Origin: an uncultured Bacillota bacterium
GTDB lineage: Bacteria > Sysuimicrobiota > Sysuimicrobiia > Sysuimicrobiales > Segetimicrobiaceae
Length of the DNA: 64,000 nucleotides
Assembly (NCBI GenBank): GCA_963804645.1
Contig: CAWDRG010000009.1
Span: 448,001 to 512,000 of the forward strand
Reading direction: 5' to 3'
Shown: piece after piece, positions 1 to 64,000 of the stretch
Layout of the letters: each line of letters begins with the position of its first letter
How positions within the stretch are numbered: position 1 is the stretch's first letter
Position numbers and translations under genes: made by a program
The notes under the pieces: model-generated
Databases searched by the model: none
What the model saw: the letters and a program-made list of their open reading frames with translations, nothing else
Told to the model about the DNA's origin: nothing

Positions 1-276
1 GGCGGCGGGGAGTCGCTGGTCGCGCTGCAGGCGCGCGGGCTCGACACGGTCCGGCAGATTGTGGCGCGCCATCCGTGCGGGACGGTCGCGGTGGTCGCGC
101 ACGGCGGGCTCAACAAGACGATTCTGCTGGCGCTGCTCGGCGCGCCGCTCGGTCGCTACTGGACGATCCGCCAGGACAACGGCGCGATCAACGTGCTCGA
201 GTTTGACGCGCGCGGTGCGCGCGTCCAGCTGCTCAACGAGACGGCGCATCTGCGGGCGTCGTCTGCGGCCCCGTAG
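1..276 (+). CDS. Histidine phosphatase family protein (CobC/GpmB-like), 5'-truncated by window edge
   Basis: Frame 1 open from base 1: GGGESLVALQAR...VAVVAHGG...QDNGAINVLEF...LNETAHL, typical C-terminal half of the family. Confidence 0.85.
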   Translation, partial: GGGESLVALQARGLDTVRQIVARHPCGTVAVVAHGGLNKTILLALLGAPLGRYWTIRQDNGAINVLEFDARGARVQLLNETAHLRASSAAP

Positions 277-1531
277 GGAACGGGAGAAACGCCAGCAGCG
301 CCAGCAGCGTACAGCCCCCGGCGATCAGCGGGATCAAACGGAGCCCGATGCTGTTGGCGGGGGTGTAGCCGAGCGTGAGCAGCAGGCCGAGCGCGACGGA
401 GGCCGCGGCCGAGGCGGCGTTGAGGATGAGCCCCTGGACGGCGTAGTACATGGCTTCGCGCGCCTCGTGGGTGCGCGTGCGGTCGGCCTCCGCGATGTCC
501 GCGAGCAGGGCGTTCGGCAGGACGAGCAGTCCAGCGAGCGGGGCTGCGGCGAGTACGACCAGCACGTACCCTTGGACGCCGGGGGCGAACGGCAGGCCCC
601 GCAGGCCGATCACGCCGATCAGGGGGACGATCACCGACGCCGCGCCCAGGGTCCACCGGAGCGCCCGGACGGTGCCCACCGCCCGGGTCAGCCGCGTGAG
701 CAGTGGAAAGACGGCGAGGGTGCACGCGAATGTCACCCCGAGCACCGGTCCGATATTGTCCTGCTGCATCAGCACGTTGATGACATACACGATCGACGAG
801 TTCACCATGCTCGTGCCGAGCCAGAGGAGCGTGAGGGTCAGCACGTAGATGCGGAACGCCCGGTCGCCAAGGACGGCGGTCACCTCGGACCAAAACGCCG
901 GCGGGGCCGCGTCGGCGGTCGCCGACGGTTCGCGCACGCCCGCCACGACCAGCCACAGCATGGCGAGACCGGCGAGGCCCACCACGCCCCCCATCGTCGC
1001 GAACCCCCCGTGTTTGATGAGCCACTCAGATGCCAGCACGACGACGCCGAAGCCGCCGATCGACGCGGCCGCCTGCCATGACGCGACCGCGACGCGGCCG
1101 CGGCCGCCGGGCGTGATGTCGGGCAGCAGCGCCGCGTACGGGTTCATCGTCAGCGAGAAGAAGAAGTAGAACCCGACCAGCACCGCGAGCACGTAGAGAA
1201 ACAACGCGGTCCCGGACCACGGGGGCGGCACCCACAGCAGCATGTAGCAGCAGGCCAGCAGCGGCGCGCCCACGGCGATGAACGGGCGGCGGCGGCCCCA
1301 CGGCGTCCGCACGCGGTCGCTCCAGAACGCCGTCGGAGGATTGCTGAACGCGTTGACGACGCGGCCGCCCCCGAGCGCGAGGCCCATGAGGAACGGCGTG
1401 AGCCGCGCCGTGCCGTTGGGGGGCAAGTAAAAGTAGACCGCCCACAGGACGATCGTCTGCAGCATCATGCTGGCGCCGAACGCACCGGCGCTGTAGAGGG
1501 CGGGCCGGGTCGGCCGGAGCGTTGGGTCCAC
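233..1531 (-). CDS. MFS transporter, GPH/MelB-like
   Basis: 432 aa with many hydrophobic segments; SDRVRTPWGRRRPFI loop motif. Confidence 0.85.
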   Translation of the reverse strand: MDPTLRPTRPALYSAGAFGASMMLQTIVLWAVYFYLPPNGTARLTPFLMGLALGGGRVVNAFSNPPTAFWSDRVRTPWGRRRPFIAVGAPLLACCYMLLWVPPPWSGTALFLYVLAVLVGFYFFFSLTMNPYAALLPDITPGGRGRVAVASWQAAASIGGFGVVVLASEWLIKHGGFATMGGVVGLAGLAMLWLVVAGVREPSATADAAPPAFWSEVTAVLGDRAFRIYVLTLTLLWLGTSMVNSSIVYVINVLMQQDNIGPVLGVTFACTLAVFPLLTRLTRAVGTVRALRWTLGAASVIVPLIGVIGLRGLPFAPGVQGYVLVVLAAAPLAGLLVLPNALLADIAEADRTRTHEAREAMYYAVQGLILNAASAAASVALGLLLTLGYTPANSIGLRLIPLIAGGCTLLALLAFLPFPTGPQTTPADAPSR

Positions 1532-1535
1532 CGGG

Positions 1536-2114
1536 TTAGCGCGTGAAGATCGGGAGCGTCCCCAGGGAGATCAACTCGGGGTCCTGGTACCCGCCCTCCT
1601 CAAGCAAGACGGCCGCGCGCGCCACGACCTGCGCGCCGACGCGGCGCAGCAGATCGTCGACCGCACGGAGGCTGCCGCCGGTGCTGACGACGTCGTCCAC
1701 CACGGCGACCCGCGCGCCGCTGAGTCGCGAGGCTTCCGCGCCGTCGAGCACGAGGGTCTGTACGCCCGCCGTCGTGATCGACTGGACGTTCACGGTGAGC
1801 GGGTTCTTCATGTACCCCTTCACGCTCTTGCGGCAGACGACGTACGGGAAGTACCGTCCGCTCTGCGGGTCCGAGAGGTACGTCGCGACCATGTGCGCGA
1901 GCGGCAGCGCCTTGGCCTCCACCGACACCACGTACTCGAAGCGAAACGCCCGGAGCCGTTCGGCGAGCAGCCGGGCGCTGAGGTTCGTCAGTTCGACGTC
2001 GCCCCACAGCACGAACGCCGCGATCCACAGCGAATCGGTGATCGGCACGACGGGAAGTCGGCGGCGTAGTCCCGCGACGGTGATCTCGTACGTCTCCTGT
2101 CCTTCGTACTTCAT
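1536..2114 (-). CDS. Type I phosphoribosyltransferase (adenine PRTase-like)
   Basis: PRPP-binding motif VAVVDDVVSTGGSL; EAKALPLAH; GGAGGGG RBS before the ATG at 2114. Confidence 0.85.
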   Translation of the reverse strand: MKYEGQETYEITVAGLRRRLPVVPITDSLWIAAFVLWGDVELTNLSARLLAERLRAFRFEYVVSVEAKALPLAHMVATYLSDPQSGRYFPYVVCRKSVKGYMKNPLTVNVQSITTAGVQTLVLDGAEASRLSGARVAVVDDVVSTGGSLRAVDDLLRRVGAQVVARAAVLLEEGGYQDPELISLGTLPIFTR

Positions 2115-2207
2115 GCGCGTCCCCTCCCGCGTGGCCAGGGTGCGACACTCCTCTTCGGGTACGGGTGCCGCTGCCCCTGTGCCGGGCGGGCCGAGCGCGC
2201 CGGTCGC

Positions 2208-2236
2208 TTGTGCTGGCACAGAGGCGTCCTTATAAT
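2208..2236 (+). promoter_or_regulatory. Sigma70-type promoter of the shikimate operon
   Basis: TTGTGC (2208-2213), 17 nt, TATAAT (2231-2236), upstream of the GGGGAGG RBS and ATG 2261. Confidence 0.65.
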
Positions 2237-2260
2237 TGGGGGGACGCACGCGGGGGAGGC

Positions 2261-3153
2261 ATGACACGGGGATCGACGCGGCGACCACGGTCGTCGGGGT
2301 CATCGGAGGCGCGGCCCGGGGAAGCCTGTCCCCGCGGATGCACAACGCGGCGTTCGCGGCGCTCGAATTGAACTGGTGCTACGTGGCGTTTCCGGTGCCG
2401 CGGGAGGGCCTGGAGGACGCCGTGCGCGGGCTGGCGCCGCTTGGGATCGCCGGTGCCAACGTCACGGTGCCGCATAAGGAAGCCGTGCTCGCCTACCTGG
2501 ATGAGACCACCGAGGATGCGCGCGCGATCGGCGCGGTGAACACCGTACGCGTCGACGGCGGCCGCCTCGTCGGGCACAACACGGACGGTACCGGCATGCT
2601 CGACGCCCTCCGCCGCGACGGCGGCGCCGCCGTCGCGGCAGCGCGGGCGGTGATCGTGGGCGCCGGCGGCGCCGCGCGCGGCGCCGCGTTCGCGCTCGCC
2701 GGCGGCGGGGCCGGGTCCGTGGTGATCGCCAACCGCAATTGGGATCGCGCGGCCGAGCTGGCCGAGCGCGTGCGCCGCTTCGCCCCGGCCTGCACGGTCG
2801 AGGCGGTGCCGCTCGACGGCCCGGGCCTGGCGAGCGCCCTGCGCGATGCGGATCTGCTGATCCAGGCCACGACCGTCGGCGCCGGCGCGCAGCGCGGAAT
2901 CTCCCCGGTGGCGCCCGGCGGGCTCCACCGCGGGCTGCTGGTGATGGACATGGTCTACGAGCCGCGCGAAACGGCGCTGCTGCGCGATGCGCGCGCGAGG
3001 GGCTGCCGCACGCTCGGCGGGCTCGCGATGCTCGCGTACCAAGGCGCCCGGGCGTTCGAGATCTGGACCGGGCGTCCGGCGCCGGTGGACGTGATGCGCG
3101 AGGCGCTCGGCCTGCCGCGCGAGCGGATCGCCGAAGATCGTACGGGGCGGTGA
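2261..3153 (+). CDS. aroE: Shikimate dehydrogenase; the RBS-linked ATG is out of frame by one base in a G run
   Basis: [36 protein letters not shown] motifs. Confidence 0.93.
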
Positions 3154-3157
3154 GACG

Positions 3158-4288
3158 ATGCTGCGCTTCCTGACCGCGGGTGAGTCGCACGGGCGGGGGC
3201 TCGTGGTGATCGTGGAGGGCATGCCGGCGGGCGTGCCCCTGTCCGAGGACGAGATCAACGTCCAACTCGCCCGGCGCCAGCAGGGCTACGGCCGCGGCGG
3301 CCGGATGCAGATTGAGAAGGATCGCGCCGAGATCCACTCCGGCGTCATGAGCGGCACGACGATCGGCGCGCCGATCGGGCTCGCGATCGCGAACAAGGAC
3401 TGGCGCAGAGACGAGCCGCCGATTACCCGCCCGCGTCCCGGCCACGCGGATCTTGTGGGCGCGCTCAAGTACCACTTCAACGACGTGCGCCGCGTCCTTG
3501 AACGGTCCAGCGCCCGGGAGACGACGGCGCGGGTGGCCGCCGGGGCGGTGGCCCGAGCGCTCCTGTCGCAGTTCGGGATCGCGCTCGCCAGCCACGTCGT
3601 GGAGCTGGGCGGGATTTCCGCGACCCGGCGCCCCGAGCGGCCCGAAGAGATCTCGGCCGCCGCCGAGGCCTCGCCGCTGCGCTGCGTCGACCCCGAGGCG
3701 GAATCGACGATGGTGGCCGCGATCGACGCGGCGCGCGAGCGGGGCGACACGCTCGGCGGCGTGTTCGAGGTCGTCGTGACCGGCGTGCCGGTGGGCCTCG
3801 GCACGTACGTGCAGTGGGACCGGCGTCTCGACGGGCGTCTCGCGCAGGCGATGATGTCGATCAACGCGATGAAGGGCGTCGAGATCGGCCGGGGGTTTGA
3901 GGAGGCCAGGCTGCCCGGGTCCGCCGCGCACGACGAGATCTTTTATGACGCCGACCGGGGATTCTACCGCGAGAGCAATCAGGCCGGCGGCACCGAGGGC
4001 GGGATGACCACGGGTGAGCCGCTCGTCGTCCGCGTGGCGATGAAGCCGCTCAGCACGCTGCGCAGCCCGCTCGCCTCCGTCGATCTCGTCACGAAGGAGC
4101 GCGTCGAGGCGGCCGTGGTCCGCAGTGACGTCACGGCCGTGCCCGCGGCGGGCGTGATCGGCGAGGCGATGGCGGCGCTCGTGCTCGCGGACGCCATGAC
4201 GGAGAAGTTCGGAGCCGACAGCCTCGAGGAAATGCGCCAGGCCTACGAGGCGCACCGGCGGTGGCTGCGCACGGGGCCGGAGGCCTGA
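3158..4288 (+). CDS. aroC: Chorismate synthase
   Basis: [47 protein letters not shown]. Confidence 0.97.
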
Positions 4289-4289
4289 T

Positions 4290-5943
4290 GTGCCCGTGCG
4301 CCACAACGTCGTGCTCATCGGGTTTATGGGCACGGGCAAGACCGCGGTCGGGCGCGCGCTGGCGGCGCGCCTCGGACTGGCGTTCGTCGACACCGACGCG
4401 GTCGTCGAGGAGCGCGCCGGACGGCCCGTCGCGCGCATCTTCGCGGAGGACGGCGAGGAGCGGTTTCGCCGGTTGGAGTCGGAGGCCGTCGCCTCGGCCG
4501 GGGATCGCGAAGGGGCGGTCATCTCCACCGGCGGCGGCGTCGTCCTTCGGCCGGAGAACATGGCGCGCCTGCGGCGGCGGGGGATGGTCGTGGCGCTGCG
4601 CGCCGCGCCCGAGGCGATCGTCGCCCGCGTCGGCGCCGGCGCCGACCGGCCGCTGCTCGGGGATCACCCCGAGGAGCGCGTCCGCCGGCTCTTGGAGGAA
4701 CGCGGCCCGCTGTACCAGGATGCCGATCTCGTGGTCGACACCTCCAACCTCTCCGCGGACGAGATCGCGCGCTGCATCGAGGCGTTCGCGATGACGTGGA
4801 AGGGTGCCGCCCCGTCGGGGCCGTCCGCCGCCACGGCCGTGCCCGTCGAGACCGTCCGCGTGAACGTGGGTCCGCGCGGCTACGAGGTGCGCATCGGCAC
4901 GGGCCTGCTGCGTGGGATCGGCGCGGACCTGCGGCGGTGCGGGGTGGCCGGGAAGATCGCGGTGCTCACGCATCCGCGCCTCCGCGCGCTGTACGGCGGC
5001 GCGCTCGTCGCCTCGCTCGAGGGCGAAGGGTACGAGGTCGCCACGGTCGAGGTCGCGCCGTCGGAGGCCAGCAAGAGCCTCCGCGTGGCGTCCCGCGTGT
5101 ACGATGCGCTGCTCGACGCAAGGCTCGACCGCGCGTCCGCGCTCGTCGTCCTCGGGGGCGGGGTCGCGGGCGATCTCGGGGGGTTTGTGGCGGCGACGTT
5201 TCTCCGCGGCATCGCGTGGGCCGCGGTCCCGACGACGCTGCTCGGGCAGGTCGACGCCGCGATCGGCGGCAAGACCGCCGTGAACCACCCGCGCGGCAAG
5301 AATCTGATCGGCGCGGTGTATCAGCCCGCCCTCGTCGTGGCCGACATCGACACGCTCGCGACCCTGCCGCTGCGCGAAGTGCGGTCCGGGATGGCGGAAG
5401 TGATCAAGACCGGGGTCATCGGCGCGCCCGATCTGTTCACGTACCTGGAGGAGCACGTGCGCGCGGTGCTGCGGCGGCGGGCCGACGCGCTCGCGTGGGT
5501 CGTCGGGCGGTGCGCGGCGTACAAGGCGCAGATCGTCGCCGGCGACGAACGCGAGGAGGCCGGGCGCATCGTGCTCAACTACGGCCATACGATCGGCCAC
5601 GGCATCGAGGCCGCCGCAGGGTACCGCGGGCTGACGCACGGCGAGGCGGTCGCCGTGGGGATGACGCTCGAGGCCGCGATCGCGGTGCGGCTCGGCGTCG
5701 CGGACGCCGCGGTCCTCGAGCGCCAGACGGCGCTGCTGCGCCGCGCCGGGCTGCCGACCCGCTTGTCGGAGCTCCGCCTGCGGCGTCCCCCGCAGGCGGC
5801 GGCGGTCGCCCAGGCGATGACACACGACAAGAAGGCCCGCGTCCGGACGCCTGCGGTTCGTACTGCCGGCCGCGATCGGCCAGACGGTGGTGCGCGACGA
5901 CGTGCCCGCGCGGCTTCTCGAGGAGGTGCTCGGCGATGGCTAG
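4290..5943 (+). CDS. aroKB: Shikimate kinase / 3-dehydroquinate synthase fusion, with a 1-nt indel near 5841
   Basis: N-terminal [18 protein letters not shown] (AroK); C-terminal [36 protein letters not shown] (AroB); after DKKAR a shifted frame reads [13 protein letters not shown]...LLEEVLGDG* (TAG 5941-5943). Confidence 0.92.
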
Positions 5944-6379
5944 GGTGCTGGTGATCCACGGCCCCAACCTCAACCTACTGGGCCGCCGCGAGCCGGACGT
6001 CTACGGGACGGTGACGCTGGCCGAGATCGACCGCCGCCTCCAGACGCTCGCCGGCGAGATCGGCGCCGAGGTCGAGACGTTTCAGTCGAACCACGAGGGC
6101 GCGATTCTCGACCGCCTGCACGAGGCGCCGGGACGGTACGACGCGGTGGTCCTCAACGCCGGGGCGCTCACGCACTACAGCATCGCGCTGCGGGACGCGA
6201 TCGCCGCGATCGCGGTGCCGGTCATCGAAGTGCATCTGTCGAACGTACACGCGCGCGAGCGGTTTCGACACCGGTCGGTGATCGCCGCGGTCGTTGCCGG
6301 ACAGATCGCGGGCTTCGGCGCGGACAGCTACCTGCTGGGGCTGCGCGCCGCGGTGGCGCTCGGGCGTCCGACCCGCTGA
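5936..6379 (+). CDS. aroQ: Type II 3-dehydroquinate dehydratase
   Basis: [43 protein letters not shown]. Confidence 0.97.
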
Positions 6380-6461
6380 CGCGCGGCGCGGGAGAGGACG
6401 GACGAAGCTCCCGTCGAAGCACGGGAAGGTCCCGCCGCCGGCGCGGATCGAGGAGGACACG

Positions 6462-6833
6462 ATGCGGTTCCACGGCATCCGCGGCGCGATCACCGTCGAG
6501 GCCAACACGTCCCAGGCGATCCTCGACGCCACCCTGGGACTGCTCCGGCGCATGACCGCCGTCAACGACATCGAGGTGGACGACATCGCCAGCGTGATTT
6601 TCTCGATGACCCCCGACCTGAACGCCGTGTTTCCCGCGGAGGCGGGCCGCCAGTTGCCCGGATGGAGGCAGGTGCCGCTGATGTGCATGCAGGAGATCCC
6701 GGTGCCGGGAGCGCTCGAGCGCTGCGTACGCGTGCTGATGCTCGTCAACACCACGAGAACAATCGACGAGATCCATCACGTGTACCTCGGCGGCGCCATA
6801 CAGCTGCGCCCCGATCTGGTCCCGCGGTCGTGA
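6462..6833 (+). CDS. aroH: Chorismate mutase, AroH class
   Basis: GIRGAITV, FSMTPDLNAVFPA, VPLMCMQEIPVPG, HVYLGGAIQLRPDL; AGGAGG RBS. Confidence 0.95.
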   Translation: MRFHGIRGAITVEANTSQAILDATLGLLRRMTAVNDIEVDDIASVIFSMTPDLNAVFPAEAGRQLPGWRQVPLMCMQEIPVPGALERCVRVLMLVNTTRTIDEIHHVYLGGAIQLRPDLVPRS

Positions 6834-8110
6834 CGCCGCTCGTCGTCACGGCGCGGGCGCCCCTCCGCGGCGTGATCCGCGTCCCTGGAGACAAATCGAT
6901 CTCGCACCGGGCGGCGCTGCTCGGCGGCATCGCCTCCGGCACGACCACCGTGGACGGGTTTCTCCGCGGCGAGGACTGTCTCGCGACGGTCGGGTGCCTG
7001 CGCGCCATGGGCGTGCGCGTCGACGACGACGGCACGCGCCTGGTGATCCACGGGGGCGCGCTGGCCGAGCCGGCGGACGTGCTCGACGTCGGCAACTCCG
7101 GCACGACGATCCGGCTGCTGTCCGGGATCCTCGCCGGTCAGCCGTTCCACAGTGTGGTCACGGGGGACGCGAGTATCCGCCGACGACCGATGGACCGCGT
7201 CGCGACGCCGCTGCGCCGCATGGGCGCGCGCATCGGCGGCCGGCAGGGCGGGCGGCTCGCGCCGCTGGCGATTGACGGCGGCGGCCTCAAGGCGATCGCG
7301 TACGAAACGCCGGTGGCGAGCGCGCAGGTGAAGTCGGCGGTGCTGCTGGCCGGATTGTTCGCGGACGGCGAGACCGTCGTGCGGGAGCCGTCCCAGAGCC
7401 GGGATCATACGGAGCGGATGCTGGTCGGGTTCGGCGTGCCGGTCCTCCGCGACGGCCTCGCCGTCCGGCTGCGCGGACCCGCGCGGCTCACCGGGACGGC
7501 GCTGCGCGTGCCGGGAGACCTGTCCTCGGCCGCGTTCTTCCTAGTCGCCGCGGCGCTCGTGCCCGGGTCCGAGCTCACGGTCGAAGACGTCGGCCTGAAC
7601 CCCACGCGCACCGGGGTGCTCGACGTGCTCGAGCAGATGGGCGCGCATGTCCGTGTGCACGGGCGGCGCGAGGAGGGCGGCGAGCCCGTCGGCACCGTGA
7701 CGATCCGCGCGTCGCGCCTGCGGGGCACGGTGATCGGCGGGACGATGATTCCGCGGGCGATCGACGAGCTGCCGGTGATCGCGGTCGCCGCGTGCCTCGC
7801 CGAGGGCGAGACCGTGATCCGAGACGCCGCGGAGCTGCGCGTCAAGGAATCCGACCGCATCGCCTCGCTCGCGCGCGAGCTCGGAGCGCTTGGGGCGAAG
7901 GTCGAGCCGCGGCCCGACGGCCTCGCGATCGTCGGCGTGCCGCGCCTGCACGGCGGCCGCGTGTCAAGCGGCGGCGATCACCGGATCGCCATGGCGATGG
8001 CGGTCGCGGCTCTGTGCGCCGACGGCCCGGTGGAGATCGACGATCCGGCCTGCATCCAGACGTCGTTTCCGGAGTTCGAAGAGACCCTCCACCGCGTGGC
8101 CGCCGGGTGA
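6830..8110 (+). CDS. aroA: EPSP synthase
   Basis: PGDKSISHR, GNSGTTIRL, ASAQVKSA, RDHTERML, ELRVKESDRI, DHRIAM. Confidence 0.97.
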   Translation: MTPLVVTARAPLRGVIRVPGDKSISHRAALLGGIASGTTTVDGFLRGEDCLATVGCLRAMGVRVDDDGTRLVIHGGALAEPADVLDVGNSGTTIRLLSGILAGQPFHSVVTGDASIRRRPMDRVATPLRRMGARIGGRQGGRLAPLAIDGGGLKAIAYETPVASAQVKSAVLLAGLFADGETVVREPSQSRDHTERMLVGFGVPVLRDGLAVRLRGPARLTGTALRVPGDLSSAAFFLVAAALVPGSELTVEDVGLNPTRTGVLDVLEQMGAHVRVHGRREEGGEPVGTVTIRASRLRGTVIGGTMIPRAIDELPVIAVAACLAEGETVIRDAAELRVKESDRIASLARELGALGAKVEPRPDGLAIVGVPRLHGGRVSSGGDHRIAMAMAVAALCADGPVEIDDPACIQTSFPEFEETLHRVAAG

Positions 8111-8865
8111 TCTACGACCTGCCGCACGTCCTGTTCGTGGCGGTCGTCGTCTGCGTCGCCGCCACGGTCAAGGGCACGGTGGGGTTCGGGTTTCCGCTGA
8201 TCGCGATTCCCGTCCTCTCGGCCGTGTTCGGGCCGCGCTTCGCGATCCCGGTCGTCGTCCCGGCCACGCTCATCAGCAATACGATCCTCGTCAGCCGGGG
8301 CGGCGGCGCCGGGACCGGGTCCGTGGCCCCGTTCGTTCTGACGATCGCCGCGCTCGCGGTCGGGACGGTCGGGGGCGCGGTGCTGATGCACGGCCTGAAC
8401 GCGGGCGTGCTGGAGATCCTCGTTGGGGCGATGTCGCTTCTGTACGTCGTGACGACGGCCTTTCGCCTCACCGAGTCCATCCCGCCGATTGCCGGGCGCC
8501 GGGCGGCCCCGGTCGTCGGGCTGGTGACGGGGCTGCTCGGCGGGTCAACGGGGATCTTCTCGCCGGTCCTGGCGAGCTATCTCCACATGCTGCGGCTCGA
8601 CAAGCGGGCGTTCGTGTTTTGGATCACGATGATGTTTTTCGCAGGGAACGTGGTGCAGGCCGTGAGCTACTTCAAGCTCGGGCTCTACGGCGGGACGGTG
8701 CTCGGGACGGCGCTGCTCGCCTGCGTGCCGATGGCGATCGGGACGTGGCTCGGCCTCGTGCTCCAGGAACGCCTCCATCCCGTCGTCTTCAGCCGCGTCG
8801 TCCTGGTCCTGGTGTGTCTGACCTCGATCAACCTGATCGTGCAAGGCGTGCTCGCGCGCGGGTAG
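8107..8865 (+). CDS. Sulfite exporter TauE/SafE family protein
   Basis: VKGTVGFGFPLI and GLLGGSTGI motifs; about 8 hydrophobic helices. Confidence 0.8.
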   Translation: MIYDLPHVLFVAVVVCVAATVKGTVGFGFPLIAIPVLSAVFGPRFAIPVVVPATLISNTILVSRGGGAGTGSVAPFVLTIAALAVGTVGGAVLMHGLNAGVLEILVGAMSLLYVVTTAFRLTESIPPIAGRRAAPVVGLVTGLLGGSTGIFSPVLASYLHMLRLDKRAFVFWITMMFFAGNVVQAVSYFKLGLYGGTVLGTALLACVPMAIGTWLGLVLQERLHPVVFSRVVLVLVCLTSINLIVQGVLARG

Positions 8866-8893
8866 CGCCGCCGCGCACGACCGGAGGGACCGG

Positions 8894-10000
8894 TTACCGC
8901 AGCTGGCCGCGCCCCAGGAGCGGCCAGACCACCTCGACGCGGCCGTCCCGGATCCCGTACACCTCGTCGTGCAGGTGCACGGTCGTGTCCGAGTACCCCA
9001 CCACAAACTCGACTTTGTCGCCCACCCGAATCGAGGTGTCGGGCTCGCTCAGCTCGAGCTTCGCGTGCTCGGCCGACAGCCCCACCCGCGTGACGTGCGG
9101 CACGCCGATCGGTTCGGGGACGGCCGCGTCGCTGCTCATGGTTTTCTTGCCGGCGTCGCAGATGATGCGCGTCGGCGTCGGGCGGCTCGTCACGGTGGCC
9201 AGCACGGTGAGCGCGTATTCATGGTCCACGCCCATCCGCGTCCGGTAGAGCACGTCTCCGAGGATCCCGCCGCCGGCCTGAATCTCGGTGACGCCCGGCA
9301 CCTCCGCGGTGATCGCGTACGTGCCGGTGCCTCCGCAGCTGACGATCTCGATCGGCAGGTCCGCGTCCCGGCAGCGCCGGGCCGAGTCCACGAGGAGACC
9401 GACCGCCTCGTGGATCGTCCGCCGCTTCTCGTCGGGGTCGGCGATCGCGACCGCGTGCGCCTCCCACGCCATCACCCCGGCGAGGCGCAGCCCCTCGCAC
9501 TGATGCACGAGGCCGGCGAGGCGGACGGTCGCGTCGCCCGGCTCCACGCCCGCGCGGTTCATGCCGACGTTGACCTCGACCAGGACGCGAAGGCGGACGC
9601 CCTTCGCGCGCGCCGCGGCGTCGAGCGCGCGGACGTTCTGCTCGCTGTCCACCGCGACGATGATGTCGGCGTGCGGCAGCAGGTTCACGAGCCGCGCGAT
9701 CTTTTGGTCTCCGACGATCTGGTTGGCGATGAGGATGTCGCGGATGCCGCCCGCGGCCATGACCTCGGCCTCCCCGAGCTTCGCACAGGTGACGCCGTGG
9801 GCGCCGGCCCGCAGCAGGATGTGGGCGAGCGCGGGGGTCTTGAGCGCTTTGGTGTGCGGCCGCCAGCCGACCCCGGCCCGGCGGAACGTCCCGGCCATGC
9901 GTGCGATGTTGCGATCCATCGTGGGGAGATCGAGCAGCAGCGCCGGCGTGTCGAGCTCCCGCTTCGGCCGTCCCACGGCCCAGGTCTGCATCGGGGACAT
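8894..10000 (-). CDS. DSD1-family PLP-dependent enzyme (D-threonine aldolase / D-serine dehydratase-like)
   Basis: LDTPALLLD, WRPHTKALK (PLP lysine), CAKLGEAEVM, GGTGTY, DAGKKT, SAEH. Confidence 0.88.
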   Translation of the reverse strand: MSPMQTWAVGRPKRELDTPALLLDLPTMDRNIARMAGTFRRAGVGWRPHTKALKTPALAHILLRAGAHGVTCAKLGEAEVMAAGGIRDILIANQIVGDQKIARLVNLLPHADIIVAVDSEQNVRALDAAARAKGVRLRVLVEVNVGMNRAGVEPGDATVRLAGLVHQCEGLRLAGVMAWEAHAVAIADPDEKRRTIHEAVGLLVDSARRCRDADLPIEIVSCGGTGTYAITAEVPGVTEIQAGGGILGDVLYRTRMGVDHEYALTVLATVTSRPTPTRIICDAGKKTMSSDAAVPEPIGVPHVTRVGLSAEHAKLELSEPDTSIRVGDKVEFVVGYSDTTVHLHDEVYGIRDGRVEVVWPLLGRGQLR

Positions 10001-10001
10001 T

Positions 10002-11312
10002 TCAGCGCGCCGCCTCCTGGGACGCCGGCTCGGCGCGCCCGGGGTGGCGGTACCGGAATCGGTCCATCTTGATCAGCTGACGGTAGCTGCCGAACCGGGC
10101 CGCATCGTCCGCGGCAAGGTCGAGGGCGTCCGGCGCCTCGTCGTCCGACGCCCCGAACAGCCGCCGGATCTTGTACGTCGTGGACCGCTCGGCCGGCACG
10201 CGCCCGACGCCGCGGATCAGGCGCCGCAATTCGCGCGGCGGCACCAGCTGCCCGTACGCGGCGCCGGCCGACGTCGAGATGCTCTCATTGATCAGGGTGC
10301 CCCCGAGGTCGTTCGCGCCCGCGCCGAGCAGCAGCTGCGCGACGCGCGGCCCCTCCTTGACCCAGGACACCTGGAGGTTCGGGATCGCGCGGCCGAGCAC
10401 GATCCTCGAGACGGCATGGACGCGCACCACCTCGATGCCGGTCGGGCCCGGCCGGAGGCCGGCGACGGTCCCCCGCTTCCACATCGGCGCCTCGGTATGC
10501 ACAAAGCTGAGCGGCACGAACTCGGTGAAGCCGCCGGAGCTCCGCTGCAGGTCGCGCAGCAGGACGAGATGCCGTGCCTGGTGCCCGGGCGTCTCGGCGT
10601 GGCCGAACATCATCGTCGCGGTCGTCGGGATCCCGAGCTCGTGGGCGGTCCGGATCACCTCGATCCACTGCGCCGTCCGGATGCGGCCCGGGGCGATGCG
10701 GCGCCTGAGCTCGTCGTCCAAGATTTCGGCCGCGGTGCCCGGCAGGCTGCCGACGCCCGCATCGCGCAGCGCGACCAGGTAGTCGCGGATCGTCCACCCG
10801 GACCGGACCGAGCCGTACAGCACCTCCTCGGGGGAGAACCCGTGGATGTGGATGTCCGGGAGGAGCTCCTTGATCCGCCGCGTCAGCCGGATGTAGAGGT
10901 CGCCCTCCATCTTGGGGGCCAGCCCGGCCTGGACGCACACCTCGGTCGCGCCGAGGTCCCACGCCTCCTGCGCGCGCCGCAGCACCTCCTCCTCGGGGAG
11001 AAAATAGCCCTCCTCCTCGCGGAAGTCGCGGCTGAACGCGCAGAAGCCGCACCCTTTGATGCAGACGTTCGTGAAGTTGATGTTGCGGTTGACGACGTAG
11101 GTGACGGTGTCCCCCACCGTGTGCCGGCGCAGATGGTCGGCCGCCGCGAGCGTCGCGTTGAAGTCGGCGCCCGTGACGCCGAGCAGGCGTTCCGCGTCCT
11201 CCGCACTGACGTCCTCGCCGGACAGCGCCCGGTCGAGGATGCGCGCGACATCGGGAGCCACCTCGGTGAAGAGCCGGGCGAGCGGTGGTGTCGGGTCAGA
11301 CGGCAACGCCAT
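10002..11312 (-). CDS. cofH: FO synthase subunit CofH (radical SAM)
   Basis: TYVVNRNINFTNVCIKGCGFCAFS, SLPGTAAEIL, FTEFVPL, NLQVSWVK, GANDLGGTLINESIS; adjacent to cofG. Confidence 0.92.
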   Translation of the reverse strand: MALPSDPTPPLARLFTEVAPDVARILDRALSGEDVSAEDAERLLGVTGADFNATLAAADHLRRHTVGDTVTYVVNRNINFTNVCIKGCGFCAFSRDFREEEGYFLPEEEVLRRAQEAWDLGATEVCVQAGLAPKMEGDLYIRLTRRIKELLPDIHIHGFSPEEVLYGSVRSGWTIRDYLVALRDAGVGSLPGTAAEILDDELRRRIAPGRIRTAQWIEVIRTAHELGIPTTATMMFGHAETPGHQARHLVLLRDLQRSSGGFTEFVPLSFVHTEAPMWKRGTVAGLRPGPTGIEVVRVHAVSRIVLGRAIPNLQVSWVKEGPRVAQLLLGAGANDLGGTLINESISTSAGAAYGQLVPPRELRRLIRGVGRVPAERSTTYKIRRLFGASDDEAPDALDLAADDAARFGSYRQLIKMDRFRYRHPGRAEPASQEAAR

Positions 11313-12543
11313 GGCGGGAGCCTCCTCTCGCAAATCCGTCCTCGCCGGCCGCCGCGCGCAGGCGGTCGCGCAGGGCGTCGGGCACGAATGCCGGACGGTG
11401 GAGCACATACTCAGGGTAGACCGGAAGCCGCGGCCTGAGGCGGAGCCCGGCGGCCTCGGTGCGCGCCGCGAGCGCCGCGATCTCCGGCCACGGAGCCTCG
11501 GGATTCACGAAGTCGATCGTGAGCGGCGACACCCCGCCCCAGTCGTTGATGCCCGCGTCCAGGTACCGGTGGTACTCGTCGGCCGTCAGGTTGGGCGGGA
11601 CCTGGATGTTCATGTCGGGGCCGAGCAGGAGCCGCGCCGCGGCGGCGGTGCGGACGACCTCCTCCACGTCGGGCTCCGGCGCGCCCGCCATCGCGGTGCG
11701 CGGCTTGGCGCGGAAGTTTTGCACGATCACTTCCTGCACCTGTCCCCAGCGCGCGTGCGACTCGCGGATCGCGATCAGCGTGTCCGCCCGCTCCTCGCGG
11801 GTCTCGCCGATCCCGAGCAGCAGGCCGGTGGTGAACGCGACGCGCAGCCGGCCGGCGTTCTCGAGGGTGTGCAGGCGGGCCCGCGGGTGCTTGCTCGGGG
11901 CGTGCTCGTGCGGCCCGCCGGGCGCCATGAGGCGCTCGCTCGTATTCTCGAGCATCAGGCCCATCGACGCGCTGACGTCGCGGAGCGACGCCATCTCCGG
12001 CTCCGACAGGGTGCCGGGGTTGATGTGCGGCCACAGCGTCGTCTCGGCGAGGACGAGCGAGGCCATCTCCCGCAGGTAGGCCAGCGTGCTGCGGTACCCC
12101 CGCCGCTCGAGCCACGCGCGCGCCTCCGGGAACCGCTGCTCCGGCCGCTCGCCGAGCGTGAACAGCGCTTCGGTGCACCCCAGGCGCTGACCGCCGCGCG
12201 CGACCTCGAGGACCTGCTCGGGCGTCATGTACAGGTTCGGGTCGGACGCGGGGGTCGTGCGGAACGTGCAGTAGCCGCAGGCGTCCCGGCACAACCGCGT
12301 CAGGGGGATGAATACCTTGGGCGAGAAGCTGATGGTCGTGCCCTTCCCGCGCGCCCTGATCTGACGCGCGGCCGCGCAGACGGCGGGCAGATCGCCGGGC
12401 GCGCACGCGATCACGCGCGCGACGTCGTCGCGGTCGAGGTCGCCGCCACCGTGCGCGCGTTCGAGAATCGCCGAGATCTCCGGCGAAGGCGCGCCAGGGG
12501 ATGGGTCGCCGATGGGTCGAGACGGATTCGCCGCGCGGGACAT
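11296..12543 (-). CDS. cofG: FO synthase subunit CofG (radical SAM)
   Basis: FSPKVFIPLTRLCRDACGYCTF, HINPG, SMGLMLE, QEVIVQNF, IQVPPNL, GINDWGGVSP. Confidence 0.93.
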   Translation of the reverse strand: MSRAANPSRPIGDPSPGAPSPEISAILERAHGGGDLDRDDVARVIACAPGDLPAVCAAARQIRARGKGTTISFSPKVFIPLTRLCRDACGYCTFRTTPASDPNLYMTPEQVLEVARGGQRLGCTEALFTLGERPEQRFPEARAWLERRGYRSTLAYLREMASLVLAETTLWPHINPGTLSEPEMASLRDVSASMGLMLENTSERLMAPGGPHEHAPSKHPRARLHTLENAGRLRVAFTTGLLLGIGETREERADTLIAIRESHARWGQVQEVIVQNFRAKPRTAMAGAPEPDVEEVVRTAAAARLLLGPDMNIQVPPNLTADEYHRYLDAGINDWGGVSPLTIDFVNPEAPWPEIAALAARTEAAGLRLRPRLPVYPEYVLHRPAFVPDALRDRLRAAAGEDGFARGGSRHGVAV

Positions 12544-12711
12544 GCGGAGTGGTTCGCGGTCGGGCGGGGCGCTCCCTATCGCGTCCGACGTCGGTGCGCC
12601 AGACGCCTCGCGGGGCGGGCGGCGCCAGGGAAGTGGCAGCCGCCGTCGAAACCACCGTGAGACACGGCGGTGCGCGTGATGCTGCGGCTCGTCCCCCTCG
12701 GGAGCGTACGC

Positions 12712-13590
12712 ATGGTGCTGAACCCAGCCTTTGAATTGGATCACGTGATCGTGTTCGTCGATGATCTGCCCGGTACCGAGCAGGCAGTGACCGACCGCCT
12801 CGGACTCCAGATCACCTCGCACGCGGACCATCCGGGGTTCGGGACGCGAAACGCAGCGGTCGCGTTTCAGCAGGGATTTTTCGAGCTTCTCACCGAGCAC
12901 GTTCCGGCGGATCTGCGATCCAGCCGGTACGGACGTTTGTTTCTCGAGCGCCACGAGCGCCGGGGCAACAGCCCCGCCGTGTTCGTGTTCCAGACGCAGT
13001 GGTTTGACGACGTGATCGCCGACATCCGAGCGCGGGGCGGGCACTGCGACTTCCAAATCGGATACAGCCGCGGCGTGGACGGGATCGCGCACGAGTGGAA
13101 GGCCGCGCTGATGCCCGGGACCGAGCCGGTGTATCTCGACCCTCGCCTGCCGGTGCTGGGACGGGCCGGACCCGGCCGCCCAAGACGCCCGGGGTGCACC
13201 CGCTCGGCGTGCGGCGCATCGAGTCGATCGTGATTGCCGCGCACGATCTCGACGCCACGGTCGGAGCTCTATCGTGTGCAGCTCGGCCTGACTCCCACGG
13301 CGGTCGGGGCGCGCGCGGGCGTCCGGACGGCACGGTTCCGGCTGGAACGGACCGGACAGCACGTGATCGTGGCCGCCCCCGAGACCGCGGAGGGGGACGT
13401 CGCCGCCCAGCTCGCCCGGCGCGGTGAGGGCATTTTTGCCGTCGGGCTGAGCGTGGACGACCTCGAGACCGCCCGCCGGGATTTGGAGCGGCGCGGCGCC
13501 GGCCCGCGGGACGTGGCGTGGCTGCAGGGGCTGCCGATGACGGGTCCGGACGTGGCGGCCAACATGCGATTGGTCCTGTCGCAAGCGTGA
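12712..13590 (+). pseudogene. Two-domain VOC/glyoxalase-like protein with 2 frameshifts (decay or assembly error)
   Basis: LDHVIVFVDDL...HPGFGTRNA...FELL, continuing in other frames as HPLGVRRIESIVIAAHDLDAT and RGEGIFAVGLSVDDL. Confidence 0.7.
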
Positions 13591-13639
13591 GGCGGCCGGC
13601 GGCTCCCCCGTCTGGTGCGCTGAGGGCGCGCGCGCGGGC

Positions 13640-14556
13640 ATGACGCAGTTTCTCGTCCGCCGGAGCGGGCAAGGGCTCCGTGGTGCTGCTGCTGGCGCTG
13701 ACGGCGGTGTTTTTTCTTGTGCGCCTCAGCGGCGACCCGACGCTGCTCTACGTGCCCGAAGACTCTACGCAGCAGGAGATCGCCCAGCTGCGCCACGCGT
13801 TTGGATTCGATCAGCCGCCCTGGCAGCAGTACGCGCGGTTCGTGGCGGGCGCCGTCCGGGGGAACTTCGGAAACTCGATCCGGTATGACCGGCCGGCGCT
13901 GTCGATGGTGTTCGAGCGGCTGCCTCAGACCGCCGAGCTCGCGGCAGTGACGCTCGCGATCATCATCGTCGCGGCGATGCCGCTCGGCGTGCTGGCGGCG
14001 GTGCGGCGCAATTCGTGGTGGGACACCGGCTCGATGCTGGTGGCGATGGTGGGCCAGTCGATGCCGAGCTACTGGCTCGGGATCATGCTGATTCTGCTCT
14101 TTGCCGTGCGGCTCGGATGGCTGCCCGCGGCGGGACGGACCGGACCTGTCGAGCGTCATCCTGCCGGCGGTGACGCTGTCCACGTACTCGGCCGCCCGGC
14201 TGGCGCGCGTGGTGCGCTCGGAGATGCTCGATGTGCTGGGGAGTGAGTTCGTCCGGACCGCTCAGGCTAAGGGGCTGTCGACGGATGGCCGTCCTAGGGA
14301 AGATGCGATGCGCAACGCCTCATTCCGGTCGTCACCCTGCTCGGCCTGGAGACCGGATTTCTGCTGGGCGGCGCCATCATCGTGGAGACAGTGTTCGCGT
14401 GGCCCGGCATCGGCAACCTCGTCATTCAAGCGGTGAACAATCGGGACTACCGGTCGTGCAGGCCGACGCGTTTCTGATGGCGGGCATCTTTGTGCTCGCG
14501 AACCTCGCCATCGATCTCCTGTACGGCGTGCTGGATCCCGAGTGCGATACGAGTGA
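13640..14556 (+). pseudogene. Peptide/nickel ABC permease (DppB-like), multiply frameshifted
   Basis: GFDQPPWQQY, GNFGNS, ERLPQTAEL, ARLARVVRSEMLDVL..FVRTAQAKG, ETVFAWPGIG, DLLYGVLDP spread over several frames. Confidence 0.8.
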
Positions 14557-15422
14557 TCGCGGGCGGCGTCCGCGAGCTGCGCTGCGTCGGACGTCCCGGT
14601 GTGGTCGTCGCGTGGGTGATCCTCGCGGTCATCGTCGTGGTCGCCGTCATGCCCGGCGCGGTAGCCCCGCACGATCCGTACGACAGAACCTCGCGCGCAG
14701 GCTCAGTCCGCCCGTCTGGCTGCCGGGCGGTCAGTGGGATCATCTCTTGGGGACGGATGCGGTGGGCGGGATGTGCTCAGCCGCATCATCTTCGGCGCGC
14801 GCGTGTCGCTCGTCATCGGTGTGCTGGCGGTTGTGGTGTCCGGCGCGCTTGGCGTGGCGCGGGCGTCGTCGCCGGATATTTTCGTGGACCGACTGACGAC
14901 GTGATCATGCGCATCGCCGACGTGCAGCTGTCGTTTCCGTTTATTCTCGCGGCGGTGGCGATCGTGTCGGTGCTCGGCGCGAGCCTGCAGAACATCATCC
15001 TCGTGCTTGGCGTGACGGGCTGGACGACGTACGCGCGGGTCGTGCGGAGCATGACGCTGACGCTGCGGCAGCGCGAGTTTATCGAGGCGGCCCGCGCCGT
15101 CGGGTGCTCGCATCTCCGGATCATGGCGCGCTACGTGGTGCCGAATCTGTTGGGCACCACGATCGTCCTCGCGACATTTGCCCTGGCCACGTTTATCATC
15201 GCTGAATCGGCCCTGAGCTACCTCGGACTCGGCGTGCAGCCGCCGACTCCCACGTGGGGCGGCATGCTGGCAGAAGGCTATCTCTACCTGCGGACCGCGT
15301 GGTGGATCACGACGTTTCCCGGGGCCGTGCTCATGGTCACGGTCCTCGCGATCAACGTCATCGGCGATTGGGCTCGAGATGTGCTGGACCCGCGTCTTCG
15401 CAATGTGATCTATGTGATCTAA
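14553..15422 (+). pseudogene. Peptide ABC permease (DppC-like), frameshifted in the 5' half
   Basis: HLLGTDAVG, MRIADVQLSFPF, EFIEAARAVG, ESALSYLGLGVQPPTPTWGGML, GDWARDVLDPR. Confidence 0.82.
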
Positions 15423-15464
15423 TGGAGCACAGTGGCAGGCGCACAACTGATCGGGGGTGGTGGA

Positions 15465-17035
15465 ATGAACAGGCGCAGACGTTCTGGATGGCGCTGTCGT
15501 GCTCGTGATGGTGCTGGGGATTGTGATCGGCTCGATGAGTGCTCGGCGTCAGGCCGGGCACGGCGCAGACGGGCGCCACGGTGACGATCGCGCTGCCGGC
15601 CGACGCGACGACGATGGATCCGCAGAAGAACGCGGTGGCGTTTACCGACGACGTCCTGGTGAACGTGTTCGAGCCGCTGATTCGGCAGAGATCCGTACCA
15701 GACGGATCCGGCGAAAGCGCTGCAGCCGTGGCTGGCGCTCTCGTGGCGCGAGTACGGCCCCGACAAGTGGCAGGTCAAGCTGCGGCCGGGCGTCAAGTTT
15801 CAGGACGGAGAAGAGCTGACCGCCGCGGTCGTGAAGTTCAGCTTCGAGCGCGTGATCAACCCGGCGACGAAGTCGCCCGGCTGCGAGCCTGTTCGGCACG
15901 CTGAGCCACGTCGACATCGTCGATAAGTACACGTGAACTTCGTGACGAAGGCGCCTGACCCGATCTGGCCCGTCGCGATTGGCCGGCGATTTGAACTTCG
16001 TCGTCCCGATGACGTACATCCAGCAGAAGGGCGACGCGTACTTCGCGCAGCACCCGATCGGCACAGGTCCCTACCGGTTCGTCTCGTGGCAGCAGGGCGA
16101 GCAGGTGGTGCTTGAGGCCAACCCGGACTACTGGGGCGGCGCGCCCAAGCAGATCCGCCGGCTCGTGTTCAAGCCGATTCCGGATGCCGCGACCCGGGTC
16201 GCCGCGCTCGAATCCGGCGCTGCCGACATCATCAACGGCGTGCCGGTCGCGCTGCTGACGACGGTGCAGCAGGACCCGCGGGTGTATCTCACGTCGTCCC
16301 CGGGATCACGACGGGCTCTACTACATCGGCGCAGACATGCGCTTCGGCGGTCCGCTCGCTAACAAGCAGGTCCGGCAGGCGATGAACTACGCGGTGAACG
16401 TCGACAGCATCATCAAGAACGTGATGGAGGGCCAAGCCATTCGTGTGCCGACCCTCGTCGGGTCCGTACACGTGGGGGTACGCGCCGCTCACGCCTTATC
16501 CGTACGACCCGGACAAGGCGAAGCAGCTGCTCGACGCAGGCCGGCTACCCGAACGGATTTGACGTGCCGTTCAACACGAGCCCGACGCGGTGGTCCGAGG
16601 GGCCGGAGATCGTGCAGGCGATCGCCTCCGACCTCGGAAAGGTCGGGAATTCGCGCGAAGCTGCAGAACCAGGAGTGGGCGACCACGTCGACATGCTGTG
16701 GAGCGCTAAGCCGCACGACCTCTACATTCGCACCTGGTCGACGGCCGACAAGCTCGATGCCGATACGCCGCTGTTTCTCATCCTGCGCTCAGGCGTCGCG
16801 AGCTCGACCTACGTCAATCCGGCGGTCGACAAACTGCTTGACGCCGAGCGCGACGAACTGCGTCCGCGGCACGGCAGGCCCTGTTCACCCAGATTCAGCA
16901 GGCGGTCCTGGACGATCCGATGGGCATCTACCTGTTTGCCGGCAACGCGAACTACGGGGTGAGCAAGCGGCTCCAATGGAAGGCGCCGCACGACTACCGG
17001 ATGTGGCTCACGGACCTCAAGCTGACGAACCGTGA
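15465..17035 (+). pseudogene. Family 5 (peptide) ABC substrate-binding protein, many frameshifts
   Basis: TMDPQ, KLRPGVKFQDGEELTA, PIGTGPYRFVSW, LEANPDYWGG, VRQAMNYAVN fragments in alternating frames. Confidence 0.78.
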
Positions 17036-19470
17036 CCGCGGCGCGCGGCGGGACGGCGATCCCGCCGTCCGGAGCGCCGATGCGCGTCGCGGTAGAGGCC
17101 ACCCAGGCGCCGGTCCCCGCTCTCTTGGTCGACGAGTCGCTCGACGCGCGCCTGCGGCGGCTGGCGCATCGCCGCGCGTGCGCCTCGAGCGCATCGGCTC
17201 GTCGAACGAGGGACGGCCGATCTGGAGCATCGTGATCGGCGCGCCGGACACGCTCGACCGGCGTCCGTATCACGAGGACCTGAACCGTCGCTCGAGCGGG
17301 CCGCGCTTTCACTTTCGAACGCTTGACGACGTCGCCGTGGAGCACGAAGACCGCGGCGGCTGTCCTCGCGAGGGCAAGATATGCGCGATGCTCGTCGGGG
17401 CGTCTTCGGCTTCGAGGCCGCGCACGTCGAAGCCCACGTCGCTCTCGCCGAGCAGCTGGCCGCGTCGATAGATCCGCAGATCGCGCGGATCCTCGACCGG
17501 CTGCTCGTGGTCATCGTGCCGCTCATGAACCCCGACGGGCGTGCCGCGGCGATTCGCCAGTGGCAAGAGGCACCGCTCTGCGCCGGACATCAGGGCAGCG
17601 GCAACGCGTACGGGATCCTTCTGAACCGCGACTTTTTCAATCTCTCACAGCCGGAGACCCGCGCGGTGCGGGCGGCGATCACGCGGTACCATCCGGTCGC
17701 CGCTACGATCCGCACGAAGACATGTACCATCTGAGCGATACGCTCCCGCAGGTGCTGCTGGACGCCGCCGTTTGCGAAGCCGTATCATCCCGATCTAGCA
17801 TCCCCGCACGCTGGAGGGCATCGGGTCGCTCGGCGGGCGCGATCGCCGCCGAGTGGGGCCGCCGCGGGTTTGATTTCCTGTATCACCCGGCGGGAGAGCA
17901 CGAATTCCTCACGCTGTTTCGGCTCGGGGGGCAGATTTCATCTGCACCTGTGCCTCCAGGGCGTCACCGCGCTGATCACGGAGAGCGCCCGCAGGCCGGG
18001 CTCGCAGCCGTGGCAGGATCGCGTCGATCAAAAGGTCACCGCCGGGCTCGCCTTCCTCGACGAGCTCGCGTCCCATGTCGAGACGTACGTCGACGCGCGG
18101 TACGTGGTGCGCAGCGATGTCGGGGCGGCCGGACGCGTTCATCCTTCCCTGCCGGCGCAACGCCCCGGGCGTGATCGACGCCGTCATCGGGCCGCTGCTG
18201 CAGCACGGCGTGCTTGTCTTCACCGCGCGGACGCCCGAGCCGGCGTACGTGATTCCCACGCATCAGCCTGACGGCCGCCTGGTCCGCGCGCTGCTCGCGA
18301 TCGCCCCTGGAACCACATCGCCTTTCCGCCGCTCGCGGGGGCCGCGTGCCTGCGTCTCGGGGCCCTGCCGGAGCGCGACGGCGCCGCGTGGATGCACGCG
18401 CCGCTCGACCCGGTCAGCCGAGCCTGCCGAACCCCGCGTACCGCCGGAGGCCGGCGGGCCGGCGCCCCACCGCGGTCGTGCTGCGCAACGACGTCGAAGG
18501 CATCGCCGCGGTGAACCGCCTGATCGACCACGGCGTCGAAGTGCTCCGCGGACCGTCTGGGGCGTTCGCGGTGCTCGAGGGACCCCGCGCCGAGTTGGAG
18601 GCGCTCGCCGCGAGCGCCTCGTGCGCAGACACCCTGACGAGCGCGCCCGAGTTCCAGCGGCGCGTGCGGCGGCCTCGCATCGCCGTCTACGGCGGCCAGG
18701 GGGTGGATCAGCGCCATCACGTGCTCGAAGGCAGCGTGCGGTACGCGCTGGACCGGATGGGGTTTCCGTACATCTCCATCGCGGCCGGCGATGTGCGGGA
18801 TGGGATCCTCAACGGCGTTCAACTCCTGATCGTTCCGGGCGGGTGGGCGCGCGAGATCGTCGACGGTTGGGAGGATCCTCCGCTGCCGTGGCAGCCTCCC
18901 GGACCGCGCGACGGCCTCGGCCCGGGCGGCGTGAGCGAGATCCGGAAGTTCGTCGACGGCGGCGGGCGCTATCTCGGCATCGGCTCCGGCGGGGGCCTTC
19001 TCGCGTCGCACGCATACGCGGGACTGGTCGACGCCGACGTGGTCGACGAGCTGCTCGGCGAGGCCCGGACGATGATCCAAACGGTCGGGAGCCACCCCCT
19101 GGTCGACGGTTTGCCGCCGTACGTCGACGAAGCGGGACGCAGTGTGCCCGGATGGCTGGCCGTCCCCTACTTTTCCGAAGTCTTCTCCGCCGTGCACGGC
19201 GGACCGATCTTCAAGGCCGGACCCGCCGCCCGCGTGCTCGCGGAGTACGTGGGTGTCGACGATCCGGCGGCCGTGCGGGACCCTGAGCGGTTTGAGGCCG
19301 CGGCGCACACGCCGGCGATCCTGTACCAGCCGGTTGGACGCGGGTGGGCCGCCATCATCGCCTTCGAGCCCGGTCTGCGGGGCGTTGGCGCAGCACATGC
19401 CGCTGCTTGCGAACGCCGCGTTCCAGGCTGGCAACCATCGATCCAACGTCGAGGGGCGCCTCTCACGCGG
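17032..19470 (+). pseudogene. M14 zinc carboxypeptidase with C-terminal GATase-like (BPL-N type) domain, many frameshifts; end approximate
   Basis: IGSSNEGRPI, VPLMNPDGR, NAYGILLNRDF, SQPETRA, DPHED; then RIAVYGGQG...LLIVPGG...IRKFVDGGGRYLGIGSG. Confidence 0.7.
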
Positions 19471-19479
19471 GAGGGACGC

Positions 19480-19935
19480 GTCGGTCTCGGTGCGCTCTGC
19501 GCCTATCCGACGGTGGGCGCTCTCACCGAGCGCTTCGGCTCACGCGCCGTCTCGGCGACCGGCGCGTCGGTGGCGCTCCTCGGCACTCTGCCGTTCGCGC
19601 TGTTCGGAGCGCACGGCCTCTCCATTGCCATGGTGTGCGTCTTTCTCTTTGTGCGCGGCGTCGGCATGAGCTCAATCGGGATCCCGTCCGTGACCGCGGC
19701 GTACTCTGGTCTCCCAAATCAACGATCCCCATCGCCACGACGTCCATCAACATCGCGCAGCGCTTCGGTGGGCCCGTCGTCACGATGCTGCTGGCGATCT
19801 TCCCCAGTACCGCATGAAGGCTCATGTGGCCGACACACCGCGGGCGTTCGTTGCCACATTCTGGGTGCTGTGTGCGGTTCACATCGGCGGGATCGTCGCG
19901 GGACTCCGGCTGCCCGGACCACGAGCGGACCTTGA
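19480..19935 (+). pseudogene. C-terminal fragment of a DHA2-type MFS efflux transporter
   Basis: GALTERFGSR, LFVRGVGMS, ATTSINIAQRFGG; no N-terminal half; frameshifted. Confidence 0.65.
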
Positions 19936-20092
19936 GCCCGCGCCATCGCCGGGACCCGTCCACGCACTGGAGGACTAGGGCCGGTGCGCGTGTCGCGGAT
20001 CATCGACTGCTTGGGACGCGGCGTGAGGGTTTTGCGCGCCGCGCGACGAATCGCAGCAGGACATTCGGTGTTCCGGCAGCGATGAGGAGGGT

Positions 20093-21688
20093 GTGATGGC
20101 CTCACGGGCGGCGGGGTGGAAGACGGCACTGATCGCAGTGTTGGTCGGCTGGCTCGTCGTGGGGTTTGGGTGGATGGGATCCTCCCTCGGATGGGCCGCC
20201 GCGCCGAAGACGTTCATCTGGGGCAAGTCCGGAGACGCGGACACGCTCGACATCGCCGTGAGCTCGAACGGCGAGGCCTTCGAAGTCGGGACCCAGATCT
20301 TCAACGTGCTGGTGCGAGCCAAGCCGGGGCGGACCGACGTCGAGCCGGACCTCGCGACGAGCTGGTCCGTGTCGCCGGACGGGCTGGTCTGGACGTTCAA
20401 GCTCCGCGAGGGGGTGACGTTCCAGGACGGCACGCCGTGGAACGCCGATGCCGCGAAGTTCAACATCGACCGCTGGTCGGAGCCCACGAACCCGTACCAC
20501 GCGGTGCAAGGACGCGACTACGGGTACTGGAACGATTTCATGGGCGCCACGGTCCTCGGGACCAGGGTGGTCGATCCGTACACGCTGCAGATCGTGCTGA
20601 AGCAGCCGAACGCCCCGCTGGTGAACAACCTTACGATCGTCACCTTCGGATTCAACAGCCCCGCGGCGATCAAGCAGTACGGCGTGCAGGGCATCGGCCA
20701 GCATCCGGTCGGCACCGGCCCGTACTCGCTCGTCGAATGGGTCCAAAACGACCACGTCACCCTGCAGGCGAACCCGAGCTATTTCCGGCGGGGACTGCCG
20801 AAGACCGAGCGTCTGATCATGCGGCCGATCACCGACAACGCGGCCCGGCTGCTCGCGCTAAAGTCCGGCGAGATCAACGCGATGGAAGGCCCCAATGTGG
20901 ACGACGTCAAGGCGATCCAGGCGGACCCGAATTACAAGCTGGTGTTCCGGCCGCCGTTCAGCACCGGGTGGGTGCGCTTCAACATGAACGTGGCACCGTT
21001 CACGGACAAGCGGTTGCGCCAGGCCGTCTCGGTGGCGATCAACCGGCAGGCGATCGTCCAGGGACTGTACGGAGACTTCGGCCAGCTCGCAGACCAGCAC
21101 ATGCCGCCGGGGATGTGGGGGCGCGGGCGCGTGCCGGCCATTCCGTATGATCCGGATCTCGCGAAGAAGCTGCTCGCGGAAGCGGGGTTCGCGAACGGCC
21201 TGTCGTTTGACTTCTGGTACCTGCCGTTCAACCGTCCCTACTTCCCGCAGAGCAAGGACATCGCGACCGCGATCGCGAGCGACCTCGGCAAAGTGGGGAT
21301 CCACGCCAATCTGATGACCGAGGACGTCGCGACGTACCTGCGCGACCGCAACACCAACAAGTTCCCGGCGTTCATGATCGGATGGATCGGCGACAATGGT
21401 GACCCCGACGACTGGCTCGGGTACTTCTTCCGGAAGTACGACGCGACCAACGCGTACTTCTCGTACAACAACCCGGCCGCGCTGGATCTGATCGCGAAGG
21501 CCAGCACGCTGACGGATCAGGCGCAGCGCGCGCGCATGTACGCGCAGGCGGAGGAGATCATCATGGCGGACTACCGGGACGTGCCCATCGCCTACGCCAA
21601 GCTTCCGCTGCTGCTGCAGAAGAACGTCGACGGCCTCGTGGGGCAGCCGTCGTCCATGGAATACATGGAGACCGTTGAGGTCAAATAG
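20093..21688 (+). CDS. Family 5 (DppA-like) ABC substrate-binding protein, intact, no adjacent permease
   Basis: Signal peptide; VEPDLATSW, LREGVTFQDGTP, PVGTGPY, RPYFPQ, GWIGDNGDPD. Confidence 0.92.
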   Translation: MMASRAAGWKTALIAVLVGWLVVGFGWMGSSLGWAAAPKTFIWGKSGDADTLDIAVSSNGEAFEVGTQIFNVLVRAKPGRTDVEPDLATSWSVSPDGLVWTFKLREGVTFQDGTPWNADAAKFNIDRWSEPTNPYHAVQGRDYGYWNDFMGATVLGTRVVDPYTLQIVLKQPNAPLVNNLTIVTFGFNSPAAIKQYGVQGIGQHPVGTGPYSLVEWVQNDHVTLQANPSYFRRGLPKTERLIMRPITDNAARLLALKSGEINAMEGPNVDDVKAIQADPNYKLVFRPPFSTGWVRFNMNVAPFTDKRLRQAVSVAINRQAIVQGLYGDFGQLADQHMPPGMWGRGRVPAIPYDPDLAKKLLAEAGFANGLSFDFWYLPFNRPYFPQSKDIATAIASDLGKVGIHANLMTEDVATYLRDRNTNKFPAFMIGWIGDNGDPDDWLGYFFRKYDATNAYFSYNNPAALDLIAKASTLTDQAQRARMYAQAEEIIMADYRDVPIAYAKLPLLLQKNVDGLVGQPSSMEYMETVEVK

Positions 21689-21723
21689 CGTCTGGGTGGT
21701 CTGGTCGTGGGTGACGTGGGAGT

Positions 21724-21978
21724 CTACTGGGGGCTCGTGGATCGAGAAACGAACACGAGGTCTTCGTAATCCGCTAGGTCACTCTCAGCCAGAAACAGAC
21801 GCCCAAACGCCTTGGGCTCGGCGATCATTATGCCCCGCCGGTATTCCTTCGTTGGCCAGTCCCGGGGGTTCGTTTCGCCGTCGAGTACAAGTTCAACGTG
21901 ACCTGGTTCGCCGTGAAGGAGCACGCGATCGCCCTTCCTGATTTCATCCCCGGATCGATACACGAGCGGAGCGGCCAT
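21724..21978 (-). CDS. Small hypothetical protein (84 aa)
   Basis: Protein-like composition (YRSGDEIRKGDRV...GIMIAEPKAFG...DLVFVSR); function unknown. Confidence 0.55.
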   Translation of the reverse strand: MAAPLVYRSGDEIRKGDRVLLHGEPGHVELVLDGETNPRDWPTKEYRRGIMIAEPKAFGRLFLAESDLADYEDLVFVSRSTSPQ

Positions 21979-22152
21979 GCAGCCCTCGTTTGGAGTGTGT
22001 CATCAGCCATGCCGCTACGTCTCACCATCACTCCCCGGTTCGAAACCCGCGACCGTGTGTCCTCGCGCAATCACGTCGACGACCCCGGCGGCGAGGTCGT
22101 CGGGTGTTTCACACCCCCCCACTGTCGGCGGGCCCCTGGGCTTGACGCGTTG

Positions 22153-22161
22153 TGTTATAGT
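22153..22161 (+). promoter_or_regulatory. Extended -10 promoter (TG-n-TATAGT) ahead of the T-box leader
   Basis: TGTTATAGT directly upstream of T-box stem I; TTGACG at 22142 is too close to be its -35. Confidence 0.5.
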
Positions 22162-22171
22162 AGGTGCTACC

Positions 22172-22460
22172 AAACCCGATGACCGGGGATAGTACGACGG
22201 GGAGCGACCCCAAGAGACCCGCGTGACATGGTGGAAGCGCGGGGGGCGGCCTCGGACGGAATGGACCCGTGAGGGGCGGACCGAAAGACGGCAGGACGCC
22301 GCCGAGTAGTCGCCGCCGGACTTCTCCACCGTAACCAGGAGGCGGGATCGAGCCTGTGTGTGCGGCTCTGTCTCTGTCGAGCGGCCCCGGGCGACCGGGG
22401 AACTGGGGTGGTACCGCGGGTGGATCGAGCCTCCCGTCCCGAAAGGGCGGGGGGTTTTTG
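22172..22460 (+). ncRNA. T-box riboswitch, Trp specifier (UGG)
   Basis: GATGA, AGTA, AGAGA, GGTGGAA stem I motifs; specifier loop GAA-TGG-A (TGG 22262-22264); T-box AACTGGGGTGGTACCGCG at 22401-22418; terminator follows. Confidence 0.93.
22429..22459 (+). terminator. Intrinsic terminator of the T-box leader
   Basis: GC-rich hairpin (CTCCCGTCCC-GAAA-GGGCGGGGGG) followed by a T run. Confidence 0.88.
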
Positions 22461-22489
22461 TGTCTGTCCGCGAGCGAGGAGGAGGCGCG

Positions 22490-23512
22490 ATGATCGTGGT
22501 GCTCGGAGCGGGACATACGAAGAGCGACTGCGAGGCGGTCGTCCGGAAGATCGAGGACGCCGGGCTGCGCTCGCAGGTGGTCGAGGGGGTCGAGCGGACC
22601 ATCGTCGGTGTCGTTGGCGACAGCCACACGAAGGAACTGCTGCGCGAGGGCCTCGAGGTGATGAACGGCGTGGAGAGCGTCGTGCGCATCCTGCAGCCCT
22701 ACAAGCTCGTCAGCCGCGAATTTCACGGCGGCAAGGACACGACGGTCTGGGTGCGCGACGTCGCGATCGGCGGCGGCCGCGTCGTGGTCATAGCGGGGCC
22801 CTGTTCCGTGGAAACGCGCGACCAGGTGCTGCAGACCGCCCGGGCCGTGAAGCTCGCCGGAGCCCAGCTGCTGCGCGGGGGCGCGTTCAAGCCCCGCACG
22901 TCTCCCTACTCGTTCCAGGGGCTCGAAGAGGAGGCGCTCAAGATCCTCGCGGAGGCGCGCGATGAGACCGGACTTCCGGTGGTCACCGAAGCGATGGACA
23001 ACCGCCAGCTCGATCTCGTGGTGAAGTACGCCGACATGATCCAGCTCGGCGCCCGCAACATGCAGAACTACACGCTGCTGCGCGACGCCGGTCAGACCGG
23101 CCATCCCGTGATGCTGAAGCGCGGCCCGAGCGCCACCATCGAGGAGATGCTGCTCGCGGCCGAATACATCATGGCCGAGGGCAATCCCAACGTCGTGCTG
23201 TGCGAGCGCGGCATCCGGACGTTCGAGACCTACACGCGGTTCACACTCGACCTGAACGCGGTGCCGGTGCTGAAGCGGCTGAGCCACCTCCCAGTGATCG
23301 TCGATCCCTCTCAAGGCACGGGAAAGTGGAACCTCGTGACGCCGATGGCGCGGGCCGCGGTCGCCGCGGGCGCGGACGGGCTGCTCGTCGAGGTGCACCC
23401 CGAGCCCGACAAGGCGCTGAGCGACGGGCCGCAGCAGCTCACCCCGCAGAACTTCGCCGTGCTGATGCAGGAGCTCGACGCGATCGCGCTCGCGGTCGGG
23501 CGGAGGGTGTGA
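22490..23512 (+). CDS. aroF: DAHP synthase type I-beta with N-terminal regulatory domain
   Basis: [55 protein letters not shown]. Confidence 0.95.
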
Positions 23513-23519
23513 CGGTCCG

Positions 23520-24380
23520 ATGCCCCTGTTCGGCCGCGTGACGGTCATCGGCGTGGGCCTAGTCGGCGGCTCGCTCGGGATGGCCGTGCGCCGCCGCGGC
23601 CTGGCCGGCGAGGTCGTCGGGGTGGCACGCGTCCTCGAGACGATCGCCGCGGCCACCCAGCGGGGCGCGATCCATTGGGGGACGCTCGATCCCACGGACG
23701 GCGTCCCCGATGCCGACCTCGTCGTGCTCGCGACGCCCCCGGAGCGCGTCATCCCGATGGCGCGGCGGGTGCTGCCGCTCCTCAAGCACGGCGCAATCCT
23801 CACCGACGTCGCGAGCGTGAAAACGGAGATCGTCCGGTCGGTGGAGCCGCTGGTGCGGCCCAACAGCGGCGTCGTCTTTCTCGGCGGCCATCCGATGGCC
23901 GGGAACGAGGGCCGCGGGATCGGCGCGGCCTCGCCCGATCTGTTTGAGGGGACGATGTATCTCATCACGCCGACCGCGCGCACCAACCCGGCGGCGGTCG
24001 AGCGCCTGTCGGAATTCGCGGGCGCGCTCGGCGCGACCCCGATCGTCATGGAGCCGGCCGAGCACGACCGCGTGGTGGCGGTGGTCAGCCACCTTCCCTA
24101 TTTGATCGCGGCCGCGCTGATGGCCATCGCGAGCGGCGGCGCCGAGCGGGCGGCCGGGCCGTCGTTCTTGGGCGCGACGCGCGTCGCCGGGAGCTCGATC
24201 GACATGTGGACCCAGATCTGCCGGCTCAACCGCGACGCCATCACGGACGCGGTCAAGGCGTTCCAGTCGCGGCTCGGCGAGCTCGAGGGTGCGCTCGCGG
24301 ACCCGGAGCGCCTCGGCGCCATGCTCGCGCGCGCCGGTGAGGCGCGCGCGCAGGTCGACGCCGCGCGGCGCGTCGAGTAG
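23520..24380 (+). CDS. tyrA: Prephenate/arogenate dehydrogenase
   Basis: IGVGLVGGS, TDVASVK, GGHPMAG, HDRVVAVVSHLP, TRVAGS. Confidence 0.92.
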   Translation: MPLFGRVTVIGVGLVGGSLGMAVRRRGLAGEVVGVARVLETIAAATQRGAIHWGTLDPTDGVPDADLVVLATPPERVIPMARRVLPLLKHGAILTDVASVKTEIVRSVEPLVRPNSGVVFLGGHPMAGNEGRGIGAASPDLFEGTMYLITPTARTNPAAVERLSEFAGALGATPIVMEPAEHDRVVAVVSHLPYLIAAALMAIASGGAERAAGPSFLGATRVAGSSIDMWTQICRLNRDAITDAVKAFQSRLGELEGALADPERLGAMLARAGEARAQVDAARRVE

Positions 24381-24391
24381 GAGCGGAACCG

Positions 24392-25870
24392 ATGGCGCGC
24401 GCGGTGGTGCTGGAACCTGGGGTGGCGGAGTTCGACCGGCGGGCACGCGAGGGCAACCTCGTCCCGGTGTCGTGCGAGGTGCTCGCCGATCTGGACACCC
24501 CGATCTCCGCGTTCATGCGCCTCAGGCACCTGCCCCACGCCTTTCTGCTCGAAAGTATCGAGGGCAGCGAGAAGGTCGCGCGGTACTCGTTCCTCGGCGG
24601 GGACCCGTCGCTGACGCTGCGCGCCACGCTCGACGGCGTCGAGATCACAGAGGGCGGCGTCGCGCGGCGCGTCGCCCAGGACCCGCTCGAGGCCGCGCGC
24701 GAGATTCTGCGCCGCTATCGACCGGTGCAGGATCCGACGCTGCCGCGGTTCTACGGCGGGCTCGTCGGCGCGTTCTCGTACGACCTGATTCGCACGATCG
24801 AACACCTGCCCCACCGCCCCCCCGACGACCGCGGCTTTCCGATCCTCGAGCTGTCCCTCGCCGACACCGTTGTCATCTTCGACCACGCGCGGCCCCGGCT
24901 CCGGATCGTGGCGAACGCGTTCGTGGAGGACGGCGCCGAGCGCGCGTACCGCGCGGCGCGGGAGCGGATCGAGGCGTGGGTGGAGCTCCTTCGGCGGCCG
25001 TTGCCCGAGGCGCCCCCCTCGCAGCCGCGGGCGCTGCCGCTCCGCTCGAACATGACGCGGGAGCGCTACCTGGCGGCGATCCGGCGGTGCCGCGAGTACA
25101 TTCACGCCGGCGACGCGTTTCAGATCGTGTTCTCGCAGCGGTTCGCCCAGGAGATCGGGGACCTCGACCCGCTCGCGATCTATCGCGCGCTCCGGATGCT
25201 CAATCCCTCGCCGTTCATGTTCTATCTCGGGGGCGGCGACGGCACGCTGGTCGGCGCGTCCCCGGAGCTGCTCGTGCGGCTCGAGGGGGATCTCGTCGAG
25301 ATGCGGCCGATCGCGGGCACGCGCCGCCGCGGCCTGACCGACGCCGAGGACCAGGCACTCGCCGACGAACTGCTCGCGGACGAGAAGGAGCGGGCGGAGC
25401 ACGTGATGCTCGTCGACCTGACCCGCAACGACGTCGGGCGCATCTCGCGCTTCGGGACCGTGCGGGTGCCCGAGCTGATGACGGTGGAGCGCTACTCGCA
25501 CGTGATGCACATCGTGAGCCTCGTGCAGGGCCGCCTCAGCCCCGGGCGGGACGCGTTCGACGTGCTGCGCGCGGTGTTCCCACACGGCACGGTGAGCGGC
25601 GCGCCCAAGGTGCGGGCGATGGAGATCCTCGACGAGCTGGAGCCCACCGCGCGCGGACCGTACGCGGGCGCGGTCGGGTATGTCGGCTTCGGCGGCGCGC
25701 TCGACACGTGCATCGCGATCCGGACGCTCGCGATCAAGGACGGCACTGCGTACGTCCAGGCCGGCGGGGGGATCGTCGCGGATTCGGTGCCGGAGAGCGA
25801 GTACGACGAAACGATCAACAAAGCGAAGGCGCTGATTCGCGCGATCGAGATAGCGGCGCGGGGCCTGTAG
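24392..25870 (+). CDS. trpE: Anthranilate synthase component I
   Basis: [61 protein letters not shown]. Confidence 0.96.
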
Positions 25871-25883
25871 GCGGGAGACGGCG

Positions 25884-26525
<642 letters not shown>

Positions 26526-26529
26526 GGCC

Positions 26530-27546
26530 ATGCCGCTCCGCCATTCGATCGCGCGGGTCGCCGCGCACGAGCGCCTGACCGAGGCCGAGGCGCACGACGC
26601 GATGGCGCTGATCATGGACGGCGAGGCGACCCCGGCGCAGATCGCCGCGTTCATCACCGCGCTCGCGATGCGCGGCGAGACGGTCGAGGAGATCACCGGG
26701 TTTGCGCGGGCGATGCGCGAGCACGCGGTCGTGATTACGCCGGCGGTTAAGCATCTGGTCGACGTGGTCGGGACCGGCGGCGACCGGCTCAACACGTTCA
26801 ACATCTCCACCACGACCGCGTTCGTGATCGCGGGGGCCGGCGCCCACGTCGCGAAGCACGGCAACCGCGCGGCGAGCAGCCGCAGCGGCAGCGCCGACGT
26901 GCTCGAGGCGCTCGGCGTCAACATCACCGTGTCGCCCGATGTCGTCCAGGCGTGCGTCGAGGAGATCGGGGTCGGGTACTTGTTCGCCCCGCAGTTTCAC
27001 CCGGCGTTCAGGCACGCGGTGGTCCCGCGCCGGGAGATCGCGATCCGGACCGTGTTCAACATTCTCGGCCCGCTGACGAATCCCGCCCGCGCGACCCGCT
27101 ACCTGATGGGCGTGCCCACCGCGGCGCACACGGAAGTGATGGCGCGGGTGCTCGCCGGCCTCGGCGGGGAGCGCGCGTTCGTCGTGCACGGGCACGACGG
27201 GATGGATGAGATCTCGCTGACGGGTCCGACCCAGGTCTCGGAGATGTCCGGCGGCGGGGTGCGGACGTATACGATCACTCCCGAGGAATTCGGGCTCGCG
27301 CGCGCGTCGCTCGACGCGCTGCGGGGCGGCACGCCCCAGGAGAACGCCGAGATTACGGTGGGGATCCTGCAGGGCGAGCGCGGGCCGAGGCGCGACATCG
27401 TGCTGCTGAACGCCGGCACCGCGCTCGTGGCCGCCGGGATCGCCGCGACCGTGGCGGAGGGCTTGGCGCGCGCGGAGGAGAGCCTCGGCTCCGGCGCGGC
27501 CTACGCGAAGCTCGAGGCGCTCCGCCTCCGGACGAAGTTCGCGTGA
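26530..27546 (+). CDS. trpD: Anthranilate phosphoribosyltransferase
   Basis: DVVGTGGD, FNIST, AKHGNR, SGSADVLE, RTVFNILGPLTNP, DGMDE. Confidence 0.96.
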   Translation: MPLRHSIARVAAHERLTEAEAHDAMALIMDGEATPAQIAAFITALAMRGETVEEITGFARAMREHAVVITPAVKHLVDVVGTGGDRLNTFNISTTTAFVIAGAGAHVAKHGNRAASSRSGSADVLEALGVNITVSPDVVQACVEEIGVGYLFAPQFHPAFRHAVVPRREIAIRTVFNILGPLTNPARATRYLMGVPTAAHTEVMARVLAGLGGERAFVVHGHDGMDEISLTGPTQVSEMSGGGVRTYTITPEEFGLARASLDALRGGTPQENAEITVGILQGERGPRRDIVLLNAGTALVAAGIAATVAEGLARAEESLGSGAAYAKLEALRLRTKFA

Positions 27547-27580
27547 CGGCTGTGCGCGCGGCGGGCGAGAGGTAACGCGG

Positions 27581-28360
27581 ATGGGCGTGCTGCAGGAGAT
27601 CGTGGCCCACAAGCGCGAGGAGCTCGCCGCCCGCCGGGCCCGCGTGCCGTTCGACGAGGTGCGCCGCCGCGCCGCCGATGCGCCGCCCGCCCGGCCGTTT
27701 CTCGCGGCCGTCACGCGGCCGCCGCTGCGGCTGATCGCGGAGGTCAAAGGCGCGTCCCCGTCCGCGGGGACGATCCGGCCCGAGTTCGATCCGGCGGCCG
27801 TCGCCCGCCTCTACGCCGACAACGGAGCTGCGGCGATCTCGGTGCTGACGGACGCGCGGTTCTTCCGGGGCGAGGACGGGCATCTCGTCGCGGTCCGGCG
27901 CGCGGTCGCGGTGCCGGTGCTCCGGAAAGACTTCGTGCTCGACGCGTACCAGGTGCACGAGGCGCGCGCGATCGGCGCGGACGCGGTGCTGCTCATCGTC
28001 GCGATCTTGGACGACGGGCGGCTGCGCGATCTCGCGGGGCTCGCCGGGGATCTCGGGATGGCGGCGCTCGTCGAGGCGCACTCCGAGGCCGAGCTTTCGC
28101 GGGCGCTCGGGGCGCGCCCGGTGCTGGTCGGCATCAACAATCGCAACCTGGATACGCTGACGACGAGCCTCGAGGTGACCCGCCGCCTGCGGCCGCTCGT
28201 GCCGCCGGGCATCGTGGTCGTGGGTGAAAGCGGGGTGGAGGAACGCGCGCACGTCGAGGAGATGGACCGGCTCGGCGTCGACGCGATCCTCGTCGGCACG
28301 GCGCTGATGCGGGCGGCCGATCCCGCCGCCCGTGTGCGGGAACTGCTCGGACGAGCGTGA
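27581..28360 (+). CDS. trpC: Indole-3-glycerol phosphate synthase
   Basis: [31 protein letters not shown]. Confidence 0.96.
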
Positions 28361-28371
28361 GGGAGGCGGGC

Positions 28372-29442
<1,071 letters not shown>

Positions 29443-29471
29443 GGCCCGTCGACTCGGCCCGGGACACTGCG

Positions 29472-30101
29472 ATGGTGCGCGTCAAGATCTGCGGCATCCG
29501 GAGGCCCGAGGACGCGCACGCGGCCGTGGCGGCCGGGGCGAGCGCGATCGGCCTCAACTTCTGGCGGCCCGGCCGGCGGTACGTCCCGCCGGAGGTGGCG
29601 CGCGCGATCGCCCGGGCGCTGCCGCCGTTTGTCTCGAAGGTGGGGGTGTTTGCCGACGAGGACGCGGACGTGATCCAGAAGATCGCGGATCTCTGCGGGC
29701 TCGACCTGCTGCAGCTGCACGGGGCGGAGAGCCCGGAGTTTTGCCTCGGGTTCGACCGGCCGGTGATCAAGGGGATCAAGATGCGGGACGAGGGGAGCCT
29801 CCGCCAGCTCGAGCGGTACCGCGTGGCGGCGTTTCTCCTCGACACGCACGTGCCGGGCGAGATGGGCGGGACCGGACGGGTGTTTGACTGGACGCTCGCC
29901 GCGCGCGCGGCGAGCGCCGGCCCGGTGATCCTTTCCGGCGGCCTCACGGCGGAGAACGTCACCGACGCGATTCGGGCGGCGCGGCCGTACGCGGTCGACG
30001 TGGCATCCGGCGTGGAGACCGACGGGGCGAAGGATCCCGCGAAGATTCGCGCGTTCGTCGCCCGCGTGATGGAATGGAATTCTGCGGAGGTGCGGTCATG
30101 A
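29472..30101 (+). CDS. trpF: Phosphoribosylanthranilate isomerase
   Basis: [35 protein letters not shown]. Confidence 0.96.
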
Positions 30102-31315
30102 CGGCACAGAGTCCGGCGGGCGCGCCGCCGAGAGGACGGTTCGGGCCGTACGGGGGCCGGTACGTGCCGGAGACGCTGATCCCCGCGCTGGAGGAACTGG
30201 AGGCGGCGCACGACGAGGCGCGCCGCGACCCCGCGTTTCAGACCCAGCTCACCTACTATCTGCGCCAGTTCTGCGGGCGCCCCACCCCGCTGTACCTGGC
30301 GCGCCGCCTCACCGAGGCGTACGGCGGCGCCCGCATCTACCTCAAGCGCGAGGACCTGCTGCACACGGGCGCCCACAAGATCAACAACACGGTCGGCCAG
30401 GTGCTGCTCGCCGTCCGGATGGGCAAGCGCCGCATCATCGCGGAGACGGGCGCCGGTCAGCACGGCGTCGCCACCGCGGCGACGGCCGCGGCGTTCGGCC
30501 TGCCGTGCGACGTGTACATGGGGTCGGAGGACGTGGAGCGGCAGGCCCTCAACGTGTTCCGCATGCGCCTGCTGGGCACGCGGGTGATCTCGGTGGAGGG
30601 CGGCAGCCGGACCCTCAAAGATGCGATCAACGAGGCGCTGCGGGACTGGGTGACGAACGTGCGCGACACGTTCTACGTGTTCGGCACGGTGGCGGGGCCG
30701 CACCCGTACCCCACGATCGTCCGCGACTTCCACGCGGTCATCGGCGCCGAAGCGCGCGAGCAGATCCTGGCTGCGGAGGGGCGGCTTCCGGACTGTTTGG
30801 TAGCGTGCGTCGGAGGCGGCAGCAACGCGATGGGCCTGTTCCACGCGTTCCTGGGCGACCCCGGCGTCGCGATCGTCGGGGTGGAGGCGGGCGGCCGCGG
30901 TCTCGCGAGCGGCGCGCACGCGGCGTCGCTGAGCGCCGGCAGCCCGGGCGTGCTGCACGGTGCCTACAGTTACCTGCTGCAGGACGACGGGGGCCAGGTC
31001 GTCCCGACCCATTCGATCTCGGCGGGGCTCGACTACCCGGGCGTCGGGCCGCAGCACTCGTACCTCAAGGACACCGGACGCGCCCGCTACGTTTCGGTGA
31101 CGGATCAGGAGGCGCTCGAGGCGTTTCACCAGCTGTGCCGGATCGAGGGGATTCTGCCGGCCCTCGAGTCGTCCCACGCGCTGGCCTACCTCAAGACGCT
31201 CGCGCCGGCACTCGGGCGCGACAAGGTCATCATCGTCAACCTGAGCGGCCGCGGCGACAAGGACGTCCACATCGTCGCCCAGGCGATGGGCGAAGACCTG
31301 GGAGCGCACCGATGA
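30098..31315 (+). CDS. trpB: Tryptophan synthase beta chain
   Basis: [58 protein letters not shown]. Confidence 0.97.
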
Positions 31316-32142
31316 CCGGGGTGCGCGCGGCCGGCCGTCAGGACGCCGCCCGCAACCGGCTGGTGCGCGCGCTCGCGGCCCGCCGGGCCGAAGGGCGCAA
31401 GGCGTTGATCCCGTACATCATGGCGGGAGATCCGGATGAGGCCGCGACCGAGCGCCTCGTTGGGATGCTGGCGGAGGCCGGCGCGGACGCCGTCGAGCTC
31501 GGCGTGCCGTTCAGCGACCCGATCGCGGACGGCCCGGTCAACCAGCGCGCCGGGTTTCGCGCCCTCGGGCGCGGCATGAGCCTGGGGCGCGCGCTCGACC
31601 TGGTCGCGCGCATCCGCCGGAACGTCGAGGTGCCGCTACTGTTCATGACCTACTACAACCTGTTCCTGCACCGCGGGCTCGCGAGGTTCTGCCGGGAGGC
31701 CGTGGACGCGGGGCTCGACGGCGTGATCACCGCGGACCTCCCGCCGGAGGACGGCGGCGACATGGCCGCTGCGGCCGGCGCGGCGGGGCTGGCCACTGTG
31801 TTCCTGCTCGCGCCGACCAGCACCGAGGAGCGCATCCGGACGGTCGCCGGGGTCTCCACGGGCTTCATCTACTGTGTCTCGCGCACCGGCGTGACCGGCG
31901 TCCGCGACGAAGTGCCGCCGGAGCTCGGGGCGCTCGTCCGTCGGATCAAGGCGGAAACCGAGACGCCGGTGTGCGTCGGCTTCGGCATCAGCCGTCCTAG
32001 CCAGGCGCAGCAGGTCGCACGGTTCGCCGACGGGGTGATCGTCGGCAGCGTCCTGGTGCAGATGCTTGAGGACGACCCCGCCGATCTCAATCGGGTCGGC
32101 GCATTTGTGCGCGACCTCAAGGCCGCGGTCTCGGACGTGTAG
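31312..32142 (+). CDS. trpA: Tryptophan synthase alpha chain
   Basis: [49 protein letters not shown]. Confidence 0.97.
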
Positions 32143-32158
32143 CGGGCCGCCGGGCGCA

Positions 32159-32186
32159 TTGACAGCGCCGCGCGGGGTGGTACGGT
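32159..32186 (+). promoter_or_regulatory. Sigma70-type promoter of citrate synthase
   Basis: TTGACA, 16 nt, TACGGT with an extended TG. Confidence 0.6.
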
Positions 32187-32229
32187 CAGGGTAGGGCAAG
32201 ATCCAGACTTGCCGAGGAGGCGAACACTC

Positions 32230-33381
32230 ATGCCGGCTCCAGAGAGCTCCGGCGCGTCGCCGCAGGTGGTCGAGGGCCTCGAAGGGATCGTCGCGGCGCA
32301 CAGCCGCATCTGCTTCGTCGACGGCGTCGAGGGGCGGATGCTGTACGAAGGGTACGACATCCACGATCTGGCCGACCACGCGTCGTTCGAGGAAGTCGCG
32401 TACCTGCTGTGGTACGGCGATCTGCCGACGCGCTCCCAACTCGATGCGCTGAACCGGGAGCTGCGCGGGGCGCGCCCGCTGCCGGAGCCGGTGATGGCGA
32501 TCATCAAGGGCGTGCCGAAGGACGCCCTGCCGATGGACGTGCTGCGCACGGCGGTCTCGGCGCTCGGTGTCTACGACCCCGATGCCAGGGACAACGGCCA
32601 GCCCGCCAATGTACGGAAATCGGTGCGGCTGACCGCGCAGATCGCGACGATCGTCGCGGCGATCGACCGGACGCGCAACGGCAAGCCCCCGGTCGCGCCG
32701 GATCCGGGGCTCGGGCACGCCGCGAACTTTCTGTACATGCTGCGCGGCGAGCGGCCCGATGCGACCGCGACCCGGGCGGTCGACATCGCCCTCATCCTTC
32801 ACGCCGATCACGAGCTCAACGCGAGCACGTTCTCCGCGCGGGTGACCGCGGCGACGCTCGCGGACATGCACTCGGCGATCACCTCGGCGATCGGCACGCT
32901 CAAGGGGCCCCTGCATGGCGGCGCCAACGAGGCGGTGATGCGCCTGCTCCTGAAGATCGGCGACGTATCGAACGCCGTCCCCACGGTCAAGCAGATACTG
33001 GCCAACAAAGAGAAGATCATGGGGTTCGGACACCGCGTCTACAAGACGGAAGACCCGCGCGCGACGCACCTGCGCAAGATGTCCGAGGAGCTGTGCCGTC
33101 AAACGGGCCAGCTCAAATGGTACGAGATGTCGCGGGAGATCGAGAAGTACATGCTCGTCGAGAAACATCTGCACTGCAACGTGGATTTCTACTCGGCGAC
33201 GTGCTACTACGCGCTCGGCATTCCGATCGATCTGTTCACGCCGGTGTTCGCAGTGAGCCGGATCTCGGGGTGGAGCGCGCACGTGCTCGAGCAGTTCGCC
33301 GACAACCGGCTGATTCGGCCGCGGGCGGAGTACGTCGGTCCCCTGAACCGTACCTACGTGCCGATCGACCAGCGGAAGTAG
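32230..33381 (+). CDS. Citrate (or 2-methylcitrate) synthase
   Basis: GLEGIV, HADHELNASTF, LKGPLHGGAN, MGFGHRVYK, NVDFYS, LIRPR. Confidence 0.95.
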   Translation: MPAPESSGASPQVVEGLEGIVAAHSRICFVDGVEGRMLYEGYDIHDLADHASFEEVAYLLWYGDLPTRSQLDALNRELRGARPLPEPVMAIIKGVPKDALPMDVLRTAVSALGVYDPDARDNGQPANVRKSVRLTAQIATIVAAIDRTRNGKPPVAPDPGLGHAANFLYMLRGERPDATATRAVDIALILHADHELNASTFSARVTAATLADMHSAITSAIGTLKGPLHGGANEAVMRLLLKIGDVSNAVPTVKQILANKEKIMGFGHRVYKTEDPRATHLRKMSEELCRQTGQLKWYEMSREIEKYMLVEKHLHCNVDFYSATCYYALGIPIDLFTPVFAVSRISGWSAHVLEQFADNRLIRPRAEYVGPLNRTYVPIDQRK

Positions 33382-33453
33382 CGGATCGAGGCGGCCGCGG
33401 GCCGGCGATCGTGCGGCGTGCTTGCATCGACGCGGCGACCCGCGGCAGGACCA

Positions 33454-34245
33454 TTACCCTACGATATCTTCCCCGCCGTCGACGCCGATCACGTTGCCGG
33501 TGATCCATTCTGTTCCGGGGGCGCTGAGGGCGACCAGCGCCCGCGCGACGTCCTCGGTCGTCGTGAGGCGGCCGGAAGGATTTCTCAGCCGCGCGTGGTC
33601 GGAGATGAGTTCGTGTCCCGGGATCTTTCTCAAAGCCGGAGTGTCGGTTACCCCGGCTCGGATGGCGTTCACGGCGACCCCGCGCGGCGCGAGCTCCATG
33701 GCCAACTGGCGGACGTGGGCCTCGAGCGCCGCCTTCGCCGCCGAGACCGCGCCGTAGTTTGGCAGCACCCGGGTCCCGCCAGCGCTCGTCATGGCGAAGA
33801 CCTTGTCGCCGCGCCGCAGCAGCCCCGCGTACACAAGATCCTGGGCCCAGTAGACGAGGCTGTGGGCCATCACGGAGAGTGTCATATCCATCTGCGCGGG
33901 CGTGATGGCGTCCGCGGGGTCCTGCGCGATGAACGGACGGAGGTTGCCGAACGCCAGCGAATGCAGCAGAATGTGGACGCCCGGGAATTCTCCGAACGCG
34001 GCCTTGGCGCGCGCGAGCACCTCGACGCGCCGCTCCGGGTCGGCGGCGTTGACGTTGAAGAAGATCGCCTCCCGTCCGGCGGCCCGGACTCTGTTGATCA
34101 CCTCCTCGACGTGCGGCATTGACCCTTTGCGATCCAAGTGGACGCCGACGATGTCGAAGCCGGCGCGCGCCAGTTCCAGACTCGCCGCCTCGCCAAAACC
34201 GCTGCTTGCGCCGAGGATCACGGCGCACCGCCGGGCGACCGCCAT
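33454..34245 (-). CDS. SDR oxidoreductase, FabL-like enoyl-ACP reductase
   Basis: GASSGFG; extended YGAVSAAK catalytic motif; VNAIRAGVTDT. Confidence 0.82.
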   Translation of the reverse strand: MAVARRCAVILGASSGFGEAASLELARAGFDIVGVHLDRKGSMPHVEEVINRVRAAGREAIFFNVNAADPERRVEVLARAKAAFGEFPGVHILLHSLAFGNLRPFIAQDPADAITPAQMDMTLSVMAHSLVYWAQDLVYAGLLRRGDKVFAMTSAGGTRVLPNYGAVSAAKAALEAHVRQLAMELAPRGVAVNAIRAGVTDTPALRKIPGHELISDHARLRNPSGRLTTTEDVARALVALSAPGTEWITGNVIGVDGGEDIVG

Positions 34246-34361
34246 GCGCTCCTCCGAGACCGGAAAGATTGGTGGGCAGGCCGAGGCAGGTGATGCCGGC
34301 GCCCGAGAGTGCATTCGGGTCCGCGGTGATGATCCCCTGGAGCAGGCGTTGCGCGCCGATT

Positions 34362-34390
34362 TTGCCAGCCTGACGGGCCTCTGCTAGAAT
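34362..34390 (+). promoter_or_regulatory. tRNA promoter
   Basis: TTGCCA, 17 nt, TAGAAT, 7 nt before the tRNA 5' end. Confidence 0.75.
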
Positions 34391-34397
34391 ACTGCTG

Positions 34398-34473
34398 GGG
34401 CCGTTAGCTCAGCGGGTAGAGCGCCGGGCTTTTAACCCGGGCGTCGGGGGTTCGATCCCCTCACGGCCCACCA
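34398..34473 (+). tRNA. tRNA-Lys (anticodon TTT), CCA encoded
   Basis: GGGCCGT/ACGGCCC acceptor stem; D arm GCTC..GAGC; CCGGG-CTTTTAA-CCCGG anticodon arm; GGTTCGATCC T loop; 76 nt. Confidence 0.97.
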
Positions 34474-34501
34474 AATCAAGGTCCGCAAGGTCACTTTCAG
34501 G

Positions 34502-34520
34502 CTGCTAATCCACTGCTAAT
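34502..34520 (+). repeat. Direct repeat CTGCTAAT x2 (11-nt period), candidate integrase arm-type sites of attL
   Basis: CTGCTAATccaCTGCTAAT 28 nt after the tRNA; same core and spacing as TTGCTAACGCT-TTGCAAACG in the downstream arms. Confidence 0.55.
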
Positions 34521-34784
34521 TCTTTGGGGATCATCCCCTTGGCGGGCGTCCGGCTTTGTGGTAGTGGAGCACTCCCGTGACCTGAGACCGTCTGCAGCGT
34601 CCCGCCAGACACACGACGTTGCCCTGGAGCCCCAACGCCGCGGCCGGTCTGGACGGTTGCGCCCCCTTTGCAACGCCCCGCAGACGGTGGCGGCACGGAC
34701 GCCGGGGCCTCCCACTACCTGCCGAACATGCGCGCCATGCCGTTTATGCGCGCCAAACGGTCAGCTGTCGTCTCCGTTCTGCGA

Positions 34785-35642
34785 TTAGGGAGAAGCATCC
34801 AATCCGTAGCGATCCAGCGCTGCTCGGATCTGGCTGAGCAACTCAGTGCCCAGTTGGCGCCCGTTCGGGAGTTGGTCGTCTCGATCCCAGCGCCACGTTG
34901 CGACCATCGCCAGCATGAGGACCCGGCACTCGCGAAGCAGGTCTTGATCAGCAGTTGAGATAGTGCTCGCCGACTTCTTCGGGGGCATGTGCGACGTCGA
35001 ATTCGACAGGTCCGCGGCAACACGTCTCGAGATCCACAAACAGCAGCCGTTTCTTCGTTCTGAGCAAGTTGCCCGGATGCGGCTCGCCATGGAGCAGCTG
35101 CTCGTGCGCGCCGCGATCGGCGATCGCGCGCCTCAACGCTTCGCAGCGTGTTGATGAGAAGGTCCCGGTCCGAGTCGGCAAGCTCCGGAGTCTGCGCGCG
35201 GTTGCCGACCAGCCGCTGCGCCTCCGCGACCCGATCCGTGAAGTGCGGCGCAGTCACATCGATCTGTCGCATGCCGGCATGCAGCTGCTCGAGCGCCTGC
35301 GCATAGTCGCGCGGCGCGACATCTCCTGGCGGCACAGGCTCGTAGTAGGTCCACAGCGTGACCACGAAGTCGTCACGCACGTAGACACGCGGCTCCACCC
35401 GAGGCTCAAGCTCGGCCACCGGGCTATCGGTTTCGGCAAGCCGTCGAGCGACCTCGACCTCGAACTCTGCGCCTGGCCTGATGCGCTACATGCGCGACCC
35501 GAGCAAGAACGTCACAAGGCAGCAGGCGCACCGCGAGCCGGTTCGAGTCCTGAAGAACAACCGCGTCATCGACCCTCAGGCCAAGCCCTGTGGCCGTGGA
35601 CATCCCTGCCGCCACCGCGCTTGGAATTTCTGATGCCTTCAT
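34785..35642 (-). pseudogene. Aminoglycoside phosphotransferase (APH)-like kinase, 3 frameshifts
   Basis: SNRLAVRL, VTLWTY, QLLHGEPHPGNLL, FVDLETCCRGPVEFD across four ORF pieces. Confidence 0.75.
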
Positions 35643-35877
35643 CGTCGCCTCGCTGTCATTGCCTCTCCGTCGCGTCGGCGCGCCGCCCGTATTCCTGCGC
35701 GCGCCACAGACATTCGAGCGTCCCACGCCAATCGTCCTCTGCCAGCGGAATCGCACGTTTTGCGGGGGGGGGGGCACAGGGGGCGGCGCTGGGGACCCGC
35801 TGGATCCGCCAGACTGGCTGATCGGTAGTTATCGGACAACCTGATCGGGTTGACCCCAGATTAGGTGATCGGTTTCA

Positions 35878-36495
35878 CTAGAATCCGCAGTCATACGCCA
35901 ACCGCGTGATCGCTTCCATCACGCGCGCGGTCAGCGCCGATTGCTCGTGTCTCGACGGCGCCTCCGGCGGGGCGATGGGCTCGCCAATGCGAACAGCGAT
36001 CCTCCCGCGGCGAGGCCAGGTCGTTCCCGACGGCCACACCTCATGTGTCCCCACGATCCCCACCGGGATGATCGCGGCATGGGCCCGGGCCGCCACGAAT
36101 GCCATGCCGTCTTGGGCGCGCTGAAGTCTTCCGTCGGCGCTGATATTGCCTTCCGGGAAGATTACAAGCGCCTCGCCGCGGTCGAGGCGTGCAAGGCAGT
36201 CCTCGATCGCGCGGCGGTCGAACCCTCCGCGTCTGATCGGCACGACGGGAAACAGGCGGATCAGCCTTCCGAGGACAGGCCTCGTGAGCAGTTCCGCCGC
36301 GGCGAGGAAGGTACAGCGGCGCGGCACAGCCGCCCCCAGCACCACCGCGTCGATGTCGCTTCTGTGGTTTGGGGCGAGGATGATCGGGCCTCTTCGGGGG
36401 ATGTGCCGCTCGCCCGTGACCGTCAGTCCGAACCCGAGTCTGAGAATCCTCCGGGAGAACCACCGGGCCGCTGCGTACCTGACCATCACGCGCAC
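35878..36495 (-). CDS. Lysophospholipid / 1-acyl-sn-glycerol-3-phosphate acyltransferase (PlsC-like)
   Basis: NHRSDID (HX4D), PIRRG, IFPEG, IPVGI. Confidence 0.88.
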   Translation of the reverse strand: MRVMVRYAAARWFSRRILRLGFGLTVTGERHIPRRGPIILAPNHRSDIDAVVLGAAVPRRCTFLAAAELLTRPVLGRLIRLFPVVPIRRGGFDRRAIEDCLARLDRGEALVIFPEGNISADGRLQRAQDGMAFVAARAHAAIIPVGIVGTHEVWPSGTTWPRRGRIAVRIGEPIAPPEAPSRHEQSALTARVMEAITRLAYDCGF

Positions 36496-36625
36496 GGGGG
36501 CGGTTTTGTTCGACGGCCTGCTATCAGACGTGGTGGAAGGCGAACGTGCAGGGCCGCATCGCAGCCGCGAGGGAAACGAAGCCGTGGCCCGGCTGCCTGG
36601 GTTTGGAAAGATCCCCTACCAGACG

Positions 36626-36900
36626 TTACAAGTCCGATGGTGCAATGGGGATCGGATCAGACCTGTGTCTTTGCCTAATTTCTTCAACTTTGCGCCTCTG
36701 GCCGAAATACGAAACGCTGGACAACAGCCCGCACAACACCGTAACTACTACTCCCAGCGCCAGGAACGTAACAACGGCACTGAAGTCCAGACTACTCATC
36801 AAAGCTATCAAAAAAGAGACTGCTGCACCAAGTCCAATTCCAAGAAATGTCAGAGTGATCACCAGTTGATTTACGACCGTTGCGATTTGATACTGTTTTC
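36626..36900 (-). pseudogene. Low-GC fragment of a two-helix membrane protein gene, truncated next to the att arm
   Basis: Hydrophobic ORF (ITLTFLGIGLGAAVSFL...) with no convincing start. Confidence 0.35.
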
Positions 36901-36927
36901 GTTATGGATGGCGGCGATATTCAGCGG

Positions 36928-37110
36928 TTGCTAACGCTTTGCAAACGGACGGTGCGGAAAGGGATCGTACACGATGACACACAATAACACACCTCGCAGT
37001 GAGGACCCGCGCGGGACGACGCTCCCCGGTACAGGTTTGTACTGAGCGACAATTGGGGTGGTGAGCTTTTAACCCAGGCGTCGGGGGTTCGATCCCCTCA
37101 CGGCCCATCA
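36928..37110 (+). mobile_element. attR-like unit 1: 137-nt arm plus 3' half of tRNA-Lys (37065-37110)
   Basis: GCTTTTAACCCAGGCGTCGGGGGTTCGATCCCCTCACGGCCCATCA matches tRNA 34428-34473 with 2 mismatches. Confidence 0.88.
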
Positions 37111-37288
37111 CATCAAGGGTTTTTTGCGCGCGGTGGCTTTCGCTTGCTGCTCTGTCGCTGTTCCCATCTCGAGGCAGGCGGATGCATTTTTGATGCCACG
37201 CGAGGGGGGCGTGCCCGAGAACCTGCGGTCTCGGTGGAAGAAAGGGCAAGCATCCCCGAACCTCAGCGGGTGAGGTAGGGTGATCGGA

Positions 37289-37672
37289 TCACAGGGTCCC
37301 GCTAAAATGTACTTCCCATGCTTTCGTGCAACCGATGGGTCCCCCTGTAGCATGTACGTCAAACCTGGCATTATTGTGGTCCTTTAGGGAAATCTGCTGC
37401 GAATTTCCGAGTGAACTTTTGTACCACACTAAGGTTTGCTCGGATACAAGAATGGGCTTTCCATAGATCTCCAACCACACGAAGCCGCCCCTGCGAATGC
37501 CCCAGGGTTGCCCGGAGTCATCGGTTGACCTTCGCACAAGAATACCAATGTCAGTCGGAGTCGTATTGAACACCAAGATGCATCCTTGTCGCGCCCCAGT
37601 TAGCGCCGCGCCCCTCCCGGCCACCGCTAAACACAGTCCCATCGCAAGCACCGCGATTGCCAGCCGCTTCAT
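37289..37672 (-). CDS. Secreted hypothetical protein
   Basis: Signal peptide MKRLAIAVLAMGLCLAVA; GGGGAAG RBS; lower GC. Confidence 0.65.
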   Translation of the reverse strand: MKRLAIAVLAMGLCLAVAGRGAALTGARQGCILVFNTTPTDIGILVRRSTDDSGQPWGIRRGGFVWLEIYGKPILVSEQTLVWYKSSLGNSQQISLKDHNNARFDVHATGGPIGCTKAWEVHFSGTL

Positions 37673-37922
37673 CGTCTTCCCCCTTGTCCCGTTCGGCCGA
37701 CGCTCCCATGCGGATCATTTGGTGGTTCGGCGGAAACCCGCTTCTCGCCTATACAGGGCACGGTGCGCATAAAGGAACTCCTTCTGCAACCCCTAAGATC
37801 GCGCACACGGTTTCCGGGCGCCGGGATCACCACCCTTTCGTGACAGGACACGCGAGACGGTACGTGAGGATCGTCTCTCGCCCCGCTCACCCCTATCCTG
37901 AGCCCGGTTGGGATTATCATTC

Positions 37923-38075
37923 TCACGACATGGGCATTGGCCGGTGGGAGAAACCAGCCAATCCCAACGCCAAGAGGAGGATTAGCGCCAGCAGTAGGAT
38001 CAGGACGTACCCGAGGCGATCCGCCCAAGCAAGCAACGGCTCCTGGTCGATGCGTGGCTTGTGCGTCTGTCGAAT
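37923..38075 (-). CDS. Putative 50-aa single-pass membrane protein with ATT start
   Basis: GGAGGAGGGAG RBS, then ATT; LGYVLILLLALILLLALGLAGF helix; TGA at 37923. Confidence 0.45.
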   Translation of the reverse strand: MRQTHKPRIDQEPLLAWADRLGYVLILLLALILLLALGLAGFSHRPMPMS

Positions 38076-38461
38076 TGTATCTCCCTCCTCCTGCCACGGC
38101 ACATTCTCCAGGCGTCCGAGTTTGGCGCTGGTGCCGTTGCGATACCAGATGAATCGCAGGGGCGATCCACGCGGGCGACCGTGCTTCTGACGATCACCCC
38201 GGCGCCGCGGCTGCGCAAGCGCTCGGCGAGCCGGTGTTCGCCCTCACCCTCCTCCGGGACCGCGCTCCCCGTTCGCTGCCGCTCGGGTCCGGCCTGCCGC
38301 GGCGAAACCCACAGCCGGCGTGCGAGGCAAATTACTCTGCAGACCGGATGGCCCTGGGAGGGGTCTTCCACTATGTTGGTGGAGGCGGCGCGGAATCGGA
38401 ACAACCCTGCGCACCTCGTGCGTCTCGGAATCCAAACGGTGGGGACGGGAGGAGACGGCAG

Positions 38462-39742
38462 ATGGCGGATCGGTCAGCGAAGGCGGCGGCGACGGCACCG
38501 CGTGCGGACCCCTGGCAGGCTGCGCGCCAGCAGTTCTCGGCCGCGGCTGACGTGCTTGAGCTGAAGCACGGGGTACGCGACCTGCTCCTGGAGCCCAAGC
38601 GGGAACTGACCGTGAACTTTCCCGTCGAATTCCAGGACGAATCCGTGCGCGTGTTCACGGGGTACCGCGTCCACCACAGCACCGTGCTGGGTCCCACCAA
38701 AGGCGGCATCCGCTACCATCCGGACGTGACCCTGGACGAGGTCCGGGCGCTCGCGATGTGGATGACGTGGAAGTGCGCCGTCGTGGGGCTGCCCTACGGC
38801 GGCGCAAAAGGCGGCGTCGTCTGTAACCCGAAGGAGCTCTCGCGGCGGGAGCTCGAGAGCCTCACGCGCCGCTACACGACCGAGATCATGCCGCTGATCG
38901 GGCCGGAGAGTGACATTCCGGCGCCCGACGTCGGCACGACCCCACAGGTGATGGCGTGGCTCATGGACACGTACAGCATGCACCGCGGCTACTCGGTCCC
39001 CGCGGTGGTGACCGGCAAACCGCTCGCGATCGGCGGCTCCGCCGGCCGGGTCGAGGCAACCGGACGCGGCGTGATGATCGCGGCCCGGGAAGCGGCGCGC
39101 CACCTCGGGATGCCGCTCGCCGGGGCGCGGGTCGTCGTGCAGGGGTACGGAAACGTCGGCAGCATCGCGGCGCAGCTCCTCGCCGAGCAGGGCTGCCGAA
39201 TCATCGCGGCCAGCGACAGCACCGGAGGCGTGTATAACGAGAAGGGCATCGACCCTAGCGCGCTGCTGCGGCACAAGGGGCGGACGGGCGGCGTCGTCAA
39301 TTACGGGGCGGCGGACGGGATCACCAACGACGACCTGCTCGAGCTGCCGTGCGAGCTCCTCGTCCCGAGCGCGCTCGAGGGTCAGATCGCGGCCGAGAAC
39401 GCGCCGCGGATCAAGACGCGCATGATCGTAGAGGGAGCGAACGGGCCGGTCACCCCGGAAGCGGACCGGATCCTCAACGCCGCCGGCGTCCTTGTCGTTC
39501 CGGATATCCTCGCCAACGCGGGCGGGGTCATCGTCTCCTACTTCGAGTGGGTCCAGGATCTCCAGTCGTTCTTCTGGTCCGAAGAGGAGATCAACAAACG
39601 GCTCGAGGGGATCATGGTGCGGAGCTTCCGCGAAGTGCTGGCGACCTCTCAGGAGAAGAGCGTGGAGATGCGGACAGGGGCGCTCGTCCGCGCGGTGGGA
39701 CGGGTGGCGGACGCCCTCCTGCTCCGCGGGATCTACCCGTAA
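38462..39742 (+). CDS. gdhA: Glu/Leu/Phe/Val dehydrogenase (glutamate dehydrogenase)
   Basis: GPTKGGIRY, MTWKCA, GGAKGG, DIPAPDVGT, VTGKP, EATGRG, QGYGNVG, EGANGP, NAGGVIVSYFEW. Confidence 0.95.
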   Translation: MADRSAKAAATAPRADPWQAARQQFSAAADVLELKHGVRDLLLEPKRELTVNFPVEFQDESVRVFTGYRVHHSTVLGPTKGGIRYHPDVTLDEVRALAMWMTWKCAVVGLPYGGAKGGVVCNPKELSRRELESLTRRYTTEIMPLIGPESDIPAPDVGTTPQVMAWLMDTYSMHRGYSVPAVVTGKPLAIGGSAGRVEATGRGVMIAAREAARHLGMPLAGARVVVQGYGNVGSIAAQLLAEQGCRIIAASDSTGGVYNEKGIDPSALLRHKGRTGGVVNYGAADGITNDDLLELPCELLVPSALEGQIAAENAPRIKTRMIVEGANGPVTPEADRILNAAGVLVVPDILANAGGVIVSYFEWVQDLQSFFWSEEEINKRLEGIMVRSFREVLATSQEKSVEMRTGALVRAVGRVADALLLRGIYP

Positions 39743-40319
39743 GCGCGGCGCACGCAGGTACCGCGATCGAGAGACCTCGGGGAAGGGTCCCACGACGCGT
39801 CCGCGCACGAATCGCACGCTCAGGCCGTCGAGGCGTTCCCGCTCGCCAGGCGTGTAGCAGGCTGCACTTCCGAGCGCACCCACGGCGAGCACCTGCACCG
39901 CTATGCCGCCGCCGTGCTGAATCCACCCCGGCTCGCTGTCCAAGCGCGACTGCACGGTTCGAATCGTACTATCGGACAGTAACTTTTGAGTTAAACATAA
40001 TCGATATTTGATACTGAACAACAAGAACGTAATCGAATAACGTTCGATGCTTTGCTCCAACGATCGCCTAGCAATAGCGCAGGCGCTGGGTGCACCGCTG
40101 GATAGGGAGCGTCTCGAGCAAAAGCGGGCTAAGCGGATTTCGGTTGCCGCGCCGTTTTCGGTGTCAATCGAGAGCCCACAGAATACCTTCAACGCTTGGA
40201 GGAGCGGGCGGTCGGCTGGATGGGTCGGTTCGTGGACGTGTTTCGAGCGAGAGTCGAAGCGCTCCCGTAGTCGCGGAATTGAGACCGCTGTGGTGTTGGT
40301 GCGGAGACGGGACCCTTTT

Positions 40320-40462
40320 TTGCTAACGCTTTGCAAACGGACGGTGCGGAACGGGATGGTACAGGGTGACGCAGCATGACACGGCGCGACGTCGGACCTA
40401 GCACAGGACGGCACGCGCAAGCGCAGGGTGACACTAGACGAGACGACGCAGGCGAGATAGCT
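40320..40462 (+). mobile_element. Orphan att arm (no tRNA half)
   Basis: First 32 nt identical to the arm at 36928; colinear with the 49908 arm; stops at AGCT where the tRNA half begins in the other copies. Confidence 0.8.
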
Positions 40463-40485
40463 AAGGGCAAAGGCGTGACGGTGAA

Positions 40486-40588
40486 GGGGTGGGTCAATTC
40501 TAGACAGGCGGCCGGTGATGCGCCGGTTCGGCGGGGTGGGTCAATTCGAAAGCGGCGGAGGTGGGTTACTTTCAATAAGGTGTTGGCA
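40486..40588 (+). mobile_element. IS21-family-like right end remnant
   Basis: GGGGTGGGTCAATTC at 40486 and 40533, GGTGGGTTACTTTC at 40560, ending TGTTGGCA; multiple subterminal repeats ending in CA are the IS21 end architecture. Confidence 0.6.
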
Positions 40589-40771
40589 ATAGCTCCGGCT
40601 TTCCATCGACGCTCGCGGTGAGGGTTGTATAGCCATCATTCAGCCTCCACCGTGTTCATCCAGGAATTTCAGGCAGATGCACGCCACACATTCGACAGCA
40701 GGTGCGGCGAATAGACCTGCGGAGGGCTTGGGTGGTCCTCGCAGGCGGGAAGGGTGTCGTGCCGAGGTCGC

Positions 40772-41880
40772 TTAGACAGGGAACAAGAGGAGTATCCCTT
40801 GCAGTCTACGAAGGGCATCTCCCAAATCTTTGTCCGATTGTATCAGGCCGTTGACATACTTAGATGCTGCCTCAGCAGCTTGTCTGTCGGTATAGTTAGT
40901 TGTCTCCCTGAGGGTCGTCACTATATCGATCTTCGCAGTAAGATAGCCAGTATGCCCTGTCGAATAAAATGCCGCGTAGATTCGGGCAAGAACAGAGAGA
41001 AGATCATCTATGATAAGCTTGACCTCGACATCGGTCTCATTCTTTTTGTTCTCTCGAGAAAAGCTTTCCAGGAAGGAAAATCACCTATGCTTAGTTGGCG
41101 CGCATAGAGATATTCGATTTGCTTGTACGTATCGTCTCGTTTGGCTTCGCCGTGGAAAGGGATGAAGAATCTGGAAATTCTCATCACGAAACGTTCGAAA
41201 ACGATTTTGAATTTCTTTAGCCGTTGCAAGAAGGCCTTCAAGTCGCACCTTCGCATCGCTTGTAGTTGGTTGCGCAAACGCTTTGACGTCGAAGGTTAAG
41301 ACGATCAGGTCTTTGGCCTCTTTCGAGAAGATTCACTTACTAGCTGTAAGACCGTGTCGCGACGCTATGACCGTCCATTTCTCTTGGTCTTTACGCAAGT
41401 CGATCCTAAAGAATACATCGTTGTCGGTTATTGTCGGTCGCAAGGCATTCCAGACAACGAATACGCTAGCTCCACTAGCAGGCTCTCCATTTGCGAAAAC
41501 CTTTCCAGCTGCGGTTATCATTTAGTGCCAGTTTCAGCGCCTCGTGTGAGAAGGTTCGTTGGTATAGCAGTAGCAATGGGCTACGTACGGATTGCCGCAA
41601 TGAGTGCAGCTGTGAGCGCCGAACTCGACACCCTAGGTAGAGTGCCGTATAAGGCTGTCCCAGCGGCACGAAGCCTACGATGACGAGGTAAAGCGCAGTT
41701 GGCTCCAGGATCCGAAGCTGGGCACGGACATTAGCAGAGAGATCGGGGATCTAAAGATTCCAAGATGGAGAGCTGAGAGAGAATGGGGCAGCCGCCGCTA
41801 TCAGACCAACCGTGAATAATATTGCAGTTACCTCTGTTGGGAAGCCAGAGAAGGGTGTATATGCTTTGCTTATCCACCGT
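40772..41880 (-). pseudogene. Decayed low-GC gene for a membrane-anchored hypothetical protein
   Basis: Segments TAILFTVGLIAAAAPF, GKVFANGEPASGASVFVV, KLIIDDLLSVLARI interrupted by stops and frameshifts. Confidence 0.4.
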
Positions 41881-41906
41881 CGACTCCGGCGACAGCGCCG
41901 CGGATA

Positions 41907-42065
41907 TCATGCCGTGGTCTTTCCTATACCAGAGGGTCCTTCGATCACAAGCCCTCTGCCGGCGTGCGCAGCGCCACGAGTAGCGTATCGTATTCAGCCG
42001 GTTAAACAGAGGTGCAAGTCGGAACACCGATAGCGTGAAGACTCTTCTAGATTGGGTTTGGACAC
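41907..42065 (-). pseudogene. N-terminal remnant of a P-loop (AAA-type) ATPase
   Basis: GGGGAGG RBS and GTG; reconstructs to MSKPNLEEVFTLSGVPT..V*PAEYDTLLVALRTPGRGLVIEGPSGIGKTTA* with 3 single-base gaps and an internal stop. Confidence 0.65.
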
Positions 42066-42327
42066 ACGAGTTCCTCCCCAGACGAAGGTTTTGGCGAACT
42101 GTTCTGGGGTCTAGCCAGTCGATCCTTCCTAATCGAGCGATCTCATCAAGTTCCAAAGTGTGCCACGAGCATCACCGAGTCCACTATTAATAACTCAGCG
42201 CCTCCTGGTGGCGGCGATATAGTTGCTGAAGCATGGCTGGAGCTCGCTGTTCCGCCAGTCAACCATGCCCCCAAGAATGCGCCAAGCAGCGCCCATCATC
42301 GCACAGCCCGGGTCTCGAAGGCACCAC

Positions 42328-42924
42328 TCAGCGTGCGCGCACGACGATCCCGCTGCCCCGGACGAGCGTGCCGTGATAGAGAAACGCGATCTGCCGGAAC
42401 GTCGCGTGTTGGTCGAACTCCGTGAGCGCCGACACCGCGTCGACGGGCACGATCACGCGAAACCACCGGAGCGCCGCGCTCCCCGCCGTGTGGAGCACGC
42501 AGATGTTGCTCACGGTACCGACGATGATGAGCGTGTCGATCCGACGCCGGTGGAGTTCGTGTTCGAGCGGCGTCCCGTAAAATCCGTCGTAGCGCACCTT
42601 CCGCAGGACGAGGTCGCCCGCCCTGGGCGCGAGCTCAGGGACGATCTCGGCGCCCCACGTGCCCGCCTCGGCGTGCGGCCCCCACAGCGCCGCCTCGGGA
42701 TCGTCCGACTCGTGCCAGTCCTGCGTGTAGATGACCGGCATACCGGGGGCCCGCGCGGCGGCGAGGAGCCCCGCGATCACGGGGATGGTGTTCCCGGCGC
42801 CCGGCACGCAGAGGCGCCCTTCGGGATTGACGAAATCGTTCTGCATGTCCACGATCAACAGCGCCGTCGTCGCGGGGGCGACGTCGACGCGCGACTCGAC
42901 CGTGTACTCCGGAATCTGGATCAT
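42328..42924 (-). CDS. Cysteine hydrolase (isochorismatase family)
   Basis: ALLIVDMQNDF, VIYTQDWH, RKVRYDGFYGT, GTVSNICVLHT. Confidence 0.92.
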   Translation of the reverse strand: MIQIPEYTVESRVDVAPATTALLIVDMQNDFVNPEGRLCVPGAGNTIPVIAGLLAAARAPGMPVIYTQDWHESDDPEAALWGPHAEAGTWGAEIVPELAPRAGDLVLRKVRYDGFYGTPLEHELHRRRIDTLIIVGTVSNICVLHTAGSAALRWFRVIVPVDAVSALTEFDQHATFRQIAFLYHGTLVRGSGIVVRAR

Positions 42925-43029
42925 CGCGCTCCCCTTTCCCACCCAAGGATTCGTTGCGGCGAGTCGGATTCTGGAGAGCCCTGGGCTCCCTCGCGGAGAG
43001 TTGCATAGACTGTCTCTGCCGCCGGCTCG

Positions 43030-43152
43030 AGCCGTTGCCTTCCCGCCGCGAGCAGCGCCGCCTCGTTCGCCATCTTCATCAAATCCGCCGCTGAACCCTG
43101 GCGTCCGTCGCATCAGCGCGTCAGGTTCACGTCGTCGGCGATCGGCTCTCCA
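43030..43152 (-). pseudogene. Short FtsH-like AAA lid-domain remnant
   Basis: Reconstructs to PIADDVNL.ALMRRTPGFSG.DLMKMANEAALLAAGR with frameshifts. Confidence 0.55.
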
Positions 43153-43345
43153 GTGCGTTGATGGACATCCGGCCAAAGGCAGCAGGGCGACAATCGGAGC
43201 TCGCAGCTCGGCTCGCCGTCCTGAAGATAGCAAGAATCCTCCGTGTTTGATGATCTCGACAGAGAATCTGGAGCAAGTTTCCAAACACATGATAGAGTAG
43301 GGTGGCGCAGTAACCAACGTGTCTACCCGATTGGGTCGCCAAGTC

Positions 43346-43534
43346 TTGCTAGCGCTGCGCGAAACGAACGGTGACGGAACAGGTTGGTGTCCGACGACGA
43401 GCACCGCGCGAACGTAACGAAGAGCCGAAGCCGACGGGGACGGCACGTGCGGGCGCAGCGTGATACGGGACGACAATATATGTTTGAAGCTCTTAACCCG
43501 GGCGTCGGGGGTTCGATCCCCCCACGGCCCGCCA
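43346..43534 (+). mobile_element. attR-like unit 2: divergent 143-nt arm plus 3' half of a tRNA-Lys with CTT anticodon loop (43489-43534)
   Basis: GCTCTTAACCCGGGCGTCGGGGGTTCGATCCCCCCACGGCCCGCCA; 3 mismatches to the resident tRNA. Confidence 0.85.
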
Positions 43535-43598
43535 ATCACAAACTGCGTCCGGAGCGGCTTTGCGCTCTTCTCCACCCCCCCCGCCCGAAAGAGGGCGG

Positions 43599-43881
43599 AT
43601 GAGCCCATTTGTCGAACGCCATCATGAGCGTGCCGTGAAGGCCAGTGCGGTTCATCCTAACGCACATCTTCACATCTACGGGAGACTGGATGAAGCGGCT
43701 TTGGATAAGCCGTTGCGGGAATATGCAGTTCCCAACGCGGCGCATTCCTCTCGAAGCTGTCATTCTGTTGCTTGCTGACGAATTTGAGATTCCCTGCGCC
43801 ACGGAAGAGGTGGTTTGGCGTCCTGCATTGGCGGAGGCAGATCGACTGTTCCGAGAAATTGCCCATGATCCGCAGCCTTAG
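43599..43881 (+). pseudogene. Frameshifted C-terminal fragment of a hypothetical protein
   Basis: HPNAHLHIYG...QFPTRRIPLEAVILLLADEF in two frames; lower GC. Confidence 0.35.
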
Positions 43882-43991
43882 CCTACCGTGCGATAACTTA
43901 GAAGCCTGGATTTCCGTTTTATGACGGAGCGGAAACCGTGGAGATGCGTCGAACGCCTTGATCTGTGCGGGTTTGAGGGCGGTGGCGACAC

Positions 43992-44804
43992 ATGAGAGTC
44001 GTCGACAGCCACTGCCATGCCGCACTGGTTTGGTCCGAGCCCGTCGAGCTGTTGCTGCATCAGATGGACGCGAACAAGGTCGATCATGCGGTGTTGATCC
44101 AAATCAGCGGGATTACCGACAACCACTATCAGGATGACTGCGTGCGCCGCTTCCCCGGCCGCTTTGCCTCAGTGGTCGGCGTGGACGCAACGCGCTCCGA
44201 CGCATGCGACCAGCTACGGCGGCTGGCCGAACTGGGGGCGAGCGGGGTACGGCTCCGCGCCACGACTCGATCACCCGAGCCCGATCGGTGGGCGATCTGG
44301 CGGGCTGCGGCGGCTCTGGACCTCTCGGTCAGTTGCCTGGGGGCGCCGGGGGATTTCGTCGACGGGGAGTTCGTGCGCTTGGTGGAGGAGCGCTCAGATC
44401 TGCGTCTCGTGATCGAGCATCTCGGGGCGTCCAATCGTCCCGAGAACTACACGCTCGAGGAGCGGCGACGCGTCTTCGACCTCGCGCGCTTTCCGAACGT
44501 GTTTGTCAAGATTCATGGACTCGGGGAATTCTGCCCGCGACCTGTGCCGATGCGGGACCCTCCATTTCCGCCCACGATCCCGCCCCTGTTTGAGATGGCG
44601 TACGATGCGTTCGGGCCGGAGCGCATGATGTGGGGCAGCGACTTCCCGCCCGTCGCCGGCCGCGAAGGGTATCGCAACGCGCTCAAGTACGCGCTTGAGC
44701 GGTTCGCCTCCCGCAGCGAGCGCGATCGGGAGAGCATTTTCGGCGCGGTGGCGCTCCGGCTATTCCCGCTGCGGCCGGCTTCGCGGACGGGCACCGGCTC
44801 GTGA
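43992..44804 (+). CDS. Amidohydrolase family 2 protein (L-fuconolactonase-like)
   Basis: VDSHCH, GVRL, VIEHLG, NVFVK, RMMWGSDFP. Confidence 0.88.
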   Translation: MRVVDSHCHAALVWSEPVELLLHQMDANKVDHAVLIQISGITDNHYQDDCVRRFPGRFASVVGVDATRSDACDQLRRLAELGASGVRLRATTRSPEPDRWAIWRAAAALDLSVSCLGAPGDFVDGEFVRLVEERSDLRLVIEHLGASNRPENYTLEERRRVFDLARFPNVFVKIHGLGEFCPRPVPMRDPPFPPTIPPLFEMAYDAFGPERMMWGSDFPPVAGREGYRNALKYALERFASRSERDRESIFGAVALRLFPLRPASRTGTGS

Positions 44805-44887
44805 CGCGGTGGGCCCCGGGACGTCGTGGCGTGTCGGTTGCCCAGGGCGGTACTCGGAGACAACCCCGGTCTAGATGCGAGGCGCGT

Positions 44888-45685
44888 CTAGCGCGTCAGG
44901 AACTCGGTGACCGGCACGAACGTGATCCCCGCGCGGCGGAACTCGGGCAGCATGCGCTGCACGACGTCGGGCGCGCCGGTCGAGATGTGGGCGCCTGCGA
45001 CCGCCCATCCCTGCCGCTCGGCAAGGGCGATGAGCCCGCGGACCTTGTCGGCGATGTGATCCGGCGGGATATCAAGGTACGTCGTGGTCGTCACGGTTGG
45101 CACGCCCAGACGGCGCGCCGTCTCGACATCGACCGACTCGGCCGTTTCCGGGTTTTCGAGGAACCACAGCCCGCGCGCCCTGAGGACTTCGAGGACGGCC
45201 GTCATGACGCGGCGATCGGCCGTCGCCAGCGACCCGGCATGATTGCTGACACCGACGACGCCGGGAACGCTGTCCAAGTCGCCCTCGACCACGCGCGCAA
45301 TCTCGGCGTCCGTCATCCGCACCCACACGGTGCCGGTCACCGGCCCGAGGTCCCCGGCGTGGACGGGCTCGAGCGGCAGGTGGAGGATCGGCGTCAGACC
45401 ATGCGCGGCAGCCGTGCGGGCGATCTCGGCCGAATCCCGCATGTGGGGAAAGATGCCGAGCCCGAACGGTTCGTGCATCGCGTAGATCGGCGCCAGCTCT
45501 GCGAGGCTCGCGCCAGCATGCTCGAAAACCAGCGCGACGCGGGGATGTTCGGTCCCGAACGCGTGCGGGGCCAGCAGCGCCAACCACACGCTGGCGATGA
45601 CTGCCGCGCGGCCCGCGGCGCGCGACAGAAGGCTTGGGCGGCGTCCCGCCACTCTCGTGCCGGTTCCTGAACACACGGCGCGCAT
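44888..45685 (-). CDS. Divergent polysaccharide deacetylase (YibQ-like)
   Basis: ILHLPLEP, VGVSNHAGS, YLD, AGAH; N-terminal hydrophobic anchor. Confidence 0.82.
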   Translation of the reverse strand: MRAVCSGTGTRVAGRRPSLLSRAAGRAAVIASVWLALLAPHAFGTEHPRVALVFEHAGASLAELAPIYAMHEPFGLGIFPHMRDSAEIARTAAAHGLTPILHLPLEPVHAGDLGPVTGTVWVRMTDAEIARVVEGDLDSVPGVVGVSNHAGSLATADRRVMTAVLEVLRARGLWFLENPETAESVDVETARRLGVPTVTTTTYLDIPPDHIADKVRGLIALAERQGWAVAGAHISTGAPDVVQRMLPEFRRAGITFVPVTEFLTR

Positions 45686-45843
45686 GACCTGCACATTCCG
45701 TGTGCGCCATGCATGTTCCTCGGCGGCGGCCCGTACGCCGTCCGAATTAGTCGGAGGAGTTGAGGCGGCCGGGCCGTAGAGAAACCGGGGGCGCGCCACG
45801 GACGACGGGGCGCACCGCTGACTCGAGGAGAGAGGAGAACGGA

Positions 45844-47055
45844 GTGGGCGTCACAGCCAGGCCGTGGTGGTCGTGGATTCGCCGCGCGTCACGCCTCGTG
45901 ACCGCGATGGCGGTGCTCGTGTGCGCGCTGGGGTTGGGGGGCGCGGCCACCCGCGCCGCGAGCAGTCCGGGCACGGTGACGACGGTGCCGGGGATGCCGC
46001 CGGTCGTCGATCCGCGCAACATTTACAGCGAGACCGCTCCCGGGGACATCGCGCCCGAAGTTGCGAAGGATCTGCCGCGCGTGTACGTGCCAAACCTCCG
46101 ATCCAACGACGTCTACGTGATCGATCCGTCCACGTTCAAGGTGATCGACCGCTTCCCGGTGGGGGTCGAACCGCAGCACGTCGTCCCATCCTGGGACCTG
46201 CGCACGCTCTGGGTGACCAACAATGCGGAGGGCCTGCCCAACGGGAGCCTCACGCCGATCAACCCGCGCACCGGGAAGCCCGGTCCGGAGATCCCCGCGG
46301 ATGATCCCTACAACATGTATTTCACCCCGGACGGGGAGTACGCGATCGTCGTCGCGGAGGCGCGGAGGCGGCTGGACTTCCGCGACCCGCACACTATGGC
46401 CCTTCACGACTCCCTCAAGGTGCCGGGCTGCGACGGCATCAACCACGCCGACTACTCCATCGACGGGCGGTATGCGATCTTCACCTGCGAGTTTGGCCCG
46501 GGCCGCATCGCGAAGATCGATACCGTGCACCGCAGGATCCTGGGCTATCTGAGCCTCGGCTCGCACGACATGCCGCAGGACGTGCGCGCCGGGCCTGACG
46601 GGCGCACCTTCTTCGTGGCCGACATGCTGGCGGACGGGGTGTGGGTCATCGACGGCGACGCCTTCAAGAAGATCGGTTTTATCCCGACCGGCGTCGGCGC
46701 GCACGGCCTGTATCCGAGCCGCGACGCGACGAAGCTCTACGTCGCCGACCGCGGGTCGCACCTGATCCACGGCCCGCGCAACAGCCCGTACGGAAACGTG
46801 GCCGTGGTCGATTTCGCGACCCGCAAGGTCGTCGCGCGCTGGTCGGTTCCGGGCGGGGGCAGCCCGGACATGGGCAACGTCAGCGCCGACGGCCGCATCC
46901 TCTGGCTCTCCGGCCGGTTCGACGACGTCGCGTACGCCTTCGACACCACGACCGGAAAAGTCCGCAAGATCCCGGTCGGGCAGGAGCCGCACGGGATCGC
47001 GGTGTGGCCCCAGCCGGGGCGCTACTGCCTGGGCCACACGGGCATCATGCGCTGA
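45844..47055 (+). CDS. Secreted YVTN/YncE beta-propeller protein
   Basis: Signal peptide; repeats RVYVPN..SNDVYVID, PQHVVPS, PQDVRAGPDG, AHGLYPS, IPVGQEPHG. Confidence 0.85.
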   Translation: MGVTARPWWSWIRRASRLVTAMAVLVCALGLGGAATRAASSPGTVTTVPGMPPVVDPRNIYSETAPGDIAPEVAKDLPRVYVPNLRSNDVYVIDPSTFKVIDRFPVGVEPQHVVPSWDLRTLWVTNNAEGLPNGSLTPINPRTGKPGPEIPADDPYNMYFTPDGEYAIVVAEARRRLDFRDPHTMALHDSLKVPGCDGINHADYSIDGRYAIFTCEFGPGRIAKIDTVHRRILGYLSLGSHDMPQDVRAGPDGRTFFVADMLADGVWVIDGDAFKKIGFIPTGVGAHGLYPSRDATKLYVADRGSHLIHGPRNSPYGNVAVVDFATRKVVARWSVPGGGSPDMGNVSADGRILWLSGRFDDVAYAFDTTTGKVRKIPVGQEPHGIAVWPQPGRYCLGHTGIMR

Positions 47056-47217
47056 CGCCTTCGTGACCGACCGGACGGCCGCCTCACGCGGCGGCGACAT
47101 CAGGGAGGGATGGACGTCAGCGTCATGCCGGGAGCGGCGAGACCGCCCGGAGGAATTCCCAGACGGAGCGCGTAGGTTACCGTGCGGAATTCGCACGCCC
47201 CGCTGGGAGGGACAGGC

Positions 47218-48819
47218 ATGGGGACTCCGTTCGGACGTGCACGGACATCGGTGGCTCTGGCGCTCGTCGCCGCGATGGTCGTCCTGGGCGTTGTCGTGGT
47301 GCCGGGCTCGATCACGGGATGGGCTGCGGGCCCGACGACCTTCGTCTGGGGGAAGTCCGGCGACGCGGACACGCTGGACAACAACGTCAGCTCAAACGGC
47401 GAAACCTCGGAGGTCACGACCCAGATCTTCAACCTGCTGGTTCGGGCGAAACCCGGCCGGACCGACATCGAGCCCGACCTGGCGACGAGCTGGTCGGTCT
47501 CGTCGGACGGCTTGATCTGGACGTTCCAGCTTCGCCACGGGGTAACGTTCCAGGACGGCACGCCATGGAACGCCGCGGCCGCAAAGTTCAACTTCGACCG
47601 CTGGTCCGACACGAACAACCCCTATCATGCCGTCAAGGGCACCGACTACTATTATTGGGACGACTTCATGGCCGCCACCTTCCAGGAGTCCAGGGTCGCC
47701 GGTCCCTACACCTTCCAGGTCATCCTCAAGAAGCCCAACGCACCGCTCCTCTACAATCTCTCGATCATCGCGTTCGAGTTCAATAGCCCGGCGTCCGTGC
47801 AGAAGTACGGCGGCGCCGGGGTCGGCCTGCACCCAGTGGGCACGGGCCCGTACAAGTTCGTCGAGTGGGTGCGGGACGACCACGTGACGCTAGACGCGAA
47901 TCCAGCGTTCTTCCGCAAGGGCCTGCCGAAGACACAGCGTGTGATCATGCGGGTCATCAAGGACAACTCGGCGCGGTTCCTCGCCCTTAAGTCAGGCGAG
48001 ATCCAGGCGATGGAGGCCCCCAACCCCGACGACGTCAAAGTCGCGCTGAACGACCCAAACCTGAAGGAGACCTTCCGGCCGGCGTTCAACATCGGCCTGC
48101 TGCGGTTCAACCTGAACTACGCCCTTTTCAAGGACAAGCGCATCCGCCAAGCGATGGTGTACGCGCTCAACCGCAAAGCGATCGTCGACGCGCTGTACGG
48201 CGGTTATGGCCACGTCGCCGAGCAGCACATGCCGCCACTGATGTGGGGACGCGTCTCGAACCCGCCGCAGTACGTGTACGACCCCGCCAAGGCAAAGCAG
48301 CTGATGGCCGAAGCCCAGTACCCAAACGGGTTCTCGTTCGACTTCTGGTACATCCCGGTCAGCCGGCCGTACTTCCCGAACGGCAAAGACATCGCGACCG
48401 CCGTCGCGAGCGACTGGGCCCAGGTCGGGATCCGCGCACACCTGCAGACCGAGGACTGGGCGACCTACCTCAAGGACGAGCTGACCAACCGCTTCCCGAT
48501 GTTCATGGGCGGATGGATTGGCGACAACGGCGATCCTGACGATTGGCTCGGGCACTTCTATCGGGCCTACGACCCCAACAACGCGTACCTCTCGTACAAC
48601 AACCCGGCCGTCGTGGACCTCGTGACGAAGGCCAAGGTGGTCACCGACCAGAATCAGCGGGCGCAGATGTACGCGCAGGCCGAGACGATGGTCCTCAACG
48701 ACATCCGGGACATCCCGCTGGCGCACGCCAGCGTCCCGCTCCTGCTGTGGAAGAACGTGCAGGGGCTGATCGGCCAGCCGGATGCGAACGAGTACATGGA
48801 ACTGGTCTGGCTGCAGTAG
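47218..48819 (+). CDS. Family 5 ABC substrate-binding protein, paralog of 20093-21688
   Basis: WGKSGDADTLD, LVRAKPGRTD.EPDLATSWSVS, WIGDNGDPDDWLG shared with the first copy. Confidence 0.92.
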   Translation: MGTPFGRARTSVALALVAAMVVLGVVVVPGSITGWAAGPTTFVWGKSGDADTLDNNVSSNGETSEVTTQIFNLLVRAKPGRTDIEPDLATSWSVSSDGLIWTFQLRHGVTFQDGTPWNAAAAKFNFDRWSDTNNPYHAVKGTDYYYWDDFMAATFQESRVAGPYTFQVILKKPNAPLLYNLSIIAFEFNSPASVQKYGGAGVGLHPVGTGPYKFVEWVRDDHVTLDANPAFFRKGLPKTQRVIMRVIKDNSARFLALKSGEIQAMEAPNPDDVKVALNDPNLKETFRPAFNIGLLRFNLNYALFKDKRIRQAMVYALNRKAIVDALYGGYGHVAEQHMPPLMWGRVSNPPQYVYDPAKAKQLMAEAQYPNGFSFDFWYIPVSRPYFPNGKDIATAVASDWAQVGIRAHLQTEDWATYLKDELTNRFPMFMGGWIGDNGDPDDWLGHFYRAYDPNNAYLSYNNPAVVDLVTKAKVVTDQNQRAQMYAQAETMVLNDIRDIPLAHASVPLLLWKNVQGLIGQPDANEYMELVWLQ

Positions 48820-48886
48820 CGGGCGGCACCGCGCTTTGCGCGGATCGTTCAAAGAAACACCCTGTTAGTCGCCCCACTTGGGATGC

Positions 48887-49701
48887 TTAGGACAGCCGGA
48901 GCGCCTTCGCGGGATCGATCTTCTCGAAGTCTTGTGCGAACGACACGAGGTAGTCGATCACGGCGGCCAATCGTTTTTTGCGCCCCGCTCCTTGAGCGCG
49001 GCGAGGGACGCCCAGTCTACCTCGGGCGCGCTCTCGAGGTCGACGTCCCAGCAGTCGACTGGAATGTGCACCTGTGCGCCTCGATACTCGAAAGCGCTGA
49101 ACCCGAGCGGTGTGATCGCGTCGCCGAATAGGTGCCGCAGCGGCGGGTTCACGCCCCACTCGCCCTTGAACACCCCTGGCCGCAGGTCGATCGTTTCCTC
49201 GCCCCCGACGGCCAGCGCGATGGCCAGGTCCCAGATGTGGGGGCCCTCTGGAAACGCGTCGGGGGACGTCACGTGGCGGACCTTCCACCACTCCACGATG
49301 GCAAGCAGCATCCCCAGCTCGCGCACGTTGCGGCCGGTCCGGATGAGCACCTCACGGTTGCCGCCGTGGCCGTTCAGGAAGATCACCTTGCGGATGCCGT
49401 TCTGATGGAGGCTCCGGCAGATGTCGGTGTACACCGCCTCGACGGTCTCCCGGTGGATGGTGATCGTTCCCGGATAGTGATCCATCTTGTCGTTCTCGCC
49501 GTACGGCAGCGCGGGCAGGGTGACGAGCCCCGTCCGCCTCCCGACCTGGTCGGCGATCCACGCGGTCGAGGTGGTGTCGAACCCGAGCGGGGTCGGACCG
49601 TGCGAATGCATCGTCCCCACGCCGATGAGCGCGGTGTCGGACCGCGCAAACGCCTCCTCCGCCTCCTTCCAAGACATTTCCTCCAGCCGGTGTTTGGTCA
49701 C
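48887..49701 (-). CDS. Creatininase/MftE-like family protein, 1 frameshift in a homopolymer near 48975
   Basis: LEEMSW, GTMHSHGP, YPGTITI, FLNGHGGN; C-terminus RLAAVIDYLVSF in another frame. Confidence 0.82.
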
Positions 49702-49907
49702 CCTGCCACCTCCGTTGTTCGGCCTTCCACCAACCCACTCGCAACCCAGTGCAACCCACTTGCTCCTACGCCCCAACGGCCGCGCCCTCCTTGAAACGAC
49801 GGTCAGAGTTTGCCGGCCAGACGCGGGACGAACATGGCGCGAAACCTCACTGAACAGGTGGGAGGTCGAACACCGGCACTGTGTCTTCTCAAAGCAAGTC
49901 CCACCGG

Positions 49908-50090
49908 TTGCAAACGCCTTGCAAACGAACGGCGCGGAACGGGATAGTACACATCGACACGGCATGACACAAGGTGAAGTCAGAACCCGCACGGGACGGT
50001 ACGCGCAGGCGCAGTTCGACGCTGGGCGACAATCGATGTGCCGAGCTTTTAGCCCGGGCGTCGGGGGTTCGATTCCCTCACGGCCCACCA
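49908..50090 (+). mobile_element. attR-like unit 3: 137-nt arm plus 3' half of tRNA-Lys (50045-50090)
   Basis: GCTTTTAGCCCGGGCGTCGGGGGTTCGATTCCCTCACGGCCCACCA; 2 mismatches to the tRNA. Confidence 0.88.
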
Positions 50091-50198
50091 AAGTGGAAAG
50101 GGGGCGCGTCCCGAGCAAGCTTGGCGCCGTCCGACCACGCGGATGCCACCGCCGGAGGACGAACTGCGACCCCGTGCGCACCAGCGGCCTCAATCGTG

Positions 50199-50304
50199 CG
50201 ATCTGGTATGAGCAATGACGAGCGCACCACGCCACGGGAGGGCCTCCGCCGCAACGATTGTCAACCAAGCACAGTGGTGTGCTCGTCAGGCTCATACCAG
50301 ATCG
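50199..50304. repeat. Near-perfect ~31-bp inverted repeat with 43-nt spacer
   Basis: CGATCTGGTATGAGCaaTGACGAGCGCACCAC ... GTGGTGTGCTCGTCAgGCTCATACCAGATCG. Confidence 0.85.
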
Positions 50305-50525
50305 GAGGCTATCTCTTCTCGCGCAGGTCGCGGGCGAACGACCGATGCGCTTCTGGGTGTCATTTTCGGGCTCGACCTTGATACGTCCGGGAAGGTCAAC
50401 GTTGGCGCTTCGATCTCGCGGCCTCAGCCTCCGTGCGCGTAACCGTCACCACGGGGGAGGTGGCGGCGAGCCCAAGACGGAATCCAATCGGGCTAGCCAG
50501 ATCAGTTGAGTCGGGAGGCGAGATC

Positions 50526-51443
50526 GTGCGTACGGGCTTTTTTCTCCCCCAAATCGGTCCGGCTGCGAGTCCCCGCGCGGTGGCGCAGGTTGCACAGCGC
50601 GCCGAAGCGCTGGGCTACGATAGCGTGTGGGTCACGGACCGGTTGCTGTATCCGCTTAGTCCCCAAACGCCGTACCCCGCGACCCCGGACGGTTCGCTGC
50701 CGGATGTGTACAAGCATGTCCTGGACCCTTTGCAGACCCTGACGTTCGTGGCCGCGGGCACCCAACGGATCGCGCTCGGGACGAGCGTGCTGGATATGCC
50801 GTTCTACAACCCCGTGCTGCTCGCGCGACAACTCACCACACTGGATGTCTTGTCAGGAGGCCGCTTGCGCGTCGGGTTCGGACAAGGGTGGTCCAAGGAT
50901 GAGTACGACGCCGTGGGTATCTCCCCACGGGGGCTGGGCCGGCGCGCGGACGAGTTTCTCCAGGTGCTCAAGACGATTTGGACCAGTGATCCTGTCGAGT
51001 TTCACGGTCGATACTTCCATATTCCCAGGTCCATCATCAAGCCCAAACCCGTCCAGAAACCTCATCCCCCAATCTACCTCGCGGCCTATTCTCCGGGTGC
51101 CCTGAAGCGGGCAGCGACCATGGCAAACGGGTGGCACCCCGTGGGGGTGCCGCTGGAAGGAATGCAACAGATGATCGCGGGCCTGCGGGAGATGGCGCGT
51201 GGGGCGGGACGAGACCCGGGGGCGCTCGAGATCGTCGTGCGCGCGAACCTTGCGATCACCCCTCGGCCGCTGGGCAAGGAGCGCTGGATTTTTGCCGGCG
51301 CCCGCGACGAGATTCAATCCGACATCCAGGCGGTCCGAGCTCTTGGTGCGCATGAGCTTGTGTTTGACGCCACGTTCTCGCCGGGAGTCGAGGCCGAGGG
51401 TGACTTCCTTAAGATCGCGGAGGAGATGCGCCGCATGGTCTGA
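50526..51443 (+). CDS. LLM-class, probably F420-dependent oxidoreductase
   Basis: AEALGYDSVWVTDR, LDPLQTL, LGTSVL, TLDVLSGGRL..GFGQGW, PKPVQKPHPPI. Confidence 0.9.
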   Translation: MRTGFFLPQIGPAASPRAVAQVAQRAEALGYDSVWVTDRLLYPLSPQTPYPATPDGSLPDVYKHVLDPLQTLTFVAAGTQRIALGTSVLDMPFYNPVLLARQLTTLDVLSGGRLRVGFGQGWSKDEYDAVGISPRGLGRRADEFLQVLKTIWTSDPVEFHGRYFHIPRSIIKPKPVQKPHPPIYLAAYSPGALKRAATMANGWHPVGVPLEGMQQMIAGLREMARGAGRDPGALEIVVRANLAITPRPLGKERWIFAGARDEIQSDIQAVRALGAHELVFDATFSPGVEAEGDFLKIAEEMRRMV

Positions 51444-51444
51444 C

Positions 51445-51807
51445 GTATGGGGGGTCGTGTCGAATCCGCACCTGGATTGGCCGATGTCCCCGGCGGCGTT
51501 GACTTCCGCGTAAGAGATAGCCGTGCCCCGGGGGGGCAATTGTCCTGAAGGTACCCACCGGCGGTGCGCAAAGAAGCATCGTAGTAGCCGCCAGCGTCTC
51601 TGAAATCGCCGACGATGTCCCCGGCGGCGTTGATCCCGTTGGGTTCGGTCCACGTCGCTCCCGGGACATCGAGTGTGACAAACGTAAGTGAAACTGCCGA
51701 GGCTGAGGGCGTGATACCGAGCGCGCAACAGACGATCAGTATACCTACCAAAGCCCAAGGTCGCCGCCTTCTCCATCCCACTCTGGCCGTTTCATAACCT
51801 CGTTCAT
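51445..51807 (-). pseudogene. Decayed secreted protein with HAF-type repeats
   Basis: Signal-like segment, then TLDVPGATWTEPNGINAAGDIVG and a second VNAAGDI repeat in another frame. Confidence 0.55.
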
Positions 51808-51892
51808 GGCCAATCCCCTCCACTGTCCCGCTTTCGATCGCGCCAGAGGACGTGTCCTTGTCCTGACAACAGTGGCGCGCAGCGGTTTCGGT

Positions 51893-51910
51893 ATCGGTCG
51901 AAGGGCCCAT
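51893..51910 (-). promoter_or_regulatory. 7-4-7 palindromic regulator box, copy 1
   Basis: ATGGGCC-CTTC-GACCGAT on the minus strand, 21 nt before TGTTGT. Confidence 0.65.
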
Positions 51911-51962
51911 CGGATCACCTGAGATCCGTAGTGGACGCCGTGGTCGGGTAGTCCTTCCCAGC

Positions 51963-52736
51963 TCACTGGATCTTCATCGCGGGAGGACCCCACGCGTAGT
52001 TCACGATGGGCACGCAGGACTTGCCCGCCACGCTGAGGCTCGCCGTTCCCGATTGCTGCCCCACGACCGCCGGCGAGACGATTGTGGGGGGAAGTGTGCC
52101 GCCGTTGGAAATGACGTTCTCGCCCCTGATGATCTCGCTACCTGATGTGGATATGTAGGTGACGTGGTCGCTGGCATCAAATCCGTCCCCGTAGACAGCA
52201 AACGAGTTCCCATCTGTCGTTACAAGCTCCATCCAAAGATGACAGCTTCCATCACGTGCTTCGATCGGAAATGGGAATGCCTTTGCGAAGGCTTTCACCG
52301 TCTCATCAGTGGAAATGAGGCCGATGCGAAAGGGCTCGCCCTTGGCGTATCTCAAAGCGACGAAATTGACCGTGTCGAGGCGTAACCCGCCAAGAGTCAA
52401 GTTACCTGCCCCATCAGTGATTATTTGGGAGCGAGAGTCCACCCCAGGTGCCGCTCCAAATGGCCAGAACGATATGTGGTAGGTCTTGCCATCCGGGAAT
52501 CCCGACGTGATGAGGTGATAGGAGACTCGTGTTGTACCCTCCGCCACATCCCGGCGGTCCTCCTGAAGGGCCAGTTGGACTCCCGCTGTGTTCGAGTCGG
52601 GTCCCCATCCGAGCAGTGCCTTAACCTGGGGGGAAGCCTGAGTGGAATTCTGAGCCTGACTTAGAGGTAACCACACGCTCATCATGATGAGGCTGAGCAG
52701 AAGTAGTGTTGAAGAGACGAATCGTGTCTGTCTCAT
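51963..52736 (-). CDS. Secreted hypothetical protein
   Basis: Signal peptide MRQTRFVSSTLLLLSLIMMSVWLPLSQA; 257-aa intact ORF; lower GC. Confidence 0.7.
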   Translation of the reverse strand: MRQTRFVSSTLLLLSLIMMSVWLPLSQAQNSTQASPQVKALLGWGPDSNTAGVQLALQEDRRDVAEGTTRVSYHLITSGFPDGKTYHISFWPFGAAPGVDSRSQIITDGAGNLTLGGLRLDTVNFVALRYAKGEPFRIGLISTDETVKAFAKAFPFPIEARDGSCHLWMELVTTDGNSFAVYGDGFDASDHVTYISTSGSEIIRGENVISNGGTLPPTIVSPAVVGQQSGTASLSVAGKSCVPIVNYAWGPPAMKIQ

Positions 52737-52828
52737 CGGTCCGCCGCCTTCAGTTCCTCGGCGTCACAAAAGGCCCCGCCTGAGCCGGCTTCATGACGAA
52801 CGATGAGGCGAACGCCGTGATCGAGGCC

Positions 52829-53137
52829 TCAGGGGGAGAGGCGGAAGTTGCTGTACACGACCTGCAGCGTGGCCGGATACCTTGCCGCCCAGGTCTCCAC
52901 CGCATCGGCGATCTCGACCGCGCCGGACGTATCTGTGGGACCATGCAGGTATGCGTACAACGCGTCGCCCGCATCCTTGAGGTCGCCAACGATTTGACCG
53001 GAGGCGTTGATCGGCCATCCGCCGCGTGGCATCCCGTCCTGGGAATCGACCGCGTGTGAGACCGCGACACCCGGGATAGTAAGATACAGGGCGCAAGCGA
53101 CGGCCATCGCACTTACGAAAACTCGATTTAGCCGCAT
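52829..53137 (-). CDS. Small secreted protein with one HAF-like repeat (possibly a remnant)
   Basis: GAGGAGG RBS; signal peptide; INASGQIVG. Confidence 0.5.
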   Translation of the reverse strand: MRLNRVFVSAMAVACALYLTIPGVAVSHAVDSQDGMPRGGWPINASGQIVGDLKDAGDALYAYLHGPTDTSGAVEIADAVETWAARYPATLQVVYSNFRLSP

Positions 53138-53230
53138 CGTTCGTCCCTCCTCTGGCCGTTCTTGCCTCGACCCGTCCAACGTGTCCCGATCTCTTCGGTC
53201 CAAAGCGTAGCAGCCTCAGGCAGTCCCGAC

Positions 53231-53248
53231 ATCGGCCGAAGGGCCCAT
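53231..53248 (-). promoter_or_regulatory. 7-4-7 palindromic regulator box, copy 2
   Basis: ATGGGCC-CTTC-GGCCGAT on the minus strand, 21 nt before TACGCT. Confidence 0.7.
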
Positions 53249-53579
53249 CGATCCACGCGGGACCTCGGGAAGCGGACGAATCGGCGAGTCTGCGTACCGG
53301 CCGACGGTTGAACCGGAATTCTGACCACGACCGAACACCTGACCGGTTAGTGAGATCCATGCCCTCTTCGCGCGAGAGGCCGGGATACTCCACTGGGCAT
53401 CTCGCGCCGGCGTAAGGATCGGCGGGAGCGCTGGAGCCCGCGGCCGGGGTGGCGGCTCCATCCCGGCAGTCTTGGACGGCACGCCCACTCCCGCCCCGGC
53501 ACGCGGCGATGCGGTATTGTATTGCGAGGACCTGCACCCGACATCGGGCAACGAATCCCACGTCGTTCCGTTCCGCCGT

Positions 53580-54145
53580 TCAGAAGTGGATCTCCATCGT
53601 CAGTTCGAGCACAGCGTCCCCGAGATGGATGTTCGGCATCGTGAGCGTCGCGGCGGCGGTGAGTGGAGGCTGAGGGATCGGGTCCAGATCGCCTCGTCGA
53701 CGTGCTTCATGAGGGCTGCCTGGTGTGCTTGGTTCGTCGCGTAGCCAATGGACCCGAACCAGAACCACGACCAAAAAGATTGGCCGGGATTATAAATGAG
53801 ACTCTTGGCCTGCTGCGCCGTGAGCGCAGTGGTCTGATCGCCCTGATCGCTGAGTAGCGCAATCTGACCGGGATCGACGTGAAGCGTTCCGGCCGCATGG
53901 TTCTGGAGCGTCAGTTCCATTTCGAACAGCACCTGGGGGGCCAGCGGGGAAAGAGACGCGGTCACGGAACCCGACTGCCCCGAACACGCCGACGACGGCG
54001 GGTTCACAGGTTGCGCCGCGACGGGCGCTTGGAAGAGAAGGAGGACGGCCGCCGCGGCGATCCACGCGCGGTACCCGATGCGCCTCTGCGGTCCACACGA
54101 CGCCTTCCGGACTTCTGGTTCGGCGAACGGCACATCCGGTCTCAT
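53580..54145 (-). CDS. Exported hypothetical protein, frameshift near the C-terminus
   Basis: GGGAGG RBS; hydrophobic WIAAAAVLLLFQAPVAA; continues as PPLTAAATLTMP..LELTMEIHF* in another frame. Confidence 0.55.
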
Positions 54146-54232
54146 GGCTTGCCCTCCCCATCGGCGGCGAAGACGTCGAGCTCGCCGCATCCGGCGTTCG
54201 CGCAGAATCTACGCTCGCCCGCGGGCATCCGC

Positions 54233-54250
54233 ATCGGGCGAAGGGCCTAG
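54233..54250 (-). promoter_or_regulatory. 7-4-7 palindromic regulator box, copy 3
   Basis: CTAGGCC-CTTC-GCCCGAT on the minus strand, 21 nt before TAGATT. Confidence 0.65.
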
Positions 54251-54338
54251 CGAAACCGGCCGCTCCGGGCCGGCGGCGCCCGGGACGAGATGAAACGAAG
54301 TGCAAGACCGCGGAATGTCCCGCGCAAGGTGTGATCGG

Positions 54339-54356
54339 CTGGGCCCTTCGACCGAT
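54339..54356 (+). promoter_or_regulatory. 7-4-7 palindromic regulator box, copy 4
   Basis: CTGGGCC-CTTC-GACCGAT, 21 nt before TATCGT (54378-54383). Confidence 0.7.
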
Positions 54357-54442
54357 GCCGCAAGGTCGCACCGCCACTATCGTCAGGACGGAGACGTTGT
54401 CTCGAACGACAATCGGACGCGAGAGATTGGAAGGGATGGACC

Positions 54443-55123
54443 GTGGACCGCTACGGAGCTACGCGATGGCTCTTCAGGGGGATCCTCCGGCTGGGTTTTG
54501 GGCTGCGGGTTACGGGCGACGAGCACGTCCCCACCCACGGTGCCGTGATTCTTGCCGCGAACCATGGCAGCCAGATCGACCCGATCGTCCTCGCGACAGC
54601 CATGCCGCGGCGCTGCACCTTCCTGGCCGCGGCCGAGTTGCTCACGATGCCCCTGCTGGGGACGCTCGTCCGCCCGTTCAATCTCGTCCCGATCAAACGC
54701 GGTGGGTTTGACCGCCGCGCCCTCAAGCACTGCCTGGACCGCCTCGGACGTGGAGAGGCGCTGGCGATCTTTCCAGAAGGGAAGATCAGCACCGACGGAC
54801 GGCTCCAACCCGCCCGCGACGGCCTCGGATTCATTGCCTACCACGCCCGTGTCCCGATCGTACCGGTGGGGATCACGGGGACCTACGAGGTGTGGCCGCT
54901 GGGAACACGAAGGCCTCGTCGGCGGAGGATCACCGTCCAGATCGGTGAAGCGATCGAACCCGAGGGGACACCGACCAGAGAGCACGAATCGGTCCTGACC
55001 GCACGCGTGATGGCCGCGATCGGCCGGCTCTCGGGCACGGCCGCAGGATCGTCCGTACCATTCTCGACCGGGGCATGCCCGGATGCACGCGAACGGATAT
55101 GCCTGCCGAGCGCGGCGGACTAA
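54443..55123 (+). CDS. PlsC-like lysophospholipid acyltransferase
   Basis: NHGSQID, PIKRG, IFPEG, VPVGI. Confidence 0.88.
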   Translation: MDRYGATRWLFRGILRLGFGLRVTGDEHVPTHGAVILAANHGSQIDPIVLATAMPRRCTFLAAAELLTMPLLGTLVRPFNLVPIKRGGFDRRALKHCLDRLGRGEALAIFPEGKISTDGRLQPARDGLGFIAYHARVPIVPVGITGTYEVWPLGTRRPRRRRITVQIGEAIEPEGTPTREHESVLTARVMAAIGRLSGTAAGSSVPFSTGACPDARERICLPSAAD

Positions 55124-55133
55124 CGCGGGGGTG

Positions 55134-56819
55134 ATGTCTGTGGAGCGGACCTGGTTGCGGCACTACGATCCCGGAACCCCTGCCACCCTGTCCTACCCTG
55201 AGGTGCCGCTCTTCGGGCTCCTCGAGGAGAGCGCCCGCCGATTTCCGGACCGTCCGGCGGTGATTCTGGCCGGACCGAGCGGCCCGTCTACCCTGACCTA
55301 CTGCCAGGTCGACGCCCTGGCCAACCGGTTCGCGAACGCCTTGATCGCGCTCGGCATCGGACCCGGCGACCGCATCGCGCTCCAACTCCCCAACGTTCCA
55401 CGGTTCGTCATCTGCTTCTATGGCGCGCTGAAGGCCGGAGCGGCGGTGGTCCCCATCAATCCGCTCTACACGGCCGGTGACCTATCGACCATTCTCAAGA
55501 ACGCCGACCCGAAAGCGATCGTGACGCTGCCGCGGCTTGCGCCGCACGTCGACGAAGTGCTCGCGCAGGACGGCCGGACCACCGTGATCGTCACCGAGCC
55601 GTACGACGACTGCGGCAAGGCGTCGTGGCGTCCGCTCTCCACGCTGCTCGAGCACGCCGCGTCCCACCCATCCAAGGTGACGGTCGACCCGGCGCAGCTC
55701 GCCATCCTACAGTACACGGGTGGCACGACTGGCGTCCCCAAGGGCGCCATGCTCACCCACCGGAATCTCGTGGCGAACTGCACGCAGATGCGCTACTGGC
55801 TGAACGATCTCCGGGAGGGCGATGAACGGTTCCTGGCGGTCGTGCCGTTCTTCCACGCCTACGGCCTTACCGTCGCGCTCAACACGCCCATCGCCGCCGG
55901 CGGAAGCGTGATCTGTCTCCCCATGGCCGAGTTTGACGCGCGACTGGTGGCGGAAGTGATCGCCCAGTACCGCCCGACCGTCTTTCCCGGCGCCCCCGCC
56001 GTGTACGACGCCATCAACCGGGTGAAGGATGTCCGGCGGTACAATCTCTCATCCATCAAGGTCTGCGTGAGCGGCTCCGAGAGCCTGCCGCGGGAAGTCC
56101 AAGCCGAGTTTGAGCGGCTCACCGGCGCCACCGTCGTCGAAGGGTACGGATTGACCGAGGCTTCGCCGGGAACTCACACCAACCCCGTCCACGGCCTGCG
56201 GAAGGTGGGCAGCATCGGCCTGCCGCTTCCCGATACCGACGCCATCATCGTGGATCAGGAGACAGGAGCGCACGAGGTTCCTTCAGGCGAGCCCGGGGAG
56301 CTGGTGATCCGCGGTCCGCAGGTGATGCAGGGCTATTGGCACGCCCCTGAAGAGACGGCGGCCGTGCTCCGAGACGGCTGGCTGCACACCGGAGACGTCG
56401 CCCGGGTGGACGAGGACGGCTTCTTCTATATCGTCGATCGCATGAAAGATCTCGTGATCGTCGGTGGACGGAAAGTCTACCCAAGCGAGATCGAGGCGTG
56501 CCTGCGCGAACATCAGACGATCGAGGCCGCCGCGGTGGTCGGCGTTCCGCGCCGCGTCGGCAAAGAACTGCTCGTGGCCCAGGTCGTGCTCAAAGACGGC
56601 GTGGACGCCGAACCGGAGCAGCTCAGCCGGGAATTGCTGAAGTTCCTTCGCGCGCGGCTGGCGTCATATAAGGTGCCCCGACGCCTGCACATCGTCGATG
56701 CGCTGCCCAGGTCCCCCGTGGGTAAGATCCTCCGGCGCGACGTTCGCGACGCGGAGACTGCCATACTCCAACGTGACATTCGCGACGCGCGGGCCGCCAG
56801 AACCGACCCGGATGGCTAG
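55134..56819 (+). CDS. Long-chain fatty acid-CoA ligase (FadD-like)
   Basis: LQYTGGTTGVPKG, PFFHAYG, EGYGLTEASP, GWLHTGD, DRMKD, PRSPVGKILR. Confidence 0.93.
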   Translation: MSVERTWLRHYDPGTPATLSYPEVPLFGLLEESARRFPDRPAVILAGPSGPSTLTYCQVDALANRFANALIALGIGPGDRIALQLPNVPRFVICFYGALKAGAAVVPINPLYTAGDLSTILKNADPKAIVTLPRLAPHVDEVLAQDGRTTVIVTEPYDDCGKASWRPLSTLLEHAASHPSKVTVDPAQLAILQYTGGTTGVPKGAMLTHRNLVANCTQMRYWLNDLREGDERFLAVVPFFHAYGLTVALNTPIAAGGSVICLPMAEFDARLVAEVIAQYRPTVFPGAPAVYDAINRVKDVRRYNLSSIKVCVSGSESLPREVQAEFERLTGATVVEGYGLTEASPGTHTNPVHGLRKVGSIGLPLPDTDAIIVDQETGAHEVPSGEPGELVIRGPQVMQGYWHAPEETAAVLRDGWLHTGDVARVDEDGFFYIVDRMKDLVIVGGRKVYPSEIEACLREHQTIEAAAVVGVPRRVGKELLVAQVVLKDGVDAEPEQLSRELLKFLRARLASYKVPRRLHIVDALPRSPVGKILRRDVRDAETAILQRDIRDARAARTDPDG

Positions 56820-56820
56820 A

Positions 56821-58068
56821 ATGAGTGACCAGCCGACCCGGCCGCTCGCTCTCTCAGAGCTCGTGTGGCTCGGGGTCTTCTGGTTTGCGGTCAGCTTCAA
56901 CTGGGGCGCGCTCCTCACCGTGGTCGTCCCTGCGGAAGTGCTCCGGTTCGTCCCCGAGTCGCAAAAAGGGCTGTATCTCGGGCTCCTTTTCGCGGGCGGC
57001 GCGGTGATGGCGATGGTGGTGTCACCCGTCGTCGGGGCGCTGAGCGACCGCTCGACCCTTCCAATGGGCCGACGGCGGCCATTCGTCGTGGCCGGCGTGC
57101 TCCTCGCCGTACCCGGGCTGCTCGGCATGCGGTACGCACCGACCTACGCCACGTTTGCGGCGGCTCTACTCTGGGTTCAATTGGCGGTCAATATCGCGGC
57201 CAGCGCCTTCAACGGTCTGATTCCCGATAAGATTCCTCCCGCTCAGCGGGGGGCCATGTCCGGGGTCATGGGAGTCATGATGATGGGAGGAACGATTGCC
57301 GCCGCCCTGCTGTCAGGCCGCCTCGTTGGGCTCGGGATGACCGGCGCCGTGTACTGGGTCATCGCCGGAGTCCTCCTCGCCGCGACGGCGCTCGTCGTCT
57401 GGAAGGTCCCCGAGACACCGCTGCGGGAGCGCCCGCCGTTCGTGCTACCGGCGTTCGTGCGGGCGTTCTGGATCGACCCGCGCCGCTATCCCGATTTCGC
57501 CTGGCTGTTCGTCACGCGGGGACTGGTCATGCTGGGGTTCTACACGATCATGACCTTCCTCCAGTTTTTCATCCGAGACACCTTGCACCTGACCATTCCC
57601 GCGGCGGCGCAGGCCACCGGGACGCTCAGCGCCGTCGTGATCGCGGCCGGTGCGCTCGTCGCGGTGGTGGCGGGATCGGCCTCGGATCGGCTCGGACGGA
57701 AGGGGATCGTGTCTACCGCGGGGATGTTCCTGGCGTTCACCTGCGTCGGCCTGCTCTTTCAGCCCCCCTTCCCCGTCCTTCTCTGGATCGGCGTGCTCTT
57801 CGGCATCGGTTACGGGGCATATACGAGCGTGGACTGGGCGCTGGCGATCGACGTACTCCCGTCGAGGGACTCGGCGGCCAAGGACCTGGGGATCTGGGCG
57901 ATCTCGAACACGCTGCCACAAGTGCTGGCCCCTGCCATGGCCGGGCCGCTCCTCGACATCTTCAACCGGATGAGGCCAAATCTCGGGTACACGGTCGTGT
58001 TCTCGCTGGCCATCGTCGACGTGACGCTCGGCTCCGCGTTCGTCTGGAAGATCAAAGGAACCCGATAG
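56821..58068 (+). CDS. MFS transporter
   Basis: GALSDRS..PMGRRRPF, SDRLGRK, VDWALAIDVLP; about 12 helices. Confidence 0.88.
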   Translation: MSDQPTRPLALSELVWLGVFWFAVSFNWGALLTVVVPAEVLRFVPESQKGLYLGLLFAGGAVMAMVVSPVVGALSDRSTLPMGRRRPFVVAGVLLAVPGLLGMRYAPTYATFAAALLWVQLAVNIAASAFNGLIPDKIPPAQRGAMSGVMGVMMMGGTIAAALLSGRLVGLGMTGAVYWVIAGVLLAATALVVWKVPETPLRERPPFVLPAFVRAFWIDPRRYPDFAWLFVTRGLVMLGFYTIMTFLQFFIRDTLHLTIPAAAQATGTLSAVVIAAGALVAVVAGSASDRLGRKGIVSTAGMFLAFTCVGLLFQPPFPVLLWIGVLFGIGYGAYTSVDWALAIDVLPSRDSAAKDLGIWAISNTLPQVLAPAMAGPLLDIFNRMRPNLGYTVVFSLAIVDVTLGSAFVWKIKGTR

Positions 58069-58076
58069 GATCGCCC

Positions 58077-58889
58077 ATGCGATCTCTTCACGCGAACCGT
58101 TTTCGAGGCCGTCCAGGAATCGGAATCCCGGACCGGCGGCTCCGGGCGGTCGCCTTCCAGAGTGCCGGCAAAATCAGGCTGGCTGGTTGGCACGGCGAGG
58201 CGTCCAGGATGCCCGCGACGATCATCCTTTGCCACGGCCTGCCGGGGGACAAGCGCGACATGGGGGGCCTCGCCCGCGCACTCATGGACGCGGGCTTCGG
58301 CGTGCTGGCGTTCGACTTCCGCAGCTGGGGCGAGAGCGGCCGAGGTCCGGTCACGTTCGGCCGTCGGGAGACGCAGGATGTGCTGGGCGCCGTCAGGTTC
58401 GTGCAGCACCGGCGGGCCGAACCGATACCGCACATCGGCGTCGTTGGGCTCTCGATGGGAGCCGCGGCGGCCATCATGGCGGCCGCCGAGACCCCGGCGA
58501 TCGAAGCCGTGGTCGCCGACAGCAGCTATGCCAGGCTCGATCAGGCCGTCGACCGCGTCGTCGGGCGGTTCTGGGGGCCGCTTGCCGCGCTCACGCCGGC
58601 CTCCGCCTGGCGCCTCGGCGAGCGCCTCATCGGGGCGCCGCTCGCGACCGTCTCCCCCGTAGCAGCGATTGCCGGCATCAGCCCCCGCCCGGTCCTCATC
58701 ATTCACGGGGTGAAGGATCGGTTGATCGATGTCCGGGACGCCCACGCCCTTTACCGGGCGTGCGGCGATCCCAAAACCCTCTGGATCATCGAGGAGGCCG
58801 GGCACGCGAGGACGCGCCGAGTTGGGGTCGAGGAGTATGACCGGCGCATTATCAGGTTCTTCCGCCAGCACCTCACCGGGACGCGGTGA
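58077..58889 (+). CDS. Alpha/beta hydrolase
   Basis: LCHG, FDFR, GLSMG nucleophile elbow, IIHGVKD, AGH. Confidence 0.85.
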   Translation: MRSLHANRFRGRPGIGIPDRRLRAVAFQSAGKIRLAGWHGEASRMPATIILCHGLPGDKRDMGGLARALMDAGFGVLAFDFRSWGESGRGPVTFGRRETQDVLGAVRFVQHRRAEPIPHIGVVGLSMGAAAAIMAAAETPAIEAVVADSSYARLDQAVDRVVGRFWGPLAALTPASAWRLGERLIGAPLATVSPVAAIAGISPRPVLIIHGVKDRLIDVRDAHALYRACGDPKTLWIIEEAGHARTRRVGVEEYDRRIIRFFRQHLTGTR

Positions 58890-58903
58890 AGGAGGGGTAC
58901 GCC

Positions 58904-60157
58904 ATGCGGCGCCCGAGGTCAATCACGGAGTTTCGGCCGGCCAAGCCCAATCGGGCCTTCATCAACCTCATGCGGCTGGTCAACAGGTTCTACGTGATGC
59001 CTCGGGCGCGCCTCGGCTGTCAGATCCGAGAGATCGAAAAGCTGAGGAACCTGCCCCCCGGGGTGATGATCATCCCGAACCACTCGGACTACGCGGACGC
59101 GCTGGTGGTGACGGAGCTCACGCGGCGGGCCCGCCGGTTCGTGACGTTCATGGCGACCCGCGAGACCTTCGACGTGCACCGCGGTCTGGACGGCTTGGTC
59201 CTGCAGTGGATGGGCGGATTCTCCGTCAACCGGGGCGGGGGAAACGCGAAGTGCCAGCAGTTTGCGAAGGAGATCGTCAAACGGAGAGAGTACGACCTGC
59301 TGATCTTTCCCGAGGGCGAGGTGTATCTCCTCAACGATCTCGTGATGCAATTCAAGCCGGGCGTCGCGATGCTGGCGCTGGAGGTAGCCAGCGAGAACCG
59401 CAAGGAGGGACGGCGCGAGCGTCTCGTCCGCATCGTCCCGGTGGCGATCAAGTACCATTATCTGGAAGACGTCACGCCCGCGTTGGACGAGGTCACGGCC
59501 GGGCTCGAGGTGACGCTCTTCGGCGAGCGCCGGTCGGGCCCGCTGTACGGCCGCATGTATGCGCTCGGGGTCGAACTGCTCAACGTGCGGGAGCAGGAAT
59601 GGGGCATCCATTCGGATCCCACATGGGATGTCTACGATCGCACCCGTCACGTCCAGAAGTTTCTGCTCGACAGCCTCGAGCGCCGGTATCTCGAGCGGGT
59701 GCGGGACGAGCTGCCGTTTGACCGGGCGCGCCGGCTGATCCTTCACCTACTCGAGGCGCTGGACACCCTGCGCGCGCGGCAGAATCTTCCCGAGGCCGAG
59801 CGCACGGCGCTCACCGCGGAGCTTCGGCGGGACCTGCGGCGGGCGCAGGCGGCGGCTCGATCCGTCTCGTTCGCCGACGATTACCTGATCAGCCGTCCAA
59901 CCGCTGAGCGCATGGCCGAGACGGTGACCAAACTCGCACGCGAGATCTACGGCCGCGAGGCGTTTCTGCCGAAGGTGAAGCGCACGGCAATGATCAGCGT
60001 CGGGGACCCCATTGATGTCCGCCCGTACCTGGCCGGGTACGACGACCGCGCGACCCGAAAGGAAACCATCCTGCGCCTCACCGGCGACCTCCAGGCGAGC
60101 ATCCAGACGATGATCGACGCGGCCAACTCGGAAATCGACGCGGAAGCGCGGGCGTGA
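58904..60157 (+). CDS. Glycerolipid acyltransferase family protein (long form)
   Basis: PNHSDYAD, GGFSVNRG, IFPEGE, FKPG, VPVAIKY. Confidence 0.85.
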   Translation: MRRPRSITEFRPAKPNRAFINLMRLVNRFYVMPRARLGCQIREIEKLRNLPPGVMIIPNHSDYADALVVTELTRRARRFVTFMATRETFDVHRGLDGLVLQWMGGFSVNRGGGNAKCQQFAKEIVKRREYDLLIFPEGEVYLLNDLVMQFKPGVAMLALEVASENRKEGRRERLVRIVPVAIKYHYLEDVTPALDEVTAGLEVTLFGERRSGPLYGRMYALGVELLNVREQEWGIHSDPTWDVYDRTRHVQKFLLDSLERRYLERVRDELPFDRARRLILHLLEALDTLRARQNLPEAERTALTAELRRDLRRAQAAARSVSFADDYLISRPTAERMAETVTKLAREIYGREAFLPKVKRTAMISVGDPIDVRPYLAGYDDRATRKETILRLTGDLQASIQTMIDAANSEIDAEARA

Positions 60158-60996
60158 ACCTGGCCGAGGCGCGGTCCGTCCGATGGGCGACGCGCTTCCT
60201 CGGGCGCCTGGCGGAGCATCAGGTCGCCGAGCAGGCGACGATCATCGCGTTCAACATTATCTACGCGCTGTTTCCCCTGGCACTGTCTCTCACGGCGATC
60301 GGGGGATACGTCTACCGCGGCGGCGCCGCGCGGGCGCAGCTGCTGCACGCGGTGCGCGCCGCGTTCCCCGCACAGGTCGCGAAAGAGATGACCGACGTGA
60401 TCAACACCGCCGGCAGCCACTCCGGGCTCCTCGGCGTCATCGGGTTTCTCACACTCTTCTGGGCGGGGTCGAACCTCTTCGCCGCGATTGAGACGAGTTT
60501 TGCCCGAATCTTCAGCGCCCCGGCCCGCGGGATCGTCCACCAGCGCCTTGTCGCCTTCCTCGTGATCCTCGCGTTCTCCGCACTCCTCATACTGTCCATC
60601 GCGGCCGCAAACCTCGCAGTGTTCCTGGGAGGCCGCGGTGGGCCGGGGGCCGCGCTCGCGTGGACCGGCCGGCAGTCGCTGGGACTCTTGGGCGGCTGGG
60701 GGGTCGCGTCGCTCATGGTTCTCGTGCTTTACGCGGTGGTGCCGAACGTCCGGTTGCCCTTCCGCGCGCTGTGGCCCGGCGCCGTCCTCGCCGGAACGGC
60801 CCTCCAGATCGTCGCCCTGGTGTTTCCCTTGTATATCCGGTATCTTGCCGGGATCAACCGGTTTGGCGACGCCTTCAGCCTGACCTTTCTGCTGATGACG
60901 TGGTCCTACCTGGTCGCGTTCATCCTGCTGGCCGGGGCGGAGATCAACGCGCTCCGCCGCGTGTCCGTGAGCGGACCGTCCAGATCCAGCCAGTGA
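60154..60996 (+). CDS. YihY/BrkB family membrane protein
   Basis: IAFNIIYALFP, WAGSNLF, LYAVVPN, WPGA, W.YL..FILLAGAEIN. Confidence 0.87.
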   Translation: MNLAEARSVRWATRFLGRLAEHQVAEQATIIAFNIIYALFPLALSLTAIGGYVYRGGAARAQLLHAVRAAFPAQVAKEMTDVINTAGSHSGLLGVIGFLTLFWAGSNLFAAIETSFARIFSAPARGIVHQRLVAFLVILAFSALLILSIAAANLAVFLGGRGGPGAALAWTGRQSLGLLGGWGVASLMVLVLYAVVPNVRLPFRALWPGAVLAGTALQIVALVFPLYIRYLAGINRFGDAFSLTFLLMTWSYLVAFILLAGAEINALRRVSVSGPSRSSQ

Positions 60997-61250
60997 GCGC
61001 GGCTCCCATCATGACGGACCCGAACGCGAGTCGGGTCGCGAACGTCCCGCCGATCCGGCGGACGAAGAGAGCGGCCAGGGAGACGACCAGAGGTCAAACC
61101 ACCGCGGGAGCCAGCCCCGCGTACTGCTCCGGGGCGCGCGCTCACCCACGCAAGCACGCCGCGCGAGGATAACGCCCGGCGAATTCCGGTGCTGAGACGA
61201 GAAATGGGTGTTCCTTTACAGAAAGGTGCGATTGCCGTCGGCGACCGCGA

Positions 61251-61931
61251 TCAACGCGCCTCGTTGCGCCGGCCGAGACCCGAGCGGGACGCCAGCACCG
61301 CTGCCTCGGTCCGATGGTTCACTTGCAGCTTGGAGAGGATACTGCTGATGTGGTGCTTGACGGTCTTCTCCGCGATCGAGAGGCGATCGGCCATGTCCTG
61401 ATTGCGAAGCCCCTCGGCTAGTAGGGCGAGGACCTCGTGCTCCCGGGGCGTCAATTCCGAGAAGCGCTGCGCTTGGCGGTGGTCCGGCTCCGCGAGACGG
61501 CTGAACTCTCGAATGACCCGGCTCACCAATCCGGGGTGCAGGATCCCTTCGCCGTCGCGCACGGACCGGATGGCGCGCAGGATCTCCTCCGGGCTCGCGT
61601 CCTTCAGCAGGTAGCCGCGGGCGCCCGCCTGCAGCGCACGAAAGACACGGTCGTCATCGGAATAGATCGTCAGGATGATCACCTTGATGGCAGGTGCCCG
61701 CTCGGCGAGCGTGTGGGTCGCCGCGATGCCATCCAGCCGCGGCATCCCGATGTCCATCAGGACCACGTCGGCCTGACGCTCGACGGCAAGCCCCACCGCT
61801 TCCTGGCCGTCGCCGGCCTCACCCACGATCTCGACGTCCTCGGCCATCGCCAGCAGGTTCGTCAGGGCGTGGCGCAGGACACTCTCGTCATCGGCGACGA
61901 GCAGCCGGATCTTCTGGGCGGCCTGGCTCAC
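61251..61931 (-). CDS. NarL/LuxR-family response regulator
   Basis: LVADD, VLMDIGMP, GARGYLLK, LTPREHEVL, TVKHHISSILSKL. Confidence 0.95.
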   Translation of the reverse strand: MSQAAQKIRLLVADDESVLRHALTNLLAMAEDVEIVGEAGDGQEAVGLAVERQADVVLMDIGMPRLDGIAATHTLAERAPAIKVIILTIYSDDDRVFRALQAGARGYLLKDASPEEILRAIRSVRDGEGILHPGLVSRVIREFSRLAEPDHRQAQRFSELTPREHEVLALLAEGLRNQDMADRLSIAEKTVKHHISSILSKLQVNHRTEAAVLASRSGLGRRNEAR

Positions 61932-63100
61932 GGTGCCCCCTCCCGCGGTCGCGGAGCGGCGCGCAGCGGGAGCGCGAACGTCACCGTGGTGCCGCCCGAG
62001 GGACGGGAGGAGATGTCCAGCGTCCCCCCGAGTTCCTCGGCCCGCTCGCGCATGTGCTCCACCCCGAATCCGCTTCGGTGTCCGCCGCGGCCGGCGTCGA
62101 AGCCGACGCCGTCGTCCGTCACGCTGCACCTCACGGCATCCGCGGACCGATCGAGGGTCACGATCACATGGCCCGCGCGGGCGTGCCGTGCAACGTTCGT
62201 CAGTGCCTCCTGCAGGATTCGCCGGAACGCAAACTCCGAGACAGGTGACAGCGGGACCTCCGGCGTCCGGCTTTGGACCTCGGTGGTGATCTCCGTGTGG
62301 GTGGACAGCGCGGCCAGGTACTGTCGCGCGGTGGCCACCGCTTCGCCCGCCGATGGTCCCGGAGAGCGGAAACCGAGGACCAGCAGGCGGATCTCATCCA
62401 GGCCCTGCCGGAGGAGCTGCTTGATCTCCGCGAGCAGCGCGCCGGCGCGTTGTGGGTCCGTGGACAGCAACCGTTCGGCCAGTTCCAACGACTGTGTTCC
62501 CGCGGCCAGGATATGACCCACGCCGTCGTGGATCTCACGAGCGAGCCGGCCCCGTTCCTCTTCGATGAGCAGTTGCTCGCCGAGGCGCGCGACCTCCCGT
62601 CCGTGCGCCGCCTCCCGCCACGCCGCCCAGGCGGCCCCCACTCCGGCGAGCAGCAGGAAGAAGAGGCGGTAGACCACGATCCACGTCGCTTCGAACGTGG
62701 CCGGCCGGACAGCGAGCACGTACCCGAGGGTGACCCAGACGCTTAGCAATACCACGAGCCAGAGGTCAAGCGTCAGGGCGCCTTCGCCGAGAACGAAGAA
62801 GTAGGCGAGGAAGAAGTCCGAGGTCAGGCCTCCGAGAAGCCGGACTCCCGCACTCACCACGGTCGCATCGATAAAGAGGAAACCGTACTCGGCCCAGACC
62901 GGGACCTTCCCCCTCAGAACGATCACGCTGCGGACAAGAAGGTACAGCACGGCCACAGCCGCTAGCCGATAGAGAGAGCCGGGCCACGGGCCCAGCACCA
63001 TCCGCCAGGCGGCCAGGCCTCCCATGAGCACCCACGCCAGGAAGGTGACCGCCCACTGTCGGTGCGTCCAGACTCCCATGGGCCGTGGTTGGGGCGACAT
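61928..63100 (-). CDS. HisKA_3 membrane sensor histidine kinase (start approximate)
   Basis: EERGRLAREIHD, RILQEALTNVARHA, DDGVGF, GFGVEHMRERA, GGTTV; multi-pass N-terminus. Confidence 0.93.
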   Translation of the reverse strand: MSPQPRPMGVWTHRQWAVTFLAWVLMGGLAAWRMVLGPWPGSLYRLAAVAVLYLLVRSVIVLRGKVPVWAEYGFLFIDATVVSAGVRLLGGLTSDFFLAYFFVLGEGALTLDLWLVVLLSVWVTLGYVLAVRPATFEATWIVVYRLFFLLLAGVGAAWAAWREAAHGREVARLGEQLLIEEERGRLAREIHDGVGHILAAGTQSLELAERLLSTDPQRAGALLAEIKQLLRQGLDEIRLLVLGFRSPGPSAGEAVATARQYLAALSTHTEITTEVQSRTPEVPLSPVSEFAFRRILQEALTNVARHARAGHVIVTLDRSADAVRCSVTDDGVGFDAGRGGHRSGFGVEHMRERAEELGGTLDISSRPSGGTTVTFALPLRAAPRPREGAP

Positions 63101-63472
63101 CGAAGCGCCATTCGACACCCGGACAGGCCCCTCCCCCAGTGCCCGCGCGTGGAAGCCCGGCGGAAGACCTTCCAATGGAAGATGGCCGATGTAGTGATGC
63201 GCTTCGGAGCGGGCGCGCAATTGTCTCCGGAGCTGCCTAGGTCACGGAACACTCGTCAATTTCGGGCAAGGATGCTCCCTCTCCCGGCTCTTGCGCATCG
63301 TCTGCCGCACCCACGCGGGCACGTACCTGTTGACGAGCCTGTAGGGCGGGCCACCAGCGGCCGGACGTCCGGGACGATCCACCGCTAATCCTTTGGCTAT
63401 TGTCCCATCGAGGGACGTAGGCCGACGCGCATCGTGGTTCCCTCCTAGCAGCGATATCGGTACAATATGTGT

Positions 63473-63522
63473 ATACGTGCTATCCCGTAACATTGTCAAT
63501 ACGTGCTAACTCGGGGTATACT
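63473..63522 (+). promoter_or_regulatory. Promoter with two ATACGTGCTA direct repeats
   Basis: Repeats at 63473 and 63499; TTGTCA (63493), 18 nt, TATACT (63517). Confidence 0.6.
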
Positions 63523-63528
63523 CAGAGC

Positions 63529-63738
63529 ATGCGGAAGCAGAGGACGCTCGACCCGAAAGAACACGGTCGGCGCGCAGGGAAAGCGCGACTGGAAGCGATG
63601 ACGTCCGAGGATCGCAAGCGGGTTGCCCGACTTGGTGCCGCGGCGCGTTGGAAGGGACTATCCAGGGCCGAGCGGTCCGAGGCCGCGCGCAAGGCCGTCC
63701 AGGTGCGGTGGGCGAAGACGAACCGGTCCAAGTCTTGA
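63529..63738 (+). CDS. Small basic 69-aa protein with two R..AR..A..RW-type repeats
   Basis: MRKQRTLDPKEHGRRAGKAR...EDRKRVARLGAAARW..LSRAERSEAARKAVQVRW. Confidence 0.7.
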   Translation: MRKQRTLDPKEHGRRAGKARLEAMTSEDRKRVARLGAAARWKGLSRAERSEAARKAVQVRWAKTNRSKS

Positions 63739-63775
63739 AGGCCCGAACGCGTCTGCGACGGACGAGGGGGTGGGT

Positions 63776-64000
63776 ATGGGGAGGCTCAGACCGGCGACGC
63801 GTACGCAGATCGAAGAAGCGATTCCACTCGCGCTGATCCCCACGGTGGAGAATGTGGTCGACAACACGCGGGGATTCCTGAAGCGCTACGGCTACACGGC
63901 GACGCCCGACGAGGTGAAGCGGGTCCTGCGGGTGTTGCGGCGCAAGGAGCACTCGAGAGTCCCGTCACCGTCCTACACCGTGCGCCAAATGGACGCCTTG
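63776..64000 (+). CDS. Hypothetical protein, runs off the window edge
   Basis: GAGGGGG RBS, then ATG; 75 codons open to base 64000. Confidence 0.5.
   Translation, partial: MGRLRPATRTQIEEAIPLALIPTVENVVDNTRGFLKRYGYTATPDEVKRVLRVLRRKEHSRVPSPSYTVRQMDAL

Follow-up and report, generated by a model that had tools for sequence, protein, structure and literature searches.

Anatomy of the tRNA-Lys locus

The 64-kb stretch of DNA analysed here (the window, whose coordinates are used throughout) contains a single tRNA gene, tRNA-Lys(ttt) by ARAGORN, with a stack of cargo islets downstream of it. A repeat search returned a four-copy family of the tRNA 3' half, with starts at 34428, 37065, 43489 and 50045 and spacings of 2637, 6424 and 6556 nt. 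The three displaced copies all lie downstream of tRNA-Lys and on its strand, are 94%, 83% and 85% identical to the tRNA copy over 54 nt, and each follows a homologous arm of ~143 nt where complete, so that the direct repeats and preceding arms described in an earlier note on this DNA are confirmed. The locus comprises the following features:

34398-34473, plus strand: intact tRNA-Lys(UUU), the integration target (ARAGORN; Rfam tRNA, 69.3 bits)
34428-34473, plus strand: repeated core, the 3' 46 nt of tRNA-Lys (repeat search)
34474-36921, strand undefined: islet 1 cargo, an APH-family pseudogene and a PlsC-type acyltransferase
34502-34520, plus strand: P'-type arm repeats CTGCTAATCCACTGCTAAT, two copies with 11-bp spacing, 29 nt past the tRNA 3' end
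about 34800-35642, minus strand: APH-family pseudogene, with homology across three reading frames
35878-36492, minus strand: PlsC-type acyltransferase, intact
36922-37064, plus strand: arm 1 (P-type), motif pair at 36928-36947
37065-37110, plus strand: tRNA-Lys 3' half, copy 1
37111-40313, strand undefined: islet 2a, glutamate dehydrogenase and unannotated ORFs
38234-39742, plus strand: glutamate dehydrogenase
40314-40441, plus strand: arm 2, truncated after 40441, motif pair at 40320-40339
40442-43345, strand undefined: islet 2b, low GC, three family-less ORFs and an isochorismatase-family hydrolase
42328 to about 42890, minus strand: isochorismatase-family hydrolase
43346-43488, plus strand: arm 3, degenerate motif (TTGCTAGCGCTGCGCGAAACG)
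43489-43534, plus strand: tRNA-Lys 3' half, copy 2, loop CTCTTAA
43535-44843, strand undefined: islet 3a, Amidohydro_2 gene
43992-44804, plus strand: Amidohydro_2 gene
44844-44866, plus strand: vestigial arm tail, a fifth arm
44869-49901, strand undefined: islet 3b, Polysacc_deac_2, YNCE-like propeller, SBP_bac_5 and creatininase
44888-45799, minus strand: Polysacc_deac_2
45760-47055, plus strand: YNCE-like propeller
47182-48819, plus strand: SBP_bac_5
48958 to about 49690, minus strand: creatininase
49902-50044, plus strand: arm 4 (P-type), motif pair at 49908-49927
50045-50090, plus strand: tRNA-Lys 3' half, copy 3, outermost

Identity to the tRNA begins at GCTTTTAA, the last anticodon-stem pair plus the loop, and the predicted crossover is at the anticodon loop, a standard tRNA sublocation. 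The fourth arm reported at 40320 is homologous to the others but truncated. The segments of 2.6, 6.4 and 6.6 kb described earlier match the spacings above, but "islet 3" is a fusion, since the vestigial fifth arm tail lies inside it. Upstream synteny is kept in relatives, the downstream side differs in every relative, and none of 14 relatives had downstream synteny to set the outer edge of the array. The array is flanked by an SDR gene and by the tRNA. The orthologue of the LLM gene in one relative (G002) itself sits within a tRNA-Glu island and thus supplies no ancestral flank.

Family matches corroborated the cargo named previously (PlsC, glutamate dehydrogenase, hydrolase, amidohydrolase, ABC binding protein and creatininase) and added Polysacc_deac_2 and the YNCE-like propeller. 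The proposed APH kinase has APH homology, but the gene is frameshifted. PlsC is 98% identical to a G002 sequence (G002:C61), with the match confined to the ORF. Both strands carry cargo, and islets often hold several genes, four of them in islet 3b. Fifteen unannotated ORFs from the array and its flank had no match in PHROGs or NCBIfam.

Arms, paired repeats and recombinases

Arm families of 122 to 189 nt with 70-77% identity, including the copy at 40320, were recovered by the repeat search; overall the arms are 70-78% alike. Each begins with two TTGCWAACG repeats at 11-bp spacing, perfect in three of four arms and degenerate in arm 3. The motif pair (TTGCWAACGNNTTGCWAACG) has three matches in the window and none in 100 shuffles, and the P'-type pair likewise had no match in 100 shuffles. 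Within the window, the P' repeats are degenerate past half 1, unrecognisable after half 2 and absent after the outermost half 3. In three relatives (G001, G007 and G002) tRNA-Lys is also followed by a P'-type pair, as are several of the halves on metagenomic contigs. We infer that the TTGCWAACG repeats are putative integrase arm-binding sites. The 96.8%-complete assembly has no second site for the paired motif, and different tRNA arrays of this genome have no arms in common. An exact-pattern scan of genome contigs with an inner arm block gave three matches in unrelated phyla, taken as chance.

The earlier statement that no integrase is recognisable among the cargo was borne out by domain and tblastn searches. 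Neither the window nor the 1.4-Mb contig to which it belongs has a PF00589 match, and two family integrases used as tblastn queries revealed no integrase remnant within the array (best E, 0.19-0.4). No cognate integrase was found anywhere in the genome, although one might sit in the missing part of the assembly. The genome encodes four large serine recombinases, none on the window's contig. Stacks like the tRNA-Lys array occur at at least 14 of its tRNA genes, and of the 28 intervals in the genome that are bounded by tRNA fragments, 25 have no recombinase match at all. Some of the other arrays have near-identical arms (Met, 96%; Ala, 98.6%).

Integrases are present beside matching arm sites in relatives. 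A profile search with the arm and tRNA half identified the same arm and Lys half in another genus (G012; E = 3.6e-8), where the full layout is tRNA-Lys, P' repeats, integrase, ~30 kb, arm and Lys half, with P'-type pairs behind both tRNA-Lys and the distal half. The G012 integrase (376 aa) lies between P'-type pairs and has Phage_integrase, SAM_3 and Arm-DNA-bind_4 domains, the last at 21.8 bits, slightly below the 22.3 cut-off. No relaxase or type IV secretion families were found among the 35 ORFs scanned in G012. Across 94 genomes of the order, the paired motif matches 21 times, in 12 of the genomes, compared with none for a reversed control, and it is present in nine of 22 other genomes of the window's family. 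A homologue of the G012 integrase occurs at 26 of 87 motif-bearing loci, a linkage without formal control, as metagenomic loci were picked by the motif itself; the distance from its end to the motif is typically 3-105 nt, and a whole tRNA adjoins it. The tRNA genes beside motif and integrase in relatives and metagenomes are Lys, Val, Asn, Glu, Leu and Ser. Motif-linked integrases of relatives combine Arm-DNA-bind_4, SAM-like and catalytic domains; all six near-full-length examples have the arm-binding domain, and in five its score exceeds the cut-off. An integrase accompanies the same arm, motif and Lys half in G012, G001 and contig L108. In G001 the integrase is N-terminally truncated and immediately precedes the Lys half, and C-terminal stubs occur in L108 (at tRNA-Lys), L084, L110, L049 and L051. 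These stubs mark intermediate states of decay.

Strain variation and origin of the stack

Near-identical metagenomic contigs (97-100% in shared DNA) differ by whole islets. The sibling contig L099 retains the arm 2 tail and the tRNA half that are missing in the window. The sibling strain lacks 40442 to about 43473 (islet 2b and most of arm 3), and a joint of 40441 to 43487 with CAATTATGTTTGC between was seen. The tail at 44844-44866 matches a real arm of sibling strains, in which the rest of the arm, its half and at least two more islets are kept, and contig L067 joins at 44869. Two junctions are illegitimate deletions rather than core-to-core events. Tandem, integrase-less units of only 1.2-1.6 kb occur in siblings L073 and L099. 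On the three points by which the earlier note had let its reading stand or fall, islet content does vary from strain to strain, there is a family of cognate integrases, and several junctions are borne out by independent contigs.

We consider it likely that the tRNA-Lys stack arose as elements integrated one after another at the anticodon loop and then decayed, as in arrays of cis-mobilizable elements (CIMEs). tRNA-Lys(UUU) would be a hotspot that received at least five successive insertions by related members of one tyrosine-integrase element family, each recombining in the anticodon loop. The 3' half carried by each incoming element would restore the tRNA and displace the previous half outward, always behind the distal attachment arm of the element (two TTGCWAACG repeats plus about 120 nt). 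Deletion would then strip out the integrase along with other selfish genes, leaving cargo, arm and tRNA half as CIME-like remnants, and later deletions would remove arms and halves and fuse islets. The array continues to change from strain to strain, by recombination at the repeated att units or by new insertions. Decay in the window is seen in the APH pseudogene, truncated arm 2, the vestigial arm tail and the degenerate or missing P' repeats. Repeated integration with core loss, one of two origins put forward earlier, is supported by integrase-bearing relatives, stubs, deleted arms and halves and frameshifted cargo.

Since this genome has no cognate integrase, its array would not be self-mobile. 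Both arm-repeat sets and both cores are retained only in islet 1, and in the others the P' side is degenerate or missing, the arm is truncated or the half is deleted. Judged from these retained sites, islet 1 alone is a plausible candidate for excision, should a related integrase enter the genome.

Several observations sit uneasily with decay. None of the at least five units has an integrase vestige, though stubs are common at other loci. Units of 1.2-1.6 kb could never have held cargo together with a 1.1-kb integrase unless almost everything was deleted. Whole islets differ among strains that are 97-100% identical, yet no cognate integrase exists here, which suggests either that the enzyme is often supplied in trans or that recombination takes some other route. 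Perfect repeats persist in three of four arms that are 70-78% alike overall, a pattern for which divergence predating integration can account.

The same observations bear on the other origin suggested in the earlier note, an integron-like array serviced in trans, which finds no support in this genome: it has no cognate integrase, no second motif site and no attC-like fold. For the population such a system is conceivable because siblings differ by whole islets and carry 1.2-1.6-kb units. Integrase-less units would then be the normal mobile form, captured, excised and reshuffled at the tRNA by a free-standing family integrase, a reading that we regard as unlikely. In its broadest form, the tRNA genes of this bacterial family would anchor cassette arrays (P' repeats, one or a few genes, P arm and tRNA half) moved in trans by roaming arm-binding integrases, a functional integron analogue at at least 12 tRNA genes per genome, and this too is doubtful. 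The small tandem units, the whole-islet differences, the lack of vestiges and the predominance of recombinase-free intervals genome-wide all favor mobile cassettes, as does the retention of both P' and P repeat pairs in islet 1 and several metagenomic units. However, the family includes integrase-bearing elements and truncated-integrase intermediates, the illegitimate deletions are not core-to-core events, cargo is often multi-gene and on both strands, and an identical unit in two contexts was never seen. No joint of arm or half to P', as in an excised circle, was listed among Logan contigs of four peat-metagenome runs, in which the best word share was 0.24 and contigs drop rare forms, so that nothing about excision follows from it.

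Local segmental duplication and unequal crossing-over, with cargo shuffled in later, would be favored by direct-orientation repeats and has a parallel in the near-identical arms of the Met and Ala arrays. It is nevertheless improbable for tRNA-Lys, where the diverged arms each precede a half with its own substitutions, the cargoes of the islets are mutually unrelated, P'-type repeats stand behind the tRNA as expected of attL, and integrase-bearing elements of other genera end distally in the same arm-half unit. A chimeric assembly path through a strain-variable region has to be considered in a metagenome-derived genome of 22 contigs with 4.17% contamination. Depth was zero at 40712-41913 in four of four runs and almost nil at 34702-35302 and 36505-37706, but the strain itself is in none of these runs, so absence is not implied. 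With lengths of 46-190 nt and identities of 70-94%, the repeats are too short and too diverged to be good traps for an assembler. Independent contigs confirm the junction of arm 4, half 3 and flank (L062, 96.8%), that of half 2 and islet 3a (L099, 98%) and arm 2 (L099, 100%, and a further contig), and the vestigial tail has its real arm in siblings; we therefore think an artefact very improbable. Finally, the ~190 conserved nt ending in a tRNA T-arm and acceptor strand might suggest a functional RNA retained in its own right, be it a small RNA resembling a tRNA or a signal for 3' processing. This has very little to commend it: at E <= 1, Rfam returned only the tRNA and one sub-threshold antisense match, the RNAalifold consensus of the four arms is weak (-10.74 kcal/mol, covariation term +0.81, one of 20 pairs compensatory), and the conserved blocks are direct repeats of the protein-binding kind, found beside integrase genes elsewhere. 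The RNA-gene reading of the arm was rejected.

Significance and comparison with known systems

Read as serial integration and decay, the locus is a very legible record of how a tRNA hotspot may turn mobile elements into permanent flexible-genome content, with intact relatives, integrase stubs, att-flanked remnants, fused islets and vestigial arms in one element family. It defines paired TTGCWAACG (11 bp) as a conserved arm-type repeat, and since this is common to integrases targeting at least seven different tRNAs, the integrase family should be easy to find. Standard island finders, which require an on-board integrase and a minimum size, miss the class, here at at least 14 tRNA genes. If the units are trans-mobilizable, they would form a cassette system parallel to integrons.

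In an integron, short units of cargo follow one another, each ending in a recombination site, and the recombinase is encoded outside them. The tRNA-Lys array also consists of short, site-closed, recombinase-free cargo units. In contrast to integrons, it has no adjacent integrase, attI or common promoter, its closing sites are an arm plus a tRNA half rather than folded attC sites, and its cargo, on both strands and with four genes in islet 3b, departs from the mostly single, promoterless, co-oriented ORFs of an integron.

The Islander survey of tRNA and tmRNA islands makes anticodon-centred sites the commoner attP class (PMC4383910). The intact tDNA, co-oriented displaced 3' fragments and anticodon-loop crossover are shared with its islands (PMC4383910). 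Islander demands an on-board integrase and at least 2 kb, and accepts tandems only if each member has its own integrase (PMC4383910). No tRNA-Lys islet carries a tyrosine integrase, and these requirements would filter out stacks of this type.

Tycheposons of Prochlorococcus are cargo-carrying tyrosine-recombinase elements that build islands at tRNA genes (10.1101/2020.12.28.424599). As described there, a partial tRNA alone separates neighbours, newcomers push older elements inward, remnants are fragmented integrases and scattered partial tRNAs, and cargo is metabolic, niche-related and different between strains (10.1101/2020.12.28.424599), all of which recalls this locus. The host lineage and habitat are different, the integrases of the window's relatives have an Arm-DNA-bind_4 N-terminus and a conserved TTGCWAACG pair, and the window contains neither a tRNA-targeting tyrosine recombinase nor a replication module.

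CIMEs and tandem accretion at the 3' end of a target gene are known from ICESt1/ICESt3-related elements of Streptococcus thermophilus (PMC5704250). CIMEs have lost integration and transfer genes and stay att-bounded, and arrays form by integration, decay and the next integration at the same target, with composite excision possible (PMC5704250). The window likewise lacks integration and transfer genes, and islet 1 has both cores with candidate attL and attR sites (P' pair 34502-34520, P pair 36928-36947). Compared with the CIME arrays described there, the tRNA-Lys locus stacks at least five units, all integrase-less and some of 1-3 kb. Because the intact relative G012 showed no genes for conjugation, the parents of the stack may be something other than ICEs or IMEs. 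The stack is a known kind of footprint, unusually clear here and differing between close strains.

Repeat units at the tRNA-Lys gene

The tRNA-Lys(ttt) gene at the head of the array is the single tRNA called by ARAGORN in the window; it scored 69.3 bits with Rfam, which gave no further match above threshold between 30000 and 56000. The islets behind it are closed by an arm and a half (the 46-nt 3′ part of the tRNA).

34398-34473: tRNA-Lys(ttt)
34428, 37065, 43489, 50045: starts of a four-copy direct repeat family (repeat finder; spacings of 2637, 6424, and 6556)
34502-34520: P′-type repeat pair CTGCTAATccaCTGCTAAT, 29 nt past the intact tRNA
36928, 40320, 49908: TTGCWAACGnnTTGCWAACG repeat pair (11-bp spacing) at an arm start
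43346: arm with a degenerate version of the motif pair

The copies at 37065, 43489, and 50045 are 94%, 83%, and 85% identical to the tRNA copy over 54 nt, and the repeat finder also returned arm families of 122 to 189 nt (70 to 77% identity), with one copy at 40320. In alignments, a homologous arm of ∼143 nt precedes each half, and identity to the tRNA starts at GCTTTTAA, the last anticodon-stem pair plus the loop. The directly repeated tRNA halves behind homologous arms and the fourth arm, both reported in the earlier note, are thereby confirmed, and the crossover in the anticodon loop that it cited as frequent for tyrosine integrases fits the point at which identity begins. No arm copy was found outside the array in the 5.3-Mb assembly.

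Paired TTGCWAACG gave three matches in the window versus none in 100 shuffles, and the P′-type pair was likewise matched in 0 of 100. This second pair is degenerate after half 1, not recognizable after half 2, and absent after half 3, so islet 1 retains the complete order of core, P′-type repeats, cargo, P-type arm, and core, which the older islets lack. Comparable P′-type pairs trail tRNA-Lys in three relatives (G001, G007, and G002) and several halves in metagenomic contigs.

Half 2 (43489-43534) and its counterpart in metagenomic contig L099 have the anticodon loop CTCTTAA (CTT, not TTT) and a G replacing A before CCA, from which it follows that the donor element's tRNA copy differed from the host gene. 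A role of the arm as RNA is very unlikely: the consensus fold of the four arms was weak, at −10.74 kcal/mol with a covariation term of +0.81, and compensatory changes affected 1 of its 20 pairs.

Integrases linked to the arm motif

Synteny across the family takes in the upstream genes and the tRNA, and downstream of the tRNA nothing is common to the window and any relative. The conclusions drawn here do not depend on G030, a genome that is unpublished. The four-arm profile matched 4 of 23 genomes, the window's own included: one clear match outside that genome (E = 3.6e-8), in G012, which belongs to a different genus of the family, and three weak ones, in G002, G017, and the window genome's own contig C15. 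The search of relatives proposed earlier thus recovered a complete arm plus Lys half, which lies ∼32 kb downstream of the G012 tRNA-Lys in the same orientation. Paired TGCAAACGC repeats occur ∼70 nt past this tRNA and again past the distal half, and between the repeat sets lies a 376-aa tyrosine integrase in which three domains were recognized: Phage_integrase, SAM_3, and, at 21.8 bits and so just below the 22.3 cut-off, Arm-DNA-bind_4. The weak matches in G002 and G017 begin with three tandem TTGCAAACGGA repeats and end with the 3′ part of tRNA-Val(CAC). The G012 Lys island (G012:C44:33766-43298; L047 765-10298) also carries a run of large genes (DUF6361, PLD-like, DEAD/ResIII helicase, AddB-like, and UvrD/PD-(D/E)XK) that looks like a defense system.

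With ≤1 mismatch, the paired motif occurs 21 times in 12 of 94 genomes of the order (reversed control, 0); 9 of 22 further genomes from the window's family carry it. Within the window's genome it is confined to the array locus, where 6 of the 14 genome-wide matches to the single motif also lie. The motif was also present in 59 stretches of metagenomic DNA and in 19 contigs of a viral collection. At 26 of 87 motif loci examined, the G012 integrase has a homologue, so that tyrosine integrases flanked by the same arm sites, which the earlier note had suggested seeking, do exist in relatives and metagenomes; motif and integrase are strongly linked, with the reservation that selection of the loci was by motif, without a formal control. 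In the recurrent layout, a whole tRNA is followed after 25 to 90 nt by a motif pair and after another 3 to 105 nt by an opposite-strand integrase with its C terminus toward the motif; this occurs at tRNA-Asn(GTT), Glu(CTC), Leu(CAG), Leu(TAG), Ser(TGA), and Lys(TTT). A second layout has the motif overlapping the 3′ end of the integrase and turned toward a whole tRNA-Val(CAC). Arm-DNA-bind_4 is present in all six near-full-length copies, five of them above the curated cut-off.

Tyrosine integrases that bind arm DNA, lambda Int among them, are known to use arm-type sites. Given this precedent and the linkage of motif and integrase, the TTGCWAACG and CTGCTAAT pairs are putative arm-type sites of the family integrase. 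The motif-linked integrases share one TTGCWAACG pair at 11 bp, with a mutual identity of only 30 to 42% and no fewer than seven different tRNAs as targets, which suggests a conserved arm-binding module with changing core specificity.

Loci of shared-motif integrases, the metagenomic and viral ones first: L074, L081, L084, L093, L100, L103, L108, L110, L118; G012:C12, G014:C104

Several loci retain only part of the integrase. At tRNA-Lys in L108, a C-terminal stub (aa 231-367) stands alone beside the motif, and L110, L049, and L051 likewise have only C-terminal stubs. Metagenomic locus L084 (95-1607) comprises tRNA-Glu(CTC), one motif pair, a C-terminal stub spanning aa 235-372, and, just 1.3 kb on, another motif pair; it is a miniature element, midway between intact and integrase-less. 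In G001, of the window's genus, the integrase lacks its N-terminal part, and the 291-aa open frame has the catalytic domain only. It ends ∼30 nt ahead of a CTGCTACCG pair, which itself lies ∼65 nt from a Lys half; the distance from the integrase end to this half is ∼115 nt, and the site is 19 kb from tRNA-Lys.

Cargo and other tRNA stacks

Among 87 ORFs of ≥100 aa, Pfam identified a PlsC-type acyltransferase, glutamate dehydrogenase, an isochorismatase-family hydrolase, Amidohydro_2, SBP_bac_5, and creatininase, together with Polysacc_deac_2 and a YNCE-like propeller that are new relative to the earlier note, and no integrase. A six-frame search found 11 PF00589 matches in the genome and none on the window's 1.4-Mb contig, in keeping with the earlier description of unrelated cargo without a recognizable integrase; four large serine recombinases are all on other contigs. 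A search of the array for vestiges with the family integrases gave a best E of 0.19, and their best relative in the genome, found on contig C11, is a stub next to tRNA-Pro. The APH kinase noted previously in islet 1 stands as a homology but not as a working gene: it is a pseudogene whose similarity to an intact paralogue (PF01636; E = 3.5e-13) spans three reading frames.

The islet-1 PlsC gene (35890-36496) is 98.4% identical, over almost exactly the ORF only, to G002:C61:63460-64066 (L012 8461-9067), compared with an orthologue baseline of 77 to 80%. The G002 copy has flanks unrelated to the window and no adjoining tRNA fragment or motif pair, and the match may reflect recent single-gene transfer or conversion. 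A PlsC paralogue (72% identical) lies at 54443-55120. The segment 40460-42300 is low in GC (46 to 55%, versus 69% for the genome), with two GGGGTGGGTCAATTC repeats (40486-40511 and 40533-40558; 47 nt apart) at its head; its three ORFs matched no family in Pfam, PHROGs, or NCBIfam, and depth was zero at 40712-41913 in all four metagenome runs mapped, whose contigs are from strains other than the window's. Just beyond half 3, a luciferase-like monooxygenase (50433-51440) has its G002 orthologue in an island on C49 (L214 885-9619) whose limits are tRNA-Glu(TTC) and a 3′ fragment of tRNA-Glu, with an integrase-like ORF adjoining the orthologue; the DNA outside half 3 may therefore be flexible too. 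Positions 50853-54400 gave no family matches and have no counterpart in relatives.

Genome-wide, 14 distinct tRNA genes are trailed by co-oriented 3′ fragments, bounding 28 intervals (two counted twice, from overlapping Arg(CCT) calls), of which 3 have a tyrosine- or serine-recombinase match. Fragments number, for example, four to five at Thr(TGT), four at Met, three at Ala(TGC), and two at Ser(CGA), and no arms are common to different tRNA targets in this genome. Outside the window, an integrase-less stack with an intact tRNA-Arg(CCT) (G000:C9:5494-7591; L013 5494-7591) comprises two islets, one of 1.1 kb that carries an intact APH-family gene and one of 0.8 kb that carries a PIN/RHH toxin-antitoxin pair. 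This APH gene has 86% DNA identity to the window pseudogene and the opposite orientation relative to its tRNA. The first arm tail and half were called a 73-nt "tRNA-Arg" by ARAGORN, probably a pseudo-tRNA.

Strain variation and origin of the array

Five metagenomic contigs are 97 to 100% identical to parts of the array. The four metagenome runs mapped consist of contigs whose strains differ from that of the window, with a best share of words of 0.24, and thus show the presence of variants only. L062 covers 48313-51529 with 96.8% identity, which makes the outer junction common to both strains. In L099, complete identity (100%) to 40300-40441 gives way to an arm tail of its own and a Lys half, after which 43535-44843 follows at 98%; that strain has a complete arm 2 and lacks the window's 40442 to ∼43473, with the low-GC ORFs, the isochorismatase, and most of arm 3. 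A contig of run X6 has this joint as well, including the identical 13 letters in between. At 44843, L073 and L099 diverge from the window into ∼143 nt, an arm and half, a 1.2-kb islet, another arm and half, and then ≥2 kb of further sequence (L111). L067 has an arm and half, ∼600 nt, and then window sequence from 44869. Whole islets thus differ between near-identical strains, a comparison that the earlier note had proposed.

Positions 44844-44866 match the tail of the arm behind the amidohydrolase in L099, and 44866 is joined via GGGCGTT to a Lys half in contigs of all four metagenome runs. Judged by these matches, 44844-44866 is a fifth, vestigial att unit, and islet 3 is a fusion by deletions that were not core-to-core. 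The 6.6-kb islet 3 described earlier therefore keeps its bounding halves but not its status as a single unit.

Serial integration followed by decay is the simplest account of the array. Related elements would have integrated site specifically, one after another, at the tRNA-Lys anticodon loop, the integrase end of each would then have been deleted, and later erosion would have removed att sites and fused islets. This was the first reading of the earlier note, and it is supported by the integrase-bearing relatives, the decay states, and the eroded att units. Integrase-less units might instead be cassettes mobilized in trans by a separate integrase. Integrase vestiges are wholly lacking in at least five units, sibling strains have units of 1.2 to 1.6 kb, and the strain differences fall on whole islets, which together keep such a system a live, if improbable, rival. 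The perfect motif pairs inside arms otherwise 70 to 78% identical are neutral between the two explanations; the arms probably diverged while part of active elements.

Under serial integration and decay, the array is a well-resolved accretion array at a tRNA, resembling cis-mobilizable elements (CIMEs) and of a kind already known. The Islander rules (PMC4383910) exclude islands without an integrase or of <2 kb, and this accounts for the underreporting of such stacks. In an account of streptococcal elements (PMC5704250), integration is followed by decay to a CIME and by accretion, and the likeness to the present array lies in integration, decay, and renewed integration at one target. Prochlorococcus tycheposon islands (10.1101/2020.12.28.424599) share with it serial tRNA integration with decay.
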